Below are positions 1 through 64,000 of a stretch of 64,000 bases of DNA, piece by piece (positions within the stretch are counted from its first letter, which is position 1; every line of letters begins with the position of its first letter). Under the pieces are notes generated by a model, which was given only the letters and a program-made list of their open reading frames with translations, searched no databases and had not been told where the DNA came from. Location: IMG/VR virus record IMGVR_UViG_3300024308_000188, positions 1 through 64,000 of that record. The stretch is one strand, 5' to 3'. The position numbers were made by a program, and so were the translations under genes.

Positions 1-1732
<1,732 letters not shown>

Positions 1733-1738
1733 GATCGC

Positions 1739-1770
1739 AAAAGGGAACCTCTTTCGGGGTTCCCTTTTTT
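1739..1770. terminator. Intrinsic terminator after groEL, probably bidirectional
   Basis: aaaagggaacc-tctttcgg-ggttccctttttt stem-loop flanked by A and T runs. Confidence 0.85.
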
Positions 1771-1802
1771 ATTTGTCAAAAACTGTTAAATTTTAGGTAA
1801 AA

Positions 1803-1823
1803 GAAAAGGGGCCGAAGCCCCTT
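1803..1823 (-). terminator. Intrinsic terminator with cUUCGg loop ending the minus-strand block
   Basis: Minus strand reads GGGGCTTCGGCCCCTTTTC just after the stop codon at 1830. Confidence 0.85.
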
Positions 1824-1829
1824 CAATAA

Positions 1830-2348
1830 TCAACTTGAAAATGTTAAAAAGAATTGCTTTGTGTTATTTCCATCATACACAGCAGAAATTAATTTTTCCA
1901 AGTGTATATCATGTCCACAAATCCAAGTATGTTGATCGATAATTATCCAACGATACTTTTTAAACTCTGCTTTCTTAAGTGACTGACATAAACGTCCATA
2001 TTCTGCTGGCTGCCTGACTTTGTAGTAATCGACAAAACTAGGTAAAGAAAAGTCATTATCCTGAGTCGTTATCCACAAAATTCTCTCAGAACTATTTTCA
2101 AGTTCTAATTTCTTAGATTCTTCATAACAGAACCATTCCTGAAAAACTGACATTCCGGCTCTTTGTGGGGCGCGTAATCCAATAACTCGAAAAGCGGCTA
2201 CATCAGAGGCGTTGAATTCAATAGGTGAATAAGAACCATCTTCATTCGCTTTTACATGAATGGCTTCCGAAATTTTCATCGAACTTTCACGGCAGGCATT
2301 TATGTATGCAAGTGTTGCTTGCTGAACGTAGTTTAGTTGTATTTCCAT
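1830..2348 (-). CDS. Hypothetical protein with a degenerate P-loop-like pattern
   Basis: 172 aa. VIGLRAPQRAGMS is Walker A-like without the Lys, and WIIIDQ is Walker B-like. Confidence 0.45.
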   Translation of the reverse strand: MEIQLNYVQQATLAYINACRESSMKISEAIHVKANEDGSYSPIEFNASDVAAFRVIGLRAPQRAGMSVFQEWFCYEESKKLELENSSERILWITTQDNDFSLPSFVDYYKVRQPAEYGRLCQSLKKAEFKKYRWIIIDQHTWICGHDIHLEKLISAVYDGNNTKQFFLTFSS

Positions 2349-2387
2349 CTTTACTTTCTCCAGATAAAGATCTGCACTATTACAGAT

Positions 2388-2747
2388 CTAATACTTAGCT
2401 GGAAGTTCGACTGTTTGACCTGCGTAACTGTGCGTACAATCAGGCAAATATCGAATCTTTCCATTCTCAATAAAAGAATGACACACTGTTCTAAAGCGCG
2501 GATCATTCAAAACCAAATTTCTTCCATTAGGTAATATAGAAATTCTGTCGTATTCTTCTTCAAGCTCAGGACTTAAATCTGGATTACATGATTTAATATC
2601 CACTGAAGGTTTAAGAGTAGGTGTATTCAGATTAAAATTGAATACCCATTTAGGATTCTTTGTAACATCTATGTTGACAGCATGTTCAAGATTACAACCT
2701 ACACAGAAAAATATAACAGACTTATCTACAACTTTTGCTCGGAACAT
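2388..2747 (-). CDS. Small Cys/His metal-binding protein, DUF6527-like
   Basis: FFCVGCNLEH...WVFN...PTLKPS...CHSFIENGKIRYLPDCTHSYAGQTVELP. Confidence 0.6.
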   Translation of the reverse strand: MFRAKVVDKSVIFFCVGCNLEHAVNIDVTKNPKWVFNFNLNTPTLKPSVDIKSCNPDLSPELEEEYDRISILPNGRNLVLNDPRFRTVCHSFIENGKIRYLPDCTHSYAGQTVELPAKY

Positions 2748-3139
2748 TAAAATCTGTCCTCTGGTTTACGATTAGCTAAAATGATTTTATTTTCGGCTAT
2801 ACTGGCTGCCAGTGTTATCTTTGACCAATGTTTGTAAGTAGGTGAATTGTTGAATTCTGCATTTACTGCCGCAATTTGAGGTAAGCGTCTGGTTACTCCA
2901 CGAGTACGCATTAACTCAACACAAGCTAATGCTAAATTTTCGTCACGTTCATCTTTAGCATCGTAGTACCAGTCAATAAGATCTCGAATCATATTTATCA
3001 ACTGCTTTTCCTGCATGTTCCCTACAACAATAGCATCACGCAACGGCCAAAATTTCCGTAACTCTTCGCGCTGTGAGTATTCACTTAACGGTTTATTTCT
3101 CAGATTGGTGGCCTTAGCTACAAATACTTTAACTTTCAT
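2747..3139 (-). CDS. Hypothetical protein, with an MKVKVFV-AKA leader variant
   Basis: 130 aa ORF with start/stop overlaps to both neighbours. Confidence 0.6.
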   Translation of the reverse strand: MKVKVFVAKATNLRNKPLSEYSQREELRKFWPLRDAIVVGNMQEKQLINMIRDLIDWYYDAKDERDENLALACVELMRTRGVTRRLPQIAAVNAEFNNSPTYKHWSKITLAASIAENKIILANRKPEDRF

Positions 3140-3456
3140 TTCATGTCCTTAAAAACAATTCTATAAATTGGTTGAACAAAAGCGTTTTTGTTTCCATCAA
3201 AACGACATACGTAGTTTTCGTAAAAATCAAGACCATCCATGTTAATACGTTTACTAAGTTCTGCCTTAATAAGTTCACTTATTCTGTGAAGCCTGTTGGT
3301 ATTTATAGCAGGTCTTTCGTGCTGTAGACTTGGATTCTCGGCAACGCTATGTAGATAGTGCATGTATTCACGAGTTTCTTTGTTATAAGCATCAAATACT
3401 TTTTGAAACCTAGAATCAATGGCAACTGATGGGACATTTTTAAAATTTATTTTCAT
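3136..3456 (-). CDS. Hypothetical protein
   Basis: 106 aa ORF with ATGA overlaps to neighbours. Confidence 0.6.
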   Translation of the reverse strand: MKINFKNVPSVAIDSRFQKVFDAYNKETREYMHYLHSVAENPSLQHERPAINTNRLHRISELIKAELSKRINMDGLDFYENYVCRFDGNKNAFVQPIYRIVFKDMK

Positions 3457-3908
3457 ATGAATACAAACGTCATGCGTTTGCCCTCACCTTCAAGGAAGAA
3501 TCTTTTATTACGTTTAGTTATTTTACCGTTATCGATTAAATCTCGAATTCTCGCGTAACGTGGATCATCTTCCTCGCCATCAATGACATTTCGTAAATAT
3601 TCACGTAAATCAGATAAGGCTATTACGTTGTTCTGGTTTGCTGCCGTTTGATTTATATTAAGTGATTCTATTCTATTTGATATTGAAAGACGCAGCCCTT
3701 CATCACCAGGCAGTCCAAACTTATCTCTAAGTTCTCTGTTAATTCTTCCTAATTCGTCAGTTCTGAAATCCGTGTACCAGCGTTTAGCCTCGGCATCAAT
3801 AAATCTCTGCAATCTAGGCTTATCGCTTTCGGAAAGTTCAATTGCATCGTATCGCTGTGCCTTTCCATTGTTTTCGTTAACTACATCACGAGCAGTTGTT
3901 ATAGCCAT
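3453..3908 (-). CDS. Hypothetical protein, paralog of 3923-4360, possible C-terminal winged helix
   Basis: RBS GAGG. C-terminus IRDLIDNGKITKRNKRFFL aligns with the neighbour. Confidence 0.6.
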   Translation of the reverse strand: MAITTARDVVNENNGKAQRYDAIELSESDKPRLQRFIDAEAKRWYTDFRTDELGRINRELRDKFGLPGDEGLRLSISNRIESLNINQTAANQNNVIALSDLREYLRNVIDGEEDDPRYARIRDLIDNGKITKRNKRFFLEGEGKRMTFVFI

Positions 3909-3922
3909 GTTTGTTCCTCTGC

Positions 3923-4360
3923 TCAGATAAACTCGATGAATGCTGTTTTGTATCTGTATTGAAATTTGTAACCGTCACCGTTTTTAGTGAATAGACCACG
4001 ATCTACAAGATATTCAACACCTATATAATTAAAGTGATTGTATTCACCGATTTTTGCTTTAATGCTCGCTAAAGCAACTTGCATATTCGTTTTACTTACA
4101 TTCAATCCGGCTATCAATCCAGCGATAGTGTCATCGATGTCTTGAAGTAATATGCTTTCATCATCCAATCTGTATCGACGAATTACTTCTTTTTTAGCCT
4201 GTTGTTCAACCTTAAGCATTTCGTCATCATAGTAGAATTCAGCAACAGATCTTGCATAAGATTCAAACATGCCTTTTGTTGAACTTGGCATGTCCAGAAC
4301 GAAATTTCTGGCACGAAACCCGTTAAAAGAATCACTAATACCGTATTGTATTCGAGCCAT
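3923..4360 (-). CDS. Hypothetical protein, paralog of 3453-3908
   Basis: RBS GGAG. C-terminus VEYLVDRGLFTKNGDGYKF. Confidence 0.6.
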   Translation of the reverse strand: MARIQYGISDSFNGFRARNFVLDMPSSTKGMFESYARSVAEFYYDDEMLKVEQQAKKEVIRRYRLDDESILLQDIDDTIAGLIAGLNVSKTNMQVALASIKAKIGEYNHFNYIGVEYLVDRGLFTKNGDGYKFQYRYKTAFIEFI

Positions 4361-4374
4361 CTTATACTCCAGCC

Positions 4375-4638
4375 TTATTGTTTTGTCAGCATCTTAAGAT
4401 CTACAATGTTACCCAACAAAGATTCTTTGACTATCTTAAGTGCATCAATCCTTCCAACAATTTCATGAGCCATCATTTCACTGGCTTGTGTGCCTCGACT
4501 CTTAAGAGCGCGTAATTTTTTATCACTTGCCTTAATCGCATCATTTATAAGTTGCAGTGTTTCAGGAGCTGTTGTAGTTAGTGCAGCTATTTGTTTTGCA
4601 CTAGCTGATTCAGATAGCAAAAGTTGCTTCTTTTTCAT
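4375..4638 (-). CDS. Small helical protein with S-x-S leader (putative head protein)
   Basis: N-terminus MKKKQLLL-SES-ASAK. Confidence 0.6.
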   Translation of the reverse strand: MKKKQLLLSESASAKQIAALTTTAPETLQLINDAIKASDKKLRALKSRGTQASEMMAHEIVGRIDALKIVKESLLGNIVDLKMLTKQ

Positions 4639-5129
4639 AATGATTTATTTCCCTTTATAATGCTCTTTTTAAGAATACCAACAGTTCTTATGTCGTTGTA
4701 TTTTCCTTCAAGTGCATCTATATGAGTGTAGCCAGACTTCAATAACAATTCAGCAAGTTTTGGCTCAGACTGATACCACTCCCAAACTTTTTTATGGCCA
4801 CCATGATTTAATGAATTTAACTCATTGTACAGTGTCAGCGCTTTATCTTTTGATACAAGGTTAAATTTTTTATAGGAATCTATAATACCTTGTTTTATTC
4901 TGGAAATGATTTCACTAAAGGTCACTTGAGCATCAAGTGTACGAAAGCCAAAATTAAATCCTTGACCTAAGTTTATGTCATATTCCATTAAATGTCCGCC
5001 ATATTGCAAAGCATATTTGGCATCTTGTGTGACCCAAATTATATGAGTTCTATTTTGATATTCTTCAGAAAACTTTCCTTCAATACCACGATAGAATTTT
5101 TCACCAGATAAGCTGATTAAAATTTTCAT
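4635..5129 (-). CDS. ADP-ribosyltransferase-like (ART-PolyVal-type) protein with S-x-S leader
   Basis: MKILI-SLS-G leader, then FYRG...IWVTQDAKYALQYG..LMEYDINL and a C-terminal GYTHID. This resembles the Y[HR]G / [FW]xTxD..YA..Y pattern of phage ART-like domains. Confidence 0.5.
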   Translation of the reverse strand: MKILISLSGEKFYRGIEGKFSEEYQNRTHIIWVTQDAKYALQYGGHLMEYDINLGQGFNFGFRTLDAQVTFSEIISRIKQGIIDSYKKFNLVSKDKALTLYNELNSLNHGGHKKVWEWYQSEPKLAELLLKSGYTHIDALEGKYNDIRTVGILKKSIIKGNKSL

Positions 5130-5131
5130 TA

Positions 5132-5782
5132 CTAAGCTTCCAAATCCACTTCCGTAGATGGTACATAGTCAGGCCAAGTTACCCAAGGCATAGCTTCCAA
5201 TTCAGATAAGGATTTTATTTCAAGAATACGCCTCTTTAATATTCTGCGAATCCCTTCTATTGTTCCAAAATAAGATCTCAAGCTTGTGTCTGATCCGTGA
5301 AAGTTTTTGATTATGCCAAGCGCTAATTCGTATGGATTCTGACCTACCAATTGACTTTCATTTACTAAAAGCTGAGGAACTTCAACATTGCTTTTATCTT
5401 CTGCTAGATCGTAAGCAGTAACATAAGAAAAAGCATCATCGTATTTCATTCTGTAAATGTCGGTCTGAATCTGAGTTGTTGTTTTCGATACCGTGTGGTA
5501 GCCCGTGGCAGCTTCCTGTACTCGATTGGCTTGCTCAAAACTACGTTCAATATATAAATATTTCGCGTATTCAAGTCTTATGTTATCCAGAGAAGGTTTA
5601 GATACTTTTTCATAAGAATTCGGCCATACAATATCAGAGTATTCGTCACCGTAAGAGTAAACTTTTAAAGAAGGATAGTACCAAGATATTGATTCAACGT
5701 AACTTGGAAGCGGCGGTCTACCATCTAAATTTGCTCCAGCTAAATTCGGATTTATTTTTACGTTGAATGTCATTTTAACCAT
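5132..5782 (-). CDS. Putative tail-fibre assembly/chaperone-like protein
   Basis: YYPSLKVYSYGDEYSDIVW...KP N-domain. C-terminal IEGIRR...LSELEAMPW resembles tail-fibre assembly proteins. Confidence 0.4.
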   Translation of the reverse strand: MVKMTFNVKINPNLAGANLDGRPPLPSYVESISWYYPSLKVYSYGDEYSDIVWPNSYEKVSKPSLDNIRLEYAKYLYIERSFEQANRVQEAATGYHTVSKTTTQIQTDIYRMKYDDAFSYVTAYDLAEDKSNVEVPQLLVNESQLVGQNPYELALGIIKNFHGSDTSLRSYFGTIEGIRRILKRRILEIKSLSELEAMPWVTWPDYVPSTEVDLEA

Positions 5783-6275
5783 TGTTATTTACCGTAGTAA
5801 GTTCAATGGAAATAGATGCTTCATTAGGGCGCATAACTATTGTTCCATTATTTGTTAATCTGTATAGATACAATCTGATTACATCATTAGTGTTGATGTT
5901 AAGATTATCAAGTTCTGAAATAATAGAGGTCAATCCTCCACCTACCTCATATAATGAACCATAAGAAACAGATCTATCAACAGATACGTTATTAATAGCT
6001 AAAAATGCAACTACAGTATCGGCCCTATTGGAAGAAGATCCTTTAGATCCAGTTAAAGTGCAATTTAACTTGAATCCTATTTTTATACGTCCTGACATTC
6101 TTGAAACTATTTCAGATCGTCCTTTGATATGTGAAAAAAGTTTTGCGTTTGGTTGCCCTTCAACCTCTCCCCAAACAACAGGAATAGGTTGGTTAGTAGC
6201 TACTGAAATTGTTAGTGTGTTTTTCAATACAATAGAGTTTGCATTGGTAGGGGACATATTCCCTTTTAGTATCAT
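5775..6275 (-). CDS. Beta-sandwich (C1q/BclA-C-like) protein, possible fibre component
   Basis: Beta-rich. SGRIKIGFKL...LNINTNDVIRLY...EASISIE resembles the C1q/TNF fold. Confidence 0.4.
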   Translation of the reverse strand: MILKGNMSPTNANSIVLKNTLTISVATNQPIPVVWGEVEGQPNAKLFSHIKGRSEIVSRMSGRIKIGFKLNCTLTGSKGSSSNRADTVVAFLAINNVSVDRSVSYGSLYEVGGGLTSIISELDNLNINTNDVIRLYLYRLTNNGTIVMRPNEASISIELTTVNNNG

Positions 6276-6333
6276 AAAGTAAGTCCAATTAGCTTACAGT
6301 GTGTCCCTCTACCAAAGCCTGTATGTTATGTAG

Positions 6334-8001
6334 TTAATCCTTAGCTACTTTGTTGATTGCTTTTTGAATAGTGCTGTTTGGACGAGCACCAACTTTCTCA
6401 AACCATTCTTTAATTAAGTTTGGATCAATATAGTTTTGAATTGCAGTAGTAGCAGTTACTTTTTCACCGTTAACATGACCTAATTCTTCACCAACTTTTT
6501 TCATGGCCTCAATAAACCATTTATTTATTTCGGCTTCAGATTTACCACGGAAAGCCGGAGCTTTATCAAGAACAGCACCTGCAACAATGGTTCCACGGGC
6601 ATGTCGGAATTTGTGAAGTGTAATGCTTTGATCTACACCTAACGAACGCAAATATTTATTTACGTAAGTACCATTCACATGTTTAACAGCACGACCGAAT
6701 TGAGCAGTCATTATTAAATCATTTGGCTTTTTACCTTCAACCAAACTATCTAATAACCCCTTCATCATTTTGCCTTCAGGCTTATTAGTATGTATTTTAT
6801 GAATTTGTTTAACGCCACTCTTGCCCAAATAATTCAATGTGAAATATCCGGTTCCACGAGAAGTATAGTTTTTACATACCAACGTGCTAATGCCTTGACC
6901 ACTTTGACCAGCAGTACCAATACGAGCAGAGGTTTCGTAAATAAGTTCAAGAATTAAAGCAGATACAGTGTCAGCATCTTCATAATGACCTGTCTTTAAT
7001 TCATGCAACCATTTTTTACGGGCAGCCGGAAGATCTTTTATTAGTGCATCAACAGTGTTAAACTTTTTACCCGCCTTCTCTTTGCGATACTCAACTGTGT
7101 AAATACGTTGAGGCTGCCCAGTACCAAACAGTGGATAGTGAAGGAAAACATAAGTGTTATCCAATTCAGGATCGTACTTAGGATTTGCTTCTAAGCGGCC
7201 TGTTATAGCACCATCAAGTTTTACTTTGTTCGTGTTGTAATAAGCACCGTTTTCATCAACGTAACCATTGAATCCTTCAGGCACTTTGCTACGAATTTTG
7301 TTCTGCTTTAGATAGCGAACTAACTCTGTAGCCTTAACAAGCTTTTCACCACTTTGTCTGACAAAGCTTAATGTTGCTTGCTTTGTCCCTTCGTTAATGT
7401 CCCGCATTAATTTCAGGAAAACTTTATACTGTTCAGGTTTTTTGTCACGTAACGAATTTTTATCTTCGACAGTTAAGTCGGCTTCAGGCTTACCGAAGAT
7501 TTTACGGCAGAATTTATTAAGTTCTGCAACTAAATCTTGTTGGTTACTTTGCTCAGCATCTTCGTGAAGGAAAACAGCTGTTAGATCAGGATCACCAAGT
7601 TTACTAATATGACGAGTAAGATTTTTTAAACTTGCGTCACTCCCACGAAGTACAATACCCATCATATACTTCAAAAGATCAATATGGTCTTTGGTAAGAT
7701 CCAACTCTTTTGTAAGCATACCAGCTTTTTCACGTTCTTTCAGAACACGAATTAAAGCATCAAGATCCCAATCCATATCGGCATTGTCGTTTAAGCAGCC
7801 ATTTACTATAGGATTGAAAGTTGATCTTGGAATACGAAATCTTTTCAAAAATTCTTCGGCGTCTGAATTCCACTTACGGATCTTAGATTTAACTTTAGCG
7901 CCCAAAGGTTCTTCAATCAAACACACCATTATTGAACTGGCTACAAGTTTGATGAATGATTCTGTAGAGTTTTTACTCACAGCAGAAATTGAAATAATCA
8001 T
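6334..8001 (-). CDS. DNA topoisomerase IB with N-terminal extension and S-x-S leader
   Basis: Catalytic pentad in order: ARIG, YLGKSG, HKFRHARGT, LGH, IQNYIDP. N-terminus MII-SIS-A. Confidence 0.88.
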   Translation of the reverse strand: MIISISAVSKNSTESFIKLVASSIMVCLIEEPLGAKVKSKIRKWNSDAEEFLKRFRIPRSTFNPIVNGCLNDNADMDWDLDALIRVLKEREKAGMLTKELDLTKDHIDLLKYMMGIVLRGSDASLKNLTRHISKLGDPDLTAVFLHEDAEQSNQQDLVAELNKFCRKIFGKPEADLTVEDKNSLRDKKPEQYKVFLKLMRDINEGTKQATLSFVRQSGEKLVKATELVRYLKQNKIRSKVPEGFNGYVDENGAYYNTNKVKLDGAITGRLEANPKYDPELDNTYVFLHYPLFGTGQPQRIYTVEYRKEKAGKKFNTVDALIKDLPAARKKWLHELKTGHYEDADTVSALILELIYETSARIGTAGQSGQGISTLVCKNYTSRGTGYFTLNYLGKSGVKQIHKIHTNKPEGKMMKGLLDSLVEGKKPNDLIMTAQFGRAVKHVNGTYVNKYLRSLGVDQSITLHKFRHARGTIVAGAVLDKAPAFRGKSEAEINKWFIEAMKKVGEELGHVNGEKVTATTAIQNYIDPNLIKEWFEKVGARPNSTIQKAINKVAKD

Positions 8002-8009
8002 AAAATTCC

Positions 8010-8786
8010 TTAAGCAAATATAGCTTTAACTTCCGCAGCTATCTTTTCAAGTTCGGGCAATCTATCTGGAGCCACATAACGCTGACTTATATAATCTATA
8101 CTAGGTTTGCCGCCATATAGACTTGAAAATATTACATATTCAGCTATTCCGACTTCATTACCTTGAAAATAATTCGTCACGGCTGTACGCAATTCTTCTG
8201 GAAAATCCCATGTTTCAAAAATCTTAAGAGTAACTGATTTTTCAATTACCTGTAGATTAGATAAATCTAAATCTTTGAACATTGAACGATTAAAAGATTT
8301 TTCCATTTCACATAAAATGGCTAACATCCCTATTCTACTTGTAACCCCTAACAACATAAGAGGTTCAAATATTTTGGTATTCTTTCTAACCTGAGATAGC
8401 GCTATCGCGTATGCTGTAATACGCACACTGTCATCCCAAACACTTTTCAGTATTTTAGATATATAAGGATCAGCCGAAATAAAAAGTTGTTCCATAGCCA
8501 TAGCAACAACCAAAGCTTTTACTTGAGTAAATCCTATGCGAACAACTGCTTGATGTACAGTTTCCACAGGAACTCTTCTATTAAAATGAGCGCTGTTTGC
8601 TAATCGAATAAGTCGCAAAGATAATGCACTATCTCGCATCAACACACTAACAAGCAACTGCGCGTTTACTTCTTGTCTATCCGTAACTTCCATTACTTTA
8701 ATTGCAATATCTGGAAGAGTAGGTAGAGTCATGCTGTTATTATTTATTTTATCGAAGAACATTTGAAGCAGTGCAGTTTCTGGCAT
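8010..8786 (-). CDS. HDOD-domain protein (host-like)
   Basis: LPTLPDIA...DSALSLRLIRLANSAHF...VETVHQAVVRIG...WDFPEEL is the HDOD signature. Confidence 0.88.
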   Translation of the reverse strand: MPETALLQMFFDKINNNSMTLPTLPDIAIKVMEVTDRQEVNAQLLVSVLMRDSALSLRLIRLANSAHFNRRVPVETVHQAVVRIGFTQVKALVVAMAMEQLFISADPYISKILKSVWDDSVRITAYAIALSQVRKNTKIFEPLMLLGVTSRIGMLAILCEMEKSFNRSMFKDLDLSNLQVIEKSVTLKIFETWDFPEELRTAVTNYFQGNEVGIAEYVIFSSLYGGKPSIDYISQRYVAPDRLPELEKIAAEVKAIFA

Positions 8787-8800
8787 ATAAAACTCCGGTC

Positions 8801-8835
8801 GAAAATTGGGGCAAGTTTCCCTGCCCCTTCTTTTT
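8801..8835 (-). terminator. Intrinsic terminator
   Basis: Minus strand GGGGCAGGGAAACTTGCCCCAATTTTC after the stop at 8836. Confidence 0.65.
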
Positions 8836-11631
8836 CTAAGGGAAAACCTTAGAATGGCCGTTAAATGTGTAAAGTTCTTTTACTTGAGTAATAGTACGAT
8901 CTTTACCACGAACAGTACGCACACCAATCGTTCCATCTGGAATGCTATAGTCAACAGCTTCAACCGAAACAAAAGTGCCGGTTCCTGTTTTAATCGCATA
9001 GATAGGAACATTCAAAACTAATTCGCTGCTATAACGGAAATCTTTAGCAGATGTCATGGCATCGATTTTGTTTTGAATTTTAGCAACAGCTTCTTCTGTT
9101 TTGCGCTCAAGATTAGTCAGTTCAAATTCATATTCCTGATCTAAACTTTGTAAAGCTGTTTGATGACGCACTAAATCTTTTGCAGCACGAGCAGAACCTG
9201 CTGGATTTACTGTACGTTGGTTTGCAATAGTTTTAGCACGGATGATACTGTTCTTTAAGGTAGTGCGTTGTGTTTCAAACTTATCCTTCAAGATACTTGC
9301 ATCGGCAGCCGCATTCTTACGTAAAGCACTCATTTGTTCACTAAGTTTTATCAACTCAGATTCGGCCAGACTTTTCTTGGCAACACCTTGTTTATTTTCA
9401 AGAATGTTCTGCACAAGCTTATGAAGCTTACGACTACGCGCAATATCAACATCAGGACGACGAGCAAGATTCAGTTTAATAACAACAAACAATACACCAG
9501 ATCCATTTTGTGAAGTTTTAGTATGCTTTACAATAGATTTAAGTGCTGGCCCATAAACTCTGGCTAACCGACCTTGTATCTCTTCAGCTTCGTGTTGATA
9601 AAGCGGGTTGTCGTTTTGAGCAGCAAGTACCAACATGAAATCATCGTTCGATGGATCATTAGATACAATACCAAAGCTAGGGTCTTGTGCAGCTAACTTG
9701 TTGTCAATATTAATCGACGACTTACCTGTTATCTGCGTGATTCTGAAAGCTTTAGTAAAGTGTCCGGCCAGAATAGCTTGCTTAACTTCAGAAAGCACGG
9801 CAAAACTGTTGCCGTAATACAAAGGTTCTTTGCGTTTGAACTTTCCTGAATTTGGTTGCTCTGGACGTTCTTTAAAATGCTCTATGTTTATTCCGGCTTC
9901 CAACTTTTCATGCTTTTGTGTAGCAAGAATTCTTTGTGCAACTTGTGTATGCAAACGCATTTTTCCAGAAGTACCTAACAATGAGCGTACCCAAGGTAAA
10001 CTTGTTTTAACCTTCATCACATAAGAAACTGGAATACCATTTTTAGTACGGCGCATTGCATCAAGCAGTTCATCTTCTAAATCTTCTTTATCATCATCCA
10101 TGAACACATCAAAGTCATCAGCAAATGCAGAAGATTGAAAGAAACCAACATAAGTTGTATCACGGCTCAAAGCTTCTTCTTGAGACACACGACTTAAATC
10201 AATTTTGCCGTCACCAGTGATAACAGAATTCTTTAACTTAGGTTCCACTTTTTTCTTAGCTGCTTCTAACTCAGCAATTTTCTGTTTTTCTTTTGGTGTC
10301 AATGGACGATCAGTAGAAAGTTTTGGAATTGGTACTTCTTTACGTTGAATAACCTGACCTTCAACTTTACCACGGAATGGTTTACAAACTTTTAAAACCG
10401 ATTCCATTTCTTTCGCACTTAATTTGAATTTTATGTTGCGATTATCTTCAAACACAACATAAAATTCACCACCACGAATCGCACGATAACCAAACACTTC
10501 ATTCATGTCCAAAGACATTTCGTGCTGACGATGATGATTATTGAAGTGACGGCTTCGCCCATTCGGTGGACTGTAACGCATCCAAATATAATCGTGAACA
10601 GTGTCAGAACTTTGTGAACGCAAATCACTGCTCGTTACATAAAGAGTAGGTGGATTTGGGTGGCCTTGTTGAATGTGCTCACCACTAATTTTTGAACGAT
10701 TCATTTGAGGCTTCGTTGGAATAGTTGGTTTTGCGTCAGTCGGTACACCATGCTGTATATGATCACCGCTTTGACGACGATTGTTGAACACACTTTTGTT
10801 TGAATCTACGTTATGCTGTTTGTGTTCGCCACTTATCTTTCCGTGGTCAGAATGGTATGGGCCACCAACAGTACGAACTTGAACAGGTTGTGGTGCAGAT
10901 TTTTGTTCAAACAAAGAAACTAAATCGCCAAACATTTCCTTAAACACTTCATTTTGCTCAGGAGTTGGCAGGTTATCACGAATAAGGTTTTCAAATTCTT
11001 CAGGAGTTTCACCGCGACGTTCACGTAACGCCTGAAGTTTTAATTCCATTGGAGTAGATTCTTCTTGATCGCAAATTTCTTTTAGCTCAGGATCAACAGT
11101 ATGTTTTTCTGTTGCTATTGGATTCTGCAAGCGAGTGGCAACGGTTTCAAGAATACGAGTCATACTTGGGCTGGTTAAAAACCGCTGAGCAAATAACTTG
11201 TCAACATTAAACTCAGATTCGATACTAATGTTGAACTCGCCAATCATTTTGCTAAATTCGGCAGCATCTTCACGGCATCTGTGAATTGAAAGTCCGTGCA
11301 TAGACCATTGAACCCAAGACTCCAAAAAGCGAGAATAACCAACAGAGCAGACTACATCTTCAGCACAAGCTAACTCAGGTTCAATAACATCAAGCAGTTG
11401 TAATGCTGCAATCACAGGTTTTGTCCCAATGTAATTGCGATCAATAGTGTAGTAAACACCAGTTTCTTCACAGTACATATAATTGTCTCTGTGATGTAGT
11501 TTTGGAATACCCTCTATTTTGCAGGTAGATCCGCCAACCAGTGCATTTGTAGAACCGCAACCAACTGAACAAGTGGCTACCATACCTAAAGACTGCAAAC
11601 GATCTATTTTCTTTTGAATGTGTGGAAACAT
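8836..11631 (-). CDS. Large multidomain protein (931 aa), probable virion/head component
   Basis: Three SG[ED]H repeats, one copy of the shared D[YF]xW...[DE][VI]FG[YIV]R domain, C-terminal coiled coil. Confidence 0.7.
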   Translation of the reverse strand: MFPHIQKKIDRLQSLGMVATCSVGCGSTNALVGGSTCKIEGIPKLHHRDNYMYCEETGVYYTIDRNYIGTKPVIAALQLLDVIEPELACAEDVVCSVGYSRFLESWVQWSMHGLSIHRCREDAAEFSKMIGEFNISIESEFNVDKLFAQRFLTSPSMTRILETVATRLQNPIATEKHTVDPELKEICDQEESTPMELKLQALRERRGETPEEFENLIRDNLPTPEQNEVFKEMFGDLVSLFEQKSAPQPVQVRTVGGPYHSDHGKISGEHKQHNVDSNKSVFNNRRQSGDHIQHGVPTDAKPTIPTKPQMNRSKISGEHIQQGHPNPPTLYVTSSDLRSQSSDTVHDYIWMRYSPPNGRSRHFNNHHRQHEMSLDMNEVFGYRAIRGGEFYVVFEDNRNIKFKLSAKEMESVLKVCKPFRGKVEGQVIQRKEVPIPKLSTDRPLTPKEKQKIAELEAAKKKVEPKLKNSVITGDGKIDLSRVSQEEALSRDTTYVGFFQSSAFADDFDVFMDDDKEDLEDELLDAMRRTKNGIPVSYVMKVKTSLPWVRSLLGTSGKMRLHTQVAQRILATQKHEKLEAGINIEHFKERPEQPNSGKFKRKEPLYYGNSFAVLSEVKQAILAGHFTKAFRITQITGKSSINIDNKLAAQDPSFGIVSNDPSNDDFMLVLAAQNDNPLYQHEAEEIQGRLARVYGPALKSIVKHTKTSQNGSGVLFVVIKLNLARRPDVDIARSRKLHKLVQNILENKQGVAKKSLAESELIKLSEQMSALRKNAAADASILKDKFETQRTTLKNSIIRAKTIANQRTVNPAGSARAAKDLVRHQTALQSLDQEYEFELTNLERKTEEAVAKIQNKIDAMTSAKDFRYSSELVLNVPIYAIKTGTGTFVSVEAVDYSIPDGTIGVRTVRGKDRTITQVKELYTFNGHSKVFP

Positions 11632-11640
11632 GGCTATCCC

Positions 11641-12189
11641 TTAATCTATCCAAATTTGATCTTTAGGCATTTCTAAGACATTTCCTTTGGAACCATCTTC
11701 GTTCAATACCATGACTCGACATTTCTCGCTGAGCGGCAGAATATAAAGCAAAATACCCTTCTTCTTTTGACCAGCTGGCCCGTATGTAACAGGTAGGTGC
11801 AAGTTATCTTGCTCACGACCACGAACAGCAATACGAATATTCAAAGAATGTACGCCTTCGTAATCTTTAATGATTTCACCTATCCATTTACGTGCGGCCA
11901 ATACTTGTTCATCAGCAACTTTTAAAATACTGCAATTGCCAAAGAACATTAGCAGACCTTGCTTTAAATCTTTCGTATCTAATTGAGTTTCTGGAAGATT
12001 AGGGCCAGCTGAACTCACAAGATAATTCTTTTGTCCCATCTTAGCAAAGTTTGCAGTAGCATTTTTCATTTTATTTGTCCAACTTACTGCATACATATTT
12101 CTGTCAGCACGTTGTACTTTAAGATGCAGAGGCCCGAACGACTGCTCAATACGAATAGCCTTACTGGATAGACTAATTAATATTCTCAT
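11641..12189 (-). CDS. Hypothetical protein with S-x-S leader
   Basis: N-terminus MRILI-SLS-SK. Confidence 0.65.
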   Translation of the reverse strand: MRILISLSSKAIRIEQSFGPLHLKVQRADRNMYAVSWTNKMKNATANFAKMGQKNYLVSSAGPNLPETQLDTKDLKQGLLMFFGNCSILKVADEQVLAARKWIGEIIKDYEGVHSLNIRIAVRGREQDNLHLPVTYGPAGQKKKGILLYILPLSEKCRVMVLNEDGSKGNVLEMPKDQIWID

Positions 12190-12578
12190 TTCTCAACCTT
12201 TTTAATCATTAGAGTAAACACGTACTCGTAAGTTTCGGCATCCGTGGAATCGTCGAAGCCTTGAATAAAAACCATTACCTCAAATACGCTCTCTTTTGGA
12301 AATTTTTCTGAAACAGCATCGAGCGTATTAAATATCTCACCTAAAGGTTTTGGCTTACCTTGTGTAGCAAAAACTGTAGCTGACTTCTTGACAAGTTTTT
12401 CTATTTGTGCATTTTTATTTGGAAGAACAGGCACAAATCTCAGTGCTTTAGATTTTAAACCTTTGAGAACAGAATTGGGTTTAACTTCGTCAAGAAATTT
12501 CACAGCAATAATACTTAAATTTGTTTTGTTTCTTGTCCAATCGGATAGAAACTTATTAGCGTCAAGATCTATTCGCAT
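12186..12578 (-). CDS. Hypothetical protein
   Basis: 130 aa ORF overlapping both neighbours. Confidence 0.6.
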   Translation of the reverse strand: MRIDLDANKFLSDWTRNKTNLSIIAVKFLDEVKPNSVLKGLKSKALRFVPVLPNKNAQIEKLVKKSATVFATQGKPKPLGEIFNTLDAVSEKFPKESVFEVMVFIQGFDDSTDAETYEYVFTLMIKKVEK

Positions 12579-13216
12579 ATCCCACCCGTAATAAACTTAG
12601 CATCTAGCAAAGGATAGTTAATGTATTTCTTGAATCCACACCTTGGATTAGCTGCAAAATAAATCGTGCGTTCGCTTTTTGGCATGGTGAGAAATTCAAG
12701 AAGATTAACTTCTCTATGTGGAGTCTGAACAGATCGCAGATTAAAACGCATTGATCTATCAGCAGTGGCTTTGCAGAATCCGCCACGCCAAGCCATTTTG
12801 GTAATGACCCAACGCTTTAAGCTTCCATCTACTTTTCTGTGTTTTGCATTTTGCTTGATAATGACATTACCGCCATCAGTAACAACCATTAAACCTACAC
12901 CATGCGCTTTTAATCGCTGCTTGATATAAGCTCCATGTTTGCTTTCAAACAATTCAATAGATATAGCAAAATACATCTTATTTGCGAATGGTAAGTAAGA
13001 TTCCCATTTTGTATCGCTAGTAAAATCGGCCCAACAACTTTTAACCTCAACAATAACTGTTTGCCCTCTAACAGTTAAGCCAAGTATGTCGGCTCTTAAT
13101 TTGCTATATTTATTGTCAGATTTTAATCCAACTTCGTCATAGACAGAATACAGCTTATCCACAAGATAATAAGTTGCGGCCCGTTTAAGCCGCAATGTAT
13201 CATTTTTTCTTGTCAT
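12569..13216 (-). CDS. MmcB-like PD-(D/E)xK nuclease
   Basis: LRADILGL...IVEVKSCWADFTSDTKWESYLPFANKMYFA. Confidence 0.78.
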   Translation of the reverse strand: MTRKNDTLRLKRAATYYLVDKLYSVYDEVGLKSDNKYSKLRADILGLTVRGQTVIVEVKSCWADFTSDTKWESYLPFANKMYFAISIELFESKHGAYIKQRLKAHGVGLMVVTDGGNVIIKQNAKHRKVDGSLKRWVITKMAWRGGFCKATADRSMRFNLRSVQTPHREVNLLEFLTMPKSERTIYFAANPRCGFKKYINYPLLDAKFITGGICE

Positions 13217-13217
13217 A

Positions 13218-13673
13218 TTAATCGTCTACTAATTCTTCGCTGTATTCATTAGTGAGGATTAAAGTAATTTGCTTACTATTCTCCAAATATTTTTTCAGGT
13301 CAATCAGATAACCTTCAACATCGTCACCGTAAGCAAGTGAAATGTGTGGTTTAAAATCTGGATAGCTATGTTCAAGCCCTTTCGTTTTAGCATAGTTAAA
13401 CCGTCTTTCTAAGGCAGGGCAATGAAGCTTTAAAACTATAGCTCTCCAAGGAGAACCTACATCACCCATAACATCGCAACCAACTACTTCAGCCGAATAT
13501 CGAACATTCGGACTAGGTACATAATCTGTACCCTGTTTTTCTTTGCTGTACATAAGTGTACAATGCAATTTTTCTTTGGGAATCGGATTTGCAAATTTAA
13601 TTGCACGTTGAATCTTTTGAATATCTGTGACAGCAAAAGCATCAGGTTTAACAGCTAGGTAAGTTCCGACCAT
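13218..13673 (-). CDS. acb1: Anti-CBASS 2H phosphoesterase Acb1 (T4 gp57B family)
   Basis: GTYLAVK, NPIPKEKLHCTLMYSK and HSYPDFKPHISLAY give two HxT/S motifs matching T4 57B. Start moved to the ATG at 13673 after GGAGG. Confidence 0.85.
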   Translation of the reverse strand: MVGTYLAVKPDAFAVTDIQKIQRAIKFANPIPKEKLHCTLMYSKEKQGTDYVPSPNVRYSAEVVGCDVMGDVGSPWRAIVLKLHCPALERRFNYAKTKGLEHSYPDFKPHISLAYGDDVEGYLIDLKKYLENSKQITLILTNEYSEELVDD

Positions 13674-14640
13674 GATAGCCTCCAAATTCTTGTAGTAATG
13701 GTTTTAATGGATGTCGTGACGTTTCTCTGTAAATTGCATCACGATCATAGGCAGAAATGCCAAAGTTTTTGAAATTAAGATTCACGCTGTTGCACAGAGC
13801 TTTCGGATCAGAAGCCATTACATAAGGCTTTCCGTTTCTTACTACAATGCGTTGGCCATGCTCGTTAAGAATCCAAACAATGTTCCAATCATTCATGGAT
13901 CTATCTTGTCTAATAAAATTCCCGACATAATATCTGTCAGAATTTTTATCGAAGTTTGTATGTAAATACAAAGCCTCTAAGACATTTTCAATTTCTCTGG
14001 CGTTACTCAATCCCCAATATCCTGCCCACTGTGGAAAGTCTACGTGTTTACCGCAGCAGTGTGCTATTGCTCTACGCACAACATTTTGACTGTCGGTATA
14101 TTTAATTTCATTTACATACTGATCTACGTAATGATGACAAATGAATTCAGGATTGCACAAATAACTGCGAAGAGTTGTGTAGTCAATTTCTGATAAAACT
14201 CTTTGAGTGAAAACATAAGTTTCTTGAGTTTTCCTATCAACAGACTCATAACTTATTTGTTTACGCTGAGAATCATAAAGTTCATCAACTCTGGTTTTAT
14301 TACGCGCATCAAAAGCGAAAGGATATAAATGAGGGAAATTTTTATCAGCTGACCAAGTATCAACAACACATATTTCAGGGAATTTAGGTTCACCTATAAA
14401 CAATAAAATTTGTGTTGCAGATAATAAATTCCTACGTAACCATTCGACGCCTTGCTCAAACTTTTGAGCATCAGCCGGATATTCTTCATCCACCATTTCA
14501 AGAGAATCGCCTGTTATTCCTTTGCAAACTTTTTTCAGTGCTTGCAGAATCTCAGGTGAATATTGATTACGGTTTTTGGAAAGTTGCTGATCTAATTTAT
14601 CGAATTCAGCGCCGTATATGGAACGTAATGACATAATCAA
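13648..14640 (-). CDS. Hypothetical protein
   Basis: 330 aa ORF, no recognised motif. Confidence 0.6.
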   Translation of the reverse strand: MIMSLRSIYGAEFDKLDQQLSKNRNQYSPEILQALKKVCKGITGDSLEMVDEEYPADAQKFEQGVEWLRRNLLSATQILLFIGEPKFPEICVVDTWSADKNFPHLYPFAFDARNKTRVDELYDSQRKQISYESVDRKTQETYVFTQRVLSEIDYTTLRSYLCNPEFICHHYVDQYVNEIKYTDSQNVVRRAIAHCCGKHVDFPQWAGYWGLSNAREIENVLEALYLHTNFDKNSDRYYVGNFIRQDRSMNDWNIVWILNEHGQRIVVRNGKPYVMASDPKALCNSVNLNFKNFGISAYDRDAIYRETSRHPLKPLLQEFGGYHGRNLPSC

Positions 14641-15062
14641 GCCTTCTCAATTCGTGACATAATAGCTTTGTGAGTATAGGAAACGTAAGTAAAATACTCA
14701 GCCTTTATATCTGTTTTCCCTGCACGATAAATAATGCTAGAATTTTGATCGTAAATTTGAGTACGTCTGAATTTCTCAGCAGGATCATAAAGAATTTGAG
14801 TACCAAGAACAATGATTGCTCTTATGTTATCGCCAGATTCTGTTTCCAGCACAACAAGCTTTGTTTTTGCGTCATTAATATTTTGCATTTCAATGACGCA
14901 AAGTGCAAGCGCTTTAACTCGTGAGTCACGTTCACTGGCTAAGAGTCTGCGATCTTTAATTAAGAGAACAGCGCGTGTAAGTAAAGATGAAATATCAAGC
15001 GAACGAGGTTCAACACTACTAATGGAAAGAAAGCGTTTTAATGGTATTAGAATATTCATCAT
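14637..15062 (-). CDS. Hypothetical protein with extended S-x-S leader
   Basis: MMNILIPLKRFL-SIS-SV, RBS GGAG. Confidence 0.6.
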   Translation of the reverse strand: MMNILIPLKRFLSISSVEPRSLDISSLLTRAVLLIKDRRLLASERDSRVKALALCVIEMQNINDAKTKLVVLETESGDNIRAIIVLGTQILYDPAEKFRRTQIYDQNSSIIYRAGKTDIKAEYFTYVSYTHKAIMSRIEKA

Positions 15063-15115
15063 GTCTCCAAAAACGGATTTGGGGCCACAGATTAATGCAG
15101 CCCCACATTTACAAC

Positions 15116-15991
15116 TTATTCCAGTTCATCTTCTGTGTAAGCTTCAGCAGCAGCTTTTTTAGCTGTGTTGAAGTTAGTCATAGTGCTCAAGCCTACAGTC
15201 ATTACTTTGCCACTTGGCAATTTAACATACAACGTCTGGCCTGAAATAGATTTACCTAACACGATGTTAGAAGTTTTGATACCGGCTTCTGTCAGCATCT
15301 TGACAACTTCTTTCGCCAGAAGGCCATATTCTTTTGCTTTGGCTGCGCGATTTTTATCCGCAACTTTTCCAGCAGCTTCTTTAGTCGCAGGAACTTTTTT
15401 GATGTGACTGTTAAGTGCAGAAGCAGCAGCTTTCATTTTCTTTTCCAGCGCGGCAGACAAAACGCCGTTAGCATAAATAGGAAGAATTTGAGTTGCTGTC
15501 TCAGTCATTTTGCTACGCAAAGAAACTGCGATTGCCCGTTTCTTCATGTAATTTGGTTCTTTGGCTTTAGCGCGAGCCGCACTATACTGCATGGCTTTGC
15601 TACGTTTCGGAACAGTGTAATATCCCATTGGTGCAGGAACAACACTTGATTTGCCAAAAGCGGCAACAGCTTTTTCAGCAGTGGCTTTATCTTCACACAA
15701 AAAGTTTAATGTGAACTTACCAGCTTCGCCTTCGATCTTAACTTTACCGTCAGCTGTATGCGGCTTGATAACAGCACTTAAGGTTACTGCCTCTTTACGC
15801 ATTTTAACCGGAGCAACAACACTCACGGAAAAACCATCACGCGATTTTTTGATGGTAGAGATTGGCTTCATGTTACGTAAATAAGATTCAATGTCTTTAC
15901 GTACAGCCAAAATGTTTGGCAGATTAGCCAAACCATCAGCAGCTAAATAAGTGTTACCTGCATTCAGACTTACCAAACTTTCGATTTTCAT
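15116..15991 (-). CDS. Basic Lys/Ala-rich protein with leader variant (putative internal head/DNA-binding protein)
   Basis: MKIESLV-SLN-AG, RBS AGGA, candidate promoter upstream. Confidence 0.65.
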   Translation of the reverse strand: MKIESLVSLNAGNTYLAADGLANLPNILAVRKDIESYLRNMKPISTIKKSRDGFSVSVVAPVKMRKEAVTLSAVIKPHTADGKVKIEGEAGKFTLNFLCEDKATAEKAVAAFGKSSVVPAPMGYYTVPKRSKAMQYSAARAKAKEPNYMKKRAIAVSLRSKMTETATQILPIYANGVLSAALEKKMKAAASALNSHIKKVPATKEAAGKVADKNRAAKAKEYGLLAKEVVKMLTEAGIKTSNIVLGKSISGQTLYVKLPSGKVMTVGLSTMTNFNTAKKAAAEAYTEDELE

Positions 15992-16042
15992 AGCAAATTC
16001 CTTGAATAAGATGCTGTTTTGAAGTTGATTAACTTACTCTAC

Positions 16043-16073
16043 TAAATTATAAAAATACAGCCCATAAATGCAA
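16043..16073 (-). promoter_or_regulatory. Candidate promoter (TTGCAT-16 nt-TATAAT, overlapping TAATTTA)
   Basis: Minus strand TTGCATttatgggctgtattttTATAATTTAgt upstream of 15991. Confidence 0.4.
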
Positions 16074-16099
16074 AGAGCAGCAATTAAGCTGCCTTTGGG

Positions 16100-16462
16100 T
16101 TATTGTTTAGGCAGTCTGTACATTTTATACGATGCCTTTATCAGTTTAGGATCTACAGGTTGAAATCCAAATCTTGTATAAAATTGTGTAAGTCTTTTAA
16201 GATTGCTTCCGAAGGCTGTGGATGGATTCAACACAATTATAAAACTGTGCTGATCCGCATACTCAGTTATACTACGCATTATCTTACTGCCGTACCCTAA
16301 GTTTCGCATTAAGATTGGCAGTATGATACTTTCTAACTCTAATGCCTTGTAAGCACGTTCGCAAAAAAGTACATCAGGTATTTCCAACAAACACAATTTT
16401 AACTCTGGATAAACTTTCTTAAGAACCAAACCAAATGTAAGTGGCGATACTGCATAGCTCAC
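16100..16462 (-). CDS. GNAT-family acetyltransferase
   Basis: MRNLGYGSKIM (motif A) and LTQFYTRFGF (motif B). Confidence 0.72.
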   Translation of the reverse strand: MSYAVSPLTFGLVLKKVYPELKLCLLEIPDVLFCERAYKALELESIILPILMRNLGYGSKIMRSITEYADQHSFIIVLNPSTAFGSNLKRLTQFYTRFGFQPVDPKLIKASYKMYRLPKQ

Positions 16463-16463
16463 T

Positions 16464-16817
16464 TTAAATTACCGCAGATTGAACAGGACAAATTTCTTTA
16501 AATTTGGCTTTCACAAGATTAGTATCAGCTTTAGTAAGCTCAAACTTTTCTAAAAGTTCTTCAAAGCAAAATCCATTAGCTGTTAAATCATCCATTTCAT
16601 ATTCGCTAATGATATTATTAGCGTACTCACCATCACAGTCAAACTCAACAACACCAAGTTTGTTACCGTATGCGCTTAAATTGATTCCTTTAGAATATCC
16701 TGAAAATGTTTTAGCGTATTGCAGTAAAGATAATCCTCGGAATCTCACACAATCATGTAAGGACTTATCTACAAGCAACAATAAATGACATGAACCAAGT
16801 TGAGTTCTGGTTTCCAT
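16464..16817 (-). CDS. Hypothetical protein
   Basis: 117 aa ORF, RBS AGGTG. Confidence 0.55.
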   Translation of the reverse strand: METRTQLGSCHLLLLVDKSLHDCVRFRGLSLLQYAKTFSGYSKGINLSAYGNKLGVVEFDCDGEYANNIISEYEMDDLTANGFCFEELLEKFELTKADTNLVKAKFKEICPVQSAVI

Positions 16818-16851
16818 GATAAGTCACCTACTTGTATTAGATAAGCTTAAA

Positions 16852-17238
16852 TTATATTGCGATGTATTTCCTTCTACGTAAATTAAATGTTTTGGCTGCG
16901 CTCAAAGATAATTCATCAAACTTTTTACGATGTTCGCCTGTTTTCCCTACCACAAGTAAATACGTTACTTCAGGTAATATGTCTGATTGTTTATCTTTCC
17001 ATGACATACCAGCAAATTTTGTGGATCTGAATTGACGAGTAACATGCTCAATGCTAGGGTCTTTTTTACATATTACTATGTGTCCTGCTCCCCACATAAG
17101 ATGCTCTTTTCTGAGCGCAGCATCAACAAGTCTTTCCAGTTCAGGCAAATCGTACTCAACAAAAGTGATTACACCGATTTTTACGTATTCACCCATAGGA
17201 ATAATCCTTTTACGATTTTTCTTTAAATCAAGTTTCAT
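16852..17238 (-). CDS. Hypothetical protein
   Basis: 128 aa ORF directly after the upstream stop codon. Confidence 0.55.
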   Translation of the reverse strand: MKLDLKKNRKRIIPMGEYVKIGVITFVEYDLPELERLVDAALRKEHLMWGAGHIVICKKDPSIEHVTRQFRSTKFAGMSWKDKQSDILPEVTYLLVVGKTGEHRKKFDELSLSAAKTFNLRRRKYIAI

Positions 17239-18057
17239 TTAACAGCCGCCACGATAAACATAAGGATCAAAAGTTGTAACCTCACCCTTACGTTTTAGTC
17301 TGCGTAAAAAAGTACAATTGGATAATTCTTCTAATTGTTCTTCTATTTCGTCTCGGTCACAGCTGAATAGATTATAAGATTTTACGTATTCCATGAATTC
17401 AGGTTGATCCAGCAAATGTAGTGCAGACAAACTGTTTAACAAAGGTTCATACTTGATTGCACCATCTACCACAAACTGCAAACTTGATGGAAAATATAAT
17501 TCAAGCTCTAAGCACAAAATTTGTTGGTGCGGCTCAAGATCCGTTTCATAAACGAAAGCATAGCGTTTTGTATTTACATCAGATCTTTCTGACGCAACTA
17601 CATTAAATTTCCCAAAAATTCGAGAAGAGTTGTTTAAATCTATTGAATCAGATTGTGAATGTTGTTCTTGCAAAATGGAATGTCCTTCAAGTGGAGCAAC
17701 ATAAATATCACTACAGTAAACTGCTTGTGATACGTACTGGTTTACTTTAAGATTATAGAAGCGTTGGTTACTGGCTGGTTTAAAACGTACTCTTCTTTTG
17801 AATTCGTCCAGAGTTAAATATCCGTATTTAATAAGGCCAGCAAACGCTTCCTCTAGCCAAGAAGCTGCGATAGAAAGTTCTTCTTTGGTTTCAGGGTTAA
17901 TAAAATCGATTAATATTGTTTCGTGTTGTGTTAAAGCCGGAACAAGCACACTTTGCCTGAAGTATTCAGCAGTGTTTTCTTTTACATAAGGAATACCTAT
18001 GTGCTTACCTTCAGGAGTATTCGTGGTGTCATAAATTTTGATTTCAACTTCTGACAT
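17239..18057 (-). CDS. STAS-like (DUF4325-type) N-terminal domain fused to an unknown domain
   Basis: AEYFRQSVLVPAL...ILIDF...ASWLEEAFAGLI. Confidence 0.6.
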   Translation of the reverse strand: MSEVEIKIYDTTNTPEGKHIGIPYVKENTAEYFRQSVLVPALTQHETILIDFINPETKEELSIAASWLEEAFAGLIKYGYLTLDEFKRRVRFKPASNQRFYNLKVNQYVSQAVYCSDIYVAPLEGHSILQEQHSQSDSIDLNNSSRIFGKFNVVASERSDVNTKRYAFVYETDLEPHQQILCLELELYFPSSLQFVVDGAIKYEPLLNSLSALHLLDQPEFMEYVKSYNLFSCDRDEIEEQLEELSNCTFLRRLKRKGEVTTFDPYVYRGGC

Positions 18058-18068
18058 TTTAACATTCC

Positions 18069-18872
18069 TTACGCTAAATCGATTCGAGTACCATTGATTT
18101 TATAGGTAGAGCTTGTAGTGTAATCGACGCTTCCTTTAACTTGGATTACTTGCTTTCCACCTATTTTCATTTCATGATCGCCCTTTATGTCTTGTGTGAA
18201 ATCACCTTCGACGATAACGTGCATATTACCGCTGTCTTTTTTACGGAAACCAGCAAACGGAACACGACCTTTTTGTTGCTTACCAAGGCTATCAAGAATT
18301 GAACTTACGTTATCTTTTAAATACTGAGGAATCGCATTTACATCTTTTGCTACATGCAGCTGATGATTACCTATAACTGTTTGGCGAAGATCTCCAAAAA
18401 CAGTAACATGGTGATCACCAGGAAAATTTACAAAAGTTTCTCTGGTTCTTTCATCTATTACAAAATAGTGGCCGCTTGGAAGCACGTAACCTAGACGATC
18501 AGGATAATTAACTTCAAATTCTTCGGCCAATGTAGTGCTGTTAAAGGGAACTCTTGTTGAATAAGATCCTAAGTGCGGATCTCCATCATGTTTATAACTA
18601 ACGGAAACCCAAGAACCACGAACTGGAGTTCCCCAAACACAAGCTGTATGTCCCAACACACCGCCCATTAGACCGCGAGGATGAATATTATCTTCAGGTA
18701 TTAACCAAGGAAGTTCATCATCCTTTATTGCGTCCTGTAAAATTGGAATACGTGCGCGTATTCTAAAAAGTCTATCAGGATCATTATTGTCAACGACGAT
18801 TGCATTATAAGGAATTTTAGGATCAAGTCCTTTACGTTCCAACTCACGGAGCAAATTAATTGTTGGTTTCAT
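18069..18872 (-). CDS. Baseplate central spike (gp5/gpV/VgrG OB-fold plus beta-helix)
   Basis: VVDNNDPDRLFRIRARIP...LPW...PVRGSWVSV, then VxGD/GN beta-helix repeats and GTRIDL at the end. Confidence 0.85.
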   Translation of the reverse strand: MKPTINLLRELERKGLDPKIPYNAIVVDNNDPDRLFRIRARIPILQDAIKDDELPWLIPEDNIHPRGLMGGVLGHTACVWGTPVRGSWVSVSYKHDGDPHLGSYSTRVPFNSTTLAEEFEVNYPDRLGYVLPSGHYFVIDERTRETFVNFPGDHHVTVFGDLRQTVIGNHQLHVAKDVNAIPQYLKDNVSSILDSLGKQQKGRVPFAGFRKKDSGNMHVIVEGDFTQDIKGDHEMKIGGKQVIQVKGSVDYTTSSTYKINGTRIDLA

Positions 18873-20788
18873 TCTGTGGCATTCTCACCTAAAGCGCAAA
18901 GAAGATCGCGTAAAAAAGAAAGAAGTAATCTTTTCAATCTGTTCAATTTATTGAAGGGAAAGCGCAATCTATTCATGTTGAAATTGTCTATACATTGGTC
19001 AGGATATAAACCACGTAAAGCCGCATTCAAGTGGTCTTGAGCAAAAGCTCGGCAACTAACATTTAATTGAGGTGCTTTTAAATAACCACCATTTAGATCT
19101 CCAAGAGCAAGCAAGGCATTTATTTCATTAAGAAGTCTGGCACTCAATCCTTCAATTCTTCCAATACGATCAATAACCGCATTAACTAGATCATCAAGAT
19201 TAAGTTTAATAAAATCTATTACCAGAGATTCAAGTGGATTTAACTCGCCACAGTTTTCTAAAATAGATTTTGCCATGCTGAACTCACTGAGTAAATTCAA
19301 CAGTTGATCTTTTCCTGCTCCGTATTTTGCAGACAAAGCTCCGAATCCGAAACGATCACTTTCAGACGCAAAAGAATTTTCAAGAGCATCTATGCTTCCG
19401 GTAGCTTTATCAATGAAGCCGTCAAATCCAGTTTTAATATTTTGTTGTGCAGCATCAGCAGCTTGAATTGGAGTTTGCGTATCACCGCCAGCCAGTGTAG
19501 TGCTTGCTTGTTGGCTTATGGCCTGTTCTTTTATTGGATCATTATAATCAACAACGCTGTCAGCTTTTTCCATTTTTGGTTTTTTGCTGTCAGATCTTTG
19601 ATTCTTAGATCCTAGTAGTGGGGTGTTTCCGCTTTGAGTAACAAAACAGCGATAAAGAGTGTAAAACTCTCTGTAGTTATTTCCTACACATGCAGCCGTT
19701 TTACCTCCAACAATATAAATGCCTTGAACGGTTTCCTGAACATCAAGCTCTTGAAATTGATTGAAAGCTTTCACTTCAACCACAGAAAATAATGGAATGT
19801 TAGCCATTTTGGGAATGTTAACGCGAATACCGCTGTTGAACAAACTTAGATAACGCATATTCTGCGTTTTGGCCTCATAATATTTTTCGTGCGCGTTTGA
19901 GCCACTTAAATTCTTGCCAATACCACTGTCATAATATTTTGCGCTAACCGAACTACTGTAAGCAAAGCTGTTACGCACTTCTTGGTTTATAGGTAAACCA
20001 TCTTGTATTACTGGAGGATTTACAGATTCGTATGTATCAATCTTTCCATCAGCACGAGCTTGAGTTCGTACATGACCATAGTTAAACATTAAATTTGTTA
20101 AGCCAGAATGTTTAAATGGTTTGTATTCAAGCGCAAAGAAAGTATTGGCTTCTTTCTTTTCTGGCATATCACCTAATAATATTGTGTACTCAGGGTCTTG
20201 TTGAATAGTGGAAAACAACTCACGAATGATAAAAGTGTTATCTATGTCATGCAAACCAGCAATAACACTTTCAGTATCTTTAAAAGATCTGGCTAAAATA
20301 TCTTGAACAAATTGAGCACGACTTTTACCGACATTTAACCAAGTCATGGAGTCGTCAGAAGTTACATCGCTATCAACCGTAATGCCATGTGCTTGAAGAA
20401 TTTGGGTAACAGCATCGATGCTTGTGCCTTTTTGAGCTTGCTGTTGTGCGCCAAAAACATAAGAAGGTTCGCCAAGAACAGCAACTATATCATAACGAAC
20501 ACCTGCACCTGCAATTTCTTCTTCTTTGCAGCTTACTGTAGTAAAGTTAAGTTCTAGTTTTGGCTTATCTGAAAAACTATAGGTTAGTGTAATCTTAGAT
20601 CCATCAACTAAAGCAAGAGGGCCAGATAATATACGATTTCTATCTTCAAACTTAAATTCTATGGCTGGTGTATTATAACCAAAGCCACCATTAAGAATAA
20701 AAGATTGGAAAAAGTTATTAGCAGGAGGCAACTCTCTACCATTTATTTTTAATTGGATCTCGGTTCCAGCAACGCTTAAAGCAATCAT
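18869..20788 (-). CDS. Baseplate hub protein (gp27-like) with C-terminal helical extension
   Basis: Position next to the spike. Hub-like beta N-region and GIYIVGG motif. Confidence 0.55.
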   Translation of the reverse strand: MIALSVAGTEIQLKINGRELPPANNFFQSFILNGGFGYNTPAIEFKFEDRNRILSGPLALVDGSKITLTYSFSDKPKLELNFTTVSCKEEEIAGAGVRYDIVAVLGEPSYVFGAQQQAQKGTSIDAVTQILQAHGITVDSDVTSDDSMTWLNVGKSRAQFVQDILARSFKDTESVIAGLHDIDNTFIIRELFSTIQQDPEYTILLGDMPEKKEANTFFALEYKPFKHSGLTNLMFNYGHVRTQARADGKIDTYESVNPPVIQDGLPINQEVRNSFAYSSSVSAKYYDSGIGKNLSGSNAHEKYYEAKTQNMRYLSLFNSGIRVNIPKMANIPLFSVVEVKAFNQFQELDVQETVQGIYIVGGKTAACVGNNYREFYTLYRCFVTQSGNTPLLGSKNQRSDSKKPKMEKADSVVDYNDPIKEQAISQQASTTLAGGDTQTPIQAADAAQQNIKTGFDGFIDKATGSIDALENSFASESDRFGFGALSAKYGAGKDQLLNLLSEFSMAKSILENCGELNPLESLVIDFIKLNLDDLVNAVIDRIGRIEGLSARLLNEINALLALGDLNGGYLKAPQLNVSCRAFAQDHLNAALRGLYPDQCIDNFNMNRLRFPFNKLNRLKRLLLSFLRDLLCALGENATE

Positions 20789-21102
20789 ATTGACATCCTA
20801 GTGGCAGTCTGACGTTTTTCTACGCGACTTAAAATTTCTTTCACTTGATTAGGATCTGGAATATTTAAAGTCATTCCTCTCGTAACCTGAAAGCTATCAC
20901 AAAGGCCATTGTAATTAAGTATGACGAAATATAATTCAACATCACCTAAAGTATCGTAGGCTAACAGTTGCGGATTACTTAAATATGTAGCGTCAATCTC
21001 TACACTAAAGGCCAGATCAATAGCGCATATTTCATCAAGCAAGGTCAAGGCTAATGGATCTGGCCCATATTCATCGACCACAACAGTTTTGGCTTTACTC
21101 AT
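20785..21102 (-). CDS. Baseplate wedge protein, LysM/gp53-like
   Basis: PQLLAYDTLGDVELYFVILNYNGL...GMTLNIP. Confidence 0.7.
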   Translation of the reverse strand: MSKAKTVVVDEYGPDPLALTLLDEICAIDLAFSVEIDATYLSNPQLLAYDTLGDVELYFVILNYNGLCDSFQVTRGMTLNIPDPNQVKEILSRVEKRQTATRMSI

Positions 21103-21110
21103 GATGCACC

Positions 21111-21893
21111 TTAAGTTCTTTCACTGAAGTCATTACCAAAGCCGCCAGCAAACCATTTTTCTATATCTTGCTGAGTAACCGCGAAATAACTTGTTAGCTC
21201 TAAATTGAAATCAACACCTAAAGGATTACCGGATTCATCTTCCATTTGACCATCAAGTGCAGCAACTACGTTTGTTACTATACAAGGGGTCATGCGAAAA
21301 AATTTACCAACTTGACAAATGATTTCAAATTCATCGTCAATAGAAAAGTTTGTACCATCGGCAACACTATCAAGAATGGCAACACCAGCAGCCGGACCAG
21401 GAGGTTGAAGCGCACCGAATTTAACAGTGCCATCAAAATTTCCCTTTTCGTTAGGTGTAACAAATTTACTCATGCGAATAAGTTGGTTAATAACTTCTTC
21501 TTTAGTATCTTGATATGCGTGTATTTCAATAGGTAGACTTATTTGCAGATAAGCTGGTTCTGTCCAAGCTTGGGCAGTAGCTGCTTTAACTCGTGAACTC
21601 GCACCTAATAAACTGGCAGCGCCAGAAAATAAATCAGCACTGCTTTGTTTTATTAAACCAGTTTGACCTGCAAGATCCGCCATAGATCCAGAGAATAAAG
21701 GTTGCCAACCACTAGCCATAGCTATTTGAAAATCAGTAGGAACATAACCGGAAAAGTTTAGGGTTCCACTGCGATTTCTAATGACTGTTCTGTAAATTGG
21801 ATCAACTTCAATCCCTTTACGTACAGCCGGATTATTGTGTACAATTCCTTGAACTCCAGGAAGAGTACCGCCTCTCTGTAAATAGTTTGCCAT
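21111..21893 (-). CDS. Tail tube initiator/baseplate protein (gp48-like)
   Basis: Lies between tape measure and LysM genes. CQVGKFFRMTPCIVTNV...PLGVDFNLEL fits the tube-initiator pattern. Confidence 0.55.
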   Translation of the reverse strand: MANYLQRGGTLPGVQGIVHNNPAVRKGIEVDPIYRTVIRNRSGTLNFSGYVPTDFQIAMASGWQPLFSGSMADLAGQTGLIKQSSADLFSGAASLLGASSRVKAATAQAWTEPAYLQISLPIEIHAYQDTKEEVINQLIRMSKFVTPNEKGNFDGTVKFGALQPPGPAAGVAILDSVADGTNFSIDDEFEIICQVGKFFRMTPCIVTNVVAALDGQMEDESGNPLGVDFNLELTSYFAVTQQDIEKWFAGGFGNDFSERT

Positions 21894-24218
21894 TTATAAA
21901 ATTCCAAGGTTCACTAAATTGAGTGTTGCATCTTCCATATGAACAGGAGTATTTGCTAACGAAGGAACACCGCTGCCAGTACCGCTTTGAGTTTTGCCAC
22001 CAAAATCTTTTCGGCTAACTGTTTTAATGCTGGCTTTTTCTGGACGTTTCTGTTCACGCTTGCTGGAATTTCCGTAACCAGATTTTTCTACGGGACGTTC
22101 TTCAACAAAGTTGTTTATTACTGGAGCAGGATCTGGATTAACAACCATGCCAGCTTCTGTAACATTAACCGCTGTTCCATAATCCGAATCAATATTTAGA
22201 TTAGGATCTAATGGAGTTGCAGTGTAAGTTTGTTTTGGTTTAAGTCGGCCGACAGGAGCAACAGGAGCAGTGTTATTAACTACAACTGTTTTACTATCGT
22301 TACCAAAACCAAAAAAGTTGCTGAATATACCAGACTCTTGTTTTGTGTTGCTATCAAACTTTTTCTGAGCGTCTTTTAAAGCGCGTTCAGTATCACTATC
22401 ACCTTCAAAAATTCCAACGATGTTGTCCCAAAGAGCATCACCTATTTCAGAAATTTCTTCTTTCAAACTATCTATGCTGTCTGTCAGTGAAATGCCGAAA
22501 GTAGAGAATAATCCAACTAATCCTTCAGTAGAAAGATTTATAATCGGACTTAAAGAGGCCGGAAGTAATCCAATAGACTTCGCTAACATTCCTATTGAAT
22601 TTTGCTCAGTAGAATTCACATCAAATGCAGAATAAGTTTCCATAGAGAAATCGGAAGTGCTCTCCAAAACTTTCATTTTGGTGCTTAGCGTATTATCTAC
22701 AATAGCATTGGCTGTTGTTTCATTTGAAGTAAACAAACTGTTTGCAAAATTTGTTATTGCATTTCCTGCACCAGCTAAAAGTTCTTTACCTGATTTAACA
22801 GTAGCATCAACACTAGCGACCGTATCTTTATAAAGCTGATCGGCAGAGTCAGTTAAATTTGAGGAAGTTTCGTAAACATCGACTGCAAGATTTTGGCCAA
22901 ATTCAACGAGGCCAGAATTCTCAGCGAGTTCAATAGCTCCCATACTGCCTGCAATACCACCAAGCACACCAAGAAGAGGAACCATAATTGGTGCAGCTGG
23001 CCCAGTTAATAAACCAGCACTTGCTCCAAGTTTTGCACCAACAGCGCCACCTGCCCAAGCTGCACCACCAGAAGCAACAGTAGATCCTACAAGATCAGCG
23101 GTCGCTACATTTTTTTGTTCTTGAGTAAGTGTTTCGTCATTACGAATATTAACTATCTCAGAAACTGTCATTGCGGTAGTAACAGCAGCACCAGCTAAAC
23201 CAGCTTTATTGAAATTCTTCAATCCGAATTTTTTATCCGGTGATTTATCTGTATCATTTGAAACAGAATTCTTTTTATCGGAATCAGAATCAACTTCTTT
23301 CGGTTTATCTGCTTCCGCAGTATCAGCAGTTTCCACAACATCTTTTGGTGCCGTGTAAGCTTGATAAACTTTTTTACCGCCAAGATAAGTCGCACCTACT
23401 AAACCAGCAGTGGCCGCAGCATCTGCAATAGGGCTATCGCTATTACCTTCTGAATCTTCACCAGTAAATGGAACCCACTCTGGAAGTTTACCTCCAAGTT
23501 TATCGTAAGCAGTTGCTCCGACTAAAGCCGCAATAGCTGCAAGTCCAGTTGCTTTTATTCCAGTACGCGCACCACTTCTTATTTTTTCACTTGTTGTCTG
23601 GTCTTTCCATTTTTTATTCTTTGCTTTTTCGTCTTTGTTGTTACCGCCTCGTGCGGCAGCAGCGGCAGCAGCGGCAGCCGCTAGATCTCCAAGCATTCCA
23701 CCGTTTTGTCCAGCACGACCACTCAAGCTTGAATCCGATCCTATTAAAAAATCAAACGGAGTAGTTTCATTTATAATAGCATCTTTTCTTCGTTGCTTTT
23801 CATCGGCTTCAAATTGATTTCTTAACGTAGCATCTATGCTACCAAGCAAATCTTGCTGTTGTTCATTTCCTTCAACAGTAACACCGACAAGATCTTGAGT
23901 GACTTCTCCAAGATCAGAAATACCTTCACTTAACTGAGTATCATCTGACTGTGTGGTATATTCATTTGTGGTGTTACTGACTTCTGTAATAGAAGTATTG
24001 TTTATTACAGTGTTTCCTGATTCATCTTCTGATATATCTTGAACAGTATCTTCAACACTACTTGAATTTTCTGTTGTCTGCACATCAACAATTTGATCAG
24101 GAGCAAAATCTTCAGCGGTTATATTTGTGTCGTCGTTGTTATCTGGCGTAACCACAGTATCGTCTGGAACATAATTATCCAGTAGATCGATAATGGTCAA
24201 TTCGGTTTTTTCTTCCAT
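21894..24218 (-). CDS. Tape measure protein (gp29-like)
   Basis: Long Ala/Gly-rich helical protein with glycine-zipper hydrophobic segments. Start placed at ATG 24218 after GAGG. Confidence 0.65.
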   Translation of the reverse strand: MEEKTELTIIDLLDNYVPDDTVVTPDNNDDTNITAEDFAPDQIVDVQTTENSSSVEDTVQDISEDESGNTVINNTSITEVSNTTNEYTTQSDDTQLSEGISDLGEVTQDLVGVTVEGNEQQQDLLGSIDATLRNQFEADEKQRRKDAIINETTPFDFLIGSDSSLSGRAGQNGGMLGDLAAAAAAAAAARGGNNKDEKAKNKKWKDQTTSEKIRSGARTGIKATGLAAIAALVGATAYDKLGGKLPEWVPFTGEDSEGNSDSPIADAAATAGLVGATYLGGKKVYQAYTAPKDVVETADTAEADKPKEVDSDSDKKNSVSNDTDKSPDKKFGLKNFNKAGLAGAAVTTAMTVSEIVNIRNDETLTQEQKNVATADLVGSTVASGGAAWAGGAVGAKLGASAGLLTGPAAPIMVPLLGVLGGIAGSMGAIELAENSGLVEFGQNLAVDVYETSSNLTDSADQLYKDTVASVDATVKSGKELLAGAGNAITNFANSLFTSNETTANAIVDNTLSTKMKVLESTSDFSMETYSAFDVNSTEQNSIGMLAKSIGLLPASLSPIINLSTEGLVGLFSTFGISLTDSIDSLKEEISEIGDALWDNIVGIFEGDSDTERALKDAQKKFDSNTKQESGIFSNFFGFGNDSKTVVVNNTAPVAPVGRLKPKQTYTATPLDPNLNIDSDYGTAVNVTEAGMVVNPDPAPVINNFVEERPVEKSGYGNSSKREQKRPEKASIKTVSRKDFGGKTQSGTGSGVPSLANTPVHMEDATLNLVNLGIL

Positions 24219-24229
24219 TGCGAAATACC

Positions 24230-25174
24230 TCAACGACTAGAGCGCCTCTTGGCCTTGTTAGCCAATTCTTTTTGTTTACGTTCTGCCGCATTCTTTTGAT
24301 AAACACTGTGCCAATACAAGAGTTTTTTGATTGGGGTATCTTCAATTACCTGAATGTTCATGGCTTGCATGATATTAAATTGCATGTTCATTACAGATTT
24401 TTCAGTAATGTTAGGCAACACATCGTGAGGCCCAAGACGTTTAACCATTTGAGGTCTGTTTCCGCACTCAGCGCAATCAAGTTCATATCGTAATTCTACG
24501 CCATGATAAGAATCGGAATAGAATTTATTTACTTCCTTGACGAATTTTGCAGAATATTTAACAGAGAACAATTCAAGTTTTTGCTCAAATGTACTTCCAT
24601 CTAGGCAAGCAATAACATCTTTAAATTTTCTGTATTTAAGCCAATCTTGTTCGTTAGAGTCAGAATATTCTTCAATCAAATGAAGATCGTGTAGCGTCGG
24701 AACATGACAGTCTGAGGGTATGACAAGGTTATTCCATTTTGGAATTATAGGAACATACTTGTATTTATTACCATAGACTAAATTCGTGTTCTTAGTTCCA
24801 CACGTAGATCTTTTCATTTTATTTCGTAAAAGCCAGCGATCATCTTTATCGCTATACTCACGAAAAATTGTTCCTCTTGCATTTTTGACGGCAGAAGAAT
24901 GACAATCCCAAGTCATAGTTAAATGACTTTCGGTGTAACAGGTTTTTCTTAAATAAGCTAGAATATAAATTGCATCACCGCAAGTAAGATTCCAAATATC
25001 AGATTCAGACCAATCAGTAAACTCACTCAATAAACTGACTGTATCTTGCATACGAGATTGCGATTTACTTCTTTCAATAGCTGACATATCGCTCAGAAGA
25101 ATTTGACGAACATTCAAAGCTTTTATGTCGTACCAGCGGTATTCGCTAGGTAAACCACCAATGCTACTATACAT
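24230..25174 (-). CDS. Baseplate hub assembly protein (gp26-like), paralog A
   Basis: LPS...NLTCGDAIYILAYLR...CAECG. Confidence 0.6.
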   Translation of the reverse strand: MYSSIGGLPSEYRWYDIKALNVRQILLSDMSAIERSKSQSRMQDTVSLLSEFTDWSESDIWNLTCGDAIYILAYLRKTCYTESHLTMTWDCHSSAVKNARGTIFREYSDKDDRWLLRNKMKRSTCGTKNTNLVYGNKYKYVPIIPKWNNLVIPSDCHVPTLHDLHLIEEYSDSNEQDWLKYRKFKDVIACLDGSTFEQKLELFSVKYSAKFVKEVNKFYSDSYHGVELRYELDCAECGNRPQMVKRLGPHDVLPNITEKSVMNMQFNIMQAMNIQVIEDTPIKKLLYWHSVYQKNAAERKQKELANKAKRRSSR

Positions 25175-25177
25175 AAG

Positions 25178-26068
25178 TTATCCAACAAAGAACATTTTTG
25201 GAGTTATGTTAAGTGAATAAGGTTCAGTTCGAGCACCGCAACACGAACATGGAGGACAAGTTATAATTTTTGAAATTCCGGCACGATAATCAGCATCATA
25301 TTTAAGTGCTTGCTGAACAATAGGCATCACTATATTATTTGGCTTTGTCTGCATAAACTTCAAACGGTCTTGTAGTGTGGAGCCAAAACTTTCATCCATC
25401 CACATTAAGACAGGTCTTAGTTTTTTCAGCGCAGGATTTTTACCCATAGCATTGTAATCTGCTATATCAATGGCTTTTGGAGTTTGATAACCTTGTTCAA
25501 GCTGCATATCACTTGGATAGTGCTTAACGAATTCCATTAAATGATCTACAGTTAGATCTTGGGAATTCTCGGTTTTACAGGTAAACCAAGATCCTTTAGC
25601 AACCTCTGAATAATTAGCCGTTATCTCAGCATTAAAAGTTTTGTATTGAGATTCAGTTACTGAGTACAACAACCATGTGTTGCTTTCACTATCAAAATTG
25701 AAATGCTGCTCAATAAGAAATTGAACGGCAGCTTGAGAAATTTCTGAATCGCCAGTTATCTGAACTCGTAGATGATTTTCTCTGCACATCCAATTCATTT
25801 GAATTGGCATATCTGTCAGAGTTATGATGCGTAACAGTGCTACAATAAAATAAAAGTCTACTACCTCTAAATTCTGTATGCCGCAATGATCTTGCACGGC
25901 AAGAATGAAAGGTAAGTAATCATCGGTTTCTATAGCTTCACTAACTTTCATCAGGGAATTAAAGTCAAATGGAACTAACTGTGCAATTTGAGTAGAGCTT
26001 TCGTAGTTCAGTCCCAAGCTTGGAAGTTTGTTGAATGGAATTTCTAGTGGTTGCTGTTGACTATACAT
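25178..26068 (-). CDS. Baseplate hub assembly protein (gp26-like), paralog B
   Basis: LPSLG...NLEVVDFYFIVALLR...CSCCG. Confidence 0.6.
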   Translation of the reverse strand: MYSQQQPLEIPFNKLPSLGLNYESSTQIAQLVPFDFNSLMKVSEAIETDDYLPFILAVQDHCGIQNLEVVDFYFIVALLRIITLTDMPIQMNWMCRENHLRVQITGDSEISQAAVQFLIEQHFNFDSESNTWLLYSVTESQYKTFNAEITANYSEVAKGSWFTCKTENSQDLTVDHLMEFVKHYPSDMQLEQGYQTPKAIDIADYNAMGKNPALKKLRPVLMWMDESFGSTLQDRLKFMQTKPNNIVMPIVQQALKYDADYRAGISKIITCPPCSCCGARTEPYSLNITPKMFFVG

Positions 26069-26073
26069 AGTTA

Positions 26074-26607
26074 TTATCCTGAAAAGTTTATTCTTTTGGA
26101 AGGAAGGAAAATCTGAGCAGTACAGACAAATTGTACGTTCACCCTTAGCCTTCCAGTTTCCTGATTAAGTTGTGGATTCCCTAAACTTATAGGCCAGACA
26201 TTTCTTATCGTTGAAGTAGCAGCTACTTCATTTTTATTGTTATAAAGTTCTACCGCAAAATCTTTCCAATAATGTGACGGTGTTCTGTAGCCACCTGTCC
26301 TCGGATTTTGCACCAGTGACTGCCAATCTTGTATGTAGGCTATGCTACTTAAAACACTGTCCTCATACATAATCATTTCAAAACTATCAATGCTGGTATT
26401 TCCAGGAAATGTAACGGTAGTTCCAGCGATTTCTTTTTGTTTGGTAGCAAATGCTGGAAACGGTAAACCGATTTCCTCACAGTAAGAAGGAGGTAACGTA
26501 AATCCGCCAATTTCTGGAAAAGAAACTAACGACCATTTCCACGATTGAAACGGTTCTCTATCTCCACTGTGAAGATCGGCTAAATCATCGATCTTCAATA
26601 TGCCCAT
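26074..26607 (-). CDS. Tail tube-like protein (gp19/gp54 family)
   Basis: FPGNTSIDSFEMIMYED...WQSLV...NVWPISLG. Confidence 0.7.
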   Translation of the reverse strand: MGILKIDDLADLHSGDREPFQSWKWSLVSFPEIGGFTLPPSYCEEIGLPFPAFATKQKEIAGTTVTFPGNTSIDSFEMIMYEDSVLSSIAYIQDWQSLVQNPRTGGYRTPSHYWKDFAVELYNNKNEVAATSTIRNVWPISLGNPQLNQETGRLRVNVQFVCTAQIFLPSKRINFSG

Positions 26608-26609
26608 AA

Positions 26610-27008
26610 TTAATCGACCTCAAATGGAAAGAAAGTGTTTACCATTTCATGTGCATATTGTTCAAACAAATCCGACAATCTTTGATTACGAAACCTGTTT
26701 GCTTTATTGTTTGCCTTTCTTTCGAGTGTAGATGTAAAGCGCAGATCAACTACTTCTCGAATATCATCACGATTGGCAAAGAAAGTTTGCTTAACGCTAT
26801 TGTTAAAATTGCCGGATAGACAGCAAAGCATGTAAGCTGCTTCTTTTCTCCATGATTCTATATTGGAGTGCTTAGCAATTTTATAAAGTTTCTGAGCAAG
26901 ATCACGAGGCAACTTCGCTCCATCCAAATTGCTCATTACTATATTCGCGGAAAGATGAAACTTTCCATTTCGCATACCAACATGAGTTCCTGGTAGAAAT
27001 ACCAACAT
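26610..27008 (-). CDS. Hypothetical protein
   Basis: ATG at 27008 preceded by AGGAG. Confidence 0.55.
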   Translation of the reverse strand: MLVFLPGTHVGMRNGKFHLSANIVMSNLDGAKLPRDLAQKLYKIAKHSNIESWRKEAAYMLCCLSGNFNNSVKQTFFANRDDIREVVDLRFTSTLERKANNKANRFRNQRLSDLFEQYAHEMVNTFFPFEVD

Positions 27009-27012
27009 GCTA

Positions 27013-27693
27013 TTACTCCTCTGCAACAGACATTATGTGTTTTACTTCGCCAAGATAACGAACAGTATTACACTCAATATCTAAATCAGGTTCCATACTT
27101 TCAATTAAAGCTTCTATTTCGTCACCCCAGTTTTTAGGTGCTACTCTAAAGCCATTGTTTTTCAAATATTGATTGTAAACATTTCGGATTTCATAGTAAT
27201 ACACTATTTCTCCAGGAATCAATTCTTGTGCCTGAAGGAACTTAATACTCTTCATTCCGTCAATATCTAAGGACTTAAGCTTTTTAGTAAGTGCAGCATT
27301 TTCTTCGGGTGCAATAAATTTAGCCTTTACGCTTTTCGGTTCCTTTGGTGGAACAAAAGGTTTATTGTCTAGCAAAGTGTTCGCAGGTTTAGGTTCAGCA
27401 CCACCAAGACTACCAGCAAATACTTTTATCTTGGAGACAGTACCAGTCCAACCAATTGAACGCTTGAGAACAAGTAAGGCAATTTTTTCGCTGAGGCGGA
27501 AAAGGATTTCAGGATATTCTTTGAAGATCAGTTGATAGTTTTCACCAACTTTTCTAACTCCGAATATATCGTTTTCTGAAATGTCGGCTTCAGGATTTGA
27601 CTTAGGTATGTCAACGGATCTTTTACCTTTGAATTTATACCAGTCAAAATCTTTGACACTTCTTTTATTTGTAGCGGAGACTACAATAAGCAT
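27013..27693 (-). CDS. Protein carrying the shared DFxW...DIFGVR domain
   Basis: MLIVV-SAT leader variant. Domain shared with 8836-11631 and 53381-55081. Confidence 0.65.
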   Translation of the reverse strand: MLIVVSATNKRSVKDFDWYKFKGKRSVDIPKSNPEADISENDIFGVRKVGENYQLIFKEYPEILFRLSEKIALLVLKRSIGWTGTVSKIKVFAGSLGGAEPKPANTLLDNKPFVPPKEPKSVKAKFIAPEENAALTKKLKSLDIDGMKSIKFLQAQELIPGEIVYYYEIRNVYNQYLKNNGFRVAPKNWGDEIEALIESMEPDLDIECNTVRYLGEVKHIMSVAEE

Positions 27694-27699
27694 ATGACC

Positions 27700-28029
27700 T
27701 CACATAAGCCGAGGCTTTGTTTTTTGAATCTGTTCCATCTTCTCAATCTGTTGCTTCAATCTTTTGTACTGTAGATAAAGCGAAATTGTTTCAGATTTCT
27801 TTTTAGATAGTTTTTTAGGATCACCTAAGCGGAAAGTTGTTGCATTCAAGCGTTGTTTTATTTGCGCTCTGATGTTACTTAACTTGCGTTTTAGAATGTC
27901 CAAGCGTTTAAAAGGTTTCGGAAGTTTTCTACGAGGCCCAAAGCGTCTTTTAGGACGGTGAAGTCTTAAGACAGGTTTCGTGCTTCCTATGTCCTCATAA
28001 CCAACAGACAAACTCACTAAAATTTTCAT
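27700..28029 (-). CDS. Very basic small protein with S-x-S leader
   Basis: Likely start at ATG 28029 (MKILV-SLS-VG). The longer ORF overlaps the tube gene and its hairpin. Confidence 0.6.
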   Translation of the reverse strand: MKILVSLSVGYEDIGSTKPVLRLHRPKRRFGPRRKLPKPFKRLDILKRKLSNIRAQIKQRLNATTFRLGDPKKLSKKKSETISLYLQYKRLKQQIEKMEQIQKTKPRLM

Positions 28030-28050
28030 AATGTGTGGCCCAAACGTAAA

Positions 28051-28073
28051 TGGGGCTTCAATACGAAGCCCCA
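28051..28073 (-). terminator. Hairpin after the tail tube gene
   Basis: tggggcttc-aatac-gaagcccca inverted repeat. Confidence 0.65.
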
Positions 28074-28081
28074 ACGGTTTA

Positions 28082-28633
28082 TTAAGAGGCTGGAACACCT
28101 GAAGGTTCAACCGGAGCAGGAATAGTGCGATAAAAGTGATCGTAAGAAAAATCACAGTTTACCGGAACAGCGGCAGCAGTACCATCAAAGCTAATATCTT
28201 GCAGACCTTTAGGGAAGAAACCACGCAGTTCACCTGCATAAGTAATCGCACCTTTTTGGTCAAAGATATTAATTGTTGCGGTAACAGAATATTCGCGCTT
28301 GAACAGACCTAACTGGAATTCTGTAGAACGAGTTACGTTCACCCAATCTTCCAACACAGTGTACATACGCATCTGGCTGTTTTCAACAAACTCTGAGCTG
28401 ATTGAACCAGAGAAAGTTTTACGACCTGCATAGCGCAACGTATGGCCATAAGCTTCTTGCAAAACTTCTTCCAGTGTTGCACCAGGCTTTGTAAATGTTT
28501 TACATTGCAGTCGGAAAAAACGACCACCTTGACTATTCAAGCCCGTAGGCAAGTTTGGAATGATGATTTCAAAAGCGTCAGACAATAAAGGATCGCCTAC
28601 GCTAGTGAATTCATCCAAAGTTACTTTTGACAT
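28082..28633 (-). CDS. Major tail tube protein (gp19-like)
   Basis: Follows the sheath gene. YAGRKTFSG...FVE...WV...GFFPKGLQDISFD...FSYD. Confidence 0.82.
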   Translation of the reverse strand: MSKVTLDEFTSVGDPLLSDAFEIIIPNLPTGLNSQGGRFFRLQCKTFTKPGATLEEVLQEAYGHTLRYAGRKTFSGSISSEFVENSQMRMYTVLEDWVNVTRSTEFQLGLFKREYSVTATINIFDQKGAITYAGELRGFFPKGLQDISFDGTAAAVPVNCDFSYDHFYRTIPAPVEPSGVPAS

Positions 28634-28658
28634 AATTGGTTCCTTTAACTAAAAAATC

Positions 28659-30284
28659 TTAGGCAGCATCCAAGAAAGTTTCAGAGAACGAAATAGCGCC
28701 TTTCTTCGGCACGATTGCATTCAAGTGGATACGTTTAGTGTAACGTGTAGGATCTAAATACACATCACAAACTAAATCGCCGTTTGCAATTTGATCGTTC
28801 GGGTTATTAACACGACTGCAAACAACTTCGTACCAATCCAAACCACGATCACGACGAATAGGTGCAAGTAATGCAATCATATCGTCACGAATTTTACGAC
28901 GTAAGAAATCATCGTTAGGTTGGAAAACAGATTGAAGTTGAGCGCGACGAACAATACGGTGTAAGATCGCAAGTAAACGACGAACACCAATGTCTTGTAA
29001 TGGGCCGCCACTCGCATAAAGTGTATCAGCTAACCAAATTACATTTCCGTAACCTTGCTTCTCAATAATAAAGTTGATTTGGTTTTGAGTAAGCATGTTA
29101 CGATCAGCTTGCTTGAACACACTACCAAGTTCTTCAACGCCAGAAAGAATAGCGCGATTCAAACCAGCAGGAGCAAACCAACTACGTGCAATACTATCTG
29201 TTTTTGCGTAAACAGCACCAACTTTACCTGAAGGTGGAACGAAATAAGAACGTGAATTATCTGTGTCCAACATTTTCAGGTAAGGAGTATAAAGTGCGGC
29301 ACTACTGCTATTCAGATTTAAAGTGTTACGTCTGAAGTTAACTAAGTCAGAAGCGTCAGTTAATATCTCAGGCGCATCTAAAACAGCAATACAATCTAAA
29401 CGACGAGCAGCAATGTCGTTGATTGTATGCAGAATAGGAAGATCTGTGTAGCCAGCAGACATCAGAATATCTACAGCAACTTTTTCATGATCTTCATATA
29501 AATTCCAGCCGTTAATTAAATCACCGTTAGTAATTGGCAAACCGTTATCGCCACCAAATAATTGTCCGTTGTTTTGTCCAGAAACTGGATCAAATGGGCC
29601 GCCAATTATTGCGTTTACTAACAGTGGAGAATCATTGGATGCAAAAACAAAATGCTCATGGTTGAATTTTACTTTAACCAATTTACTTCTGTTATTAATA
29701 ACATCCTCGACAAACAACTGAGAACCACTGTCATTCTTTTTATAGAATGTAGTACATGAGAATCTCTCAGCCGGAACAGTAGAAGTAGTTCCTTCGTAAA
29801 TTTCAAAAATGAACTGATGTCCATCAACATCATCTACATCAGGGTACATTACTACGTAAAGATCATCGCCCCACTTTCCTTGGTTATCAGCATAAACCAA
29901 CATGATGTCAGCTTCACCCAATCCAACACTGGTTGGATCTGAAATACCAGCAGAAAGTTTAATTGTGGTAGCAAAGTTTGATACTGTGCGAATTAAAATG
30001 CCAGCATACTTTGAATCACGGGCAACACGAGTAACGTAAAGTGCGTTACTTTCTTCTAAAAAGTGTTCAGCACAATTCAAAGCTTTTGTAAGCTTTGGAT
30101 TATTTTTTCCGAACTTTGTACGCAGGTCGCCTTTATTTCCGACAAAGATTCTTTGTCCTACACGACCGCGATCAGCAGCCGTTACAATGACACCGGTACT
30201 AACGCTTGTTGAAGCGATTTGTTCTGGTATCACGTTCTCGGAAGTATAGACGCCCGCACTCGGATTGTTAGGCGCTAAAGACAT
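28659..30284 (-). CDS. Tail sheath protein
   Basis: SAGVYTSE, YVTRV, RLDCIAVLD, VPPSG, WFAPAGLNR, IGVRRLL, FQPND. Confidence 0.95.
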   Translation of the reverse strand: MSLAPNNPSAGVYTSENVIPEQIASTSVSTGVIVTAADRGRVGQRIFVGNKGDLRTKFGKNNPKLTKALNCAEHFLEESNALYVTRVARDSKYAGILIRTVSNFATTIKLSAGISDPTSVGLGEADIMLVYADNQGKWGDDLYVVMYPDVDDVDGHQFIFEIYEGTTSTVPAERFSCTTFYKKNDSGSQLFVEDVINNRSKLVKVKFNHEHFVFASNDSPLLVNAIIGGPFDPVSGQNNGQLFGGDNGLPITNGDLINGWNLYEDHEKVAVDILMSAGYTDLPILHTINDIAARRLDCIAVLDAPEILTDASDLVNFRRNTLNLNSSSAALYTPYLKMLDTDNSRSYFVPPSGKVGAVYAKTDSIARSWFAPAGLNRAILSGVEELGSVFKQADRNMLTQNQINFIIEKQGYGNVIWLADTLYASGGPLQDIGVRRLLAILHRIVRRAQLQSVFQPNDDFLRRKIRDDMIALLAPIRRDRGLDWYEVVCSRVNNPNDQIANGDLVCDVYLDPTRYTKRIHLNAIVPKKGAISFSETFLDAA

Positions 30285-30345
30285 ACGGGTGACTCCTAAG
30301 TTTTTTGGGATCTATTATAAATTATCTACTATTTGCAACTATAGC

Positions 30346-30729
30346 CTAAGCGAATACAATTTTACAGGCCGTAGGTTCAGTGTAATCACCAACCAATTTT
30401 AACTGCCCTATAAAATTTCCGTTCAGGATAAATTGTTTATCGCACACAGAAAGCAAAACATAATCGTCTACAACAGAACTTCTAAACATTAAACGGAAAC
30501 GATGTGCCGATGTGATTATCAGAACTTTATTTATAGAGTTTATTGGAAGTTCATATTCTTGAGTCTCAGAAACAGCCAACTCAACTTCTTGCAAACGATC
30601 TGCTTCTCCTAAGTGAACACTTGTGTCTCCTGAAATTTTAGTTTCACGAGTCTTAGCCGTTGTTGAAGTAACAACAACGGAAGTTGTTAGTGTACGACCA
30701 ACTTGTCTGTATCTATTAATTCCTGCCAT
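30346..30729 (-). CDS. Hypothetical structural protein
   Basis: Beta-rich 127 aa ORF between the neck and sheath genes. Confidence 0.55.
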   Translation of the reverse strand: MAGINRYRQVGRTLTTSVVVTSTTAKTRETKISGDTSVHLGEADRLQEVELAVSETQEYELPINSINKVLIITSAHRFRLMFRSSVVDDYVLLSVCDKQFILNGNFIGQLKLVGDYTEPTACKIVFA

Positions 30730-31402
30730 GTTGACGTTCCGCCCTTATATTTGTTGTTACAATACCTTCGTTATTAAGTTTAGGAACTTCAACGCTAACG
30801 CCAAATTGTGTCCAAATTGTAAGTGCGTGATTTAAAATAAACCAGTTTGGGTTAGAAGGATCATCTTTTGTCGCAGATTGAATTGGAATAGATGACGCAG
30901 ACTGATCTATAGTTACTGACCATTTGTTTCCATTGACAACCGGAAAGCAAGAAAAACCACCAGACTTAATGGCGATACTTAGTTTTTCGCAAAAAGCAAA
31001 AAACTTTTGAAATTCTCTAAAGCCCACACATAGCTCAATTTGAACATCGGCCCAAAAGTGATAGTTCTTTTCAACAAGAGAATTACTAAGATCTCCTGTT
31101 TCTTCCCCACTTATATTGTAACCAGAGCCAAATCTCGCAATACCTTTTGCGTTGTGTGCGCCTTCTCTTAACCCAAGATTAGTTATTTTTAAATAACAAT
31201 AGGGATCAGGAAGTTTTGATTCTATGTTGTTGGCAATGCCATGAACTTTTTTCAACGCACCTTTCCAATCGTCATCTAAAACTAATGGAACATGCTCGAA
31301 TTTAAAAATTTGAATTAGTTTTTGGGCGAAAGCAGATACACCAACTAATGTTCCGCTATAACCATCAAGATCTTCATCTGCAATTTGTACGTAACCAGTC
31401 AT
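30716..31402 (-). CDS. Putative neck/tail completion protein
   Basis: Assigned by position between capsid and sheath genes only. Confidence 0.45.
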   Translation of the reverse strand: MTGYVQIADEDLDGYSGTLVGVSAFAQKLIQIFKFEHVPLVLDDDWKGALKKVHGIANNIESKLPDPYCYLKITNLGLREGAHNAKGIARFGSGYNISGEETGDLSNSLVEKNYHFWADVQIELCVGFREFQKFFAFCEKLSIAIKSGGFSCFPVVNGNKWSVTIDQSASSIPIQSATKDDPSNPNWFILNHALTIWTQFGVSVEVPKLNNEGIVTTNIRAERQHGRN

Positions 31403-31423
31403 TGTGAATCCACCTTAGAAATG

Positions 31424-31457
31424 AGAAAACCCGTACCAAGTTGCCTCGATACGGGTT
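31424..31457 (-). terminator. Intrinsic terminator of the capsid operon
   Basis: Minus strand AACCCGTATCGAG-GCAA-CTTGGTACGGGTT-TTCT. Confidence 0.8.
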
Positions 31458-31628
31458 CCTGTGCGTCACGATTACTTTACTAAGCTACTTCATAGAAAAG
31501 TGAGAGGTTTTCTATGGCCTAGCAAATCAGCTAACACCTGCACCCTCAATCGAAGATTAGGCTAATTGAATGGCTGGAGAGCAATTGCCACATGGCGAAC
31601 ATTCAAAGTTAGCTTGTAACCTAATTTC
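31458..31628 (-). ncRNA. Candidate structured RNA in the 3' UTR of the major capsid gene
   Basis: Complementary pairs 31556-64/31617-25, 31566-72/31600-06, 31529-35/31608-14 and 31491-99/31508-16. Confidence 0.35.
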
Positions 31629-32723
31629 TTACAGCTTTTGCATTTTAACTACAGAGCGAGTATTTGGAATTATCAGAGACATAACCTCTGACAGTAACCA
31701 GCCCTTAGTTGTATCGCCTTGGTTTGCACCATCGGTCGGAGTAGATTCAATGCCACCGCGAGAACCTAAAGTTGCGTGATATTCATTATCAGCAACAATG
31801 TACGCTTCACCGCGAGACAGAACACGTTGGTTTTCAGGACGGAAACCGTCAGTAGTTAATTCCAGACCGAAGATAGTTGCAACACGGCCAGTCATAACTA
31901 ATTCGTACTGAGATACTGGAGTCAGTGTATTGGCCCAGGCACCTTCAGATTGAATATCTTCCCAAAAACTGTTTGCGATAACAGCGCGACTTACTGGTAA
32001 GTTCCAATCACGAATTTGTGTTGAAGCACGAGCGATAACGGCAGGAGTAAATGCACCAGCGAAAGCAGCTAAAGTATTTGCTTTACCTACAGTTGCATCA
32101 GCAGCACGTTTCCACACGCGGTCAGCAGCAGTGATCATACCTTCAACAGCATCGTTGTAAGCGTGGTCTAACAGATCGTGAGTCGCTTGACCCAAATCCA
32201 GTTTGTTCACGCGAACAGCAGCTTTCAATTCAAACTCTGGTGGCGTGAAATATTTATCACGCATCATTTGGTAAGAAATTGAAGTTGGGCCAGTAGCTAA
32301 AACGGCTTTAGCTTGATGGCGAGGCATTGGAACTTTTTGAGTTTCACCTTGCTTCAGGTTATTGATCACACACAGATTGCGTGAAAAACCTTGACGACTT
32401 GCTTGTTCACGAACGTCAGCAGCAATGTGAGCACCTAAAGCAGCCCACTTATTAGGACATGCTTTTGCGGCAACTAAAATATCACGTTTCTGCTCGGCAG
32501 ATAATGACAGGAAAGAATCAGGCGTTGCAGCTTGAACAACAGTACCGCTTGATACTGATTGTAAAAGTTGGCCAATTTGTTTTAACAGATCTGCATTGCT
32601 TGATGCGTTAATTTCACCGTTAGATGAAAGTGCAGCCATACCTTGTCCGGCAAAACGAAGATCGTGCAAAGGTGCGCCGTTCTTCAGTTGATAAGAAGCG
32701 CCGACTTGTAAATTGGTTTTCAT
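31629..32723 (-). CDS. Major capsid protein
   Basis: ATG at 32723 after GGAG. GEINASSxxDL N-terminus and the ELVMTGRVATIFG...GF, GGIESTP and GWLLSE motifs recall this jumbo-phage group. Lies downstream of the scaffold gene and is followed by a strong terminator. Confidence 0.85.
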   Translation of the reverse strand: MKTNLQVGASYQLKNGAPLHDLRFAGQGMAALSSNGEINASSNADLLKQIGQLLQSVSSGTVVQAATPDSFLSLSAEQKRDILVAAKACPNKWAALGAHIAADVREQASRQGFSRNLCVINNLKQGETQKVPMPRHQAKAVLATGPTSISYQMMRDKYFTPPEFELKAAVRVNKLDLGQATHDLLDHAYNDAVEGMITAADRVWKRAADATVGKANTLAAFAGAFTPAVIARASTQIRDWNLPVSRAVIANSFWEDIQSEGAWANTLTPVSQYELVMTGRVATIFGLELTTDGFRPENQRVLSRGEAYIVADNEYHATLGSRGGIESTPTDGANQGDTTKGWLLSEVMSLIIPNTRSVVKMQKL

Positions 32724-32770
32724 ACTGTATTTCTCCACAAAAATTTGATTCAAGTTTTAATCAGTAACTA

Positions 32771-33472
32771 TTAGTTACCAACTTCAACTGTCAGGAAAGG
32801 TGAACCAGCGTTCGGCACTTGTACAACTTTAACATTCGTTAATTCTGTACCATTACCTGAAGCACGTAACATACCGCCAGCGCCCATCTTCGGATGGATA
32901 ACACCAGTCCAGTCGTCAGAAGCAAAGAACAAGTTTGTAGAGATTGTGCCTTCGATTACAGCACCAACTACACCCATAACAGAAGCCGGACTGTTACCTA
33001 CACCACCGAAGTAATCGCCAGTTTCAGCAACTGCTTCAGAAGCTAACAGTTCATAATGATACTGAATTAATACTGATTCGCCAGCAGCATTACCGTGGAA
33101 CAGTAAAGTGTTGGCTGGAGTCAGAACAACTGAAGTATCAGCAGTTGGTGCAGCTGTGCCAGTTTCAACAGTTAATTTAACGCCAGCAACTTTAACCAGA
33201 ATCTGTGCAGATTGTGGAGTACGATCTAACTGAACAGTCAAATCATCCAGTTCAGCAATTTCAACAACTTTAGTTGAGAAAGTTGTTGGCAGGTTTGTTG
33301 AACAAGCGAAGCCACCAAAAATTTCACCAGAAACGCCAGTTGAAAGACGAGCACGTAACTCACCTTCTTCCTGAACTAAAGCTAAAGTGAAACCTTCTTC
33401 TTTGATACCAACGCCGTCGGCCAGAACGCGGTCAACGGTCTTGAAGAAACGAGTATTTGCATAGTTAAGCAT
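32771..33472 (-). CDS. Capsid accessory/decoration protein
   Basis: Between scaffold and capsid genes. Beta-rich, with the GEIFGGFA motif. Confidence 0.6.
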   Translation of the reverse strand: MLNYANTRFFKTVDRVLADGVGIKEEGFTLALVQEEGELRARLSTGVSGEIFGGFACSTNLPTTFSTKVVEIAELDDLTVQLDRTPQSAQILVKVAGVKLTVETGTAAPTADTSVVLTPANTLLFHGNAAGESVLIQYHYELLASEAVAETGDYFGGVGNSPASVMGVVGAVIEGTISTNLFFASDDWTGVIHPKMGAGGMLRASGNGTELTNVKVVQVPNAGSPFLTVEVGN

Positions 33473-33506
33473 GGTTTATCTCCAGAACTGAAAAATTTCA
33501 AAGCCG

Positions 33507-35840
33507 TTACGAATCTAAAAGACTCAGGTAACGATTTGTTTGTGGTTTGTGAGCAGATTCAGATTGAAGAGTTTGAGGCTTAACCGTGGTTAAGTTAGAC
33601 AAACGATCTTCCACTGTATTACTTTCACTTGTTAAGCCACCGCGATTCACAGAAGCAGAAACTACAAGTTGTGTAATTTCGTCTTGAGTATCTTCTGATT
33701 TTTCCAGAAGTTCACGAGCTTGACCTAAAAGGATTTCGCTGTAACGATCACCGTGTTGAGCAAAAGCATCTGAAACCAATGAGTCAGCGTTACGAACTCC
33801 AGCAGAAGATAATGCACTAATCAGAGCATCAGCAACTGGGTTTCTTACATTTGCAAAAACATGACGGTTAATGCCTAAAGCCGAAGTAGCTAATGCTGAC
33901 ATTAAACGATCCATACGATGTTCCATATCTGCATTTATTTCAGCTTGAACATTTGCAGAGTATGATTGCATTTGTGTCTCGACTTCACGAACACGGCTTT
34001 CGCTGCGTTTAATGATTTCGTTAGACACAACAGCATCAACATCAAGGTCTGGACTGATACGTTCAAAGTTAAATTCAGCTAATGCACTTTCAATGCCTTC
34101 AGCTTTCGCATGAGCCATGATAGCGGAACCGAATTTAGCGCTTTCAAAAATATCTTTCAGTGCAGCTTTATCAGCGACACTTGACTCAGACGCCATAGCT
34201 ACAGGAAGTTTTCCATAGAATGCTGTCCAAGTTGATTGACCTTCAATTTTACCGCAGTGAGCAACATGGAATTTATCAACAGATAAATCTTCCGTTGCAG
34301 AAATTGCAGATAACAAATCGACGTCGAATTCCATTACAGGAGATTCAGAACTTTCTGATTCTAAATCCAGACCTTCGATGTCACCGTAGTCACCTTCGTC
34401 ATCTAATTCAGTATCTTCGATTTCTTCTTCAGATTCTTCTTCAGATTCATCCATTTCAATGGACTCTTCTTCAGTTTCGTCATCTTCCATTTCTTCATCT
34501 TCTGATTCGGCCAGAAGTGCGGCAATGTCGGAATCCAATTCAATGTCATCAGAACTTTCTGATTCCATATCGTCTGAATCTAAAGCAGACATTTCTTGAT
34601 CAAGAGCATCTAAATCATACTCTTCATCTTCGTCAGCACTTACAGATTCAAACTCGTCGTTTTCATCATAAGATTCTGATTCAAGAATGTCATCGCTTGA
34701 TAAATCTTCTTCAGCATCTGGATCTAAATCTTCATCCAGATCGCTGTCAGAACTTTCAGATTCCAGTTCTTCTTCGAATTCTAAATCAGAGGCAAGATCT
34801 GCTTCGAGGTCGTCATAATTAACTTCCTCCATTTCTTCCTCTTCTTCGGTTTCTTCTTCGTCACCTGATTCAGCAAGTAACGCAGCGATTTCAGCATCTA
34901 ACTCTTCGTCAGCGCTTTCGCTTGAGATACCTAATTCGTTTTCCAGTTCTTCGATTTCAGCCGACAGTGCTTCCAGTTCTTCATCTTCAGAATCATCTTC
35001 TGAGTGTGAATGGAAATCAGCCGGATCTAACAAACCGCTGGCACAACGAGGACAGTTCAATACAGAACTTGAGGTACTGATTACGTGTGCGCCACAACCG
35101 TCAACATCTGAACAAATATAATGTTCAGCTTCTACGTTGTCGCTACCGTCAGAACTTTCACTCTGCATAGTAATTTCAGAGGCTTCAGCTTCTTCGATGT
35201 CTGGCGATCCGGTTAATGGATCATAATCAAATGAATCACTGGCATGAGTTACAAAAACCGAATGGCCTGAAGTAATAACACGTTGACTTTGATTTGAAGC
35301 TACGGCACGGAAGTTTTCAAGTGCTTCATCTAAGTTATCACCTGAAACTACAATCATGCCTTCAGAAGCTTCAGCTTCTAAATCTTCGTATTCAACATCA
35401 TCCATTTCTTCTTCAGTTTCTTCTTCCGGTTCTTCATCTTCCATCGATACCAGATCTTCATCATCTGATAAATCGACTCCTTCATCTTCTTCAGGCATAG
35501 CGCTTGAACATGAAGGACAGAAAGTGACAGGGCAGTCAGCAACAACATGCTCACCGCAACCATCAGAACATACGCCGTAGAAAACATCTACGGCTCCAGT
35601 ACGAGCGCTGGCTTCAGCAGAAAATTCACCATTGTCCAAAGCATCAAGATCAAAATCTCCTGTGTCTGGATTATATAAAGATGTTGCTGACGCATGAGTA
35701 TAAAACTCATTTGTACCGTCTGTGAAAGCTTGAAGGCTTTCTCCAGAAGCAACAGCTGTATATTTAGCGATAGCCTCTGCCTCACTTGCGCCATGAACTA
35801 TGATAGCCTGTTTTGAGGCTTTCATTTTTGTCTTGATCAT
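33507..35840 (-). CDS. Prohead scaffold/core protein, highly acidic, with two Zn-ribbon repeats
   Basis: D/E-rich centre, about 20 S/A-x-S motifs, helical C-terminus, upstream of the capsid gene. ATG at 35840 after AGGAG. Confidence 0.75.
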   Translation of the reverse strand: MIKTKMKASKQAIIVHGASEAEAIAKYTAVASGESLQAFTDGTNEFYTHASATSLYNPDTGDFDLDALDNGEFSAEASARTGAVDVFYGVCSDGCGEHVVADCPVTFCPSCSSAMPEEDEGVDLSDDEDLVSMEDEEPEEETEEEMDDVEYEDLEAEASEGMIVVSGDNLDEALENFRAVASNQSQRVITSGHSVFVTHASDSFDYDPLTGSPDIEEAEASEITMQSESSDGSDNVEAEHYICSDVDGCGAHVISTSSSVLNCPRCASGLLDPADFHSHSEDDSEDEELEALSAEIEELENELGISSESADEELDAEIAALLAESGDEEETEEEEEMEEVNYDDLEADLASDLEFEEELESESSDSDLDEDLDPDAEEDLSSDDILESESYDENDEFESVSADEDEEYDLDALDQEMSALDSDDMESESSDDIELDSDIAALLAESEDEEMEDDETEEESIEMDESEEESEEEIEDTELDDEGDYGDIEGLDLESESSESPVMEFDVDLLSAISATEDLSVDKFHVAHCGKIEGQSTWTAFYGKLPVAMASESSVADKAALKDIFESAKFGSAIMAHAKAEGIESALAEFNFERISPDLDVDAVVSNEIIKRSESRVREVETQMQSYSANVQAEINADMEHRMDRLMSALATSALGINRHVFANVRNPVADALISALSSAGVRNADSLVSDAFAQHGDRYSEILLGQARELLEKSEDTQDEITQLVVSASVNRGGLTSESNTVEDRLSNLTTVKPQTLQSESAHKPQTNRYLSLLDS

Positions 35841-35918
35841 CGTGTGGCTCCTGTTAAAGTTCATATACAGAGTGTCATTCCGTATACCATTAAATTAAGT
35901 TTTACAACTAAGAACAGC

Positions 35919-35964
35919 ACGAAAATCGACAAAAAATAGAAAATAAATTTAAGTCGATTTTCGT
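35919..35964. repeat. 12-bp perfect inverted repeat with 22-nt AT-rich spacer
   Basis: acgaaaatcgac (35919-30) and gtcgattttcgt (35953-64). Confidence 0.85.
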
Positions 35965-35968
35965 TGGT

Positions 35969-37012
35969 TTAAGACAATTGCTTCATAATTGCTCTAAGCT
36001 TTTTATGTCCAGGTTTGCCAATATTGACGTATCTTCTATTCATTCCTGTAGTGTAAGCTAAAATACCTAAGCTTGACATTAAAGTTTTAGCTGCTTTTGC
36101 TTTTGCTTCTTCACCAAAATTTACTTGAATGTTTCCGTGACCATCATCTTTAGCCTTCATAAATAAAGCAAGCGTTTTTTTATTTGCTTCATCTAATTTT
36201 GGTTTTTTAGCCATTTCAGATCTTATAGATTTCAGGTCTTTCAGGTAGTAGTTAAGTTCAATACTGTCACCTAAATGTTTGCTTTTGTTTTCAGGTGAAG
36301 TTAAAACATCGTACATCTTTTGCATTTTAGCTATAGCAGCATCAACAGCAGCTAAAGTTTCTTTTGTTGGAATACCTTCGGACTCAAGTTTTTTGTCCAA
36401 GGCTTTCCATACTTTGATTGCGTCATTAACAGGATCTTTTGTTGGAACATAAAGTTCACTTACTTTAGATACTTTAACCGGAGTATTGTCTCCAATATCA
36501 TGTTTGGTTTCTTTTGTATCAGGCTTACCATTATTAGATTGGCTCTCAGACTTAACAAGAGAAAGTAATTTTCTTCCGCTTAAACGTGGGCCAACATACT
36601 GACGAGTAACCTTACCGCCGTCTTTATGGAAAAGCCACCAACCTGGAGCCATCATTCCAGGAGCACGTTTTTTAACGCCCATCTTTGTAGAGGCTGCATT
36701 ATTTTTTGCACCAGGTGCTTTAGCTGCCGCTTCTGCTTGCAATTCATCTTCAGGTTCAGAGTAAGCTTCTGTACTTACATTGAAATCTTCCGATTTAGAA
36801 ACCATTTTATTGCTAAACATTTTCACATTCATAGATGGTGAAAATTTAGTTTCGTCTTTGAAACGGGCTAAAGCAAAATCGCCTTGTCTTGTTTTGAAAA
36901 CATAACGTCCTGATTCCGCAAAAACTAAACGGCCTTTAGCTTGTTCCAAAACATACTGAACACTGTTCGGCACGGCTGGCTTCTTTGCCGAAACGCTCAA
37001 CGAGATAATCAT
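35969..37012 (-). CDS. Basic putative head protein with S-x-S leader, paralog of the 37045-38745 N-domain
   Basis: MII-SLSVS-AKK, then PNSVQY...GRY...APGA...GWW...RLSGRKLLSL. Confidence 0.7.
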   Translation of the reverse strand: MIISLSVSAKKPAVPNSVQYVLEQAKGRLVFAESGRYVFKTRQGDFALARFKDETKFSPSMNVKMFSNKMVSKSEDFNVSTEAYSEPEDELQAEAAAKAPGAKNNAASTKMGVKKRAPGMMAPGWWLFHKDGGKVTRQYVGPRLSGRKLLSLVKSESQSNNGKPDTKETKHDIGDNTPVKVSKVSELYVPTKDPVNDAIKVWKALDKKLESEGIPTKETLAAVDAAIAKMQKMYDVLTSPENKSKHLGDSIELNYYLKDLKSIRSEMAKKPKLDEANKKTLALFMKAKDDGHGNIQVNFGEEAKAKAAKTLMSSLGILAYTTGMNRRYVNIGKPGHKKLRAIMKQLS

Positions 37013-37023
37013 TGTTTTTCCTT

Positions 37024-37041
37024 AATGGGCCGAAGCCCATT
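37024..37041 (-). terminator. cUUCGg hairpin between the two paralogs
   Basis: aatgggccgaagcccatt. Confidence 0.6.
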
Positions 37042-37044
37042 TTA

Positions 37045-38745
37045 TCAAGAAACGTAGTGAGTTAATTCAAATGGATTTTGAGTGCGATCATCTGCATGAT
37101 AAACAGCAACAGTTAAACCTTTAGCGCTCTTACTGATCAAGCCGCCTTTAGATTTAATTGGCAACACAAAGCGAGTTGTTTTACCAGCAGCAGGTTTTGC
37201 TGTTCCATGTGTGACGATGCGTTCAAAATCGGCAGCTTCGTAGGCTAATCCTTTTGAAGCTAAACCATCGACGGCATGTTGAACGGCAGCTGAGTAAGTA
37301 GGGAAGTAAATTTGCTCACTGCTTTTTGATTGCAGTACGCTATTCGCACCACTTTGCTTACGAGCTTTTAAATCAATACGCTTGTTAAGACCATCAATGC
37401 TGGCCTGAAGTTTTTTACGACGATTAACGTCTTTTGTTTTTTCAAGCATGTCTTTCAAACGATCTATTGTTTGAACGTCACGATCAATTTCTTGATCCAA
37501 CTTTTTAACTTCTTGTTTGGCCTGTTTTACTTCAGCATTTGGAACCGTAGCTTTTGGCTTAGCTGCCGGAGCTTTAGATGCTGGCTCAGCCTTTGGTTTT
37601 TTAGCAGGAGGAACTGCTTTACCAGCTTCAGGTGATTTTGAAGGTTTTTGTTTATGAGCAGGAACTACCTGACCTGCACTTCCATTACGAATTTTTTCAT
37701 GGAAGTCAGCTAAAGCTTTTACAACCTTATCACGAAGTTTTGTTTGCTTAGCAATCTCAGCTTCTACTTTGGCTTTAGCTGGTTTTGTTTTCAACTTAGT
37801 CAACTTTTCTCTCAGTGCTTTAATAGCCTGAACAATAGCCGTGCCTTTTTCCTTCAGATTCATATAAGCTGTTTGTTGGCGTTTAGGTAACGCACTAATA
37901 TCAGACTTAGTGATCTTTCCTGTAGCAGCAGGTTTCTTAACGGCAGGAGCCTTAGCTGAAGGATTAATTTTTGGTGCAGGTTCACCAGATTTCAAAGCTT
38001 TAATCTCAGCAGAAATTTCTTTACGACGGGCAATTATTTTCTTCAGCTTTTCTTTCAAAGCAATTTTAGATGTTGCACGTTGTAAAGTGGTTAAGCGTTC
38101 TTTGCCAGCAGTAAGTTCGCCACCAAGTTTTTTGAACTCAGTCTGCAAAGCTTTGATTTGACCAGCTGCTTTTAATTCAGCACCAGTTTTCTTGGCCGGA
38201 GCTTTTTTGGTTTCGTCAATCACTTCAGTTTTTGGCTTAGGTGCTTGAGAAGGATCGATTAAAGATAAGATACGACGACCACTGATGCGGCCACCAGCAA
38301 AAGCTTTTGCAACTTTACCGTCATTACCTTTACGGAAAACCCACCAACCTTTTGATAAGGTATTTGGTGCATGTGTTTTCTTGCCCATCTTTGAGTCAAG
38401 ACCAGAAACTTTCGCACCAGGTGCAGCACTCAAAGAATCCATTTCAATTGGCTCAAGTGCAAAGATTTGTTCTTGTGTAAGATCCATATCACTTGCAGTA
38501 ACCTTGAAAACTTTAGTGGCTACGCTTGGACTCATTTTAACGTCATCTGCAATCCGCACAATAGCGAAGGTTGCACGACGATTTTTTAAAATGTAACGGC
38601 CTGGAACAGCAAACACAACACGAGATTTCGATTTTTCCGCAGCATACTTAATGCTATTCGGAATTACAACTGGTTTCTTAGCTTTTGGCTTGGCTGCATT
38701 TTTATCATGCACAGGCGTAACCTTGGCTTTAATCGGCTTTTTCAT
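37045..38745 (-). CDS. Lys/Ala-rich coiled-coil putative internal head/DNA-condensing protein
   Basis: Histone-H1-like KKPA/KAPA linkers. C-terminal domain TYSAAVQHA...KPAAGKT...FELTHYVS follows QSKSS. ATG at 38745 after AAGGA. Confidence 0.7.
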   Translation of the reverse strand: MKKPIKAKVTPVHDKNAAKPKAKKPVVIPNSIKYAAEKSKSRVVFAVPGRYILKNRRATFAIVRIADDVKMSPSVATKVFKVTASDMDLTQEQIFALEPIEMDSLSAAPGAKVSGLDSKMGKKTHAPNTLSKGWWVFRKGNDGKVAKAFAGGRISGRRILSLIDPSQAPKPKTEVIDETKKAPAKKTGAELKAAGQIKALQTEFKKLGGELTAGKERLTTLQRATSKIALKEKLKKIIARRKEISAEIKALKSGEPAPKINPSAKAPAVKKPAATGKITKSDISALPKRQQTAYMNLKEKGTAIVQAIKALREKLTKLKTKPAKAKVEAEIAKQTKLRDKVVKALADFHEKIRNGSAGQVVPAHKQKPSKSPEAGKAVPPAKKPKAEPASKAPAAKPKATVPNAEVKQAKQEVKKLDQEIDRDVQTIDRLKDMLEKTKDVNRRKKLQASIDGLNKRIDLKARKQSGANSVLQSKSSEQIYFPTYSAAVQHAVDGLASKGLAYEAADFERIVTHGTAKPAAGKTTRFVLPIKSKGGLISKSAKGLTVAVYHADDRTQNPFELTHYVS

Positions 38746-38860
38746 ACGAGTTCCTTTGTACACGGTTAATTTGTCTTACCTAACTAAATTATAGATTTAA
38801 GTGGAAAACAATGAGGGAAATGAAAAAAGCCAGCGAACACTTGGTTCAACTGGCTTTTGA

Positions 38861-39679
38861 TTAATTAAAAACAAGACTTTCAATTTTTGGATAGGTTCCA
38901 CGCTTTGCACTGTCAGGATATTTCCAGCGAATACGATCAGCATTATTTGTATCTTGAAAAACAGACAATAAAGCTTGGCCATCCATGCTAGATTCAAATG
39001 CAGGAACTGGGGATAAACTTTCAAATCTTTCTTTTGCATTAAAATAATAAGTGGCGTATTGCTCCATACGAGAAAGAAATTCGTGAGTTGATAAGCTTGA
39101 CTCAAGTGTAGAAAGATTTGCTTTTAAGTAGTTGGCGAGAAAAGCTGTGGTTCTTGAATCTACTTTGGATAATTCTTTATGATTAAAATCCAATGGAATC
39201 CAAAGTTCTTTTATTGGACTACCATTCCCACCGAAACGATGTAGACCATAAACACTTTTTCCGTCAGCAGCGTCATCAATAATTCTGTAAGTTCCTTCAG
39301 GATAATGTTTTTGGCGCAATCTAGTAGAATCCACCATAGCAAACAAATCTGGAATACTATCAGCGGCATACAGAATTTTTGAAGAATAGACTGGGCCTTG
39401 CCACCAAATTTTAAAGCGGCCTTCATCTTTTGTTTCATCACAAGAACAACCAGAACGACTTATAAGTGCGCCAGTTGTTGTGCTTACAGACACAATAGTT
39501 TGAACCGAGGATATACCTAAGCTACGTTTAAAAATGCCCATTGTGTAACGGTAAAACTTTTCGGTATTTTCCTTAAACTTTTTACCTGCTATTTGCTTAG
39601 CCTGATCCCAAAGAGCCTCAACTTCTTTTACAGATTTGCCCGTCTTTTCCGCATAAGATTTAACCACAGCATTAGGCAT
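38861..39679 (-). CDS. Protein with ChaB-like helical N-domain
   Basis: MPNAVVKSYAEKTGKSVKEVEALWDQAK...YTMGIFKR, then IV-SVS. ATG at 39679 after AGGA. Confidence 0.6.
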   Translation of the reverse strand: MPNAVVKSYAEKTGKSVKEVEALWDQAKQIAGKKFKENTEKFYRYTMGIFKRSLGISSVQTIVSVSTTTGALISRSGCSCDETKDEGRFKIWWQGPVYSSKILYAADSIPDLFAMVDSTRLRQKHYPEGTYRIIDDAADGKSVYGLHRFGGNGSPIKELWIPLDFNHKELSKVDSRTTAFLANYLKANLSTLESSLSTHEFLSRMEQYATYYFNAKERFESLSPVPAFESSMDGQALLSVFQDTNNADRIRWKYPDSAKRGTYPKIESLVFN

Positions 39680-39689
39680 AATAAATTCC

Positions 39690-40346
39690 TTAACCAAAAT
39701 TCTTGAAAACCTGAGCAAACACTTTCATGTAATCTTTACGAATGCCGTGTTTGTATATACGAATAAGAATAGGTTCATATAACTCAAGAACTTTATGCAA
39801 TTCGGTTACAGCAGCCGAATACGTAACTTGAGATAAAGAACTTTGACCGCTGTTTGACATATCCAAATAAAACTTAGCGCAAGCGTATAACAGATTAGCT
39901 ATATTTTCGCTTTTAAAGTTTGCGATCATTCTAACACTATCAAGTAACTCTCTGCGAAGTTTTGAAGCTACTTCTATATACTGGGTTTCATTATTCGCTT
40001 GTATTAGTGAAGGATTGGCAATAAGTGAGGTAGAACATTTTGCTATAAATTCTTTAACCCACTCGCTATCTTTACTTTTCCACGGAGAAGTACCGTATAA
40101 AATTCTGCGTTTGAGATTTGAGATTTCAAGATCAAACTTTGCAACCTCTTCCTGAAGATTTCGTTTACGAGTATTAAAGCTTTTATCACTTTCTATTTCG
40201 TTTGCGTCCTGAGTTGTGGCGTTTACCACACGGTCGATTTCACCTAAAGCACGTACTACGGATTGACGCTCAAGGTACAACGCGCAAATTCTTTGAAACT
40301 CTTCATCTTCTTGACTTGATTCTGAAATGAATACACGAATTTTCAT
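39690..40346 (-). CDS. Helical protein with S-x-S leader
   Basis: N-terminus MKIRVFI-SES-SQ. Confidence 0.7.
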   Translation of the reverse strand: MKIRVFISESSQEDEEFQRICALYLERQSVVRALGEIDRVVNATTQDANEIESDKSFNTRKRNLQEEVAKFDLEISNLKRRILYGTSPWKSKDSEWVKEFIAKCSTSLIANPSLIQANNETQYIEVASKLRRELLDSVRMIANFKSENIANLLYACAKFYLDMSNSGQSSLSQVTYSAAVTELHKVLELYEPILIRIYKHGIRKDYMKVFAQVFKNFG

Positions 40347-40374
40347 ATTTGTTCCTTAGTGGAAACCTTATTAG

Positions 40375-40399
40375 AAAGAGCACCCAAAAGAATGCTCTT
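40375..40399 (-). terminator. Intrinsic terminator-like hairpin
   Basis: Minus strand AAGAGCATTC-TTTT-GGGTGCTCTT-T. Confidence 0.65.
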
Positions 40400-40550
40400 G
40401 AAATAAAGTTTAGATAAGAAGTGCCTTCATAATGATCTCCAGTTAAAGTTGATCAAATCACTGACTCTATGCAGCGGAGCGGTTGCTCTACTACCTTCTT
40501 TAACGTGGTGTAGTTACCACGAGATATGGATCACCTCCTTATCCTATGGA
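40400..40550 (-). ncRNA. Candidate structured RNA with a perfect extended Shine-Dalgarno and minigenes
   Basis: TAAGGAGGTGATCCA at 40541-40527, three hairpins, and the GGAG-preceded minigene MKALLI* at 40430-40410. Confidence 0.4.
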
Positions 40551-40554
40551 AAAA

Positions 40555-41775
40555 TTATTTAAGTAAGGGAGCGACAATTTTGCTGATAACAGCTTTACTA
40601 ATTGGTTTACTCATGTCAAAAGTTTCACCAAAACTGGCCTTATACTTAGTCATGTGCATCATCTTACCATTTTTGATTCCGAAACGTGCTTTAACGGTTC
40701 CGCGACGTGGATGATAAAAACTAATGCCACCAGGTGTAGGTATTAAGTCAATACCTTTTGCCTTAAGATCTTTGCCGAATTTATCAACAACATATTGACT
40801 TGCTTCATTGAATTTTCCTGTTGACGCAGGTTTTTCAACAGTATTGGTTTTGATCTTAAGATTCTTGGTAATAGCCTCCAAAACTTCTGCGTTAGTTCCT
40901 TTCACCAGTTTATGGTTAGTAACCTTAGTAGATTTCGGCCCATCCTCTTCGATCATTACAATGCCAGTACCGACATAAATATTTAGTTTATTGTTGCCGC
41001 CTACAGTAATCATATTGATAGGTAAGGAAACAGCAAAGTGATTGTATCTGTGTGCAGGTACATTAGGTGACGGACTAAAGTGCTCACGTACACGAGCTTT
41101 AATAGTCATGCCATCACCGAAAGCTTTTTTCAAGCTACGTGCAATAGAGGCTCCTAATTTCTTCACTGAATCTGCGTCTTTGTACAAAACCATATCCAAC
41201 TCTTTTACAGCATTACCAGTTATTTTTGCTAACTGGTAAACATCAGCATCCGTATCTTTATAAAGTTTCAATTCGATTGCACGATCTAAAACTTCTGACC
41301 AAATATCGTCGGCAGTGACAGGATTTCTCACTGCTTTTTCTGTGGTCTTAGAACGCATAAAATTCCGAACACCCATACCAAGGCCATGATGCGATCTGGC
41401 ATAGGCTTTAGCACGATCTGTTTTATTCAGTTGAGCTAAAGTAGCTATAGCTTCTGGAAATTCTTTTGCCACCAAACGTACAGTTGCATCAGAGAAAAGC
41501 TGTTTCTTTGTTTTTGAATCAGCAGCTGAAGGTTTAACCTTAACTTCACGGGAATCAGCTTTACCAAGCTTAGCAATCTGAGCAAACACACGTTTGATTT
41601 CTGCGCCATTGAATTCTTTCTTTTGCAATTTTTCTGTAATAGTATCAGGTGTTGCTTTGCCAGTAAACTTAACCAGAACTTTATCGTCAACAGACACTTC
41701 AAAACTGGTGCCAACTTGATTTACTACAATATCACGCTTACGCGCTGAGGTTGATGTGAATACACGAATTTTCAT
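40555..41775 (-). CDS. Basic multidomain protein with S-x-S leader
   Basis: MKIRVFT-STS-AR. Internal HHGLGMGVRN...ADDIW segment. Confidence 0.7.
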   Translation of the reverse strand: MKIRVFTSTSARKRDIVVNQVGTSFEVSVDDKVLVKFTGKATPDTITEKLQKKEFNGAEIKRVFAQIAKLGKADSREVKVKPSAADSKTKKQLFSDATVRLVAKEFPEAIATLAQLNKTDRAKAYARSHHGLGMGVRNFMRSKTTEKAVRNPVTADDIWSEVLDRAIELKLYKDTDADVYQLAKITGNAVKELDMVLYKDADSVKKLGASIARSLKKAFGDGMTIKARVREHFSPSPNVPAHRYNHFAVSLPINMITVGGNNKLNIYVGTGIVMIEEDGPKSTKVTNHKLVKGTNAEVLEAITKNLKIKTNTVEKPASTGKFNEASQYVVDKFGKDLKAKGIDLIPTPGGISFYHPRRGTVKARFGIKNGKMMHMTKYKASFGETFDMSKPISKAVISKIVAPLLK

Positions 41776-41802
41776 TTTTGATTTCCTTTAACTAAAATAT
41801 TT

Positions 41803-41849
41803 AATTACTTGAATTCTTTTTAGAGCGACCAATTACTTGAATTCTTTTT
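41803..41849. repeat. 19-bp direct repeat duplicating a gene 3' end
   Basis: aattacttgaattcttttt at 41803-41821 and 41831-41849. Confidence 0.9.
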
Positions 41850-42510
41850 TCACTGGACGACCCTGAGAAGGTCGAGATTTTTGATCCAGCTTTAGTTTGA
41901 CAGTTATATAAACTTCGTCTGTGCCGACAGTGCTTGTCATTTGTGGATAGTCAACAACTTCCATACTAAAACTTCTGACATCATGTGTTTTAGTATTTTT
42001 AGCAACAAGCTTATCAATGCGGTCAGCAAAAGCCAGTTTACATTTAGCTGCAACTTCAAGACCTTTATCTTGAACAATATTCTCTTTCTGACGAGTCATT
42101 TGTTGGATTGCTACATTCCAACCGAAGTCTGCGGTCTTAGATTTTTTAGCAGGTGCTCCAACTGATTTGGCTTTAGCCATTCTTTTTAATGTAGCAATTG
42201 CTTTGGTAGCAGCACCAGAGCTAAAGTGGAGACAATAGCCAGTTTTATCCACAGCAGAAGTTATATGTGCTGGATTGACTCCGAGCAAAGTAGCTAACTC
42301 TTCAACTTTATTTTGAGCAACGTGTGATTTACGTGCAAGTCGGATAGCATAAGCTAATCCATCAATGGTCTTAACAAAAGGTTTAGTTACCTTTAGTTCC
42401 CTGATCAATTTATTATCTGACTCAAACAATAAGGAACCTAATTCAGCAAGTTTTGCTTTAAATGCACGAGTTGTCGAAGCAGATTCAGAAATTAATATAT
42501 TAACCTTCAT
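41833..42510 (-). CDS. Basic protein with S-x-S leader
   Basis: Start at ATG 42510: MKVNILI-SES-AS. Confidence 0.7.
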   Translation of the reverse strand: MKVNILISESASTTRAFKAKLAELGSLLFESDNKLIRELKVTKPFVKTIDGLAYAIRLARKSHVAQNKVEELATLLGVNPAHITSAVDKTGYCLHFSSGAATKAIATLKRMAKAKSVGAPAKKSKTADFGWNVAIQQMTRQKENIVQDKGLEVAAKCKLAFADRIDKLVAKNTKTHDVRSFSMEVVDYPQMTSTVGTDEVYITVKLKLDQKSRPSQGRPVKKEFK

Positions 42511-42518
42511 AGAATTCC

Positions 42519-42851
42519 CTACCAAAGATCGTTGTATGCCCAATACGCAGCTTGCCATTTATCTTTATAAGCTGGCTTACCATTAGACTTTAAGATGCCA
42601 CGAAATCTTTTGCGAAAATTTTCTCTACGTTCAGGATCTTTGTGAGTAGTGAAATCTTCATAGTCAACATGGCCATACTTTATTAGTTTAAAATTATTTC
42701 CTTTACGTGCTAATACCGCACGTTTGTAGCGCTTATCCTTTATTTCAATGGGTTTATCAAAATCAATGAAAGTCATTCCCTTGTATACAAGTTTACCATT
42801 TTCTTTTTGAATACTGTCTACACTTGTACAAAGACTCACAAGAATTTTCAT
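42519..42851 (-). CDS. Tlr6F/DUF5754-like small basic protein with leader variant
   Basis: MKILV-SLC, then KLIKYGHVDYEDFTTHKDPERRENFRKRF...AAYWAYNDLW. Confidence 0.65.
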   Translation of the reverse strand: MKILVSLCTSVDSIQKENGKLVYKGMTFIDFDKPIEIKDKRYKRAVLARKGNNFKLIKYGHVDYEDFTTHKDPERRENFRKRFRGILKSNGKPAYKDKWQAAYWAYNDLW

Positions 42852-42865
42852 AAGCTCACCTAAAG

Positions 42866-42883
42866 AAAAGGGCCGAAGCCCTT
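42866..42883 (-). terminator. Intrinsic terminator with cUUCGg loop
   Basis: Minus strand AAGGGCTTCGGCCCTTTT. Confidence 0.8.
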
Positions 42884-43040
42884 AATTAAACTTCGATTTA
42901 CGCATAAAGGCAAAGGGGCCAGTTTTTTGTTTAAGGCGTGCATGAATCTCAGGAATTTCATCAACTAATTTTTGTTGACGTTTATTGCGCTGATCTTCAG
43001 GAATTTTCTTAGCAAGATTAGCCACCATGAGTTTTTTCAT
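42882..43040 (-). CDS. Small basic protein (52 aa), below the ORF-track cutoff
   Basis: MKKLMVANLAKKIPEDQRNKRQQKLVDEIPEIHARLKQKTGPFAFMRKSKFN*. Fills the gap between 43043 and the terminator. Confidence 0.55.
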   Translation of the reverse strand: MKKLMVANLAKKIPEDQRNKRQQKLVDEIPEIHARLKQKTGPFAFMRKSKFN

Positions 43041-43042
43041 TC

Positions 43043-43645
43043 TTACTCTTCCGCTTGAACTTTACTTAGCTTACTTAAAAGCTGTCTACCAAGCTGATTC
43101 TTAAATTTATCCAACTTACCAGGAGTCTTTAAAACATCCAAAGCTTTCTGGTGAGCAAGCTTTAACTCTTTGTAGTTATCTCGTTCACGCTCAAAAGTAG
43201 CTAAAGCTTTCTTTTTGGCGATAGGATTAGTTGCGTTTTCTGCATCTTTCTTTGCTTTCAACGCTCTATTTTTGTGACTTTCCAGTGAAGCAGTTGTTTC
43301 TTCACTATCAGCATCCAAACCAAACTCTTCCATAGCGCCAGAAAATCTTTTGGCGAAACTTTGCTGCAAATCGTCATCCAGTTTAGATACTTCTTTTAAT
43401 AGATTAGGATCTAAACCTTTAGATGCTTCTGCAAATCTAGGATCTAAGCCGGATGCGAATTGGCCAGTCCTTGATTTACGTTCCTTATGTTTTGCCATAC
43501 GCATATGATGTTTAGCGTACTGACTATTTGGATGTTCTTCAATATATTCTTTTTTAGCTTCGTCTGAAAGTTCATCAAACCAATTGGAGCCTCCAATTTT
43601 TTTAGGTTTGTTATTTGAAGAGCTAATAAATACTTTGATTTTCAT
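43043..43645 (-). CDS. Protein with S-x-S leader and WFxxLS...YIxxHPxS motif
   Basis: MKIKVFI-SSS-N, then NWFDELSDEAKKEYIEEHPNSQYAK. Confidence 0.7.
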   Translation of the reverse strand: MKIKVFISSSNNKPKKIGGSNWFDELSDEAKKEYIEEHPNSQYAKHHMRMAKHKERKSRTGQFASGLDPRFAEASKGLDPNLLKEVSKLDDDLQQSFAKRFSGAMEEFGLDADSEETTASLESHKNRALKAKKDAENATNPIAKKKALATFERERDNYKELKLAHQKALDVLKTPGKLDKFKNQLGRQLLSKLSKVQAEE

Positions 43646-43682
43646 AGGGCCGCCTTAATAGTAGGAATCGAACGCATTAAGT

Positions 43683-44510
43683 TCATACATCAAACTTTTT
43701 CTGTGCAGCAGCTGAAGTAAAGAACCAATTATATCCTTTAAGGACTCTTTTGGTTACAGGATCTTTAGCTGACCACGTAAGAATCTTTGAGCGTTTACCT
43801 GCTAATACAGCAAAAATCGAAGCGGTTTCACCGATCTTTGGTCTGACTGAACGGGCTTCACTTAAAGTTTTTTTCTTTGTTTCTTTACCTTCAATAACAA
43901 CTAAATAACTATAGCCTTGTGCTTTAAGTTCAGCACGTTTCTTAGCGGATTCCGCATCGTGTATAGCATCGTTACGCTTTTTCTGAACTCCAGCTAATTC
44001 TTCACGTTGTTTTTGAAGTTTAGCTATTTGTTCATCTAAGGCTTTTATGCGTTGTTTGTCTTTTGCCTCAGTTTTGTTAAAGAATGCTGTTGTATCTTTA
44101 GAATTTGTAGTAAGTGTTATACTCTGACTTCCAACATCTTCTTTTGTTATTTTGTTTCCGATTAAACTCAAAAGTTTAGCTTTAGTTAATGTTAAAGTTG
44201 ATAAATTGCCGGGATGCTTACGTGTAAGAGAATTGTCACGCTCTGCAACAGCAACTATGGATTTAACTGATCCAGATTTAGTGCTATTCACTTCGGTTAT
44301 ACGATAGTTAGTGGCCGCCTTTGTTATAACAGGAGGCATCTTTTTGTAGCGCTCTATAGTTTCTTTCGGAATAAAGCCAATGCTCGGTCTTGGTGGAGTC
44401 TTTTTAGTTGATACTATTGTATATAAAGTAAAAGTACCGCCAACAACAATTTTCTTTTCTTGGGCAGCAGTTAAATCTGCGCTCTCAGACAACATAACTT
44501 GAATTTTCAT
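43683..44510 (-). CDS. Basic protein with S-x-S leader
   Basis: N-terminus MKIQVML-SES-AD. Confidence 0.7.
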   Translation of the reverse strand: MKIQVMLSESADLTAAQEKKIVVGGTFTLYTIVSTKKTPPRPSIGFIPKETIERYKKMPPVITKAATNYRITEVNSTKSGSVKSIVAVAERDNSLTRKHPGNLSTLTLTKAKLLSLIGNKITKEDVGSQSITLTTNSKDTTAFFNKTEAKDKQRIKALDEQIAKLQKQREELAGVQKKRNDAIHDAESAKKRAELKAQGYSYLVVIEGKETKKKTLSEARSVRPKIGETASIFAVLAGKRSKILTWSAKDPVTKRVLKGYNWFFTSAAAQKKFDV

Positions 44511-44528
44511 AAGATTTTCCTATTGAAT

Positions 44529-44927
44529 TTATTTAAGAGAAGCACTTTTGGTGCCTTTCTTAGATTTAAGAGTAGCCTTTTCGCCGTTCAACAGTTTTGC
44601 CAAAGCAGCCGCAGATAAAGGTTTAATTTCATCTTTTGAATGTTTACCTTCTGGAGCAATCAACACTCTTTTTAATTTTCCGTTGCCAGCTATTTCAACT
44701 TCTTTGATGACAAGAGTATATTTGTTTAGTTGTGGAGTTACTTTGTTATCAGCCTTACGTGTGTAAGCACCTGTAACAACCATAAGAAGTTTCGTTCCTT
44801 TGGTCATAAGTTTTTTGATTTGTGACGAAGTAAATCTGTCGTCAGCCAACTGTCTGAATTTAGAGTCAGATGCTTTAAGTCTGGCCAAAGAGTACGAACT
44901 TTGCGAAACGAATACTTTGATTTTCAT
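44529..44927 (-). CDS. Basic protein with S-x-S leader
   Basis: N-terminus MKIKVFV-SQS-SY. Confidence 0.7.
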   Translation of the reverse strand: MKIKVFVSQSSYSLARLKASDSKFRQLADDRFTSSQIKKLMTKGTKLLMVVTGAYTRKADNKVTPQLNKYTLVIKEVEIAGNGKLKRVLIAPEGKHSKDEIKPLSAAALAKLLNGEKATLKSKKGTKSASLK

Positions 44928-44936
44928 ATGTTTTCC

Positions 44937-45857
44937 TTAAATTTTAATTAAGCGATCACCAGTTGGATTTCCGTTAATTAAAAAGTTGTTATCGAAGTAT
45001 TGTTTTGCAAGTTCCCAACCATCTGTGCAGCTTAAACCACGTTCAGATTTACCGTGAACCATATACTCACACAATGTAGCCCAAGCTTCTTCATACCAAG
45101 GATAAGTATATCCTGCATGATTAAATTGATCTGGATGCAAACGTCTTGCAACCAAAGCTTGTTTGTAACGCTCCATCTGAGATTGACGTACAATGCCATC
45201 ATACATTAAAAAGTGAGCAAGCTCGTGCGTGATAACTTGAGCAAGGAATCCTGAAGTTATTGCACCTGAACGTAAGCCTTGAAGTTGATTGAAGTTCAGA
45301 ACAAGCAACTGACGCGCTTTTATAGAGGCATCGGTTTGACGACTGAAGCAAGTAGGTACTACATCAGATTTACACAGAATAAAATGATTTAAGTTGATCT
45401 TCTTCTTAAATCCTGTGTAATCTAAAGCTTGATTTACGGCCTTACGCTCAATGTCAGCTAATGGGTAGCACCATTCATTTCTTCTGCGTTCAAGATTTTC
45501 CTCAAGAAAACCTATTGCTAATGGATGCGCTTTTTTAATTGCAGGAGGTTGAAGAACAACACGGTAGTTGTAATTCAATGTTGCACTTTCGCTAACAATA
45601 TCCTTAGAGTCAATGGCAACAGGTTTAATGTTGTTTAGTGTAATCCAAACAGAATCGAACAAAGCAGGATCGCCATTAAGCATTAAGCTTTTTTCAACAA
45701 GATCTCGCAAAGTACGTTCATCAACTACAGCAACAGCGCCTTTGTCATCACGAATTTTAATACGTGAATCTAAGTACACATGCCAGAAATGATTACGCTC
45801 TATTTTAAACCATTCACCTAATTGGAATGGAGTATCTGAATTGTATCTGAATTCCAT
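44937..45857 (-). CDS. Zincin-like metallopeptidase
   Basis: VITHELAHFL followed by YEEAWATLCE. Internal IV-SES-A precedes the catalytic region. Confidence 0.7.
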   Translation of the reverse strand: MEFRYNSDTPFQLGEWFKIERNHFWHVYLDSRIKIRDDKGAVAVVDERTLRDLVEKSLMLNGDPALFDSVWITLNNIKPVAIDSKDIVSESATLNYNYRVVLQPPAIKKAHPLAIGFLEENLERRRNEWCYPLADIERKAVNQALDYTGFKKKINLNHFILCKSDVVPTCFSRQTDASIKARQLLVLNFNQLQGLRSGAITSGFLAQVITHELAHFLMYDGIVRQSQMERYKQALVARRLHPDQFNHAGYTYPWYEEAWATLCEYMVHGKSERGLSCTDGWELAKQYFDNNFLINGNPTGDRLIKI

Positions 45858-46651
45858 TAGCGCACCATCATAATGTTTTTAGGATCGTGTTGGTTACTTA
45901 CGTAAGCCGGATTTTCAACTTGGCTGCATTCAAAACCAGTTGAATCGTGACACCAACGGTAAACAATTTGCCCATCTTTCAAGTACGGCTTGCGACCTAA
46001 ACGAGTATGTGAACAAGTTAACATAGTGTCTTGGTGGGTAGTGTGGCCGCAATAACTGCAAGTGTAACTTGTGTAATAAAATCCTACGCTATGCGTATTG
46101 CATTCGTTTGTCAGAATGCGATTACAGATTTCAGGATCACGAGTACGATCATATGCCAACAGCAGAATTAATTTTGCGTGATTGTTACGGAAACCACGAA
46201 GCGGTTTTAAATAAGCATCTAAAATAATGCCACGCGCTTTGGTGTGATCCTGATTATCATGTTCGCGGAAAGTTGGTTTACCTTTGTAAGTTTTGTATGC
46301 TTGCATACCCAACTTAGGTTTGAACTGTAACAACTCACTCAAGCTTGCACTATCGCCATTTGTATTTGGCAGATCTGTGATTAATGCCGGAGTAGGAACC
46401 ATTACATAATCACGAATATCAGGACTTGTGTTGTAAACTTTTGCAGCGGCTGGAAGCCAAGCATTAACATCAAGTACAACACCCTCACAGCCACCAACCA
46501 TTTCTGGTTTAGCTGTGATTGCCATATTGTTTTTTGAAAGTTTGTGCAGATCTATACCGCGACCTTCACCTTCACGAACTGAATAACGGCCAATATCAAA
46601 AGAAGAAGATACAAACTTACCTATATCCGTATTTAACTTAACAGGAACCAT
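45857..46651 (-). CDS. Prohead (maturation) protease with CxxC insertion
   Basis: GKPTFREHD (His), GIILDAY, HSVGF (Ser) and FECSQVENPAY fit the caudoviral/herpes-fold prohead protease pattern. ATG at 46651 after AAGGAG. Confidence 0.75.
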   Translation of the reverse strand: MVPVKLNTDIGKFVSSSFDIGRYSVREGEGRGIDLHKLSKNNMAITAKPEMVGGCEGVVLDVNAWLPAAAKVYNTSPDIRDYVMVPTPALITDLPNTNGDSASLSELLQFKPKLGMQAYKTYKGKPTFREHDNQDHTKARGIILDAYLKPLRGFRNNHAKLILLLAYDRTRDPEICNRILTNECNTHSVGFYYTSYTCSYCGHTTHQDTMLTCSHTRLGRKPYLKDGQIVYRWCHDSTGFECSQVENPAYVSNQHDPKNIMMVR

Positions 46652-46664
46652 TGTGTACTTCTCC

Positions 46665-47210
46665 TTAATCAATGTTTTCAGCAATTTGCTGCTCTAAGCG
46701 TTTTTGCTGAGCAAGCAACAGTGTGGGATTACGTTTAAATTTCTGACCATCAGTAAATATGTAATCAGAAATAAGATCGATGCCTTTATTTTGTTCGATA
46801 AAGTGTTTGCAAATAACGTCAAGATAAGCAAACATTTCTACAAGACTTGCAAGAGGAAATTCTTTACGTATTTCCAACTCAACACGGTTACGCAAACTAT
46901 TGAATAAGTTGTATAACTCGTGTTTGTTATTGTGGCCGCTTAAGCTTGCTTGATAAGCTTGCTGTAAACTTTCTAAATCGCTGGCAAGCTTTCCTTGAGT
47001 AAATTCACTGTTACCCGCAGGAACAACAGCGACTTTCATTTCTTTAAGTGCTTGCTTACCTAAGAAATCTATTTGCTCAACAGCTCTTTTAACATCAAGT
47101 TGTTGATTTGGCGGAAAGCATTGAAGTGCAGCCATATAAACAGGAGTCTGGTAGCCTTTTACAATAGCACTGACACCTGATGTACTTAAAAACAATTTAG
47201 CTTTTTTCAT
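46665..47210 (-). CDS. Helical protein with S-x-S leader
   Basis: N-terminus MKKAKLFL-STS-GV. Confidence 0.65.
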   Translation of the reverse strand: MKKAKLFLSTSGVSAIVKGYQTPVYMAALQCFPPNQQLDVKRAVEQIDFLGKQALKEMKVAVVPAGNSEFTQGKLASDLESLQQAYQASLSGHNNKHELYNLFNSLRNRVELEIRKEFPLASLVEMFAYLDVICKHFIEQNKGIDLISDYIFTDGQKFKRNPTLLLAQQKRLEQQIAENID

Positions 47211-48904
47211 AAAAATTCCTTGTCTATGTTCAATTTAGCCCAAGCATAACATTCATCAAATGTTTGTTTGATTGGCTGAACAAGATAAATTTTTCCGCGT
47301 TTGATAAGTGTGTACGGTTGATCATTTTTAATTGGACGACCTGAACGATATACGCTTTCGTCAAATCCATCCTCTAACACACATATCCATTTACGTGAAA
47401 ATTTTCCGCCGGTTGTTTTGTCAACACAACGAATATTTCCTATAATACGATTTCCAAAGCGTAAGTTATAGCGCCAGCGTTGATCAACAGGAAGTTTGGC
47501 GCATTCTTTATCGCAGCGTAGTGTAAGCTTTTTAGGCTTATCGTCAGAAACTTCAACATAAAGCTGTTCGTAATCTTCATCAGAGTCATCAGAACTATTG
47601 GACACAAGTTCTTCTATTTCTTGACGAGGACTTAAAACAGCGTCAAGTTCGTCATCGGATAAATCACTAAGCTTTGGTTGCCAACCTTCGGCCTTCATTT
47701 CTTCTATAGCAATGTATTCAGAGATCTTACGTGCAATCAAATCTAAATCTTGATCTTGTAACCACACAGCAAAATCAGCTGTTAAGAATTCAACAGGATC
47801 ATCTTCAATTTCTGCATCAGAAGATTTACTTTCCAATTCCTCTGGAGCTTTTTCAGAAGCAGGTTCTTCTTCCTCTAAACTTTTATGTGCATTTTCCAGC
47901 ATACGATCAAGTTCTGAATCGTCATCTTCAAAATCTAGATCGTCTTTTTCTTTAACTGGCTCAGTCTTAACTTCTTCCACTTTAGTTTCAGAAGGAACTG
48001 TCTCTTGTTGATTACTTGTATCAGTGCTTTCCTGCGCTTTGGTTTCAGTAGAGTTCTGTTCAACTTCAGCTGGATTTTCTTGCTCTTGTTGTGGAACAGG
48101 AATATCTTTTTTACGTGAACGTGGAATAGTTGATTTATAATCACGGAAACCAAGATAAGCGGCAGTCAATGCTCCAGCTATAACAGCAGCACCTGAAAAA
48201 ACTGCTACTAACGCACCTAAGCCTAATGCAACTTCAGCAAGACCAAAACCTACATCACGAGCAACTTGTTCACCTTTAGAATCATTCTTGGTACTCATTC
48301 CCTTAGATTTTGCTTTAAGGTAAGAACCTAATTCTTTTTTCTTTGCAGGTGATAATTGATCGCTTATGGCACTAGCAACAGATTTTACTTTATTGCTAAA
48401 TTTGGATGTCTGTTCTGCGATTGTAGATCTGACTTGTGGAAATTTATCGTTTGCTCTGCGATCAATTTCGTCACGAGTTACACGTTCTATAGCAACCGCT
48501 AATTCTTCTGGAGATCTTTTCTTACGTTTTAAAATTGGAGCAACAGCTTTACGTAATCTGCTAAAAATACTTTCCTTCTTTTTAGCAGGATCTACAGGAG
48601 TCAGTGGAGGAACCAAATCAACTTCAGGCTCTGGAACTTCAAGTTCCGCTATATCCTGATCAAGTTCTTCAGGTTCAACGTCAACTGCTTTATTCGCACG
48701 TTCCGCCTTCTTTTTAGCCAGACGTTTTTTCTGCGCTTCTTTTTCACGCAGGTATTTGGCAAGTTGACTTGTTTTGTGTTTTTCCAGATACTTCTTTTGC
48801 TGATTGGTGGATAATTTTTTCCACCAATCAGGCTCTTTAGTTATTTTTCTTGCGGATTCAGATACAAACAATGAATCCACTAGATCAAGTTGTACTTTCT
48901 TCAC
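47207..48904 (-). CDS. Multidomain protein with leader, WWxxLS...YLxxH motif and a hydrophobic (TM-like) segment
   Basis: LFV-SES-AR, DWWKKLSTNQQKKYLEKHKTSQLAK, GFGLAEVALGLGALVAVFSGAAVIAGALTAAYLGF. Confidence 0.7.
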   Translation of the reverse strand: MKKVQLDLVDSLFVSESARKITKEPDWWKKLSTNQQKKYLEKHKTSQLAKYLREKEAQKKRLAKKKAERANKAVDVEPEELDQDIAELEVPEPEVDLVPPLTPVDPAKKKESIFSRLRKAVAPILKRKKRSPEELAVAIERVTRDEIDRRANDKFPQVRSTIAEQTSKFSNKVKSVASAISDQLSPAKKKELGSYLKAKSKGMSTKNDSKGEQVARDVGFGLAEVALGLGALVAVFSGAAVIAGALTAAYLGFRDYKSTIPRSRKKDIPVPQQEQENPAEVEQNSTETKAQESTDTSNQQETVPSETKVEEVKTEPVKEKDDLDFEDDDSELDRMLENAHKSLEEEEPASEKAPEELESKSSDAEIEDDPVEFLTADFAVWLQDQDLDLIARKISEYIAIEEMKAEGWQPKLSDLSDDELDAVLSPRQEIEELVSNSSDDSDEDYEQLYVEVSDDKPKKLTLRCDKECAKLPVDQRWRYNLRFGNRIIGNIRCVDKTTGGKFSRKWICVLEDGFDESVYRSGRPIKNDQPYTLIKRGKIYLVQPIKQTFDECYAWAKLNIDKEFL

Positions 48905-50009
48905 TATTAGTCTCCTGAGCAGCTTGAATCAACTTAGCTAAATCATTCTTAAGTGCAACAGAATTAGGATCTAGCTGAATAGCTTGCTCTAAGTATTTTA
49001 TGGATTCACCAAGTAAAACCTCGGAATCAATTCTGTATAAAGCAGTGGAAAGTAAGTGATATGTCTTTGACAGAATGTTCGGATCGCGATATACAATAAA
49101 ATTATCAGCATCTTGAGGAATCTTGAGGATTTGATGACAAATGCCTATACACTGCCAGTAATCTTCATCCAAGAAAAAGTCATGAGCAAGAGAATAAAAT
49201 ACATCTCTTGAGGTAGGGCAATAGGAAAGAGCACGATATAAAAATTTACTATCATCTGTTATTTGATTTAACAGACAACAAATTTCTACACATAGATCCA
49301 GACTACTATCAAGCTCAAGGTTCAATGCTGCCTCTAGTGTAGGCAAAAAGCTTTTGATATTAGAGCTATTGGATAGCGCACGAGCAGCATAATAAGTGGC
49401 AAGTTGACTTGAACGATTCTTGTTCCAGTAATCTATGTTTTGTTGTATAAAATCATAGATACCAAAACTTGAGGTTGACATTGTAATGCTGGCATAAGCG
49501 TTATCACCAACGGCCTTTAAAACGGGAAAAACTGGGTGTTCCCATACAGCACGAGCTGTACCACTTACAATAGTGGTAACTTGTGTTGTGGAGGAAATAC
49601 CCAGTGTAGTGTTATTATCCCTTAACTGTAGAAGTGAGTGGGATATAGAAAAATTTGTCGCGCTTGGATTTTCTGAAACAGCTTTCTCCAGAGCGGAAAA
49701 CCAGCCACCTTTAGTAAATAAAGATAAGTTGCAGTCTATATTAAAATTTACACACCAATCAGCATAAGTATTTTGGCACATATGAAGAAGCATGTTTTTA
49801 GCCGCAGCCAAATCCATTCCACTAGCAGCCCCAAATTCAGAAACTTTAATTCTGGAATCTGAGTTTTCAGCGGCTTTAAGTGCTTCATAAGATCCATCTG
49901 TACTTCCAAGATCCATAATAAAGATCAAACTTGCTTGCTTTGTTTCCGCAAGAAAATTCTCAATGATACTTAAATTGTTAAAGCATGTTGTATAAACTGC
50001 AACTCTCAT
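48885..50009 (-). CDS. GT2-like glycosyltransferase fold plus TPR repeats
   Basis: RVAVYT...IMDLGSTDGSYEAL, WEHPVF, and TPR-like YLEQAIQLDPN. Confidence 0.65.
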   Translation of the reverse strand: MRVAVYTTCFNNLSIIENFLAETKQASLIFIMDLGSTDGSYEALKAAENSDSRIKVSEFGAASGMDLAAAKNMLLHMCQNTYADWCVNFNIDCNLSLFTKGGWFSALEKAVSENPSATNFSISHSLLQLRDNNTTLGISSTTQVTTIVSGTARAVWEHPVFPVLKAVGDNAYASITMSTSSFGIYDFIQQNIDYWNKNRSSQLATYYAARALSNSSNIKSFLPTLEAALNLELDSSLDLCVEICCLLNQITDDSKFLYRALSYCPTSRDVFYSLAHDFFLDEDYWQCIGICHQILKIPQDADNFIVYRDPNILSKTYHLLSTALYRIDSEVLLGESIKYLEQAIQLDPNSVALKNDLAKLIQAAQETNSEESTT

Positions 50010-50017
50010 AAATTCCC

Positions 50018-50938
50018 CTACACTGGTGGTAGTATTATTTTTCCGCTGGTGTTCCAGCTTCTTGTAAATAAAGATTCGATTGGTAAAGTATAAACTTCAG
50101 GTCTGCTCATGTCAGTGACCAAATAGAAAGCAGGGCTATCAGAAGCGTAATAAACTCTTCTTGAGTACGGAAAATTCCAGAACTCACATTCTATTTTAGG
50201 AAACTTGTTTGTTGGTACATAGCGCAGATTAGTGCGAGGATCTATACCAACAATGTCAGAGTCTGTTTTAAATGTTCTTTCGCTAAGATTTCTAGCGCGA
50301 TCAATCATGGTTGTACGTTGATCTGAATTGGTAAATGTTTCAAATCCGTACATGAATGTTCTTACATTACGAACAAAGCCATCTTGATCCACATAAATAC
50401 GTTCATAGTACCAACGGAAACCGTGAATCGTATCAAGAAAGAAACTTGGATGATTGGCCGCAACGCTAATGCTCATTCTGAAACGCGCAGGAGATATACC
50501 TGTAACATCATCACGAGTTTTAGCATATATTTTCCAATCTACTTTAAATGGCTCAATTACATTTATAGAGATTTTGCCAAAATTGGATTTTTGTGTTCCA
50601 TTGCTGAATTGATAGTTAAAGCAATCCTCCGTATTACCAATCTCACCATAAGGTCTATAAATAAATCCTTTCTTGAATTCATCTTTTCGTAAAGTGCCTT
50701 TCTTTGGCATAACTTCAGCAATATAATCCAAACGCCAACCACGTTGAACAGGAACACGTAAAGGTAGAACTAAAGGATCTGGACTTGAACTATCAAAGAA
50801 ATCACGAGCGCCCTGAATTATATAAGGCTCAAGATCAATAAATACCTCTTGCCCCAAAGTGACTGATACTTCAATGTCAGGAGCAAAAGGTATAAAGTGT
50901 CTCCAATAGTCGCTGGCTACAATCATGCTACCAAACAT
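50018..50938 (-). CDS. Virion structural protein with an Ig/cadherin-like domain
   Basis: PKKGTL...GFIYRP...EDCFNYQFSNG...GKISINV. Confidence 0.5.
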   Translation of the reverse strand: MFGSMIVASDYWRHFIPFAPDIEVSVTLGQEVFIDLEPYIIQGARDFFDSSSPDPLVLPLRVPVQRGWRLDYIAEVMPKKGTLRKDEFKKGFIYRPYGEIGNTEDCFNYQFSNGTQKSNFGKISINVIEPFKVDWKIYAKTRDDVTGISPARFRMSISVAANHPSFFLDTIHGFRWYYERIYVDQDGFVRNVRTFMYGFETFTNSDQRTTMIDRARNLSERTFKTDSDIVGIDPRTNLRYVPTNKFPKIECEFWNFPYSRRVYYASDSPAFYLVTDMSRPEVYTLPIESLFTRSWNTSGKIILPPV

Positions 50939-50948
50939 AATGTACCTA

Positions 50949-51413
50949 CTATTCGTTGTCTAAGTTTACAATCAAATGAGAAAGAAATGGGCGCAATTTT
51001 GCATTAAGTTTTTTCAAAGCATCTTTGGCTTCAAACCATTTGCGAACGCGCATATCTTTTTCTGGAAACTTTTTGTACATATTCTCTACCTTAAGGCCGT
51101 ACACAGTTACTTTTTGAGCAACACCAGTAGATCCTTTGCGGTAAGAGTATTGGCCGAGATTGAAGGTAACATCACCATCGACTCCGGCTTCTTCCCAAGC
51201 TTCAACTTCAGCACTTTCTTTTTTGCCCAAGTCTTTTTCTTTTTTACCTTTTGGTATGCCCCAGTTTCCAGCATGGCGTGAACTAATTAATAAAATATGT
51301 AACACGCCCTTTTTATCGTAAGCATAAGGTATAACACCAGTCTGTTTACGAACACGTTCACCAGCAGCCAAACTTTTTAAAGGTATGTTCAATTGGATTC
51401 TGCGTTTTTTCAT
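50949..51413 (-). CDS. Nudix hydrolase (DIPP/Ap6A-like subfamily) with leader variant
   Basis: LLISSR...WGIPKGKKE...AEVEAWEEAGVDG Nudix box. ATG at 51413 gives MKKRRIQLNIPLK-SLA-AG. Confidence 0.88.
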   Translation of the reverse strand: MKKRRIQLNIPLKSLAAGERVRKQTGVIPYAYDKKGVLHILLISSRHAGNWGIPKGKKEKDLGKKESAEVEAWEEAGVDGDVTFNLGQYSYRKGSTGVAQKVTVYGLKVENMYKKFPEKDMRVRKWFEAKDALKKLNAKLRPFLSHLIVNLDNE

Positions 51414-51414
51414 A

Positions 51415-53379
51415 TTACACCCTGTATTTTTTGCGGAATTGTTCCACAGACATAATTGGAATACCAGCATCCTGCGCTTTACCTGTGGTTCCACTTGAGA
51501 AGCCAAGATCTTTCACTAAGACTAAATTAGTGTCCTTGCGCCAGTCCTGTACCTTGCCGCCTTGCTCTGTAATGAACTTTTTCAGTTCTTCGTCACGTAC
51601 ACCAGTAAAGGTTACGTTTGTTCCCGACAATTTATTGCCTTTAATAACTTTCTTAACAACCTTAATCTTGAGTTTGAATGTATCTACAAACTTTTTGATC
51701 TTAGGTAAGGCAATAGCAAATTCATCGGCCAAATCTTTAAAACCAGTGAGCATACGTATTTTAGTTTCTATCTGACTCTGACTATATTTATCAGCCCAAG
51801 ATAAAACATCAGGATATGCTTCAGAAATAGCGTCAAGTCTACGAGTACCAAAATTCAAAAGATAACCGCTGGCATCAGCAACTTTAGTAAAGGTAAGTTC
51901 ACTCAAAGCTTTCTCTAAACTTTGTTCAAACAGTTGGGCTTTACGTGTACCTAGACCTTCGATGTTGATAAAATCTTCGGCATCCAATTTAAGAAATTGG
52001 CTGAGTTTTTTGTAACCGTTGTCCCAAAACTTTTGTACGGTACTAAGTTTGAATCCATCCACACCGATACGAACAAAGAAGTGTTCAATTTTCTTTTGCT
52101 TCTGAAGATCAGAACCTGAACTTGTTTTGTTTAAAAGTTTGGCGTGTATACCAGATATTTTATAAGGAACATCTGGCATCTGTGGTTTAGGTGCGGCCTT
52201 AACCACTTCAACAATATAAGGAATTACACCGCCAGATCTTACAGCACGAATGATCGCGCCTTTACCTAAAGGTCGAGCTTTATATGGAGGTGTATCTTTC
52301 AACTCACTTTTATATCCATGTTGAATATAAAATGCGTTGTGTCCAGTAAAGTTGCTTACTGTAACTCCACCAATTCGAGTAGGTTTAATGGTAACAACCG
52401 GAATTAAATTTCCAGTACGACTTGCTTCCCACTCAACAGATTTAACTGGAATATCCACCATACTGGCTGCGCTATTTTCTTTAAAAGACTTAGCGTGTTT
52501 TGGATCTTCATGACCTACAGGATAGTAGTTATCTTCTTCGACAACAATGCCGTCAATTTCATAATCACTAAGTTGAATGCGTTTTGCCAAGTATTCCGAA
52601 AGAATACTGAAGTTGATTGTTTTGACAACTTTATGAGGCACTACTTTGAAGCCAAGCGATTCAAGCAATTTAAACTGAGCGCTTGGTTTAAGTTTACTTC
52701 CTTGGCCGTTAAGAATTTTAAAGGCGAACAGAGTCAAATGTTTTGCGTAGTTTGCGTACTTTGCAAAATCTTTACTGGTAGGTAACTTATTAATGATGCC
52801 ACCAGCCGCATTACGTACTGCACTAAAATCTCCACCAGAATCCTTATGCAGATGTTTATCAAAAGTAGAGTTAGCCGCAATTGCTTCGACACGAATGTCA
52901 AAACGTGTTTTAATTTTAATGCGTTTTGGAATCTTTAGATAAGGAAGTAAATGAGAAATATCTTGGCCCTTTAATCCATCACCACGAGAATACAATTCGA
53001 CTGGAACACCTTTGTCATAACAAAGTTGTAAACTCATTCCATCTTCTTTGTCACTGAGAACGTAAGGGCCACTGTATTTCTTGGTGAATAATCCAATTTT
53101 TTTATCGTCTTTGATTTTATCAAGACTACTCATTGGATTAGGTAAACGCACTTCGACTCTTTTATTCCCAACCTTATGTCCCACTTTGAACTTACGAGGT
53201 GATTTAGGAAACCGAGATAAATATTTTTCCTTCAGATCATCGTAATCATTATCTGCAATCGGTTTTTTAGCCAGATTGTAGTATTGGTGATCTAAATAAT
53301 CCAATAGTGCATCAAACTCAGTGCGAGTGGCTTTACGCCACCCATCACTAAGAAAAGATTTTAATTGAGTTTTTGTCAT
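51415..53379 (-). CDS. ligA: NAD+-dependent DNA ligase
   Basis: YYN...DxxYD domain Ia, MSSLDK, KEDG, SRGDG, RNAAGG, EIDGIVV, RSGGVIP, HhH and BRCT. Confidence 0.95.
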   Translation of the reverse strand: MTKTQLKSFLSDGWRKATRTEFDALLDYLDHQYYNLAKKPIADNDYDDLKEKYLSRFPKSPRKFKVGHKVGNKRVEVRLPNPMSSLDKIKDDKKIGLFTKKYSGPYVLSDKEDGMSLQLCYDKGVPVELYSRGDGLKGQDISHLLPYLKIPKRIKIKTRFDIRVEAIAANSTFDKHLHKDSGGDFSAVRNAAGGIINKLPTSKDFAKYANYAKHLTLFAFKILNGQGSKLKPSAQFKLLESLGFKVVPHKVVKTINFSILSEYLAKRIQLSDYEIDGIVVEEDNYYPVGHEDPKHAKSFKENSAASMVDIPVKSVEWEASRTGNLIPVVTIKPTRIGGVTVSNFTGHNAFYIQHGYKSELKDTPPYKARPLGKGAIIRAVRSGGVIPYIVEVVKAAPKPQMPDVPYKISGIHAKLLNKTSSGSDLQKQKKIEHFFVRIGVDGFKLSTVQKFWDNGYKKLSQFLKLDAEDFINIEGLGTRKAQLFEQSLEKALSELTFTKVADASGYLLNFGTRRLDAISEAYPDVLSWADKYSQSQIETKIRMLTGFKDLADEFAIALPKIKKFVDTFKLKIKVVKKVIKGNKLSGTNVTFTGVRDEELKKFITEQGGKVQDWRKDTNLVLVKDLGFSSGTTGKAQDAGIPIMSVEQFRKKYRV

Positions 53380-53380
53380 G

Positions 53381-55081
53381 TCAACTCTCAATAGGTTCTT
53401 TATTTTTTGTTAGTGTGTCAGCTAAACTTTGTTTTTCAATCAACTGACGAACCGGAAGCTTGCGAACAAATTCGGCCATATCTTCGATTCTACGTTTCTG
53501 ACGTTTATCAATACGTACAGTACGATAGTCATCAGGCTCGTTGGTCAAATCATAAAGTTTGTAGATGATAATGTGATCGCTACCTTCCATAGTAGATATG
53601 TCGAAAATCAAGAATTCCCGTTGTTCACTGCGATCATTATTGAACTTTATGATCGAACCTTCTTCAAAATCTTTAACGACTTTTTTCACTTCAGGTTCTT
53701 CAAGCTCTTTAATAGCAGTATCTACTTCTGAATCATCAGTATCTAAATCAACTGGATCTTCATCTTCAACCAATTCTTCTTCCGGTTCCTCAACAACTTC
53801 ATCTTCAAACTCTTCTTCAGATTCTTCCTGATCTTCATCGGACTCGTACTCTACTTCTTCGTCTGCCTCAAGATCATCAACAGTTTCTTCTTCAGCAAAT
53901 TGAGAAAGATCCAGTTTAGGTTTTGGTATAGTCTTTTTAAGATCGGAAATTGCCTGTTCAAACATTTCAGCAACTTCTACTTTTTTCGCTTCGCGCTCAG
54001 GTTCATCCTTTTTATTGAACTCACCTTCTATCTGAAGATTGTCAAGATCTAAATTCAAATCGAAATCTTCTTCATCAGCCAAATGATCAACACGCAAGCC
54101 AAGATCTTCAGCGTTAACTAAACGTCTACGTTTAATCTGCTTGGCAATTTCCTTGTCAGACATTTTAACTGTTTGGGATTTACGAACTTTAATCATGTGT
54201 TCTTCAAGAGTTTGCAAATGAGCTTTAGCATCTTCAGCTTCTTGTTTACGTCTTTGACGTTCAGCCGCACGTTTCTCACTTAACTCCTGAATTTGCTTAC
54301 GTTTTGCAGCAGCTTCCCGTTCACGAATTAATTGACGTTCCCTTGCTCTCTTTTCTTTTTCACGCAAACGCTGTTCTTCCATACTGTTTTCCATATCAGC
54401 CTTGGTGAATCCACCTTCAGGCCATTTATTTTTTGGTAAAACAGTTGTCATTGAAAGAATTATGTCATAGGTGTCAAGGTTAATAGCGAACCGATTAAAA
54501 TTCTGATCTATTAACACTCCACCAGTGGCAGGTTTTATAAAGCGAATGCCAAACACATCACCACGTTTGTAGTGAATTTTTTTATCAGCTTTCTTTACGG
54601 TAAAGCCTGAAGGATCACCAACTCTACGCCATTGGTAATTGGCAAAATTTACACCTTCTTTTGCTTCAGCATTAACAGCACGAGCGGCTTTAAAATAAGC
54701 CGCATCCCATGCACGATTGTCGGATTGTTTATTGATAACCCGAACAATCTTGCCGTCTTGACCTGCTAAATTTTTAATAGCAGGTCTTTTGACTTTTTTA
54801 CTGTTCTCCAGAAGTTTGTTAGCTTCTTTTTGAGTTATTGCAAAATTTACATGGTATAAATCAGGAAGCACAACATAAAAGTTGCCGCTTCTGGCAGCGC
54901 GAATACCATAAATATCGTTCTGAGTTATAGTGCGAGTATGACTACGCTGGACAATTTTTATTCCACGAGATCCATGAAATCTATGCCAAGAAAAATCATC
55001 AAGTTCATCATATTTAGCACTAAGAGAAAGCAAGTTAGAAACCGATAACGGATTTAAGTTGAAACGAAGTTTTTTCATCAA
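53381..55081 (-). CDS. Multidomain protein with leader, two shared [DN][FY]xW...D[IV][FY]GIR domains, coiled coil and acidic tract
   Basis: LL-SLS-AK, DFSWHRF...DIYGIR and NYQWRR...DVFGIR. Confidence 0.7.
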   Translation of the reverse strand: MMKKLRFNLNPLSVSNLLSLSAKYDELDDFSWHRFHGSRGIKIVQRSHTRTITQNDIYGIRAARSGNFYVVLPDLYHVNFAITQKEANKLLENSKKVKRPAIKNLAGQDGKIVRVINKQSDNRAWDAAYFKAARAVNAEAKEGVNFANYQWRRVGDPSGFTVKKADKKIHYKRGDVFGIRFIKPATGGVLIDQNFNRFAINLDTYDIILSMTTVLPKNKWPEGGFTKADMENSMEEQRLREKEKRARERQLIREREAAAKRKQIQELSEKRAAERQRRKQEAEDAKAHLQTLEEHMIKVRKSQTVKMSDKEIAKQIKRRRLVNAEDLGLRVDHLADEEDFDLNLDLDNLQIEGEFNKKDEPEREAKKVEVAEMFEQAISDLKKTIPKPKLDLSQFAEEETVDDLEADEEVEYESDEDQEESEEEFEDEVVEEPEEELVEDEDPVDLDTDDSEVDTAIKELEEPEVKKVVKDFEEGSIIKFNNDRSEQREFLIFDISTMEGSDHIIIYKLYDLTNEPDDYRTVRIDKRQKRRIEDMAEFVRKLPVRQLIEKQSLADTLTKNKEPIES

Positions 55082-55090
55082 AATTTTTCC

Positions 55091-58000
55091 TTAACCGCCG
55101 TGAATGTAACCACGAGGAGGGCAATCGTCTGGATTACATAAGTTTTCGCAAGGCATTATGGCTGTCCAAGCCCATCCTTTCTCTTCAACGTAAACAGCGT
55201 AAAATTGTCCTGACGTATAACCATAGGTTAGTGCGTTATCTTCAGCAAGCTCTTGAGTTGCAAAATAACCAGGATGCAATTCATTAGCAGGTGGAGTACG
55301 AACAAACGTAGATGTAAATTCAAGTGGTTCAACAGCAGCCACAGCAAATACAAAGTTTCTATCTGTATCTGTGTAAGCAACTTCACGAATAACAACAGGC
55401 GAATTTGTCTTATGTACTACAGTATCGAATGGATCTTTGATGTAAATGCGATTCGATGGATCTCCATCAGTCATACGAGTTAATCCAAATTTTGGATCTG
55501 TTCCACTCAATCGTGCATCATATTTTGGAGCAAAACTTATTAAATCACTTACCATTGGAACCGCATATTGCGTAGTGAACGTGTAGGCAGATCCCAAATC
55601 GCTGACCGAATATTTAGTATTGGCATACACAACATTGGAGTCATTAACTGAATAATCCAAAACAAATTTAACAGGATCTGGTTGTTTAACAATCCAAAAA
55701 TTCGTAGATGTTTTTACTTCAGTGTGTGATTCAGATACTGACCAATTTCTCGATGCAGTAATAAAGTTTCTATTTTGCTCGTCATCAAACCAACCATCAC
55801 GATCAATGTAATAAGCAGTGTCGGATCTCCAAACATAGTTAGGTGTGTAAGTTGGAGAGTGTCCAAATTGCAGAACCTGACCATTCGACATATCAAATAA
55901 AGTGAAAGGCTTATTGTCATACCTAACAACGGTAAACTCAGTCAATATTACTGGATTATCATAACCACTGAACACAACGGCTTGAACATTGTTGGTGTCC
56001 AAGACATTGACTGTGTAAGTAGCGTTTGAATAAACAACGGCTATACTTGATTTTAAATTTACTAAATGAGCTGAATTGTCTACAGCAACTTTTCGGCCAA
56101 CATCAATCAAATGTTCTGTGTTATTAGGAGTAACAACTTCCAGTAACATTGGTATAGATAAAACATTGTTTGCGTAACCTACATTAATTCTCAGTCCACG
56201 CATTGAAACTAAATCTACACCAGCATCAAACACATAGTTGAAATCTGAAGGTGTGACAATATTCGGTTTGGTAACAACATAGTTTGAATCACGTAGTATC
56301 TCAGAGAAGTTTTTATTTTTCTGAGGAACTACTTCACTGTGATCAGCCAAAACCAAACTTTTATTTGATTCAGGCACTATGCTATTAGGTTGACCTAAAA
56401 CAACAGGTGCATTAGAGACTTTTATTGGTTTAAGAACAGTGGCCGCTTTAGTTCCATTACTATGATTTACTTTCATGCTATAACTTTGAGCACGAACATA
56501 ATCAACTGTCGTATCTGTTTCAACAGCAGAACCTAACTGACCAAAATAAAGTTCGGGATCTAGTGTAACACTGATATTGCTATCAAAAGTCTCAATAGTC
56601 CAAAAGCCTCGACGCCCTCCAACATATACACTTAGATTTACAGTATCACCATGTATTGGTCGGCCATAACCTTTAAGTTGAAGTGTATCACCATCATCCA
56701 TATTGATTGTACGAAATACATCATTTAATGGCATACCGCGCCAATCAAGTCGAGCAGATCCTAAATCAACACGCTGTCCATTATGATATAATTCTGTGCC
56801 GTAAGGAACAACCACCGGAACATTAACTGAATTTCCAATTCCAGTTATTGAAACTGTGTTACTGGATAAAAAATCCTTTATACTTGCACCGACAATAGTT
56901 CCAAAGTTAAATGCGTCAGGAGTAGTATCACCAATAGTATAAGCAACGAATCCACCCACCGCATAACAAGTCGAGACCGCAACATTGTGCGGTGTGTCGT
57001 AGTTATACGTTGTTTTAACTTTGATCTTGATTTTATCGCCTGTTCTGGCGGTGATTGTTTGTCCTGATTCAATTCCGTTGACGACAAACTGCGCCTCATA
57101 TTGATCAGGGATTTTGAATACAGTCGGCTCATAGTTTGTTCCACTCAAATTAATTTCATTCGAGTAAACAAAAGTACCAAGTGGATTGTCATATGTGCTA
57201 TCAAATTCAAGTACAGGTCTTGGCAATACAGCAGTATCTGACTCAGCAAGCGTACTAACACTAAATGGAGTTTCAAATCTTTCCTGTTCAATAGTTATTC
57301 TTGCGGTAACAACAGCACAACCTAAAGCATCAGCTTGAACTCGAACGGCCAGTGTGTCACCATTTTGAATTATAACCGAAGTTCCTACGAAATTTCCGTT
57401 GTGTACAAAAATACCAGTATCAGTTTCTACTTCAACAGGAGAAGTTAAATGTGAGATTGTTACGGTGTTACTGACAACAAAAGATTCTGGAGCCGCACCA
57501 AATACAGGATTGAATTTAAAATCAAATGGAACAATTCTGCTATCATCAAGATAAACTGAAGCAGTGAAAATTTGTTGGTCTACAACAACGCCAAAGAAAA
57601 GAGGATCTGGAACTCCAGGAATATAATCAAAACGAACTTGAATACTATCGTTGGAAGTAACTGAAGTAACATTTGGTTGTGGTACACCATTTACCATTAA
57701 AGTGTAATTAGATTCCGCCGGAAACAATTGGATTCTTATTGGCTTATTAGCGGTAAGGATTTCAATTGGGCCAGTTACACCTGTATCACCTAATGGAAAA
57801 TCTGTTATATCAATAAATTCCGAAGAATCCAGAGTATAAACAAGTTGATCCATATCAATCTTGTTTGGAATGTTCGCATAGGCATCAAATAAATAAATTT
57901 CATCTGCTAATGCTATACCATAAGCACCAAAGCCTACAGACCAATCTTGATTAAATTCGTCACGAACATAAACTTTTTTAGCTTCTACGTCACTGACATA

Positions 58001-59086
58001 AATGCGGCCGCTTGCTTGAACAATCACAACATCTAAAAATAATGCGTCAGGTATATTTATTTTTTGCGTAGAAAAGTCGGTGAGGTTTATTTTTGTAATG
58101 AATGAATTAAAGCCGTGAGTTATGTAAAGAGTATTATCATTTACATAACTGTTTCTTGCGTCAGCATCTAGTGCAGCTAAAGCCACATCATTAAGATCCA
58201 CAAGTTCATGCTCAGACATAACATATATGGTTGTGTCTTTTGAGGCAAGACTGTGAATTCTTCCAGCAAATGTTATATCTGGCTGTGCGACAAAATTTAA
58301 AGATGAATCTACTGCCCAAACTTTTAAAACTGTGGAGCCTTGTGCATAAGCATAAAGCTTATTGTCATTGAATAAGACTCCGGCAACATCGCTCAAGCTT
58401 AAAGATGTTATTGGAGAAAAGAAAGCATCATATATGACAATACTATTGTCTTTATTGTAAGCAACTGCTGTACAAAGACGAATTTGGTCTGAGCCATATA
58501 AATTTGAGGAACTTATTGGGCCAGCACCTGCTAAAGTTTTTGCAATAGTTTTAGAGTCTGTATCAAAGATGATTGTTTGATTACGATTAAAATCTAATAC
58601 AGCAAACGCATTTAAAGCAAACGCATTTGTAGGCTGAGCATTAAGATCGTAACTGTGAGTTTGAATGCCATTGAAATCGAAACTTTTTAAATACCGTTGG
58701 CTATTAGGAGCCCAAGTTAATTCTGGAATCACTTCAGCACTAAATAAATCGTTGTATCGTTCATCATAGCTAAATGTGGCTATGTTTTTTGTGATAAGAG
58801 CGTAATAGCCTACTACAACTCCATTTTGTCGAACCACACTAACAGCGCTTGCGCCATTTGTATTTGAAGAACTTAATAAAATTTTCAATTCAGCATCAGG
58901 AGCAACGTCTGCACCGGAACCTAAAACTGATCCTGATTGTGTTTGCAACTGACCATTGCTGATAGTTATATTAGCAAACGGATTGCCTTGAGCATCAAAA
59001 AGAAATAATGCAGGATCTGGTGTAAATGTAAGAGAGGTATAGCGCTGACCCGCTTCACGATCTGGACGAACATCTATTAAGCGCAT
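55091..59086 (-). CDS. Large tail fibre/appendage protein (beta-propeller-like plus Ig-like repeats)
   Basis: 1331 aa, beta-rich. Repeats of PxxFxF...SNTVTI...VNG...GDTL. Cys-rich C-terminus ending GYIHGG. Confidence 0.65.
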   Translation of the reverse strand: MRLIDVRPDREAGQRYTSLTFTPDPALFLFDAQGNPFANITISNGQLQTQSGSVLGSGADVAPDAELKILLSSSNTNGASAVSVVRQNGVVVGYYALITKNIATFSYDERYNDLFSAEVIPELTWAPNSQRYLKSFDFNGIQTHSYDLNAQPTNAFALNAFAVLDFNRNQTIIFDTDSKTIAKTLAGAGPISSSNLYGSDQIRLCTAVAYNKDNSIVIYDAFFSPITSLSLSDVAGVLFNDNKLYAYAQGSTVLKVWAVDSSLNFVAQPDITFAGRIHSLASKDTTIYVMSEHELVDLNDVALAALDADARNSYVNDNTLYITHGFNSFITKINLTDFSTQKINIPDALFLDVVIVQASGRIYVSDVEAKKVYVRDEFNQDWSVGFGAYGIALADEIYLFDAYANIPNKIDMDQLVYTLDSSEFIDITDFPLGDTGVTGPIEILTANKPIRIQLFPAESNYTLMVNGVPQPNVTSVTSNDSIQVRFDYIPGVPDPLFFGVVVDQQIFTASVYLDDSRIVPFDFKFNPVFGAAPESFVVSNTVTISHLTSPVEVETDTGIFVHNGNFVGTSVIIQNGDTLAVRVQADALGCAVVTARITIEQERFETPFSVSTLAESDTAVLPRPVLEFDSTYDNPLGTFVYSNEINLSGTNYEPTVFKIPDQYEAQFVVNGIESGQTITARTGDKIKIKVKTTYNYDTPHNVAVSTCYAVGGFVAYTIGDTTPDAFNFGTIVGASIKDFLSSNTVSITGIGNSVNVPVVVPYGTELYHNGQRVDLGSARLDWRGMPLNDVFRTINMDDGDTLQLKGYGRPIHGDTVNLSVYVGGRRGFWTIETFDSNISVTLDPELYFGQLGSAVETDTTVDYVRAQSYSMKVNHSNGTKAATVLKPIKVSNAPVVLGQPNSIVPESNKSLVLADHSEVVPQKNKNFSEILRDSNYVVTKPNIVTPSDFNYVFDAGVDLVSMRGLRINVGYANNVLSIPMLLEVVTPNNTEHLIDVGRKVAVDNSAHLVNLKSSIAVVYSNATYTVNVLDTNNVQAVVFSGYDNPVILTEFTVVRYDNKPFTLFDMSNGQVLQFGHSPTYTPNYVWRSDTAYYIDRDGWFDDEQNRNFITASRNWSVSESHTEVKTSTNFWIVKQPDPVKFVLDYSVNDSNVVYANTKYSVSDLGSAYTFTTQYAVPMVSDLISFAPKYDARLSGTDPKFGLTRMTDGDPSNRIYIKDPFDTVVHKTNSPVVIREVAYTDTDRNFVFAVAAVEPLEFTSTFVRTPPANELHPGYFATQELAEDNALTYGYTSGQFYAVYVEEKGWAWTAIMPCENLCNPDDCPPRGYIHGG

Positions 59087-59103
59087 GAATATTTCTCCAA
59101 ACG

Positions 59104-59128
59104 AAAAAGGCGGCGCTTGGCCGCCTTT
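59104..59128 (-). terminator. Intrinsic terminator
   Basis: Minus strand AAAGGCGGCCAAGCGCCGCCTTTTT. Confidence 0.8.
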
Positions 59129-59143
59129 GTTTAGTTTTGTAAC

Positions 59144-60445
59144 TTAAGGAGTAACAGGAGCAGGTAAATCACCACCGGCCTTTAAGAACATTAAACGCAT
59201 ACCTTTGTTGTCACGACGGTTTGCTTTCAATGCCTTATACACACGTTTATGCGGATCATTACCGTTCATTTCGTTGTACACGTTAACTTCTACTTCAGCA
59301 AACTGAGAAACAACATCAGCTGAAATATAAGTAATCATATCCAATTCGTGTGGGTATGAATAACGCTGTGTACTCAGACCTTTGATCATGTTCATGGTCA
59401 GGTCGTTGTTTTCACTGATACTTACTTGTTGCATCACGTTGATAATACGTGAGCTGTCGTTTGTATCAAAACAAGCGGTAACTGGAACTGTTGGAGTGTG
59501 AACATCACTTTCACGAACAACGAAATAGTAAACGTCATCGAAAGCATCCAACAGATCTGGCCCTTGAATATCATCACCAAGGCTTGAAGCCAGATCACCA
59601 CCACCTGCCATACTGAATACGCAGAATAATGGAGACTTACCAACAACACCAGGAGTTTCATTTCCTAAAATTGTTTGTCCAGTATCTTTATCAACCATGC
59701 GTTGAACAGTCCACCAATGGAAACGATCACCAGTGTTATCACGAGCTTCTGTCCACATCATAAATGCAACACCGTGATCGGTTGTTGATAATGCGTAAGT
59801 CAGTGGAATAGATTCTTCGTTAACTACATCAGTACCTTGGCGGTTGATATAGAAGCCGAAGTGTTCATAGCGCCAGCTTGGACGATCTTGATACGCAAGA
59901 GCAGCCCAACTTGCAGCGTCAGTACCTTGCTTACAATCTGGATGAATCCAATCTTTACCATTAGGAGTTTTAGCAATTGAATTTGTAGTTAACAAACCAG
60001 TGCGAGAAACTTGACGGTTAGTGCCAACCATAACATCTTTACTGATTGCAACTTTAAATTCGCCATCAGCATCGATAATGTTTGTTGGTGTACAAACATA
60101 CCAGTTGATCCAACCTTTAGCGCTTGCAAGTGGAATACCGCCAGCGCCTTCAGAATTCACTTCGATAACAAAACGCCACGGTTGACGATTATCATAAAGT
60201 GGATTCGGAGTAGTGCCGTCTGGCATCATTGTTGCGCCATCTTCGATAGCCAACGGATCTACTTGTTCCGTTGCAGCTAACAACACACGTTTAACAGTGC
60301 TATCAACAGTTGTTGGGTGAGCAGTTACTGCTGAATCGTTTATGTTCAACACTTTGAAACCACGAGCTTGCAAATCCATCACTAAAGAAGCGACCATGCT
60401 TTGCACGTTGATAAAATTACCACGTTCGATATAACTTGTAGCCAT
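59144..60445 (-). CDS. Virion structural protein, paralog of 60464-61555
   Basis: Shares VDPLAxE, RQPWR, CTPT, TDHGV, QRxV, KSPLFC, YFVVRExD and RYxYPxxLDMI. Confidence 0.7.
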   Translation of the reverse strand: MATSYIERGNFINVQSMVASLVMDLQARGFKVLNINDSAVTAHPTTVDSTVKRVLLAATEQVDPLAIEDGATMMPDGTTPNPLYDNRQPWRFVIEVNSEGAGGIPLASAKGWINWYVCTPTNIIDADGEFKVAISKDVMVGTNRQVSRTGLLTTNSIAKTPNGKDWIHPDCKQGTDAASWAALAYQDRPSWRYEHFGFYINRQGTDVVNEESIPLTYALSTTDHGVAFMMWTEARDNTGDRFHWWTVQRMVDKDTGQTILGNETPGVVGKSPLFCVFSMAGGGDLASSLGDDIQGPDLLDAFDDVYYFVVRESDVHTPTVPVTACFDTNDSSRIINVMQQVSISENNDLTMNMIKGLSTQRYSYPHELDMITYISADVVSQFAEVEVNVYNEMNGNDPHKRVYKALKANRRDNKGMRLMFLKAGGDLPAPVTP

Positions 60446-60463
60446 TTAGCTATCTCCTAAAAT

Positions 60464-61555
60464 TTACTGTATACCAGCACCTTGTTTCATAACGCAAATA
60501 CGAACACCTTTGTTATAAGGTGAATTGGCTTGAATAGCCTCATAAACTCTTTGTTGCCCAAACATCGTTAACGGCTGCACAGATTTTTGAGAAAGTAATT
60601 CTGCACTAGCATATCCAATCATGTCCAACTTATACGGATAGTAGTAACGATGTGTGTTCATACCTTTAGGGAAATGAATAACAAAGTTACGATTTACCAT
60701 CATACCTACTTGTTGAATAGGATTTATTAATGGGAAACTATCAGCAGACGCAACAACTGCACTTAACGGAATTGTTGGTGCAGAAATATCTTCTTCACGT
60801 ACAACAAAATAAAGAATTCCATCAGGTGAAATTGCATTGTCATCTGTTCCACCGCCACCATCTTGAGTAAACAAACAAAACAGTGGAGATTTTTCATCTA
60901 ACAGTATTGAACCATCTTCTTTCACAAGACGTTGGATAGCAAACCAGTTAAAGCATTTGCCACTACTGTCATAACTTTCTGCCCATGTGTTTAATGTTAC
61001 ACCATGATCGGTCACACTCAACATATAGGACATAGGTAAGGCTTCATAATCCAACTCTTCACCATTAAAGCTAGGCCACACAGTATTATTCGCATCTTTG
61101 AAAGCACGGAAGAAATACTTTTGATTTGGCCCAACAGAAACAATATTATTTTTTCCAAAGAAACCAGATTGACGAACATCTGTTGCATCTGCTTTATACG
61201 CAGAGACAGAAATTAATCCGTTGGCTTCAGTAATAACTTGTGTTGGGGTACAAGCCCAATAACGTATATAATGATCTGCATGTGAAACTTGAATCACAAG
61301 TCTCCAAGGTTGACGACGAGAATAGTTTGGATCTGAAGTTGCACCTTCTTCTACCGCTAATGGATCAACGGCAGTCGTTGGAGCAAGAACATAAACGTGT
61401 GTATTTTCATCGTGGTTAGGTGCAGTATTTGCACCTTGCGCGACTGCTGTATAAGCAGTTAACAAAGTAAAACCAGCTGATTTTAAATCGGTAACTATGT
61501 CACGCACCATAACCTGAAGATTTACGAAGCCAGTTCTGTTAAAATGTCCGGGCAT
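60464..61555 (-). CDS. Virion structural protein, paralog of 59144-60445
   Basis: Same shared motifs as the neighbour. Confidence 0.7.
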   Translation of the reverse strand: MPGHFNRTGFVNLQVMVRDIVTDLKSAGFTLLTAYTAVAQGANTAPNHDENTHVYVLAPTTAVDPLAVEEGATSDPNYSRRQPWRLVIQVSHADHYIRYWACTPTQVITEANGLISVSAYKADATDVRQSGFFGKNNIVSVGPNQKYFFRAFKDANNTVWPSFNGEELDYEALPMSYMLSVTDHGVTLNTWAESYDSSGKCFNWFAIQRLVKEDGSILLDEKSPLFCLFTQDGGGGTDDNAISPDGILYFVVREEDISAPTIPLSAVVASADSFPLINPIQQVGMMVNRNFVIHFPKGMNTHRYYYPYKLDMIGYASAELLSQKSVQPLTMFGQQRVYEAIQANSPYNKGVRICVMKQGAGIQ

Positions 61556-61566
61556 GTTAACTCCTG

Positions 61567-62370
61567 TTATTGCAATGTCAAAGCTGTGATTGTTACTGTA
61601 GGTCTTGAGTCAACAGCACCAACATTTTTTAAAGTAAAATATTGCATTGTGCTAGGTGCTTCAGACAAATTAAGCATAAAGCTAAAACGCCTGTGATTAA
61701 TGTAGTCACCATTTATATTGGTAATACCTTCATCAAACAGAAATTCTGGACTACTTACAAATTTGTAAGGATTTCGATCAGTACGAGCGGCTGTTGTAAA
61801 TCCTTTTAATTCAAAATCAGGTGTGTTAACTTCTACATAAGCAAGTAATACACTCAATCCTAAATTAAGTTCAAAAGGATGTTCTTCACCAGCTGCAATA
61901 CTGTTCAACGGTTGGTAAGTTCTTGTAACTCGTTGACCAGCACCAAGGCCAACATATTCCCAACCTATAGTGCCGTCAAGTCGAACAGTTAAAACTTTAC
62001 TAACTGCCTTTCCTTGTTGCGGAACCAAATAGTTCGGATTGATAGATAAACGATCTTGGTTTTCACCTAAAAATTCCAATGGAGTTTCTGTGGTAAAAAC
62101 TAAGCCGCTTTCATACTCAAGCCAAGCTTCTTTGGTTTCATCCAGATAATAAATGATCCCTGGAGTTTCCATAACACCACAGAGCATCATTTTCTTACGA
62201 GCATCAAATTGTTCAATACCAAAACTTTTAGATGCAGCGTCAACCAAAAATTGATCACGATCAGCAATTGTAGCAAAAACTCTGTAGCCACCCTTGAGGA
62301 AATTATCCTCAAGGATGAACGGAACAAAGTTTGTCGCTGGCTGATAAAAATCTGTAGCTGCCAACGGCAT
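61567..62370 (-). CDS. Virion structural protein
   Basis: LKGGYRVFATIADRD N-motif, located in the fibre gene cluster. Confidence 0.55.
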   Translation of the reverse strand: MPLAATDFYQPATNFVPFILEDNFLKGGYRVFATIADRDQFLVDAASKSFGIEQFDARKKMMLCGVMETPGIIYYLDETKEAWLEYESGLVFTTETPLEFLGENQDRLSINPNYLVPQQGKAVSKVLTVRLDGTIGWEYVGLGAGQRVTRTYQPLNSIAAGEEHPFELNLGLSVLLAYVEVNTPDFELKGFTTAARTDRNPYKFVSSPEFLFDEGITNINGDYINHRRFSFMLNLSEAPSTMQYFTLKNVGAVDSRPTVTITALTLQ

Positions 62371-62387
62371 AAAACTAACTCCTAGTC

Positions 62388-63998
62388 TTATGGAATACTT
62401 GAATCTGGAACACTGGAGCCATAACTAATGCGCCAAGTGATCGCAGGGCCATAAGGGAATGTAACACGATAAACATAATACTGCTTGCCATTAACAGTGA
62501 CTTCTTCAGCACTATTAAATGTACCATCGCTTGCAGTTGTTCCAGCGCCATCCCAAGAACCAGCAACATTATTACCAGTGTTGACAATATAAATGTAACC
62601 CCAAGATTTAGGATACATAATATAAGCCAACGATTGCATGTTAGTGCTTGCACCAGTAGTGAATGTTTCGTTGTTTACTCCAGTTAAAGTTCCTGTCAAC
62701 AAATCATAGAATGCAGATGTTGCGTAATCTGCTTTTAAGTTTTGCTGTGGAGCCATACCAAAACGTGGAGAAATGTCAGTGCTAATTGCTTTTGCGTTAA
62801 TTGTGTAACTGGCGTTAGCGGTGCCACCGTCATTCACATAACTTGCAATTAATTGCACTGTGCGGTTTTGATCTAAACTCAATGGAACTGAAACAAGAAT
62901 ATTGTTACTGTTATTTGGATCAACAACAGCAGTTATTCCATAGTTTGGTGACGCAATTGAGAACGTAACTTGTCCACTGTTTGCTGCTATAGCTGTCCAC
63001 TGTGTTGGAGTGAATGACATTTTTGCAGCAAGTTTGAAATCTTCTGTTGTTCCTGCATTCACGTTAATGCTGGTAACAGCACCATCATAGTTTGCTGGAG
63101 CAACACTGGCTTCAAATATTTTCAGTGTGTTTGGTGTATTTAAACGAGCGCGAATAGTTAAGTTTTGCTCAACCGCATAATCAACACCGTTATAAGTTAC
63201 AACAACACGAATACGAACTGTTTGGTTCGCAGTTATATTGTTTGGAACTAAAGTTGCAGATCCGTCAGTTGGATGTTCTGTGATAGAGGCATGAGCGCCA
63301 CCATTCACAATACTCCAGACTGTACGTGTACTATCTGTAACCGCAAGTGTTGTGTTATTATCAAAACGAATACGACTACGGAAAACTTGAGGCTGATCTT
63401 CAAAGAAGTCAGTTAATCCGTTATAAATTTCGGCACCTGTTGGAACAGCAACATCAGTAACAGTAATATTCATACTGTCATTTAAAGTTACTCCACCTTC
63501 AATATAGCTGGCGTTTAATCGTACCGTTGTATTTGTTGTAACACTTCCAGCAGTACCAGTTGCTACACCACCATTTTGATTTACAGCAAGTACAGCTGTA
63601 TTCTCGCTTGCGAAAATATTAGTTGTGTTATAAACAACTATACTTCCATCGCTGTATGTAACACGGAAAGTAAATACAAAACTTTCACCTTCCATTAATG
63701 TAGCCGGACTTGGGCCAATAATTGCAAGCGATTGTGGGACAACAGGAGCTTCAATAACTGTAACTTGTTTTGTTGCTGTAGCAGTAGCGCCACCAAAACT
63801 ATAGGTTGCAGTAAGAATTGTTGGAGTAGCTGCGTTAACTTCACCAACAGTTAGACTTCTGTTTGGATTTATCGACACAAGTGCCGGAGAGTTTGTAACA
63901 AAAGTAAGTGGAGTTACAATTGACTGCGAGTTATCGCTGAAAGTTGCACGTACACTATAAACACTTGACGTTGTGTTTTCAGTTACTTCATCAGCACC
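62388..63998 (-). CDS. Large Ig-like (Big_2-type) repeat fibre protein, 5' truncated by window edge
   Basis: Frame stays open from the window end (GADEVTENTTSSVYSVRATFSDNS...). About 90-100 aa repeats of LAIIGP...VTYSDG...ASY. Confidence 0.75.
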   Translation of the reverse strand, partial: GADEVTENTTSSVYSVRATFSDNSQSIVTPLTFVTNSPALVSINPNRSLTVGEVNAATPTILTATYSFGGATATATKQVTVIEAPVVPQSLAIIGPSPATLMEGESFVFTFRVTYSDGSIVVYNTTNIFASENTAVLAVNQNGGVATGTAGSVTTNTTVRLNASYIEGGVTLNDSMNITVTDVAVPTGAEIYNGLTDFFEDQPQVFRSRIRFDNNTTLAVTDSTRTVWSIVNGGAHASITEHPTDGSATLVPNNITANQTVRIRVVVTYNGVDYAVEQNLTIRARLNTPNTLKIFEASVAPANYDGAVTSINVNAGTTEDFKLAAKMSFTPTQWTAIAANSGQVTFSIASPNYGITAVVDPNNSNNILVSVPLSLDQNRTVQLIASYVNDGGTANASYTINAKAISTDISPRFGMAPQQNLKADYATSAFYDLLTGTLTGVNNETFTTGASTNMQSLAYIMYPKSWGYIYIVNTGNNVAGSWDGAGTTASDGTFNSAEEVTVNGKQYYVYRVTFPYGPAITWRISYGSSVPDSSIP

Positions 63999-64000
63999 TA

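What the first reader, a model, noticed from the sequence alone, without database searches (positions are those of the whole stretch)
4375..55081. Shared N-terminal leader (M-K-hydrophobic strand-S-x-S) on about 20 unrelated proteins: a putative portable capsid-targeting/cleavage tag
Seen in sequence (start coordinate: N-terminus). 4638 MKKKQLLL-SES-A; 5129 MKILI-SLS-G; 8001 MII-SIS-A; 12189 MRILI-SLS-S; 15062 MMNILIPLKRFL-SIS-S; 28029 MKILV-SLS-V; 37012 MII-SLSVS-A; 40346 MKIRVFI-SES-S; 41775 MKIRVFT-STS-A; 42510 MKVNILI-SES-A; 43645 MKIKVFI-SSS-N; 44510 MKIQVML-SES-A; 44927 MKIKVFV-SQS-S; 47210 MKKAKLFL-STS-G; 48904 MKKVQLDLVDSLFV-SES-A; 55081 MMKKLRFNLNPLSVSNLL-SLS-A. Variants: 15991 LV-SLN-A, 42851 LV-SLC-T, 51413 LK-SLA-A, 27693 VV-SAT, 20788 AL-SVA, 3139 VFV-AKA. 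Most of these proteins are unrelated after the leader. Ligase, GroEL, Acb1, MmcB, HDOD, GNAT, sheath, tube and fibre proteins lack it. Established: T4 internal proteins carry a short N-terminal capsid-targeting sequence removed by gp21 after Glu, and phiKZ/SPN3US head proteins are cleaved at S/A/G-x-E. Inference: this is an analogous address-plus-cleavage code with a Ser-ending motif. It would let the phage load arbitrary cargo into the prohead and eject it into the cell. I do not know of it being described for this phage group. It could also be an engineering handle.
Basis: partly seen in the sequence, partly recalled or inferred. Interest (0 to 1): 0.92.

Follow-up and report, generated by a model that had tools for sequence, protein, structure and literature searches.

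The report
Shared cleavable leader on phage cargo
About a quarter of the genes in this stretch of a giant bacteriophage genome begin with the same short leader peptide, which most likely is the cutting site (and probably the loading address) used by the phage's head-maturation protease to process proteins carried inside the capsid; it resembles a mechanism known from phage T4 but uses a different, undescribed recognition rule.

Summary
Sixteen of 67 genes carry hydrophobic-hydrophobic-S-x-S within the first 25 residues, against 1.8% of internal windows (P about 1e-13). The Ser codons mix TCN and AGY, so selection acts on the protein, and most cargos are unrelated to one another.

The window comes from a jumbo myophage of the Lu11/PaBG/NCTB/Dickeya/Erwinia ('Lupandier') group. 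Its prohead serine protease gene (45857-46651) lies inside the densest cluster of tagged genes.

Several lines tie the motif to that protease:
- The protease's own N-terminus carries it in nearly all of about 35 distinct relatives, as (S/A)-x-(S/A)|F.
- The major capsid protein carries it at a position that predicts a 20.7% mass loss in PaBG; about 20% is published.
- In phage G, whose gp19 shares the protease fold, the N-terminally sequenced capsid protein starts after V-A-L-A.
- A-type and S-type clades switch leaders, protease site and capsid site largely together.

Tagged proteins are basic, and an AlphaFold model leaves the leader disordered up to the cut. Next to the protease the cargo turns over between genomes while the leader persists.

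Best reading: a T4-CTS-like propeptide with a 'small-x-small' rule instead of Glu. Cleavage is inferred indirectly, and packaging and ejection are untested. I found no description of it in the searchable literature. It is a new variant of a known kind.

The parts
45857..46651 (-). Prohead (head maturation) serine protease gene. ATG at 46651; the longest ORF starts at TTG 46684.
   Evidence: phrog_18299 'head maturation protease', E = 7e-88. AF2 model pLDDT 80.7. Foldseek top PDB hit is T4 gp21 5jbl (E = 0.08). 62 BFVD hits at E <= 1e-3, many named prohead serine protease/COG3740. H131 and S188 invariant in 22-23 homologs.
46601..46615 (-). The protease's own N-terminal motif, F-V-S-S-S|F (cut predicted after residue 17).
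   Evidence: (S/A)-x-(S/A)|F is conserved in nearly all of ~35 distinct homologs, with S-type and A-type clades. The segment is disordered in the model.
31629..32723 (-). Major capsid protein gene (ATG at 32723).
   Evidence: phrog_2522 major head protein, E = 2e-82. Syntenic with the annotated MCPs of AD1, PaBG and Y3.
32499..32513 (-). MCP site 2, F-L-S-L-S|AEQK (after residue 75): the predicted maturation cleavage.
   Evidence: Aligned PaBG site EAVAA|AEAR predicts a 20.6-20.8% mass loss; about 20% is published. Small-x-small in most clades.
32619..32636 (-). MCP site 1, A-A-L-S-S-N|GEINA (after residue 35).
   Evidence: L-S-x-S/N | (T)GE(I/V/F)NA is conserved family-wide. Whether it is cut is unknown.
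40317..40346 (-). Leader MKIRVFISES|S of g40346 (39690-40346, 218 aa, ORFan).
   Evidence: singleton cargo.
41746..41775 (-). Leader MKIRVFTSTS|A of g41775 (40555-41775, 406 aa, ORFan).
42481..42510 (-). Leader MKVNILISES|A of g42510 (41833-42510, 225 aa).
42828..42851 (-). Variant leader MKILVSLC|T of g42851 (42519-42851, 110 aa; DUF5754; matches part of phrog_220 'minor head protein and DNA pilot').
   Evidence: The L011 ortholog reads ...LVSTS|K.
43616..43645 (-). Leader MKIKVFISSS|N of g43645 (43043-43645, 200 aa).
   Evidence: carries the post-leader module.
44481..44510 (-). Leader MKIQVMLSES|A of g44510 (43683-44510, 275 aa).
   Evidence: orthologs in L011 and L012 are tagged.
44898..44927 (-). 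Leader MKIKVFVSQS|S of g44927 (44529-44927, 132 aa).
47178..47210 (-). Leader MKKAKLFLSTS|G of g47210 (46665-47210, 181 aa).
48854..48904 (-). Leader MKKVQLDLVDSLFVSES|A of g48904 (47207-48904, 565 aa; conserved 'WWKK' family).
   Evidence: Orthologs keep a leader in every clade, S-type or A-type.
55019..55081 (-). Leader ...NLLSLS|A of g55081 (53381-55081, 566 aa; KMPT-N family).
   Evidence: In the AF2 model, residues 1-21 have pLDDT < 50 and the fold starts at residue 23. BLAST matches to relatives start at residues 21-24.
36995..37012 (-). Leader MIISLS|V of g37012 (35969-37012, 347 aa; PaBG gp83 family).
   Evidence: PaBG gp83 is an MS-detected virion protein. The paralog g38763 lacks the leader.
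7984..8001 (-). Leader MIISIS|A of g8001 (6334-8001, 555 aa; type IB topoisomerase).
   Evidence: Pfam PF01028, E = 1e-15. The PaBG ortholog starts MHTSLS|A.
4606..4638 (-). Leader MKKKQLLLSES|A of g4638 (4375-4638, 87 aa).
5106..5129 (-). Leader MKILISLS|G of g5129 (4635-5129, 164 aa).
12166..12189 (-). Leader MRILISLS|S of g12189 (11641-12189, 182 aa).
15018..15062 (-). Leader MMNILIPLKRFLSIS|S of g15062 (14637-15062, 141 aa).
28006..28029 (-). Leader MKILVSLS|V of g28029 (27700-28029, 109 aa; mature part has pI 11.4 and 31% K+R).
   Evidence: The NCTB ortholog reads ...IPSES|VTYEDIG.
27670..27693 (-). Variant leader MLIVVSAT|N of g27693 (27013-27693, 226 aa; KMPT-N domain).
   Evidence: Pfam PF20294, E = 3e-12. 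Orthologs read MLISLS|A, MLILLSES|A, MLFFVSVS|A.
51366..51413 (-). Variant leader ...IPLKSLA|A of g51413 (50949-51413, 154 aa; NUDIX hydrolase).
   Evidence: The NUDIX domain starts at residue 28. Orthologs: AD1 MMINVSLS|A, L012 ...LESTS|A.
15962..15991 (-). Variant leader MKIESLVSLN|A of g15991 (15116-15991, 291 aa).
   Evidence: P1 = N, as in MCP site 1. Weaker case.
3110..3139 (-). Variant (A-type) leader MKVKVFVAKA|T of g3139 (2747-3139, 130 aa).
   Evidence: Weaker case.
35784..35864 (-). Possible longer leader ...AIIVHGAS|E of g35864 (33507-35864, 785 aa; PaBG gp82 family, next to the MCP).
   Evidence: A conserved G-I-V-V-x-small-small segment at residues ~15-27 in orthologs, plus three internal strict motifs. 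Tentative.

Best explanation
The leader is an N-terminal propeptide. It has a Met, usually one to three basic or polar residues, a 3-5 residue hydrophobic beta-strand-like stretch (P6-P4), and then small-x-small (here S-x-S) followed by a small P1' residue (A/S/G).

The phage's own HK97/gp21-fold prohead serine protease (45857-46651) recognises small-x-small and cuts after the second small residue inside the assembling prohead. The same enzyme trims its own N-terminus and removes about 75 residues from the major capsid protein.

Proteins that carry the leader are head-internal proteins. They are mostly small, basic and fast-evolving, and include a few enzymes (type IB topoisomerase, NUDIX hydrolase; in PaBG a 221 kDa helicase-like protein). 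By analogy with the T4 capsid targeting sequence, the hydrophobic part of the leader probably also holds the protein on the prohead core until cleavage releases it, so the cargo stays in the capsid with the DNA and can leave with it at infection.

Shown here: the motif, its enrichment, protein-level selection, its presence on the protease and capsid protein across the family, its agreement with two published measurements, and cargo turnover.

Inferred: that the bond after P1 is cut, that this protease does it, that the leader targets cargo, and that the cargo is ejected.
For: (1) Enrichment and protein-level selection.

(2) The protease gene sits inside the densest tagged cluster (11 of 21 genes within +/-10 kb), next to the capsid gene module.

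(3) The protease fold is a prohead serine protease. Top PDB hit is T4 gp21. There are 62 viral-model hits, many named prohead protease. His131 and Ser188 are invariant.

(4) The protease's own N-terminus carries (S/A)-x-(S/A)|F in nearly all of ~35 distinct homologs down to 38% identity. T4 gp21 likewise carries its own cleavage motif near its N-terminus (PMC9026906).

(5) The MCP carries the motif. Site 2 predicts a 20.6-20.8% mass loss in PaBG against 'about 20%' published; site 1 would give 9%.

(6) Phage G gp19 shares the protease fold (E = 4e-11). The phage G MCP is 282 aa and its mature form is 255 aa by N-terminal sequencing (PMC5646251). Residues 24-27|28 are V-A-L-A|Q, i.e. hydrophobic-small-x-small.

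(7) In A-type clades (L047, L049-L051, L048) the protease site, neighbouring leaders and MCP site 2 are A-x-A. In S-type clades they are S-x-S. GC content does not explain this.

(8) Internal strict motifs are concentrated in head-module proteins: 11 in 5,091 aa against 5 in 13,393 aa, P = 7e-4.

(9) Tagged proteins are basic, with median pI 9.5 against 6.0 (P = 1.3e-4), like the T4 internal proteins.

(10) The leader is a separable extension. It is disordered up to the cut in the AF2 model of g55081. The NUDIX domain begins at residue 28. Some orthologs and paralogs lack it.

(11) Cargo turns over while the leader persists. 47 of 141 families in 17 loci have a member matching the relaxed small-x-small leader pattern (a few of these are clear false positives, such as ligase and tail tube), and many of the strongly tagged ones are genome-specific singletons.

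(12) PaBG gp202 (MGSLFTLNSLS|A...) and gp83 were found in virions by MS. Sheath, tube, baseplate, fibre, ligase and GroEL proteins lack the leader.
Against: No direct evidence of cleavage or packaging exists for any tagged protein of this phage or a close relative. The two experimental anchors concern capsid proteins of distant relatives, and one (PaBG) is only a gel estimate.

The S/A co-variation is imperfect. L012 has an A-P-A|F protease site but mostly S-type leaders. MCP site 1 stays S-type in A-type clades. PaBG mixes both types. The clades are few, so the events are not many independent observations.

PaBG has the protease but no significant excess of leaders: 3/349 strict, and 16 relaxed against 9.7 expected. 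The large repertoire is therefore clade-specific.

Some tagged genes lie among non-structural genes (4375-15062) or in the tail module (27013-28029). The PDB match to gp21 is weak on its own (E = 0.08). Twenty or more packaged proteins encoded in 64 kb is a large number.
Confidence: 0.68

Rival explanations
1. The site is cut but does not target. The small-x-small site is cut by the prohead protease, but the short leader is not what brings the cargo into the prohead. Targeting would then rest on another element, such as the conserved post-leader module or the basic mature part binding DNA or scaffold, and the leader would be a disposable cap.
For: A second conserved module (W-W/F...K-K-x-Y-L-x-x-H-P-x-S) lies directly after the cut in a subset of tagged proteins. 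All 9 regex hits in 105,839 aa are at residues 21-48 of tagged proteins. The mature parts are strongly basic. In SPN3US most head proteins are not cleaved at all (PMC10052503), so packaging does not require a propeptide.
Against: Most tagged cargos lack that module and share nothing except the leader. The conserved hydrophobic P4-P6 strand and Lys/Arg at positions 2-4 go beyond what a P3/P1 cleavage rule needs. In T4 the targeting and processing determinants lie in the same 10 residues.
Confidence: 0.15
2. A different enzyme does the processing. The leader would be removed by a host or other phage peptidase with a -3/-1 small-residue rule (signal-peptidase-like, or a Prp-like enzyme as for the L27-mimicking leaders of Staphylococcus phage 80alpha capsid and scaffold proteins), not by the prohead protease.
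For: n-region/h-region/small-x-small looks like a miniature signal peptide, and A-x-A is the classical signal peptidase I rule (general knowledge). The precedent of a host enzyme trimming shared phage leaders is also general knowledge, not tested here.
Against: The hydrophobic stretch is only 3-5 residues and there is no lipobox Cys. Cargos include cytoplasmic-type enzymes such as topoisomerase IB and NUDIX. The motif also occurs internally in the MCP and 13-27 residues into the protease. Leaders, the protease's own site and the MCP site change type together between phage clades that infect related hosts. Known hosts are Gram-negative, which lack the L27 extension/Prp system (general knowledge).
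Confidence: 0.07
3. The resemblance is structural or compositional and there is no processing. 'MKI-V-F-x-S-x-S' would simply be a favoured first beta-strand plus turn, or a translation-friendly start (AAA/AUU-rich codons) in an AT-rich genome.
For: Lys at position 2 and A/U-rich early codons are common in AT-rich genomes. 'KI' alone is enriched at N-termini. MKIxV is a frequent beta-1 start in many folds (general knowledge).
Against: The invariant positions are the two Ser, encoded by both TCN and AGY. The motif is anchored to the S-x-S, not to the Met, with leaders of 6-21 aa. The 30%-GC phage G control gives 1/61. The leader is disordered and outside the fold in the model. Orthologs exist with and without it. 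The same motif occurs at non-N-terminal conserved sites in the MCP and the protease.
Confidence: 0.04
4. The leader marks a recombination cassette boundary. The conserved leader-coding DNA would mainly serve as a homology patch that lets cargo genes be swapped, and the peptide would be incidental.
For: Some leaders are identical at the DNA level over the first ~19 nt (40346 vs 41775). Cargo next to the protease turns over between genomes.
Against: Across the set the codons differ widely, including TCN/AGY switches, while the peptide is kept. Thirty nucleotides is very short for homologous exchange. This does not explain the protease and MCP sites. It could be a side effect, not an alternative.
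Confidence: 0.03

Closest known systems
Phage T4 capsid targeting sequence (CTS) of internal proteins IPI-III/Alt, cleaved by prohead protease gp21 (PMC9026906)
   Same: A short (10-19 aa) N-terminal leader shared by otherwise unrelated, mostly basic, non-essential, fast-evolving proteins. The leader ends in the cleavage motif that the protease also uses on the capsid protein and on itself. The protease shares the HK97/gp21 fold class.
   Different: T4 cuts after Glu in L/I-x-E; here P1 and P3 are small (S/A) and Glu is only one of several P2 residues. The protease is very distant from gp21 (no sequence-level match, weak fold match) and carries a Cys/His cluster. The number of tagged genes is much larger (16-21 in 64 kb against a handful in T4). 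Targeting and ejection are unproven here.
phiKZ / 201phi2-1 / SPN3US head-protein propeptides cut by gp175/gp245 at S/A/G-x-E (PMC9026906, PMC10052503)
   Same: A jumbo-phage head with many internal or ejected proteins. A small residue at P3. The protease self-processes. Redundant sites occur in head proteins.
   Different: P1 is Glu there and small here. Propeptides there are often long and protein-specific, not a shared 8-11 residue leader. The phage lineage is different: the PaBG paper places the Lupandier group far from the phiKZ-, Agrican- and Seoul-viruses.
Bacillus phage G capsid maturation (MCP gp27, 282 to 255 residues by N-terminal sequencing; PMC5646251)
   Same: The cleavage follows V-A-L-A|Q, which fits hydrophobic-small-x-small. 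Phage G gp19 is a fold-level homolog of the window's protease (Foldseek E = 4e-11).
   Different: Only the capsid protein site is documented, and I found no shared leader on other phage G proteins near the head module. I found no stated motif in the papers searched.
Herpesvirus assemblin and HK97-family (MEROPS S21/S77/S78, COG3740) capsid maturation proteases
   Same: The same fold class and a His/Ser catalytic pair. Assemblin cuts (V/L/I)-x-A|S, i.e. small P1 and P1' (general knowledge).
   Different: There P3 is hydrophobic rather than small. Substrates are scaffold and protease, not a large set of tagged cargo proteins.
Signal peptidase I '-3, -1' (A-x-A) rule and signal peptides
   Same: A basic start, a hydrophobic stretch, then small-x-small before the cut.
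   Different: The hydrophobic core is far too short for membrane targeting (3-5 residues). The motif is also used at internal sites of capsid protein and protease. Cargo is cytoplasmic-type.
Encapsulin cargo-loading peptides
   Same: A short portable peptide that directs unrelated cargo into an HK97-fold shell.
   Different: Those peptides are usually C-terminal, are not cleaved, and involve no protease.

Membership tests
T4-type capsid targeting sequence system | A short N-terminal leader shared by otherwise unrelated proteins | tested here: met
   16/67 genes carry it and the cargos are unrelated by BLASTP.
T4-type capsid targeting sequence system | The leader ends in the same motif the prohead protease uses on the capsid protein and on itself | tested here: met
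   At sequence level only. The motif sits at the MCP site that fits the published mass loss, and at the protease N-terminus across the family.
T4-type capsid targeting sequence system | Cleavage C-terminal to Glu in L/I-x-E | tested here: not met
   P1 and P3 are invariant Ser (Ala in other clades). Glu occurs only at P2, in 5/16 leaders.
T4-type capsid targeting sequence system | The leader is sufficient to bring foreign protein into the capsid, and the mature protein is found in virions and ejected | not testable with these tools
   The only hints are that PaBG gp202 and gp83 (leader-bearing) were detected in virions by MS.
T4-type capsid targeting sequence system | The protease is a gp21 (MEROPS S77) homolog | tested here: inconclusive
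   No sequence-level PDB hit. Foldseek top hit is gp21 5jbl, but at E = 0.08 and TM 0.34/0.49.
HK97-fold prohead serine protease (S78/S77/COG3740 class) | Fold similarity to known prohead proteases | tested here: met
   62 BFVD matches at E <= 1e-3, many named prohead serine protease or COG3740. PHROG head maturation protease, E = 7e-88.
HK97-fold prohead serine protease (S78/S77/COG3740 class) | Invariant His then Ser catalytic pair | tested here: met
   H131 and S188 are invariant in 22-23 homologs, 57 residues apart. The catalytic role is inferred, not shown.
HK97-fold prohead serine protease (S78/S77/COG3740 class) | Encoded with the capsid gene module | tested here: met
   About 13 kb from the MCP in the window and 4-5 kb from it in AD1 and Y3. 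In PaBG the two genes are far apart.
phiKZ/SPN3US-type head propeptide processing | S/A/G at P3 and Glu at P1 | tested here: not met
   The small P3 is met, but P1 is Ser/Ala and never Glu.
Sec/lipoprotein signal peptide | A hydrophobic core of about 7-15 residues, and a lipobox Cys for lipoproteins | tested here: not met
   The hydrophobic run is 3-5 residues with no Cys at +1.

The most novel reading that the evidence does not exclude
A whole family of widespread jumbo phages (aquatic, plant-pathogen and Pseudomonas hosts) uses a non-Glu, 'small-x-small' propeptide code read by a divergent, Cys/His-cluster-bearing prohead protease. In the window's clade this 8-11 residue code has become a general loading tag. 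It places a large, rapidly exchanging arsenal of 20 or more basic proteins and enzymes (type IB topoisomerase, NUDIX hydrolase, helicase-like protein, KMPT-N proteins) into the capsid for co-injection with the DNA. This would be the first CTS-type system outside the T4 group, with a much larger cargo set and a hypervariable effector locus next to the protease.
Probability: 0.45. Interest if true: 0.75.

Novelty: new variant of a known kind. Interest (0 to 1): 0.62.

Why it matters
If correct, it gives the cleavage rule of an uncharacterised branch of capsid maturation proteases. From sequence alone it would let annotators predict which of the many 'hypothetical' proteins of Lupandier-group jumbo phages are head-internal and potentially injected, including enzymes such as a type IB topoisomerase and a NUDIX hydrolase.

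It points to a hypervariable locus next to the protease as the place to look for host-takeover or anti-defence proteins. It also shows that the T4 'capsid targeting sequence' principle arose, or persisted, in a distant lineage with a different chemical specificity.

Like the T4 CTS, a short tag of 8-10 residues could serve as a handle for packaging chosen proteins into phage capsids.

The prediction is directly testable with cultured relatives (PaBG, AD1, Y3).

Tried and rejected
- Megablast of 20 kb against GenBank phages found nothing.
- Pfam and PHROGs give no function for most cargos.
- Sequence searches of the protease against the PDB, as a single sequence and as a profile, gave only chance hits.
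- A strict-motif census in PaBG showed no enrichment, and a relaxed census only a marginal one. A 'family-wide large repertoire' is therefore rejected.
- GC content as the explanation for S-type versus A-type clades is rejected. L048 is A-type at 39% GC, and the Erwinia/Dickeya clade is S-type at 50% GC.
- A DNA-level repeat or promoter explanation is rejected because of codon diversity.
- A planned fold test on g5129 was dropped because its apparent orthologs do not align convincingly. g55081 was used instead.
- GenBank product names and notes of the AD1, Y3 and Erwinia records were checked for MS-based 'structural protein' labels on orthologs of tagged proteins; none were informative.
- The AD1 paper has no proteomics.
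- The phiRSL1 virion paper is not held in the library.
- Eight of the ten allowed full-text searches found no description of the motif for this phage group, nor did targeted reading of the papers they returned.
- 20788 (MIALSVA) is rejected as a leader because its orthologs lack it.

Full report
**What the window is.** Almost all genes lie on the minus strand. There is no near-identical GenBank phage. The tail sheath protein is 45.6% identical to that of Phage NCTB and about 38% identical to those of Erwinia, Dickeya and Yersinia jumbo phages. [quoted passage not shown] An IMG/VR contig of 319.5 kb (UViG_3300033997_000243) is 100% identical over the protease locus and is probably the source. 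Gene order matches AD1, Y3 and NCTB: a large protein, a KMPT-N protein, ligase, glycosyltransferase, a variable cluster with the prohead protease, two to three head-module genes, the major capsid protein, then sheath, tube and baseplate.

**The observation.** All listed N-termini are present.
- The pattern [ILVFM][ILVFMT]S.S occurs in the first 25 residues of 16 of 67 genes, against 13 of 707 internal windows (P = 8e-14). Shuffling the N-termini gives 1.7 on average.
- An unbiased scan of about 33,600 gapped patterns puts fragments of this leader in all top places.
- Aligned on the S-x-S, the consensus is M-K-I-(K/R)-V-(F/L)-(I/L/V)-S-x-S | (A/S/G). P3 and P1 are invariant Ser. P4-P6 are hydrophobic, P2 is free (E, L, I, T, S, Q) and P1' is small. 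The cut position varies from residue 6 to 21.
- Both Ser positions use TCN and AGY codons, so the constraint is on the peptide.
- Fifteen of 16 starts have an RBS-like site.
- Leader-stripped proteins are unrelated by BLASTP, apart from three small groups.
- Controls are low: 3/349 in PaBG and 1/61 in an AT-rich phage G segment.

**Link to the head protease.**
- The gene at 45857-46651 matches PHROG 'head maturation protease' at E = 7e-88, and its orthologs are annotated 'prohead core protein protease'.
- An AlphaFold model built from 22 homologs (pLDDT 80.7) has T4 gp21 as its top PDB match. That match is weak (E = 0.08). The model also gives 62 significant matches to viral models, many named prohead serine protease or COG3740, plus homologs in PaBG, phiRSL1 and phage G gp19.
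- His131 and Ser188 are invariant.
- The gene lies inside the densest block of tagged genes, with 11 of 21 genes within 10 kb.
- Across 47 loci from IMG/VR (about 35 distinct sequences), the protease's own N-terminal region nearly always contains (S/A)-x-(S/A) followed by Phe: FVSSS|F, FQSSS|F, IRSES|F, MMSRS|F, FAPA|F, IATA|F, EAMA|F. T4 gp21 also carries its own cleavage motif near its N-terminus.

**Link to the capsid protein, and two experimental anchors.**
- The MCP has a family-wide L-S-x-S/N | (T)GE(I/V/F)NA site near residue 35.
- It has a second site near residue 75-80 that reads FLSLS|AEQK in the window, EAVAA|AEAR in PaBG, VHS-x-S| in Erwinia/Dickeya phages and IAVA|N in L049.
- The PaBG paper reports that the virion MCP is about 20% lighter than predicted. 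Cutting at site 2 predicts 20.6-20.8%, and cutting at site 1 predicts 9.3%.
- For phage G, Hua et al. give 282 residues for the precursor MCP and 255 for the mature protein by N-terminal sequencing. In the sequence, residues 24-27|28 are V-A-L-A|Q.
- Both measurements fit hydrophobic-small-x-small, with the cut after the second small residue.

**Comparative behaviour of the leader.**
- Orthologs in NCTB and AD1 carry it, for example MKIISIS|A, MKVFLSES|K, MVLSVS|A, MLILLSES|A, and MMINVSLS|A on a NUDIX hydrolase.
- Two conserved families keep a leader in almost every clade: the 'WWKK' protein upstream of the protease, and the KMPT-N protein. The leader is S-type in some clades and A-type in others (MLVAIA|A, MIIGLA|A, MFIALA|W), in step with the type of the protease's own site and of MCP site 2.
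- GC content does not explain the split.
- The correlation is imperfect (L012, PaBG, MCP site 1) and rests on few independent clades. I read it as a shared small-x-small constraint with clade preferences, not as proven co-evolution.
- The density of tagged genes near the protease falls from 11/21 (window) and 9-10/24 (L011) to 1-3/20 in Erwinia/Dickeya phages and about none in PaBG. A distant clade (L048) has its own block of small genes with M-(R/K)-K-hydrophobic-small leaders upstream of the protease.
- In 17 non-redundant loci, 47 of 141 protein families include a member matching the relaxed leader pattern; a few of those matches are clear false positives (ligase, tail tube). Many strongly tagged proteins are genome-specific singletons. 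This resembles the variable internal-protein loci of T4-like phages.

**Properties of the cargo.**
- Tagged proteins are basic, with median pI 9.5 against 6.0 for untagged ones (P = 1.3e-4). One (g28029) has a mature pI of 11.4.
- Identified cargos are a type IB topoisomerase (g8001; the PaBG ortholog begins MHTSLS|A), a NUDIX hydrolase (g51413; the domain starts at residue 28), KMPT-N domain proteins (g27693, g55081), and a DUF5754 protein resembling part of a 'minor head protein and DNA pilot' PHROG. The rest are ORFans.
- In PaBG, the 221 kDa helicase-like virion protein gp202 begins MGSLFTLNSLS|A. gp83, the ortholog family of tagged g37012, is also a virion protein.
- Sheath, tube, baseplate, fibre, ligase and GroEL proteins lack the leader.
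- Internal copies of the strict motif are concentrated in head-module proteins (P = 7e-4).
- In an AlphaFold model of g55081 the first 21 residues are disordered and the fold starts at residue 23, just after the predicted cut. BLAST matches to relatives also start at residues 21-24.

**Interpretation.** The most economical reading is that the prohead protease of this phage family cuts after small-x-small, and that in the window's clade this site sits at the end of a short hydrophobic leader placed on many head-internal proteins. By analogy with T4, the leader would also hold the cargo on the prohead core until it is cut. Cleavage, the identity of the enzyme, targeting and ejection are all inferred. 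Only the sequence facts and their agreement with two published measurements are shown. I put this at about 0.68. The main rival (0.15) keeps cleavage but places targeting elsewhere, for instance in the conserved module found just after the cut in some cargos. Processing by another peptidase, a purely structural or translational origin, and a recombination-patch role are each unlikely, for the reasons given under the rivals.

**Comparison with known systems, and novelty.** Functionally this is closest to the T4 capsid targeting sequence, and more loosely to the phiKZ/SPN3US propeptides. It fails the defining chemical feature of both (Glu at P1), and the protease is only a distant fold relative of gp21, so it should not be filed as a member of either. 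It works like them. The specificity resembles the small-P1 preference of herpesvirus assemblin and, formally, the -3/-1 rule of signal peptidase. Eight full-text searches and targeted reading, including the PaBG paper, the AD1 paper, the jumbo-phage comparative genomics paper and a 2026 review, turned up no description of this leader or of the cleavage rule for this group. Closed-access papers (Y3, phiRSL1) could not be read. I rate it a new variant of a known kind.

Noticed in passing
window 43043-43645 and 47207-48904; also L011:7835, L011:17247, L014:7917, L016:7342, L016:16899, L041:8688, L047:7992, L049:8241: A second short conserved module lies directly after the predicted cut in a subset of tagged proteins: (W)(W/F)..L....[KR][KR].Y[LI]..[HYF]P.S. 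All 9 regex hits in 105,839 residues are at residues 21-48 of leader-bearing proteins. It may be a core- or DNA-binding element, or a paralogous N-domain.
   Followed up: partly
window 45857-46651 (residues ~198-215 of the protease): The prohead protease family has an invariant C198, C201, C213, H215 cluster, which looks like a zinc-ribbon-like insertion. I am not aware of this feature in gp21 or HK97 proteases.
   Followed up: no
window 6334-8001: A type IB topoisomerase (Pfam PF01028, E = 1e-15) carries the leader MIISIS|A, and the PaBG ortholog gp84 begins MHTSLS|A. If packaged, it would recall the virion topoisomerase IB of poxviruses.
   Followed up: partly
window 8836-11631 (residues ~330-460): The 931-aa protein g11631 contains an internal KMPT-N-like segment homologous to the N-terminal domains of tagged g55081 and g27693. 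It is preceded by L-Y-V-T-S-S|D, a possible internal processing site.
   Followed up: partly
window 27700-28029: g28029 encodes a very basic small protein (mature 101 aa, pI 11.4, 31% Lys+Arg) with a leader. It lies between tail-module genes and its ortholog in NCTB is also tagged. It could be a DNA-condensing internal protein.
   Followed up: no
window ~37025-37040 and ~42865-42880 (upstream of g37012 and g42851): GGGCTTCGGCCC hairpins (GC stem with a TTCG loop) lie immediately upstream of the RBS of two tagged genes. They may be terminators or RNA-stability elements.
   Followed up: no
window 125-1732 (+ strand): A GroEL-like chaperonin gene is the only long gene on the plus strand in the window.
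   Followed up: no
window 59144-60445 and 60464-61555: Adjacent paralogous genes, 33% identical over ~426 aa (E = 8e-69), of unknown function.
   Followed up: no
L048:721-6151: A distant relative (protease 47% identical) has its own run of about eight small genes upstream of the protease. They start M-(R/K)-(K/F)-hydrophobic strand-small residues, e.g. MKKITVRFVSNA|A and MRFVAIA|K. This suggests independent expansion of tagged cargo.
   Followed up: partly
window 33507-35864: The 785-aa protein next to the MCP (PaBG gp82 family, misannotated there as ribosomal-like) has a CxxC...CPxC motif, a conserved G-I-V-V-x-small-small segment near residue 20 and three internal strict motifs. It is not the portal, which in PaBG is gp106. 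Its role is unknown.
   Followed up: partly

What the first reader, a model, noticed from the sequence alone, without database searches (positions are those of the whole stretch)
6334..8001. Topoisomerase IB carrying the leader, predicted to be virion-packaged
Seen: intact TopIB catalytic residues, a long N-terminal extension and an MII-SIS-A leader. Established: poxviruses package TopIB to support early transcription. Inference: this phage may inject TopIB to relax or process the incoming genome, or use it during packaging. The extension may be a linker or docking domain.
Basis: partly seen in the sequence, partly recalled or inferred. Interest (0 to 1): 0.62.

Follow-up and report, generated by a model that had tools for sequence, protein, structure and literature searches.

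The report
Jumbo-phage topoisomerase IB with head-cargo tag
An uncultured jumbo phage encodes a genuine type IB DNA topoisomerase whose first nine residues match a short tag shared by about 16 unrelated proteins encoded around the head genes, so it may be loaded into the capsid and delivered with the DNA as in poxviruses, but no experiment shows this yet.

Summary
Window 6334-8001 (-) is a 555-aa ORF with a good ribosome-binding site. It has a complete type IB topoisomerase core with the Arg-Lys-Arg-His-Tyr pentad. In front of the core lies a folded, family-specific all-alpha domain (residues 10-217), not a linker. Residues 1-9 form a free tail that matches an N-terminal tag.

Twelve ORFs carry this tag clearly and four more carry an offset version. 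They are otherwise unrelated and mostly basic. All lie in the virion-gene part of the genome, most beside the head maturation protease or upstream of the major capsid gene.

The tag is kept in orthologues in two related genomes while the protein bodies diverge. Its flavour changes by lineage: Ser-rich here, Ala-rich in Lu11-like phages. The topoisomerase N-terminus changes with it. In several relatives the gene abuts or sits inside the head operon.

This makes a T4-like capsid-targeting role plausible. Packaging itself remains an inference:
- The only virion proteome of a relative (PaBG, 14 stained bands) does not list the enzyme.
- phiRSL1 and Motura orthologues lack the tag.
- In most relatives the gene travels with thymidylate kinase and repair genes.

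The enzyme family in these phages is already known; the tag and the packaging idea appear to be new. My probability that the enzyme is packaged is about 0.45.

The parts
6334..8001 (-). Whole TopIB ORF, 555 aa plus stop (P0001)
   Evidence: phrog_23460 matched full length, E 7.6e-121
8007..8010 (-). Shine-Dalgarno AGGA, 5 nt before the ATG, overlapping the stop of the upstream HDOD gene
7975..8001 (-). Residues 1-9: the N-terminal tag (leader). Hydrophobic and small residues alternate, followed by Ser/Ala. Predicted unstructured.
   Evidence: leave-one-out score; pLDDT below 50 for residues 1-6; residue-class conservation 0.81-0.95 at positions 3-7 in 21 orthologues
7351..7974 (-). Residues 10-217: family-specific all-alpha N-terminal domain
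   Evidence: pLDDT 88. No PDB fold match; best Z 7.2 for one helical hairpin. In the viral structure library it matches only the PaBG and Motura TopIB.
7096..7350 (-). Residues 218-302: beta-rich TopIB N-terminal (DNA-clamp) domain
   Evidence: variola TopIB aligned from its residue 5, model residues 239-539, Z 19.3
6337..7095 (-). Residues 303-555: catalytic domain with R360, K394, R466, H509 and Y524
45857..46684 (-). Head maturation protease, flanked on both sides by tagged ORFs
   Evidence: phrog_18299, E 6.7e-88; 45% identical to PaBG gp226
39690..44927 (-). Run of seven tagged ORFs downstream of the protease: 39690-40346, 40555-41775, 41833-42510, 42519-42851, 43043-43645, 43683-44510, 44529-44927
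   Evidence: bodies unrelated to each other; no Pfam or PHROG family except DUF5754 in 42519-42851
46665..48904 (-). Two ORFs upstream of the protease with an offset version of the tag: 46665-47210 and 47207-48904
35969..37012 (-). Tagged 347-aa ORF directly upstream of the gp82-like, gp81-like and major capsid genes. It holds the position that virion protein gp83 holds in PaBG.
   Evidence: PaBG Table 1
27013..27693 (-). Tagged ORF with a KMPT-N domain right after the tag
11641..12189 (-). Tagged 182-aa ORF in the same block as TopIB; syntenic in both relatives
4375..5129 (-). Two tagged ORFs downstream of TopIB: 4635-5129 (clear tag) and 4375-4638 (offset version)
53381..55081 (-). 566-aa ORF with a tag-like N-terminus followed by a KMPT-N domain

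Best explanation
The gene encodes an active-looking type IB topoisomerase with three parts. Residues 218-555 are a two-domain TopIB clamp and catalytic core. Residues 10-217 are a conserved, phage-specific helical domain. Residues 1-9 are a free tail.

The tail belongs to a class of N-terminal tags found in this phage on about 16 otherwise unrelated, mostly basic proteins. Their genes surround the head maturation protease and the capsid operon.

The most likely working is like the capsid-targeting sequence of the T4 internal proteins. The tag would bring its carrier into the assembling prohead core, and the protease may or may not then trim it. The cargo would stay in the DNA-filled head and leave with the genome. 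A topoisomerase IB delivered this way needs no ATP. It could relax torsional strain in the entering 300-kb genome, or in the host chromosome, before any phage gene is expressed. This would parallel the poxvirus core enzyme that supports early transcription.

Shown here: the enzyme family, the domain plan, the tag, its statistical and comparative reality, and its link to head genes.

Inferred: recruitment to the prohead, retention, ejection, and the action after entry.
For: - Enzyme identity.
- Tag at true starts with ribosome-binding sites.
- Statistics: the twelve best matrix hits of the whole 214.5-kb record all lie at 4.6-45 kb. The leave-one-out score of TopIB is exceeded by 0 of 3348 other start positions.
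- Independence: the carriers are not paralogues beyond the tag, and 14 of 16 have pI 8.3-10.3.
- Head link: the protease lies in the middle of the cluster. A nine-base motif precedes both sheath genes and the operon that holds a tagged ORF, the gp81-like gene and the capsid gene.
- Transfer to relatives: the window-trained matrix finds the same kind of N-termini next to the protease in two related complete genomes. Orthologues keep the tag while their bodies are only 26-50% identical.
- Conservation: TopIB positions 3-7 are as conserved by residue class as the catalytic domain, although AlphaFold leaves residues 1-6 unstructured.
- Co-variation: in Lu11-like phages the tag is Ala-rich on eight or more neighbouring genes and the TopIB N-terminus is Ala-rich too. 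The Lu11 TopIB scores 13.3 on that lineage's matrix (12 of 3624 null positions reach it) and is negative on the window's matrix. The window's TopIB shows the reverse.
- Position in relatives: in nine loci TopIB directly abuts the gp82, gp81, capsid and sheath genes. In L034 it lies between the protease and the capsid operon, among six tagged genes.
- Virion data: PaBG gp83, next to TopIB and with a tag-like start, is a virion protein.
- A second topoisomerase: the phage has a separate type II topoisomerase in its replication module.
Against: - No virion proteome contains the enzyme. PaBG gp84 is not among the 14 Coomassie bands identified, though that screen sees only abundant proteins.
- In most relatives the gene is translationally coupled to thymidylate kinase and lies with MmcB-like and SprT-like genes. 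In this window it lies near an anti-CBASS Acb1 gene. Such genes are usually made before late genes.
- phiRSL1 and Motura orthologues lack a clear tag and lie among metabolic or replication genes.
- The TopIB tag belongs to the weaker, Ser-rich subclass. The two closest relatives score only 3.0 and 0.1 on the window matrix.
- Several Lu-lineage TopIBs reach only the top 1-2% of null positions.
- The protease could not be tied to a known specificity family, and no common cleavage motif follows the tag.
- No candidate late-promoter motif lies directly upstream; the nearest is 8 kb away.
Confidence: 0.45

Rival explanations
1. The enzyme is an ordinary intracellular DNA-metabolism topoisomerase acting as a swivel in replication, transcription, recombination or repair, and it is not packaged. 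Its conserved N-terminus serves the enzyme itself or an intracellular partner. The likeness to the head-cluster tag is a shared preference for a short strand-like start.
For: - The block SprT-like, MmcB-like, thymidylate kinase, gp86, TopIB is conserved in most of the 35 loci, with overlapping reading frames.
- phiRSL1 and Motura orthologues lack the tag and lie in metabolic or replication contexts.
- The enzyme is absent from the PaBG band list.
- Iyer et al. file it under recombination and topology functions.
- The pairing of an SprT-like protease with TopIB recalls the repair of trapped Top1 complexes by SPRTN (established knowledge; PaBG gp89 is annotated as Spartan-like).
Against: - The phage already has a type II topoisomerase in its replication module.
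- In this phage thymidylate kinase has moved to the replication module, while TopIB stayed with tagged genes in the virion-gene block.
- N-terminal positions 3-7 are strongly conserved without any predicted intramolecular role.
- The N-terminus shifts from Ser-rich to Ala-rich together with the tag of neighbouring genes.
- gp86 in the conserved block, and the SprT-like protein in L023, carry the tag themselves.
Confidence: 0.35
2. The tag brings its carriers to the prohead or to the maturation protease, but TopIB is not delivered to the next host. Either it acts at the packaging vertex to release twist while 300 kb of DNA is pumped in, or the protease degrades it like a scaffold component.
For: The same tag evidence applies as for the main explanation. 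The tagged genes flank the protease. Scaffold-like proteins of T4 are recruited to the core and then destroyed (PMC9958956).
Against: Nothing distinguishes this from delivery with the data at hand. A folded 63-kDa enzyme with a conserved extra domain is an unlikely mere scaffold.
Confidence: 0.12
3. The shared N-terminus is not a protein signal at all. It would be a by-product of translation-initiation preferences (A/U-rich early codons) or of chance.
For: The genome is A+T-rich, about 38% G+C. Lys and Ile codons are common after start codons.
Against: - The twelve best hits are confined to one fifth of the genome, and no other start position reaches the TopIB score.
- The same peptide pattern, with other codons and an Ala-rich flavour, recurs in G+C-richer Lu11-like phages.
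- Orthologues keep the tag while the bodies diverge.
Confidence: 0.05

Closest known systems
Topoisomerase I of jumbo phages PaBG (gp84), Lu11 (gp197), NCTB, phiRSL1 (ORF108) and Motura
   Same: Same family and architecture. Alignment is full length at 29-33% identity, and the same helical N-domain is present. Iyer et al. [quoted passage not shown]
   Different: None of these records or papers mentions an N-terminal tag or virion association. phiRSL1 and Motura lack a clear tag and sit in other gene contexts. In this phage the gene has lost its thymidylate kinase and SprT-like neighbours and gained HDOD and KMPT-N neighbours.
Poxvirus (vaccinia, variola) topoisomerase IB
   Same: Same two-domain clamp and catalytic pentad (Z 19, model residues 239-539 against residues 5-291). 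The poxvirus enzyme is carried in the virion core and supports early transcription (established knowledge), which is the model for the proposed role.
   Different: The poxvirus enzyme has 314 aa, with no helical N-domain and no cleavable or shared tag. Sequence identity is only about 13%. Virion presence of the phage enzyme is untested.
T4 capsid-targeting sequence of the internal proteins and Alt
   Same: A roughly 10-residue N-terminal peptide shared by otherwise unrelated, basic, non-essential head proteins. It directs them into the prohead core, and the cargo is injected with the DNA (PMC9958956).
   Different: There is no sequence likeness to the T4 peptide. The T4 peptide ends in the protease site (Leu or Ile, any residue, Glu). 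Here only about five of sixteen tags have a Glu at the matching place, and TopIB has none. The protease here does not match Pfam Peptidase_S77. The function here is untested.
Ejection proteins of giant phages SPN3US and phiKZ
   Same: Jumbo myophages that load many proteins, some of them enzymes such as the virion RNA polymerase, into the head and process several with the prohead protease (PMC7411985 and PMC10052503, listed).
   Different: They belong to a different phage group, have longer propeptides with a defined cleavage motif, and no topoisomerase is among the reported cargo.
Bacterial and archaeal TopIB (D. radiodurans 2f4q, archaeal 6z01)
   Same: Closest solved sequences to the catalytic core by profile search: E 3.8e-19 and 2.5e-14.
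   Different: They are cellular enzymes without the helical N-domain or the tag.

Membership tests
Type IB topoisomerase (Pfam PF01028) | Score above the curated family threshold | tested here: met
   58.1 bits against 23.7, E 1.1e-15. The Phage_integrase family falls below its own cut-off.
Type IB topoisomerase (Pfam PF01028) | Catalytic pentad Arg, Lys, Arg, His or Asn, Tyr | tested here: met
   R360, K394, R466, H509 and Y524 are invariant in 23 orthologues and align to the catalytic motifs of 6z01 and 2f4q.
Type IB topoisomerase (Pfam PF01028) | Two-domain C-clamp fold: a beta N-domain plus a tyrosine-recombinase-like catalytic domain | tested here: met
   Model pLDDT 87. Human Top1 Z 23.3, D. 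radiodurans Z 19.9, variola Z 19.3 over both domains. Tyrosine recombinases score only Z 12-14.
Type IB topoisomerase (Pfam PF01028) | ATP-independent relaxation of supercoils through a 3'-phosphotyrosyl intermediate | not testable with these tools
   Needs the purified protein.
Virion-packaged TopIB (poxvirus type) | The enzyme is physically present in purified virions | not testable with these tools
   The only related proteome (PaBG, 14 bands) does not list it but is too shallow to decide.
Virion-packaged TopIB (poxvirus type) | Minimal enzyme of about 314 aa with pentamer-specific cleavage | tested here: not met
   555 aa with an extra helical domain of 217 residues. Site specificity was not tested.
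Capsid-targeting N-terminal tag (T4 CTS type) | A short N-terminal peptide shared by otherwise unrelated proteins of one phage | tested here: met
Capsid-targeting N-terminal tag (T4 CTS type) | Carrier genes lie with head assembly genes and the prohead protease | tested here: met
   (L034). The TopIB gene itself lies 24 kb from the capsid gene in this phage but next to it in nine relatives.
Capsid-targeting N-terminal tag (T4 CTS type) | The tag ends in a prohead-protease cleavage site | tested here: inconclusive
   No common motif follows the tag. A Glu at the T4-like place occurs in a minority and not in TopIB. The protease specificity is unknown.
Capsid-targeting N-terminal tag (T4 CTS type) | The tag is sufficient to load a foreign protein into virions | not testable with these tools
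   Needs a reporter fusion in a cultured relative.
PHROG 23460 | Full-length profile match | tested here: met
   E 7.6e-121, residues 2-554 against profile positions 5-563 of 565.

The most novel reading that the evidence does not exclude
PaBG- and Lu11-like jumbo phages would possess a clade-wide N-terminal capsid-loading tag that co-evolves within each lineage. It would load 15-20 diverse cargo proteins into the head. In different members these would include a type IB topoisomerase, SprT-like and KMPT-N proteins and a GNAT-like enzyme. This would be the first phage known to carry a topoisomerase in its virion, a parallel to poxviruses that arose independently.
Probability: 0.4. Interest if true: 0.75.

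Novelty: new variant of a known kind. Interest (0 to 1): 0.55.

Why it matters
If the tag is a loading signal, it gives a simple sequence rule for reading the injected proteome of a whole clade of jumbo phages from genomes alone. It would also give a handle for loading foreign proteins into large capsids.

A topoisomerase delivered with the DNA would be a new kind of first-minute function in phage infection. It would show that poxviruses and phages reached the same solution separately.

If the tag is something else, it is still an unexplained signal shared by many fast-evolving proteins, and worth a bench test in PaBG or Lu11, which are cultured.

Tried and rejected
- DNA search of the phage collection with the gene: no match.
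- Single-sequence search of solved structures: no match; the profile search worked.
- The window-trained tag matrix does not transfer to PaBG, whose tag, if any, is too diverged. PaBG virion proteins other than gp83 show no tag, and the orthologue of the 221-kDa virion protein has none here.
- The N-domain alone gave no convincing fold relative in the PDB.
- The protease has no Pfam hit at E 0.01 or better, gave no Pfam S77 match and no solved relative by sequence. No cleavage rule could therefore be borrowed.
- Looking for the capsid protein maturation site by alignment gave nothing usable.
- Complex prediction of the protease with TopIB residues 1-45 returned no answer, neither support nor evidence against.
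- Papers on Matilda, PaBG, jumbo-phage reviews and polyvalent proteins hold no statement on a virion topoisomerase or on this tag.
- The large protein searches were not used, because family identity was settled without them.
- Considered and rejected: a Sec or lipoprotein signal (the hydrophobic run of 5-7 residues is too short), and common descent of the tagged proteins.

Full report
WHAT IS THERE

The window is the first 64 kb of a 214.5-kb IMG/VR virus record. A 319.5-kb contig with terminal repeats carries the identical gene. Nearly all genes of the window run on the minus strand and encode tail, baseplate and head proteins of a jumbo myophage related to PaBG, Lu11, NCTB and phiRSL1.

The ORF at 6334-8001 (-) has 555 codons. 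It starts at an ATG five bases after an AGGA and lies 9 nt behind an HDOD-domain gene.

THE ENZYME

- Pfam Topoisom_I is matched well above threshold.
- A profile of 23 orthologues finds archaeal, bacterial, kinetoplastid and poxvirus TopIB structures.
- R360, K394, R466, H509 and Y524 are invariant.
- An AlphaFold model built with that alignment has mean pLDDT 87. Residues 230-555 superpose on human Top1 (Z 23), D. radiodurans TopIB (Z 20) and variola TopIB (Z 19, both of its domains). This is well above the tyrosine recombinases.

Membership in the TopIB family is therefore met on every feature that can be tested in silico.

The extension is not a linker. Residues 10-217 fold as a confident all-alpha domain. 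It has no convincing relative among solved structures. In the viral structure library it is found only in the PaBG and Motura enzymes. Residues 1-6 are left unstructured.

THE TAG

Reading the N-termini of all ORFs showed a recurring start. After Met comes a basic or hydrophobic residue, then alternating hydrophobic residues, then a Ser/Ala-rich stretch.

- A matrix built from twelve such starts ranks exactly those twelve at the top of 3360 start-codon positions of the whole record. All lie at 4.6-45 kb.
- Leaving TopIB out of the matrix, its start scores 11.0, and no other start position reaches that score.
- Four further ORFs carry the pattern shifted by a few residues.
- All carriers have a ribosome-binding site.
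- Their bodies share no similarity with each other, and 14 of 16 are basic.
- Most have no Pfam or PHROG family. Two have a KMPT-N domain right after the tag.
- Seven carriers lie in a row just downstream of the head maturation protease at 45857-46684, and two lie just upstream of it.
- One carrier precedes the gp82-like, gp81-like and major capsid genes, in an operon headed by a nine-base motif. That motif also precedes both sheath genes and the portal region, which makes it a candidate late promoter.
- Three carriers flank TopIB itself.

COMPARATIVE EVIDENCE

Thirty-five IMG/VR loci encode orthologues. In nearly all, the match starts at residue 1 and the N-terminus follows the same pattern. 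Positions 3-7 are conserved by residue class at 0.81-0.95. The first nine residues as a whole (mean 0.74) are as conserved by class as the catalytic domain (0.76), although the model gives residues 1-6 no intramolecular role. This suggests a partner acting in trans.

I fetched two complete related genomes. The window-trained matrix finds its best hits there, again beside the protease and around TopIB. Orthologues of the window's tagged proteins keep a tag while the rest of the protein is only 26-50% identical.

In Lu11-like phages the tag is Ala-rich and heads eight or more genes just downstream of TopIB, and the TopIB start is Ala-rich as well. In a swap test, the window's TopIB scores 9.2 on the window matrix and -3.2 on the Lu matrix. 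The Lu11 TopIB scores 13.3 on the Lu matrix and -3.3 on the window matrix. Six of the seven Lu-lineage TopIBs tested score better on their own lineage's matrix (L042 does not), though several reach only the top 1-2% of null positions.

Gene order adds to this. In nine loci TopIB directly abuts the gp82, gp81, capsid and sheath genes. In L034 it lies between the protease and the capsid operon, among six tagged genes. In PaBG the neighbour gp83, which has a tag-like start, is one of 14 virion bands.

EVIDENCE THAT POINTS THE OTHER WAY

- The PaBG band list does not contain the topoisomerase. It covers only proteins visible by Coomassie staining.
- Across most of the clade the gene forms a block with SprT-like, MmcB-like and thymidylate kinase genes, with overlapping frames. 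Here it lies 5 kb from an Acb1 anti-CBASS gene. Such genes are usually needed before heads are built.
- phiRSL1 and Motura enzymes have the helical domain but no clear tag, and sit among NAD, polyamine or replication genes. Packaging, if real, is therefore a trait of the PaBG, Lu11 and window branch only.
- The window's two closest relatives have TopIB starts that fit the window matrix poorly.
- No candidate late-promoter motif lies directly upstream of the gene.
- The specificity of the protease is unknown.

MECHANISM

Shown: a catalytically complete TopIB, a conserved extra domain, and a free N-terminal tail that belongs to a statistically and comparatively real class of tags tied to head genes.

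Inferred, by analogy with the T4 capsid-targeting sequence (PMC9958956) and with injected phage effectors in general (PMC5512222): the tag recruits its carriers to the prohead core, they remain in the filled head, and they leave with the DNA.

For TopIB the plausible pay-off is ATP-independent relaxation of the entering genome or of host DNA before phage gene expression, as for the poxvirus core enzyme. I put this at 0.45. An unpackaged replication or repair enzyme gets 0.35. Recruitment to the prohead without delivery gets 0.12. No peptide signal at all gets 0.05.

COMPARISON AND NOVELTY

The enzyme family in these phages is known and annotated. I found no mention of the tag, its lineage-wise co-variation, its link to the protease and capsid genes, or the idea of a virion topoisomerase in the papers searched.

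The system works like the T4 CTS, but it cannot be filed as a member of that class. The cleavage-site feature is inconclusive, and sufficiency and virion presence are untested. I therefore rate it a new variant of a known kind, of moderate to good interest. PaBG and Lu11 are cultured systems in which it can be tested directly.

Noticed in passing
window 13218-13685 (-): Anti-CBASS protein Acb1 family (PF23474, E 1.4e-27), next to an MmcB-like gene at 12569-13216. Both are syntenic with the TopIB block in the two related genomes.
   Followed up: partly
window 8010-8786 (-): HDOD-domain protein (PF08668, E 8e-34) directly upstream of TopIB with a 9-nt gap, conserved in position in both relatives. 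This domain is unusual for a phage.
   Followed up: partly
window 8836-11631 (-), 27013-27693 (-), 53381-55081 (-): Three proteins carry a KMPT-N domain (PF20294). In two of them it sits right after the tag. The 931-aa protein also gives a weak, sub-threshold hit to the Thoeris inhibitor Tad6.
   Followed up: partly
window 16051, 16856, 30325, 38793 (-) and five further places in the genome: The motif (T)ATAATTTA lies within 120 nt upstream of a gene start in 9 of its 13 occurrences, including both sheath genes, a head operon and the portal region. It is a candidate late promoter. A second motif, CTGTAAAT, precedes replication genes.
   Followed up: partly
window 43043-43645 (-) and 47207-48904 (-): A short conserved motif of about 35 residues directly after the tag is shared by these two proteins (blastp E 0.001) and by two proteins of the 286-kb relative.
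   Followed up: no
L038:9599-11668 (+): In one Lu11-like contig the TopIB frame is open upstream through a GNAT-like ORF of about 130 aa that has its own tag. This is a possible fusion protein with two tags.
   Followed up: no
window 28659-30284 (-) and genome 66688-68382 (-): Two tail sheath paralogues, as in PaBG (gp76 and gp213).
   Followed up: no
genome 75613-79205, 118674-121556, 170250-173201 (outside the window): DNA polymerase I is split into two ORFs. The RecA-like and large terminase ORFs are several hundred residues longer than their PaBG counterparts. These may be inteins or inserted elements.
   Followed up: no
loci L016-L042: An SprT-like (Spartan-like) protease gene is linked to TopIB in most relatives and carries the tag in L023. 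In eukaryotes SPRTN removes trapped Top1-DNA adducts. The window's phage lacks this gene in the block.
   Followed up: partly

What the first reader, a model, noticed from the sequence alone, without database searches (positions are those of the whole stretch)
31629..46651. Prohead protease specificity readable from the scaffold: about 20 S/A-x-S sites, plus sites in the capsid protein and at domain boundaries
Seen: the acidic scaffold repeats QSESS, HSHSE, EALSA, SSESA, LAESG, ESESS (3x), ESESY, ESVSA, LAESE, SAISA, ASESS, QSYSA, SALSS, VSASV, TSESN and QSESA, plus related AEAS (3x). The capsid protein N-region has AALSS, QSVSS and FLSLSA. The protease itself has FVSSSF near its N-terminus. 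The motif also sits at apparent domain junctions: MDSLSA and LQSKSS (37045 ORF), IVSVST (38861), IVSESA (44937), RSQSSD (8836), and LESKSS and LVSNSS (47207). Established: large-phage scaffolds are cut at many copies of the protease motif. Inference: the protease at 45857-46651 cleaves after [S/A]-x-S rather than after Glu, and several ORFs are polyproteins matured inside the head.
Basis: partly seen in the sequence, partly recalled or inferred. Interest (0 to 1): 0.75.

Follow-up and report, generated by a model that had tools for sequence, protein, structure and literature searches.

The report
Ser/Ala-specific prohead protease and capsid-targeting leaders
In this giant phage, a short motif (a hydrophobic residue, then Ser-x-Ser) marks the scaffold, the capsid protein's N-terminal piece, the head protease's own N-terminus and a roughly 10-residue leader on about 18 unrelated proteins, so it is most likely the cutting and packaging signal of a T4-like head protease that cuts after small residues instead of after glutamate.

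Summary
The bare [S/A]-x-S count in the scaffold is what composition predicts (28 observed, 23.4±4 expected). With a hydrophobic residue two positions upstream (phi-x-S-x-S) the motif is strongly enriched: 14 observed against 3.0±1.6. Five orthologous scaffolds show the same enrichment (z 6-8).

At least 18 minus-strand ORFs in the window start with a 6-20-residue leader ending in phi-phi-S-x-S, such as MKIKVFISSS. That is 14 strict matches in the first 25 residues against 0.64 expected. The proteins are unrelated beyond the leader, and all six Ser codons are used.

The same motif precedes the mature part of the capsid protein (conserved in 18 of 18 close homologues) and sits at the protease's N-terminus across its family. 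Higher-GC relatives (Lu11, HRDY3, PaBG) carry phi-A-x-A at homologous positions, so the requirement is for small Ser/Ala residues at P3 and P1.

The protease has the T4 gp21 fold (Z 10.7). In PaBG the published ~20% mass loss of the capsid protein fits the predicted site.

No cleavage has been mapped, and a neighbouring zinc metalloprotease is a weaker alternative. Internal "polyprotein" sites are supported for three sites in two ORFs, not for two others.

The parts
45857..46651 (-). Prohead serine protease (264 aa) with a T4 gp21/assemblin fold and a CCCH zinc insertion
   Evidence: phrog_18299 head maturation protease, E 7e-88. AF2 model pLDDT 81.6. T4 gp21 5jbl: Z 10.7 with 149/165 residues aligned; VZV protease Z 5.6; Foldseek prob 0.87. 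Invariant in 34 homologues: E130, H131, S188, D168, R169, C198, C201, C213, E241, S243; H215 is >=90% conserved.
46601..46615 (-). Predicted self-cleavage site FVSSS|F (residues 13-17) at the protease N-terminus
   Evidence: phi-x-[SA]-x-[SA] followed by F/L is conserved at this column in most of the 34 aligned homologues (S-x-S, S-x-A, A-x-S, A-x-A, S-x-C variants; the most divergent rows lack it).
44937..45857 (-). KMPT-N-like N-terminal domain plus zincin (HELAH) metalloprotease. This is the rival protease or a packaged cargo.
   Evidence: HELAH motif conserved in the L008, JA11 and Y3 orthologues. Homologue found in NCTB, JA11 and Y3, not in PaBG, Lu11, HRDY3, Voja-6, GR11A or RSL1. Its IVSES|A site (45585-45599) is not conserved.
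33507..35864 (-). Acidic scaffold-like protein (785 aa) with 19 phi-x-[SA]-x-S sites. PHROG labels its family 'ATPase'.
   Evidence: phrog_20988. 14 phi-x-S-x-S against 3.0±1.6. Predicted fragments between sites are 10-75 aa after an N-terminal 237-aa piece. At least 5 sites are positionally conserved in orthologues, including one about 15 aa from the C-terminus.
31629..32723 (-). Major capsid protein (364 aa from the internal Met), HK97 fold
   Evidence: phrog_2522. AF2 pLDDT 84.4. HK97-fold matches up to Z 14.7, aligning from model residues about 60-110 onward.
32499..32513 (-). FLSLS|A (residues 71-75): predicted maturation cut of the capsid protein, removing 20.6% of the chain
   Evidence: [FIY]-x-S-[LM]-S is conserved in 18/18 homologues of 57-99% identity. 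It lies in a lower-confidence loop just before helix 76-88. The aligned PaBG site VAAA|E at residue 80 gives 79% residual mass, and PaBG's capsid protein is reported to lose 'about 20%'.
32550..32639 (-). Two upstream propeptide sites, MAALS|S (res 29-33) and LQSVS|S (res 54-58)
   Evidence: Both columns keep small residues at i and i+2 across the family. The PaBG-like clade has L-S-x-S|TGEINA and Lu11/HRDY3 have L-S-S-A|TGEFNA.
46665..47210 (-). Leader ORF: MKKAKLFLSTS|G
   Evidence: no PHROG family
47207..48904 (-). Leader ORF: ...SLFVSES|ARK (P1 = residue 17). Linker sites LESKS|S and LVSNS|S.
   Evidence: The leader is conserved in L008 (GLISES|A) and NCTB (LVSLS|N). The linker sites are present but at shifted positions in orthologues.
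44529..44927 (-). Leader ORF: MKIKVFVSQS|S
43683..44510 (-). Leader ORF: MKIQVMLSES|A
   Evidence: The L006 orthologue has MKVFISHS|A.
43043..43645 (-). Leader ORF: MKIKVFISSS|N
   Evidence: The L006 orthologue has ...LVSES|A at the aligned place.
42519..42851 (-). Variant leader ORF: MKILVSLC|T (Cys at P1)
   Evidence: The L006 orthologue (80% identical) has LVSTS|K at the aligned place.
41833..42510 (-). Leader ORF: MKVNILISES|A
40555..41775 (-). Leader ORF: MKIRVFTSTS|A
39690..40346 (-). Leader ORF: MKIRVFISES|S
35969..37012 (-). Leader ORF: MIISLSVS|A, paralogue of the 37045 ORF
   Evidence: NCTB orthologues start MKIISIS|A and MKIVSIS|A; L006 starts MIISIS|S. PaBG gp83 in the same position is a virion protein.
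37045..38763 (-). 572-aa head-module protein with internal sites MDSLS|A (38428-38442) and LQSKS|S (37321-37335)
   Evidence: The first site aligns with LDSLS|E and VESES|N (L006) and IDSES|A (NCTB). The second aligns with LKSTS|A (L006).
8836..11631 (-). 931-aa protein with an internal LRSQS|S (10609-10623) eight residues before a KMPT-N domain
   Evidence: PF20294 at residues 349-411. The two other KMPT-N proteins carry the motif as an N-terminal leader at the same distance from the domain.
53381..55078 (-). KMPT-N protein with leader ...NLLSLS|A (P1 = residue 20)
   Evidence: The JA11 orthologue starts MLSQS|A.
27013..27693 (-). KMPT-N protein with variant leader MLIVVSAT|N
   Evidence: Orthologues start MLISLS|A (NCTB), MLISIS|V (L006), MLLSLS|A (L008) and MLFFVSVS|A (JA11).
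6334..8001 (-). Type IB topoisomerase-like protein with leader MIISIS|A
   Evidence: PF01028 E 1e-15. The PaBG orthologue starts MHTSLS|A.
4375..5129 (-). Two leader ORFs: MKKKQLLLSES|A (4375-4638) and MKILISLS|G (4635-5129)
11641..12189 (-). Leader ORF: MRILISLS|S
14637..15062 (-). Leader ORF: ...KRFLSIS|S (P1 = residue 15)
2747..3139 (-). Ala-variant leader ORF: MKVKVFVAKA|T

Best explanation
The window is the head and tail module of a jumbo myovirus of the Lu11/PaBG/NCTB/Erwinia-Dickeya group.

Its prohead protease (45857-46651) has the T4 gp21/herpesvirus-assemblin fold. It most likely binds substrates as an extended strand and reads alternate side chains: a hydrophobic residue at P5 (and P4 in leaders), and a small Ser (or Ala) at P3 and P1. 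It then cuts after P1, usually before Ala, Ser or Gly. The motif has four predicted uses.

1. A 6-20-residue N-terminal leader (typically MK-I-x-V-F-I-S-x-S) acts like the T4 capsid-targeting sequence. It brings about 18 otherwise unrelated proteins into the assembling core and is then clipped off. These proteins include a type IB topoisomerase, three KMPT-N proteins and, outside the window, a 2022-aa helicase.
2. About 19 copies chop the acidic scaffold into 10-75-residue peptides that can leave the shell. One cut removes the last 15 residues.
3. Three copies in the first 75 residues of the capsid protein remove its propeptide, leaving Ala76 as the mature N-terminus.
4. One copy at residues 13-17 of the protease trims the enzyme itself.

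What is shown: the motif's enrichment, its positional conservation and its concerted Ser/Ala variation; the protease fold and invariant His131/Ser188; the HK97 fold of the capsid protein.

What is inferred: that the motif is a cleavage site, that this protease cuts it, that the bond cut is the one after the second small residue, and that the leader targets proteins to the head.
For: - Leader enrichment. The strict motif [FLIMV][ILVT]-S-x-S occurs 14 times in the first 25 residues of the 67 window proteins, against 0.64±0.73 in shuffles (maximum 3). The other 190 proteins of the genome have 4 against 2.2 expected (Fisher p=3e-6).
- Selection acts on the peptide. Leader proteins share nothing beyond the leader (only 2 weak pairs in all-vs-all BLAST), and all six Ser codons are used at P3/P1.
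- Scaffold. phi-x-S-x-S has z 6.9, and z 6.1-8.1 in the orthologous scaffolds of L006, L008, NCTB, JA11 and Y3. phi-x-E and phi-x-[SAG]-x-E are not enriched.
- Concerted switch. Lu11, HRDY3 and PaBG scaffolds are enriched for phi-A-x-A instead (z 5-8). Their leaders read M-x-IALA and their capsid and scaffold sites carry Ala at aligned positions.
- Conservation of sites. The capsid-protein site is conserved in 18/18 close homologues. The protease N-terminal site is conserved in most of its aligned family. The scaffold has at least 5 aligned sites.
- Protease fold. T4 gp21 Z 10.7.
- Published data on PaBG. Its capsid protein loses about 20% of its mass and several virion proteins are processed (PMC7412058). 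The predicted PaBG site gives 79% residual mass. The PaBG homologues of two leader proteins (the 221-kDa helicase, which starts ...LNSLS|A, and gp83) are virion proteins.
- Precedent. T4 gp21 cuts at L/I-x-E, T4 uses a 10-residue capsid-targeting sequence, and gp21 has a motif copy near its own N-terminus (PMC9026906).
Against: - No cleavage product has been observed for this phage, and no site has been mapped in any relative that I could find.
- The bare S-x-S count is compatible with composition.
- A position matrix built from the leaders also scores sites in non-structural proteins, so the motif alone does not predict cleavage.
- A zincin gene next to the protease co-occurs exactly with the Ser dialect.
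- The more distant relatives RSL1 and GR11A show no enrichment of either dialect.
- No clean specificity-determining residues separate proteases of the Ser type from those of the Ala type.
- The Ser/Ala preference tracks genome GC (36-49% against 50-56%). It may therefore be drift under a permissive pocket rather than a changed specificity.
- The register differs between dialects (phi at P5 in Ser-type scaffolds, at P4 in Ala-type), so the scissile bond is uncertain by a residue or so.
Confidence: 0.7

Rival explanations
1. The motif is a cleavage signal, but the enzyme is the KMPT-N/zincin metalloprotease encoded directly downstream of the serine protease (44937-45857). The serine protease would have some other specificity, or only a partial role.
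For: A homologue of the zincin is present in every genome with the Ser-type motif that could be searched (window, L008, NCTB, JA11, Y3). None was found at E<=0.01 in any genome lacking that motif (PaBG, Lu11, HRDY3, Voja-6, GR11A, RSL1). The HELAH motif is conserved. Zincins fused to KMPT-N are thought to process polyvalent injected proteins (Pfam PF20294 description; PMC7824862).
Against: Lu11, HRDY3 and PaBG lack the zincin, yet they keep leaders and capsid and scaffold sites at homologous positions in the Ala dialect. The serine protease is the only head-module protease examined that all of them share. The serine protease carries the motif at its own N-terminus across most of its family. 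The NCTB zincin itself begins with a leader-like sequence, as expected of a cargo. In every tailed phage studied, the assemblin-fold protease processes the scaffold and capsid protein (PMC9026906). The co-occurrence has not been tested on a tree and may reflect shared ancestry or genome GC content.
Confidence: 0.1
2. The motif is functional but is not cut. The hydrophobic N-terminal strand ending in S-x-S would be a permanent docking tag or structural element, for example a beta-strand that adds to a core protein. The scaffold copies would be binding repeats or modification sites.
For: M-K-I-x-V-hydrophobic N-termini are common first beta-strands of folded domains (my own knowledge). No mass data show that the leaders are removed. 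Acidic Ser-rich repeats can be modification sites, and a family-2 glycosyltransferase gene lies nearby (48885-50009).
Against: The same motif sits exactly where the capsid-protein family is known to be shortened by about 20%. It also sits at the N-terminus of the protease itself. Several leaders are followed directly by hydrophilic, low-complexity sequence. Conservation is limited to P5/P3/P1 while P2 and P4 vary, which is the pattern expected for a strand bound in a protease cleft. T4 provides an exact precedent for a tag that is also cut.
Confidence: 0.12
3. There is no signal. The strings are a by-product of Ser-rich, low-complexity composition and of internal repeats in the scaffold.
For: Bare [SA]-x-S occurs 28 times against 23.4±4 expected. 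ESESS recurs in what looks like a repeated acidic unit.
Against: The extended motif is never reached in 2000 shuffles, including shuffles within 80-aa blocks. The enrichment is reproduced in five diverged orthologues. N-terminal enrichment is 14 against 0.64 in proteins that are not Ser-rich. Sites are positionally conserved.
Confidence: 0.02

Closest known systems
Phage T4 gp21 prohead protease with the capsid-targeting sequences (CTS) of the internal proteins IPI-III and Alt
   Same: Same fold (Z 10.7 to 5jbl). A short three-position motif is reused in the scaffold, the capsid protein, the internal proteins and near the protease's own N-terminus. A roughly 10-residue N-terminal leader is shared by otherwise unrelated, fast-evolving head proteins and ends in the cleavage motif (PMC9026906).
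   Different: T4 cuts after Glu (L/I-x-E). Here P1 and P3 are Ser/Ala, and Glu motifs are not enriched. There is no sequence-level match to Pfam protease families or to 5jbl. This protease has a conserved Cys3-His insertion. The leader is hydrophobic and strand-like, unlike the T4 CTS. Many more proteins carry it (about 18 or more).
phiKZ gp175, 201phi2-1 gp268 and SPN3US gp245 giant-phage prohead proteases
   Same: These are also jumbo myoviruses with many processed head and ejection proteins. They have small residues at P3 (S/A/G-x-E, A-x-E), multiple motif copies inside propeptides, and protease self-processing (PMC5694885, PMC10052503).
   Different: P1 is always Glu in those phages. Their propeptides are mostly long rather than a uniform short leader, and their self-processing is C-terminal. 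Here the conserved site is N-terminal.
Herpesvirus assemblin (VZV, HCMV, KSHV proteases)
   Same: Related fold (Z 5.6, 4.2, 3.4). From memory, assemblin cuts (V/L/I)-x-A|S, meaning a small P1, a small P1' and a hydrophobic residue upstream. That resembles the Lu11/HRDY3 dialect V-A-T-A|S seen here.
   Different: The fold match is much weaker than the one to T4 gp21. The third catalytic residue is not established here. Assemblin has two sites per substrate, not about 20. It is a eukaryotic virus enzyme.
Signal peptidase I 'A-x-A' rule for Sec signal peptides
   Same: Small residues at -3 and -1 after a hydrophobic stretch at the N-terminus, often after Lys at position 2.
   Different: The hydrophobic run here is only 3-5 residues, too short for a Sec h-region (my own knowledge; no predictor was available). 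The same motif occurs about 19 times inside an acidic cytoplasmic scaffold and 75 residues into the capsid protein.

Membership tests
T4 gp21-type (assemblin-fold) prohead serine protease | Assemblin/gp21 beta-barrel fold | tested here: met
   AF2 model pLDDT 81.6. 5jbl_A: Z 10.7, rmsd 3.0, 149 of 165 residues aligned. The next hits are herpes proteases. Foldseek's top PDB hit is 5jbl, prob 0.87. BFVD hits are prohead proteases.
T4 gp21-type (assemblin-fold) prohead serine protease | Conserved catalytic His and Ser | tested here: inconclusive
   H131 (E-H) and S188 (H-S-V-G-F) are invariant in 34 homologues. The third triad member is not identified.
T4 gp21-type (assemblin-fold) prohead serine protease | Sequence membership in Pfam Peptidase_S77/S78 or a PDB relative | tested here: not met
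   No Pfam hit for the protein or for any of 34 homologues at E<=1 other than zinc-finger noise. No PDB sequence or profile hit. Only PHROG 18299 matches.
T4 gp21-type (assemblin-fold) prohead serine protease | Cleavage after Glu at L/I-x-E (T4) or S/A/G-x-E (phiKZ group) | tested here: not met
   In the scaffold, phi-x-E occurs 16 times against 29.6 expected and phi-x-[SAG]-x-E 5 times against 8.2. Leaders show 0 phi-phi-E-x-E. This is an in-silico test only.
T4 gp21-type (assemblin-fold) prohead serine protease | Encoded in the head module with the scaffold and capsid genes | tested here: met
   The protease lies about 10 kb upstream of the scaffold, decoration-like and capsid genes on the same strand. 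The order is conserved in NCTB, JA11, Y3, HRDY3 and RSL1.
T4-type capsid targeting sequence | Short N-terminal peptide shared by otherwise unrelated head proteins | tested here: met
   14 strict and about 18 total leaders. All-vs-all BLAST finds only 2 weak pairs. Ser codons vary.
T4-type capsid targeting sequence | Ends in the protease's cleavage motif, which also occurs in the scaffold and capsid protein | tested here: met
   The same phi-x-S-x-S occurs in leaders, scaffold, capsid propeptide and protease, and all switch to Ala together in Lu11/HRDY3.
T4-type capsid targeting sequence | Carriers are virion (head) proteins | tested here: inconclusive
   The PaBG homologues of two carriers (the 221-kDa helicase and gp83) are among the 14 virion bands in PMC7412058. 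The others have no proteomic data.
T4-type capsid targeting sequence | Necessary and sufficient for packaging, and removed by the protease | not testable with these tools
   Needs fusion-protein packaging experiments and mass spectrometry.
HK97-fold major capsid protein with an N-terminal propeptide | HK97 fold preceded by a removable N-terminal segment | tested here: met
   Z up to 14.7 to HK97-fold capsid proteins, aligned from about residue 60-110. Residues 1-75 form a separate strand/helix segment with a confidence dip at 61-80. Removal is inferred from the PaBG mass loss.
Sec signal peptide / signal peptidase I substrate | Hydrophobic h-region of about 7-15 residues before A-x-A | tested here: not met
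   Leaders have 3-5 hydrophobic residues. The motif also occurs internally in cytoplasmic proteins. No signal-peptide predictor was available.

The most novel reading that the evidence does not exclude
A whole clade of jumbo phages uses a gp21-fold head protease whose P1/P3 specificity is for small Ser/Ala residues, as in herpesvirus assemblin, rather than for Glu. The clade includes Lu11, PaBG, NCTB, the Erwinia and Dickeya 'Lupandier' phages and many uncultured relatives. These phages also use a portable hydrophobic leader of about 10 residues ending in that motif as a capsid-targeting sequence. If so, the packaged and injected proteome can be read directly from any genome of the clade. Here it would include a type IB topoisomerase, a 2022-aa helicase, KMPT-N proteins and a zincin.
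Probability: 0.55. Interest if true: 0.7.

Novelty: new variant of a known kind. Interest (0 to 1): 0.62.

Why it matters
All mapped T4-fold prohead proteases (T4, phiKZ, 201phi2-1, SPN3US) cut after glutamate. A member that reads Ser/Ala would show that this fold can change its P1 preference. It would also narrow the gap to herpesvirus assemblin, which cuts Ala|Ser.

In practice, the leader gives a simple rule for listing the proteins this poorly known jumbo-phage clade packs into its head and probably injects. About 18 such proteins lie in this window, most with no known family.

The leader is also a candidate tag for loading foreign proteins into capsids of cultured relatives, as the T4 CTS is used.

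The prediction is cheap to test on phages already in culture (Y3, JA11, Lu11, PaBG).

Tried and rejected
- Sequence searches of the protease against Pfam and PDB, as a single sequence, as a 34-sequence profile and member by member, gave only zinc-finger noise. Only structure comparison placed it.
- A position matrix trained on 17 leaders did not pick out most scaffold sites, because P4 differs. It scored about as many sites in non-structural proteins, so it cannot predict internal sites on its own.
- A search for residues that separate Ser-type from Ala-type proteases found none convincing. A changed pocket is therefore not supported over a permissive one.
- RSL1 and GR11A were examined as a possible third dialect. 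No enriched motif was found.
- Literature searches for mapped cleavage sites in Lu11, PaBG, RSL1, Y3 or phage G found none in the held library. Subscription papers on RSL1 and Y3 could not be read.
- The S1 pocket could not be inspected because model coordinates are not exposed.

Full report
**Context**

The window is the first 64 kb of a 214.5-kb IMG/VR virus record, estimated 85% complete. Nearly all genes lie on the minus strand.
- PHROG profiles identify the ORF at 45857-46684 as a head maturation protease (E 7e-88) and 31629-32753 as the major head protein.
- 32771-33472 is a virion structural protein and 28659-30284 a tail sheath.
- 33507-35864 belongs to a family labelled 'ATPase'.
- The closest cultured relatives are jumbo myoviruses at 43-50% protein identity: NCTB, Lu11, HRDY3, PaBG, Dickeya JA11/AD1 and Erwinia Y3/Alexandra. 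phiRSL1 and phage G are distant.

**The observation**

The bare motif is not remarkable in a protein that is 13% Ser and 10% Ala.
- [SA]-x-S occurs 28 times against 23.4±4.0 in shuffles. S-x-S occurs 20 times against 13.0±3.2.
- Most of the listed sites have a hydrophobic residue two positions before the first Ser. With that residue included, the motif stands far above chance.
- [FLIMV]-x-S-x-S occurs 14 times against 3.0±1.6, and [FLIMV]-x-[SA]-x-S 19 times against 5.4±2.1. No shuffle out of 2000 reaches either count, even when shuffling is confined to 80-residue blocks.
- An unbiased scan of all three-position class patterns ranks it first among patterns that are not simply runs of acidic residues.

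Reading the N-termini shows that many minus-strand ORFs begin with nearly the same peptide. Examples are MKIKVFISSS, MKIRVFISES, MKIRVFTSTS, MKIKVFVSQS, MKIQVMLSES, MKVNILISES, MKKAKLFLSTS, MKKKQLLLSES, MKILISLS, MRILISLS, MIISIS and MIISLSVS. Some ORFs have longer versions ending at residues 15-20.
- The strict pattern [FLIMV][ILVT]-S-x-S occurs 14 times in the first 25 residues of the 67 window proteins, against 0.64±0.73 expected (maximum 3 in 200 shuffles).
- In the other 190 proteins of the genome it occurs 4 times against 2.2 expected (Fisher p=3e-6).
- Control patterns (T-x-T, S-x-x-S, S-S, E-x-E) are not enriched in this way.
- The carriers are unrelated beyond the leader: all-vs-all BLAST finds only two weak pairs.
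- The two Ser positions use all six Ser codons, so selection acts on the peptide and not on the RNA. Ribosome-binding sites precede the starts.
- Nine consecutive genes between the protease region and the scaffold (39690-48904) carry a leader, and most have no PHROG family. This is what one expects of fast-evolving internal head proteins.
- Carriers with a recognisable domain include a type IB topoisomerase (6334-8001) and three KMPT-N proteins.
- Outside the window, carriers include a 2022-aa helicase and a 69-aa basic protein.

**Capsid protein and protease**

In 94 capsid homologues, the site F-L-S-L-S|A (residues 71-75 counted from the internal Met) is kept as [FIY]-x-S-[LM]-S in all 18 sequences of 57-99% identity.
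- Two further sites upstream (M-A-A-L-S|S and L-Q-S-V-S|S) lie in columns that keep small residues at i and i+2 much more widely. The PaBG-like clade has L-S-x-S|TGEINA.
- The AF2 model has the HK97 fold (Z up to 14.7). Solved mature capsid proteins align from about residue 60-110 onward. The predicted cut lies in a lower-confidence loop just before helix 76-88.
- The protease carries F-V-S-S-S|F at residues 13-17. In most of the 34 aligned homologues, down to about 40% identity, this column reads phi-x-[S/A]-x-[S/A] followed by Phe or Leu, with all four Ser/Ala combinations and one Cys.
- The protease model (pLDDT 81.6) matches T4 gp21 with Z 10.7 over 149 of 165 residues, and herpesvirus proteases more weakly.
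- E130, H131, S188 and three Cys are invariant, and H215 is conserved in at least 90% of the 34 homologues. There is no sequence-level match to Pfam or PDB.

**Relatives: replication and a concerted switch**

The scaffold enrichment is reproduced in every Ser-type orthologue tested: two metagenomic contigs at 66-68% capsid identity (z 7.0 and 7.2), NCTB (6.1), JA11 (7.3) and Y3 (8.1). Their neighbouring genes carry the same kind of leader.
- Glu-type motifs are never enriched.
- Lu11 and HRDY3 show no S-x-S enrichment at all. Their scaffolds are instead full of V-A-T-A-S, V-A-V-A-S and L-A-T-A-S. phi-A-x-A occurs 17 times against 3.7 and 15 times against 3.8 (z 7.7 and 6.3). PaBG is similar (z 5.1).
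- Their leaders read M-N-I-A-L-A, M-I-I-A-L-A and M-E-M-M-I-A-L-A where the window has M-I-I-S-I-S and M-K-I-L-I-S-L-S.
- Their capsid protein has L-S-S-A|TGEFNA.
- At least five scaffold sites align position for position, with Ser in one group and Ala in the other.
- All substrate classes therefore change together, which points to one recognising agent that needs small residues at P3 and P1.
- The preference follows genome GC (36-49% for Ser, 50-56% for Ala), and no protease residues cleanly separate the groups. I therefore read it as a permissive Ser/Ala pocket with lineage drift rather than as two specificities.
- RSL1 and GR11A show neither dialect.

**Which protease?**

The gene after the serine protease (44937-45857) encodes a KMPT-N-like domain plus a zincin with a conserved HELAH motif.
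- Its homologue is present in all Ser-type genomes that could be searched. It was not detected in any other genome. I did not expect this correlation, and it keeps the rival alive.
- Against the rival, the Ala-type phages keep homologous sites without the zincin.
- The serine protease is the only head-module protease examined that all of these genomes share, and it carries the motif on itself.
- The NCTB zincin itself starts with a leader-like peptide, as a cargo would.

**Experimental anchors from the literature**

For PaBG, the authors report that some virion proteins are proteolytically processed and that the capsid protein loses about 20% of its mass (PMC7412058).
- The PaBG residue aligned with the window's Ser75 lies in V-A-A-A|E. 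Cutting there leaves 79% of the mass.
- Two of PaBG's 14 identified virion proteins are homologues of leader carriers here. One is the 221-kDa helicase, whose own N-terminus reads ...L-N-S-L-S|A. The other is gp83, encoded just upstream of the scaffold.
- T4 supplies the mechanistic precedent: gp21 cuts at L/I-x-E, a 10-residue capsid-targeting sequence ends in that motif, and a motif copy lies near gp21's N-terminus (PMC9026906).
- The phiKZ group cuts at S/A/G-x-E or A-x-E.
- I found no paper that maps cleavage sites in the Lu11/PaBG group.

**Internal sites**
- M-D-S-L-S|A and L-Q-S-K-S|S in the 37045 ORF align with motif copies in orthologues and paralogues.
- L-R-S-Q-S|S in the 931-aa 8836 ORF lies eight residues before a KMPT-N domain. 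That is the same spacing at which the two other KMPT-N proteins carry their N-terminal leader.
- In the 47207 ORF the acidic linker always holds a motif copy, but not at the same place.
- I-V-S-E-S|A (44937 ORF) and I-V-S-V-S|T (38861 ORF) are not conserved.
- 'Polyprotein' processing is therefore plausible for a few proteins, but it is not a general feature.

**Verdict**

The motif is real, selected and shared by exactly the set of proteins that a prohead protease would be expected to process. The most likely reading is a gp21-fold protease with Ser/Ala specificity at P3/P1, together with a leader that works like a capsid-targeting sequence. The cut itself, the exact bond and the targeting role remain inferences.

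Noticed in passing
window 44937-45857 (-): A KMPT-N-like domain fused to a zincin (HELAH) metalloprotease is encoded immediately after the prohead protease. A homologue is present in exactly those relatives whose scaffolds use the Ser dialect of the motif (NCTB, JA11, Y3, L008) and was not found in the Ala-dialect or no-motif relatives.
   Followed up: partly
window 6334-8001 (-): A eukaryote/poxvirus-type topoisomerase IB (PF01028, E 1e-15) carries the N-terminal leader MIISIS|A. The PaBG orthologue starts MHTSLS|A. This suggests a topoisomerase packaged in the head, as in poxvirus virions.
   Followed up: partly
window 33507-35864 (-), residues about 20-285: The scaffold's N-terminal part is a tandem duplication of a module of about 120 residues. 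Each copy ends in a four-Cys zinc-ribbon-like motif (C-x4-C ... C-x2-C), conserved in orthologues. PHROG calls this family 'ATPase', which looks like a misannotation.
   Followed up: no
window 45857-46651 (-), residues 198-215: The prohead protease has a Cys3-His cluster (C198, C201 and C213 invariant; H215 >=90% conserved) inserted after the catalytic Ser strand. It is probably a structural zinc site not described for T4 gp21.
   Followed up: no
window 8836-11631, 27013-27693, 53381-55081 (-): Three proteins carry the KMPT-N domain (PF20294), which is typical of injected 'polyvalent' proteins. In all three the cleavage-like motif sits about 8 residues upstream of the domain.
   Followed up: partly
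window 125-1732 (+): A phage-encoded GroEL-type chaperonin (PF00118, E 2e-72). It is the only large plus-strand gene in the window.
   Followed up: no
genome G000:C1:79885-85953 (-), locus L020: A 2022-aa SF2 helicase-like protein starts with ...GEFTSTS|A. Its PaBG homologue (1969 aa, 221,159 Da, N-terminus ...LNSLS|A) matches the largest virion band reported for PaBG.
   Followed up: yes
window 59144-60445 and 60464-61555 (-), plus 28659-30284 (-): Two adjacent paralogous sheath-like genes (phrog_12249) lie in the window in addition to the main tail sheath gene. This fits the duplicated sheath reported for the PaBG group.
   Followed up: no
window 42519-42851 (-): One leader has Cys at the predicted P1 (MKILVSLC|T) where the 80%-identical orthologue has Ser. 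One protease homologue also shows S-E-C at its N-terminal site.
   Followed up: partly
loci L004 (phiRSL1) and L013 (Vibrio phage GR11A): These distant relatives share the protease, scaffold and capsid genes. They show no enrichment of either the Ser or the Ala motif in the scaffold, so their protease may read something else.
   Followed up: partly
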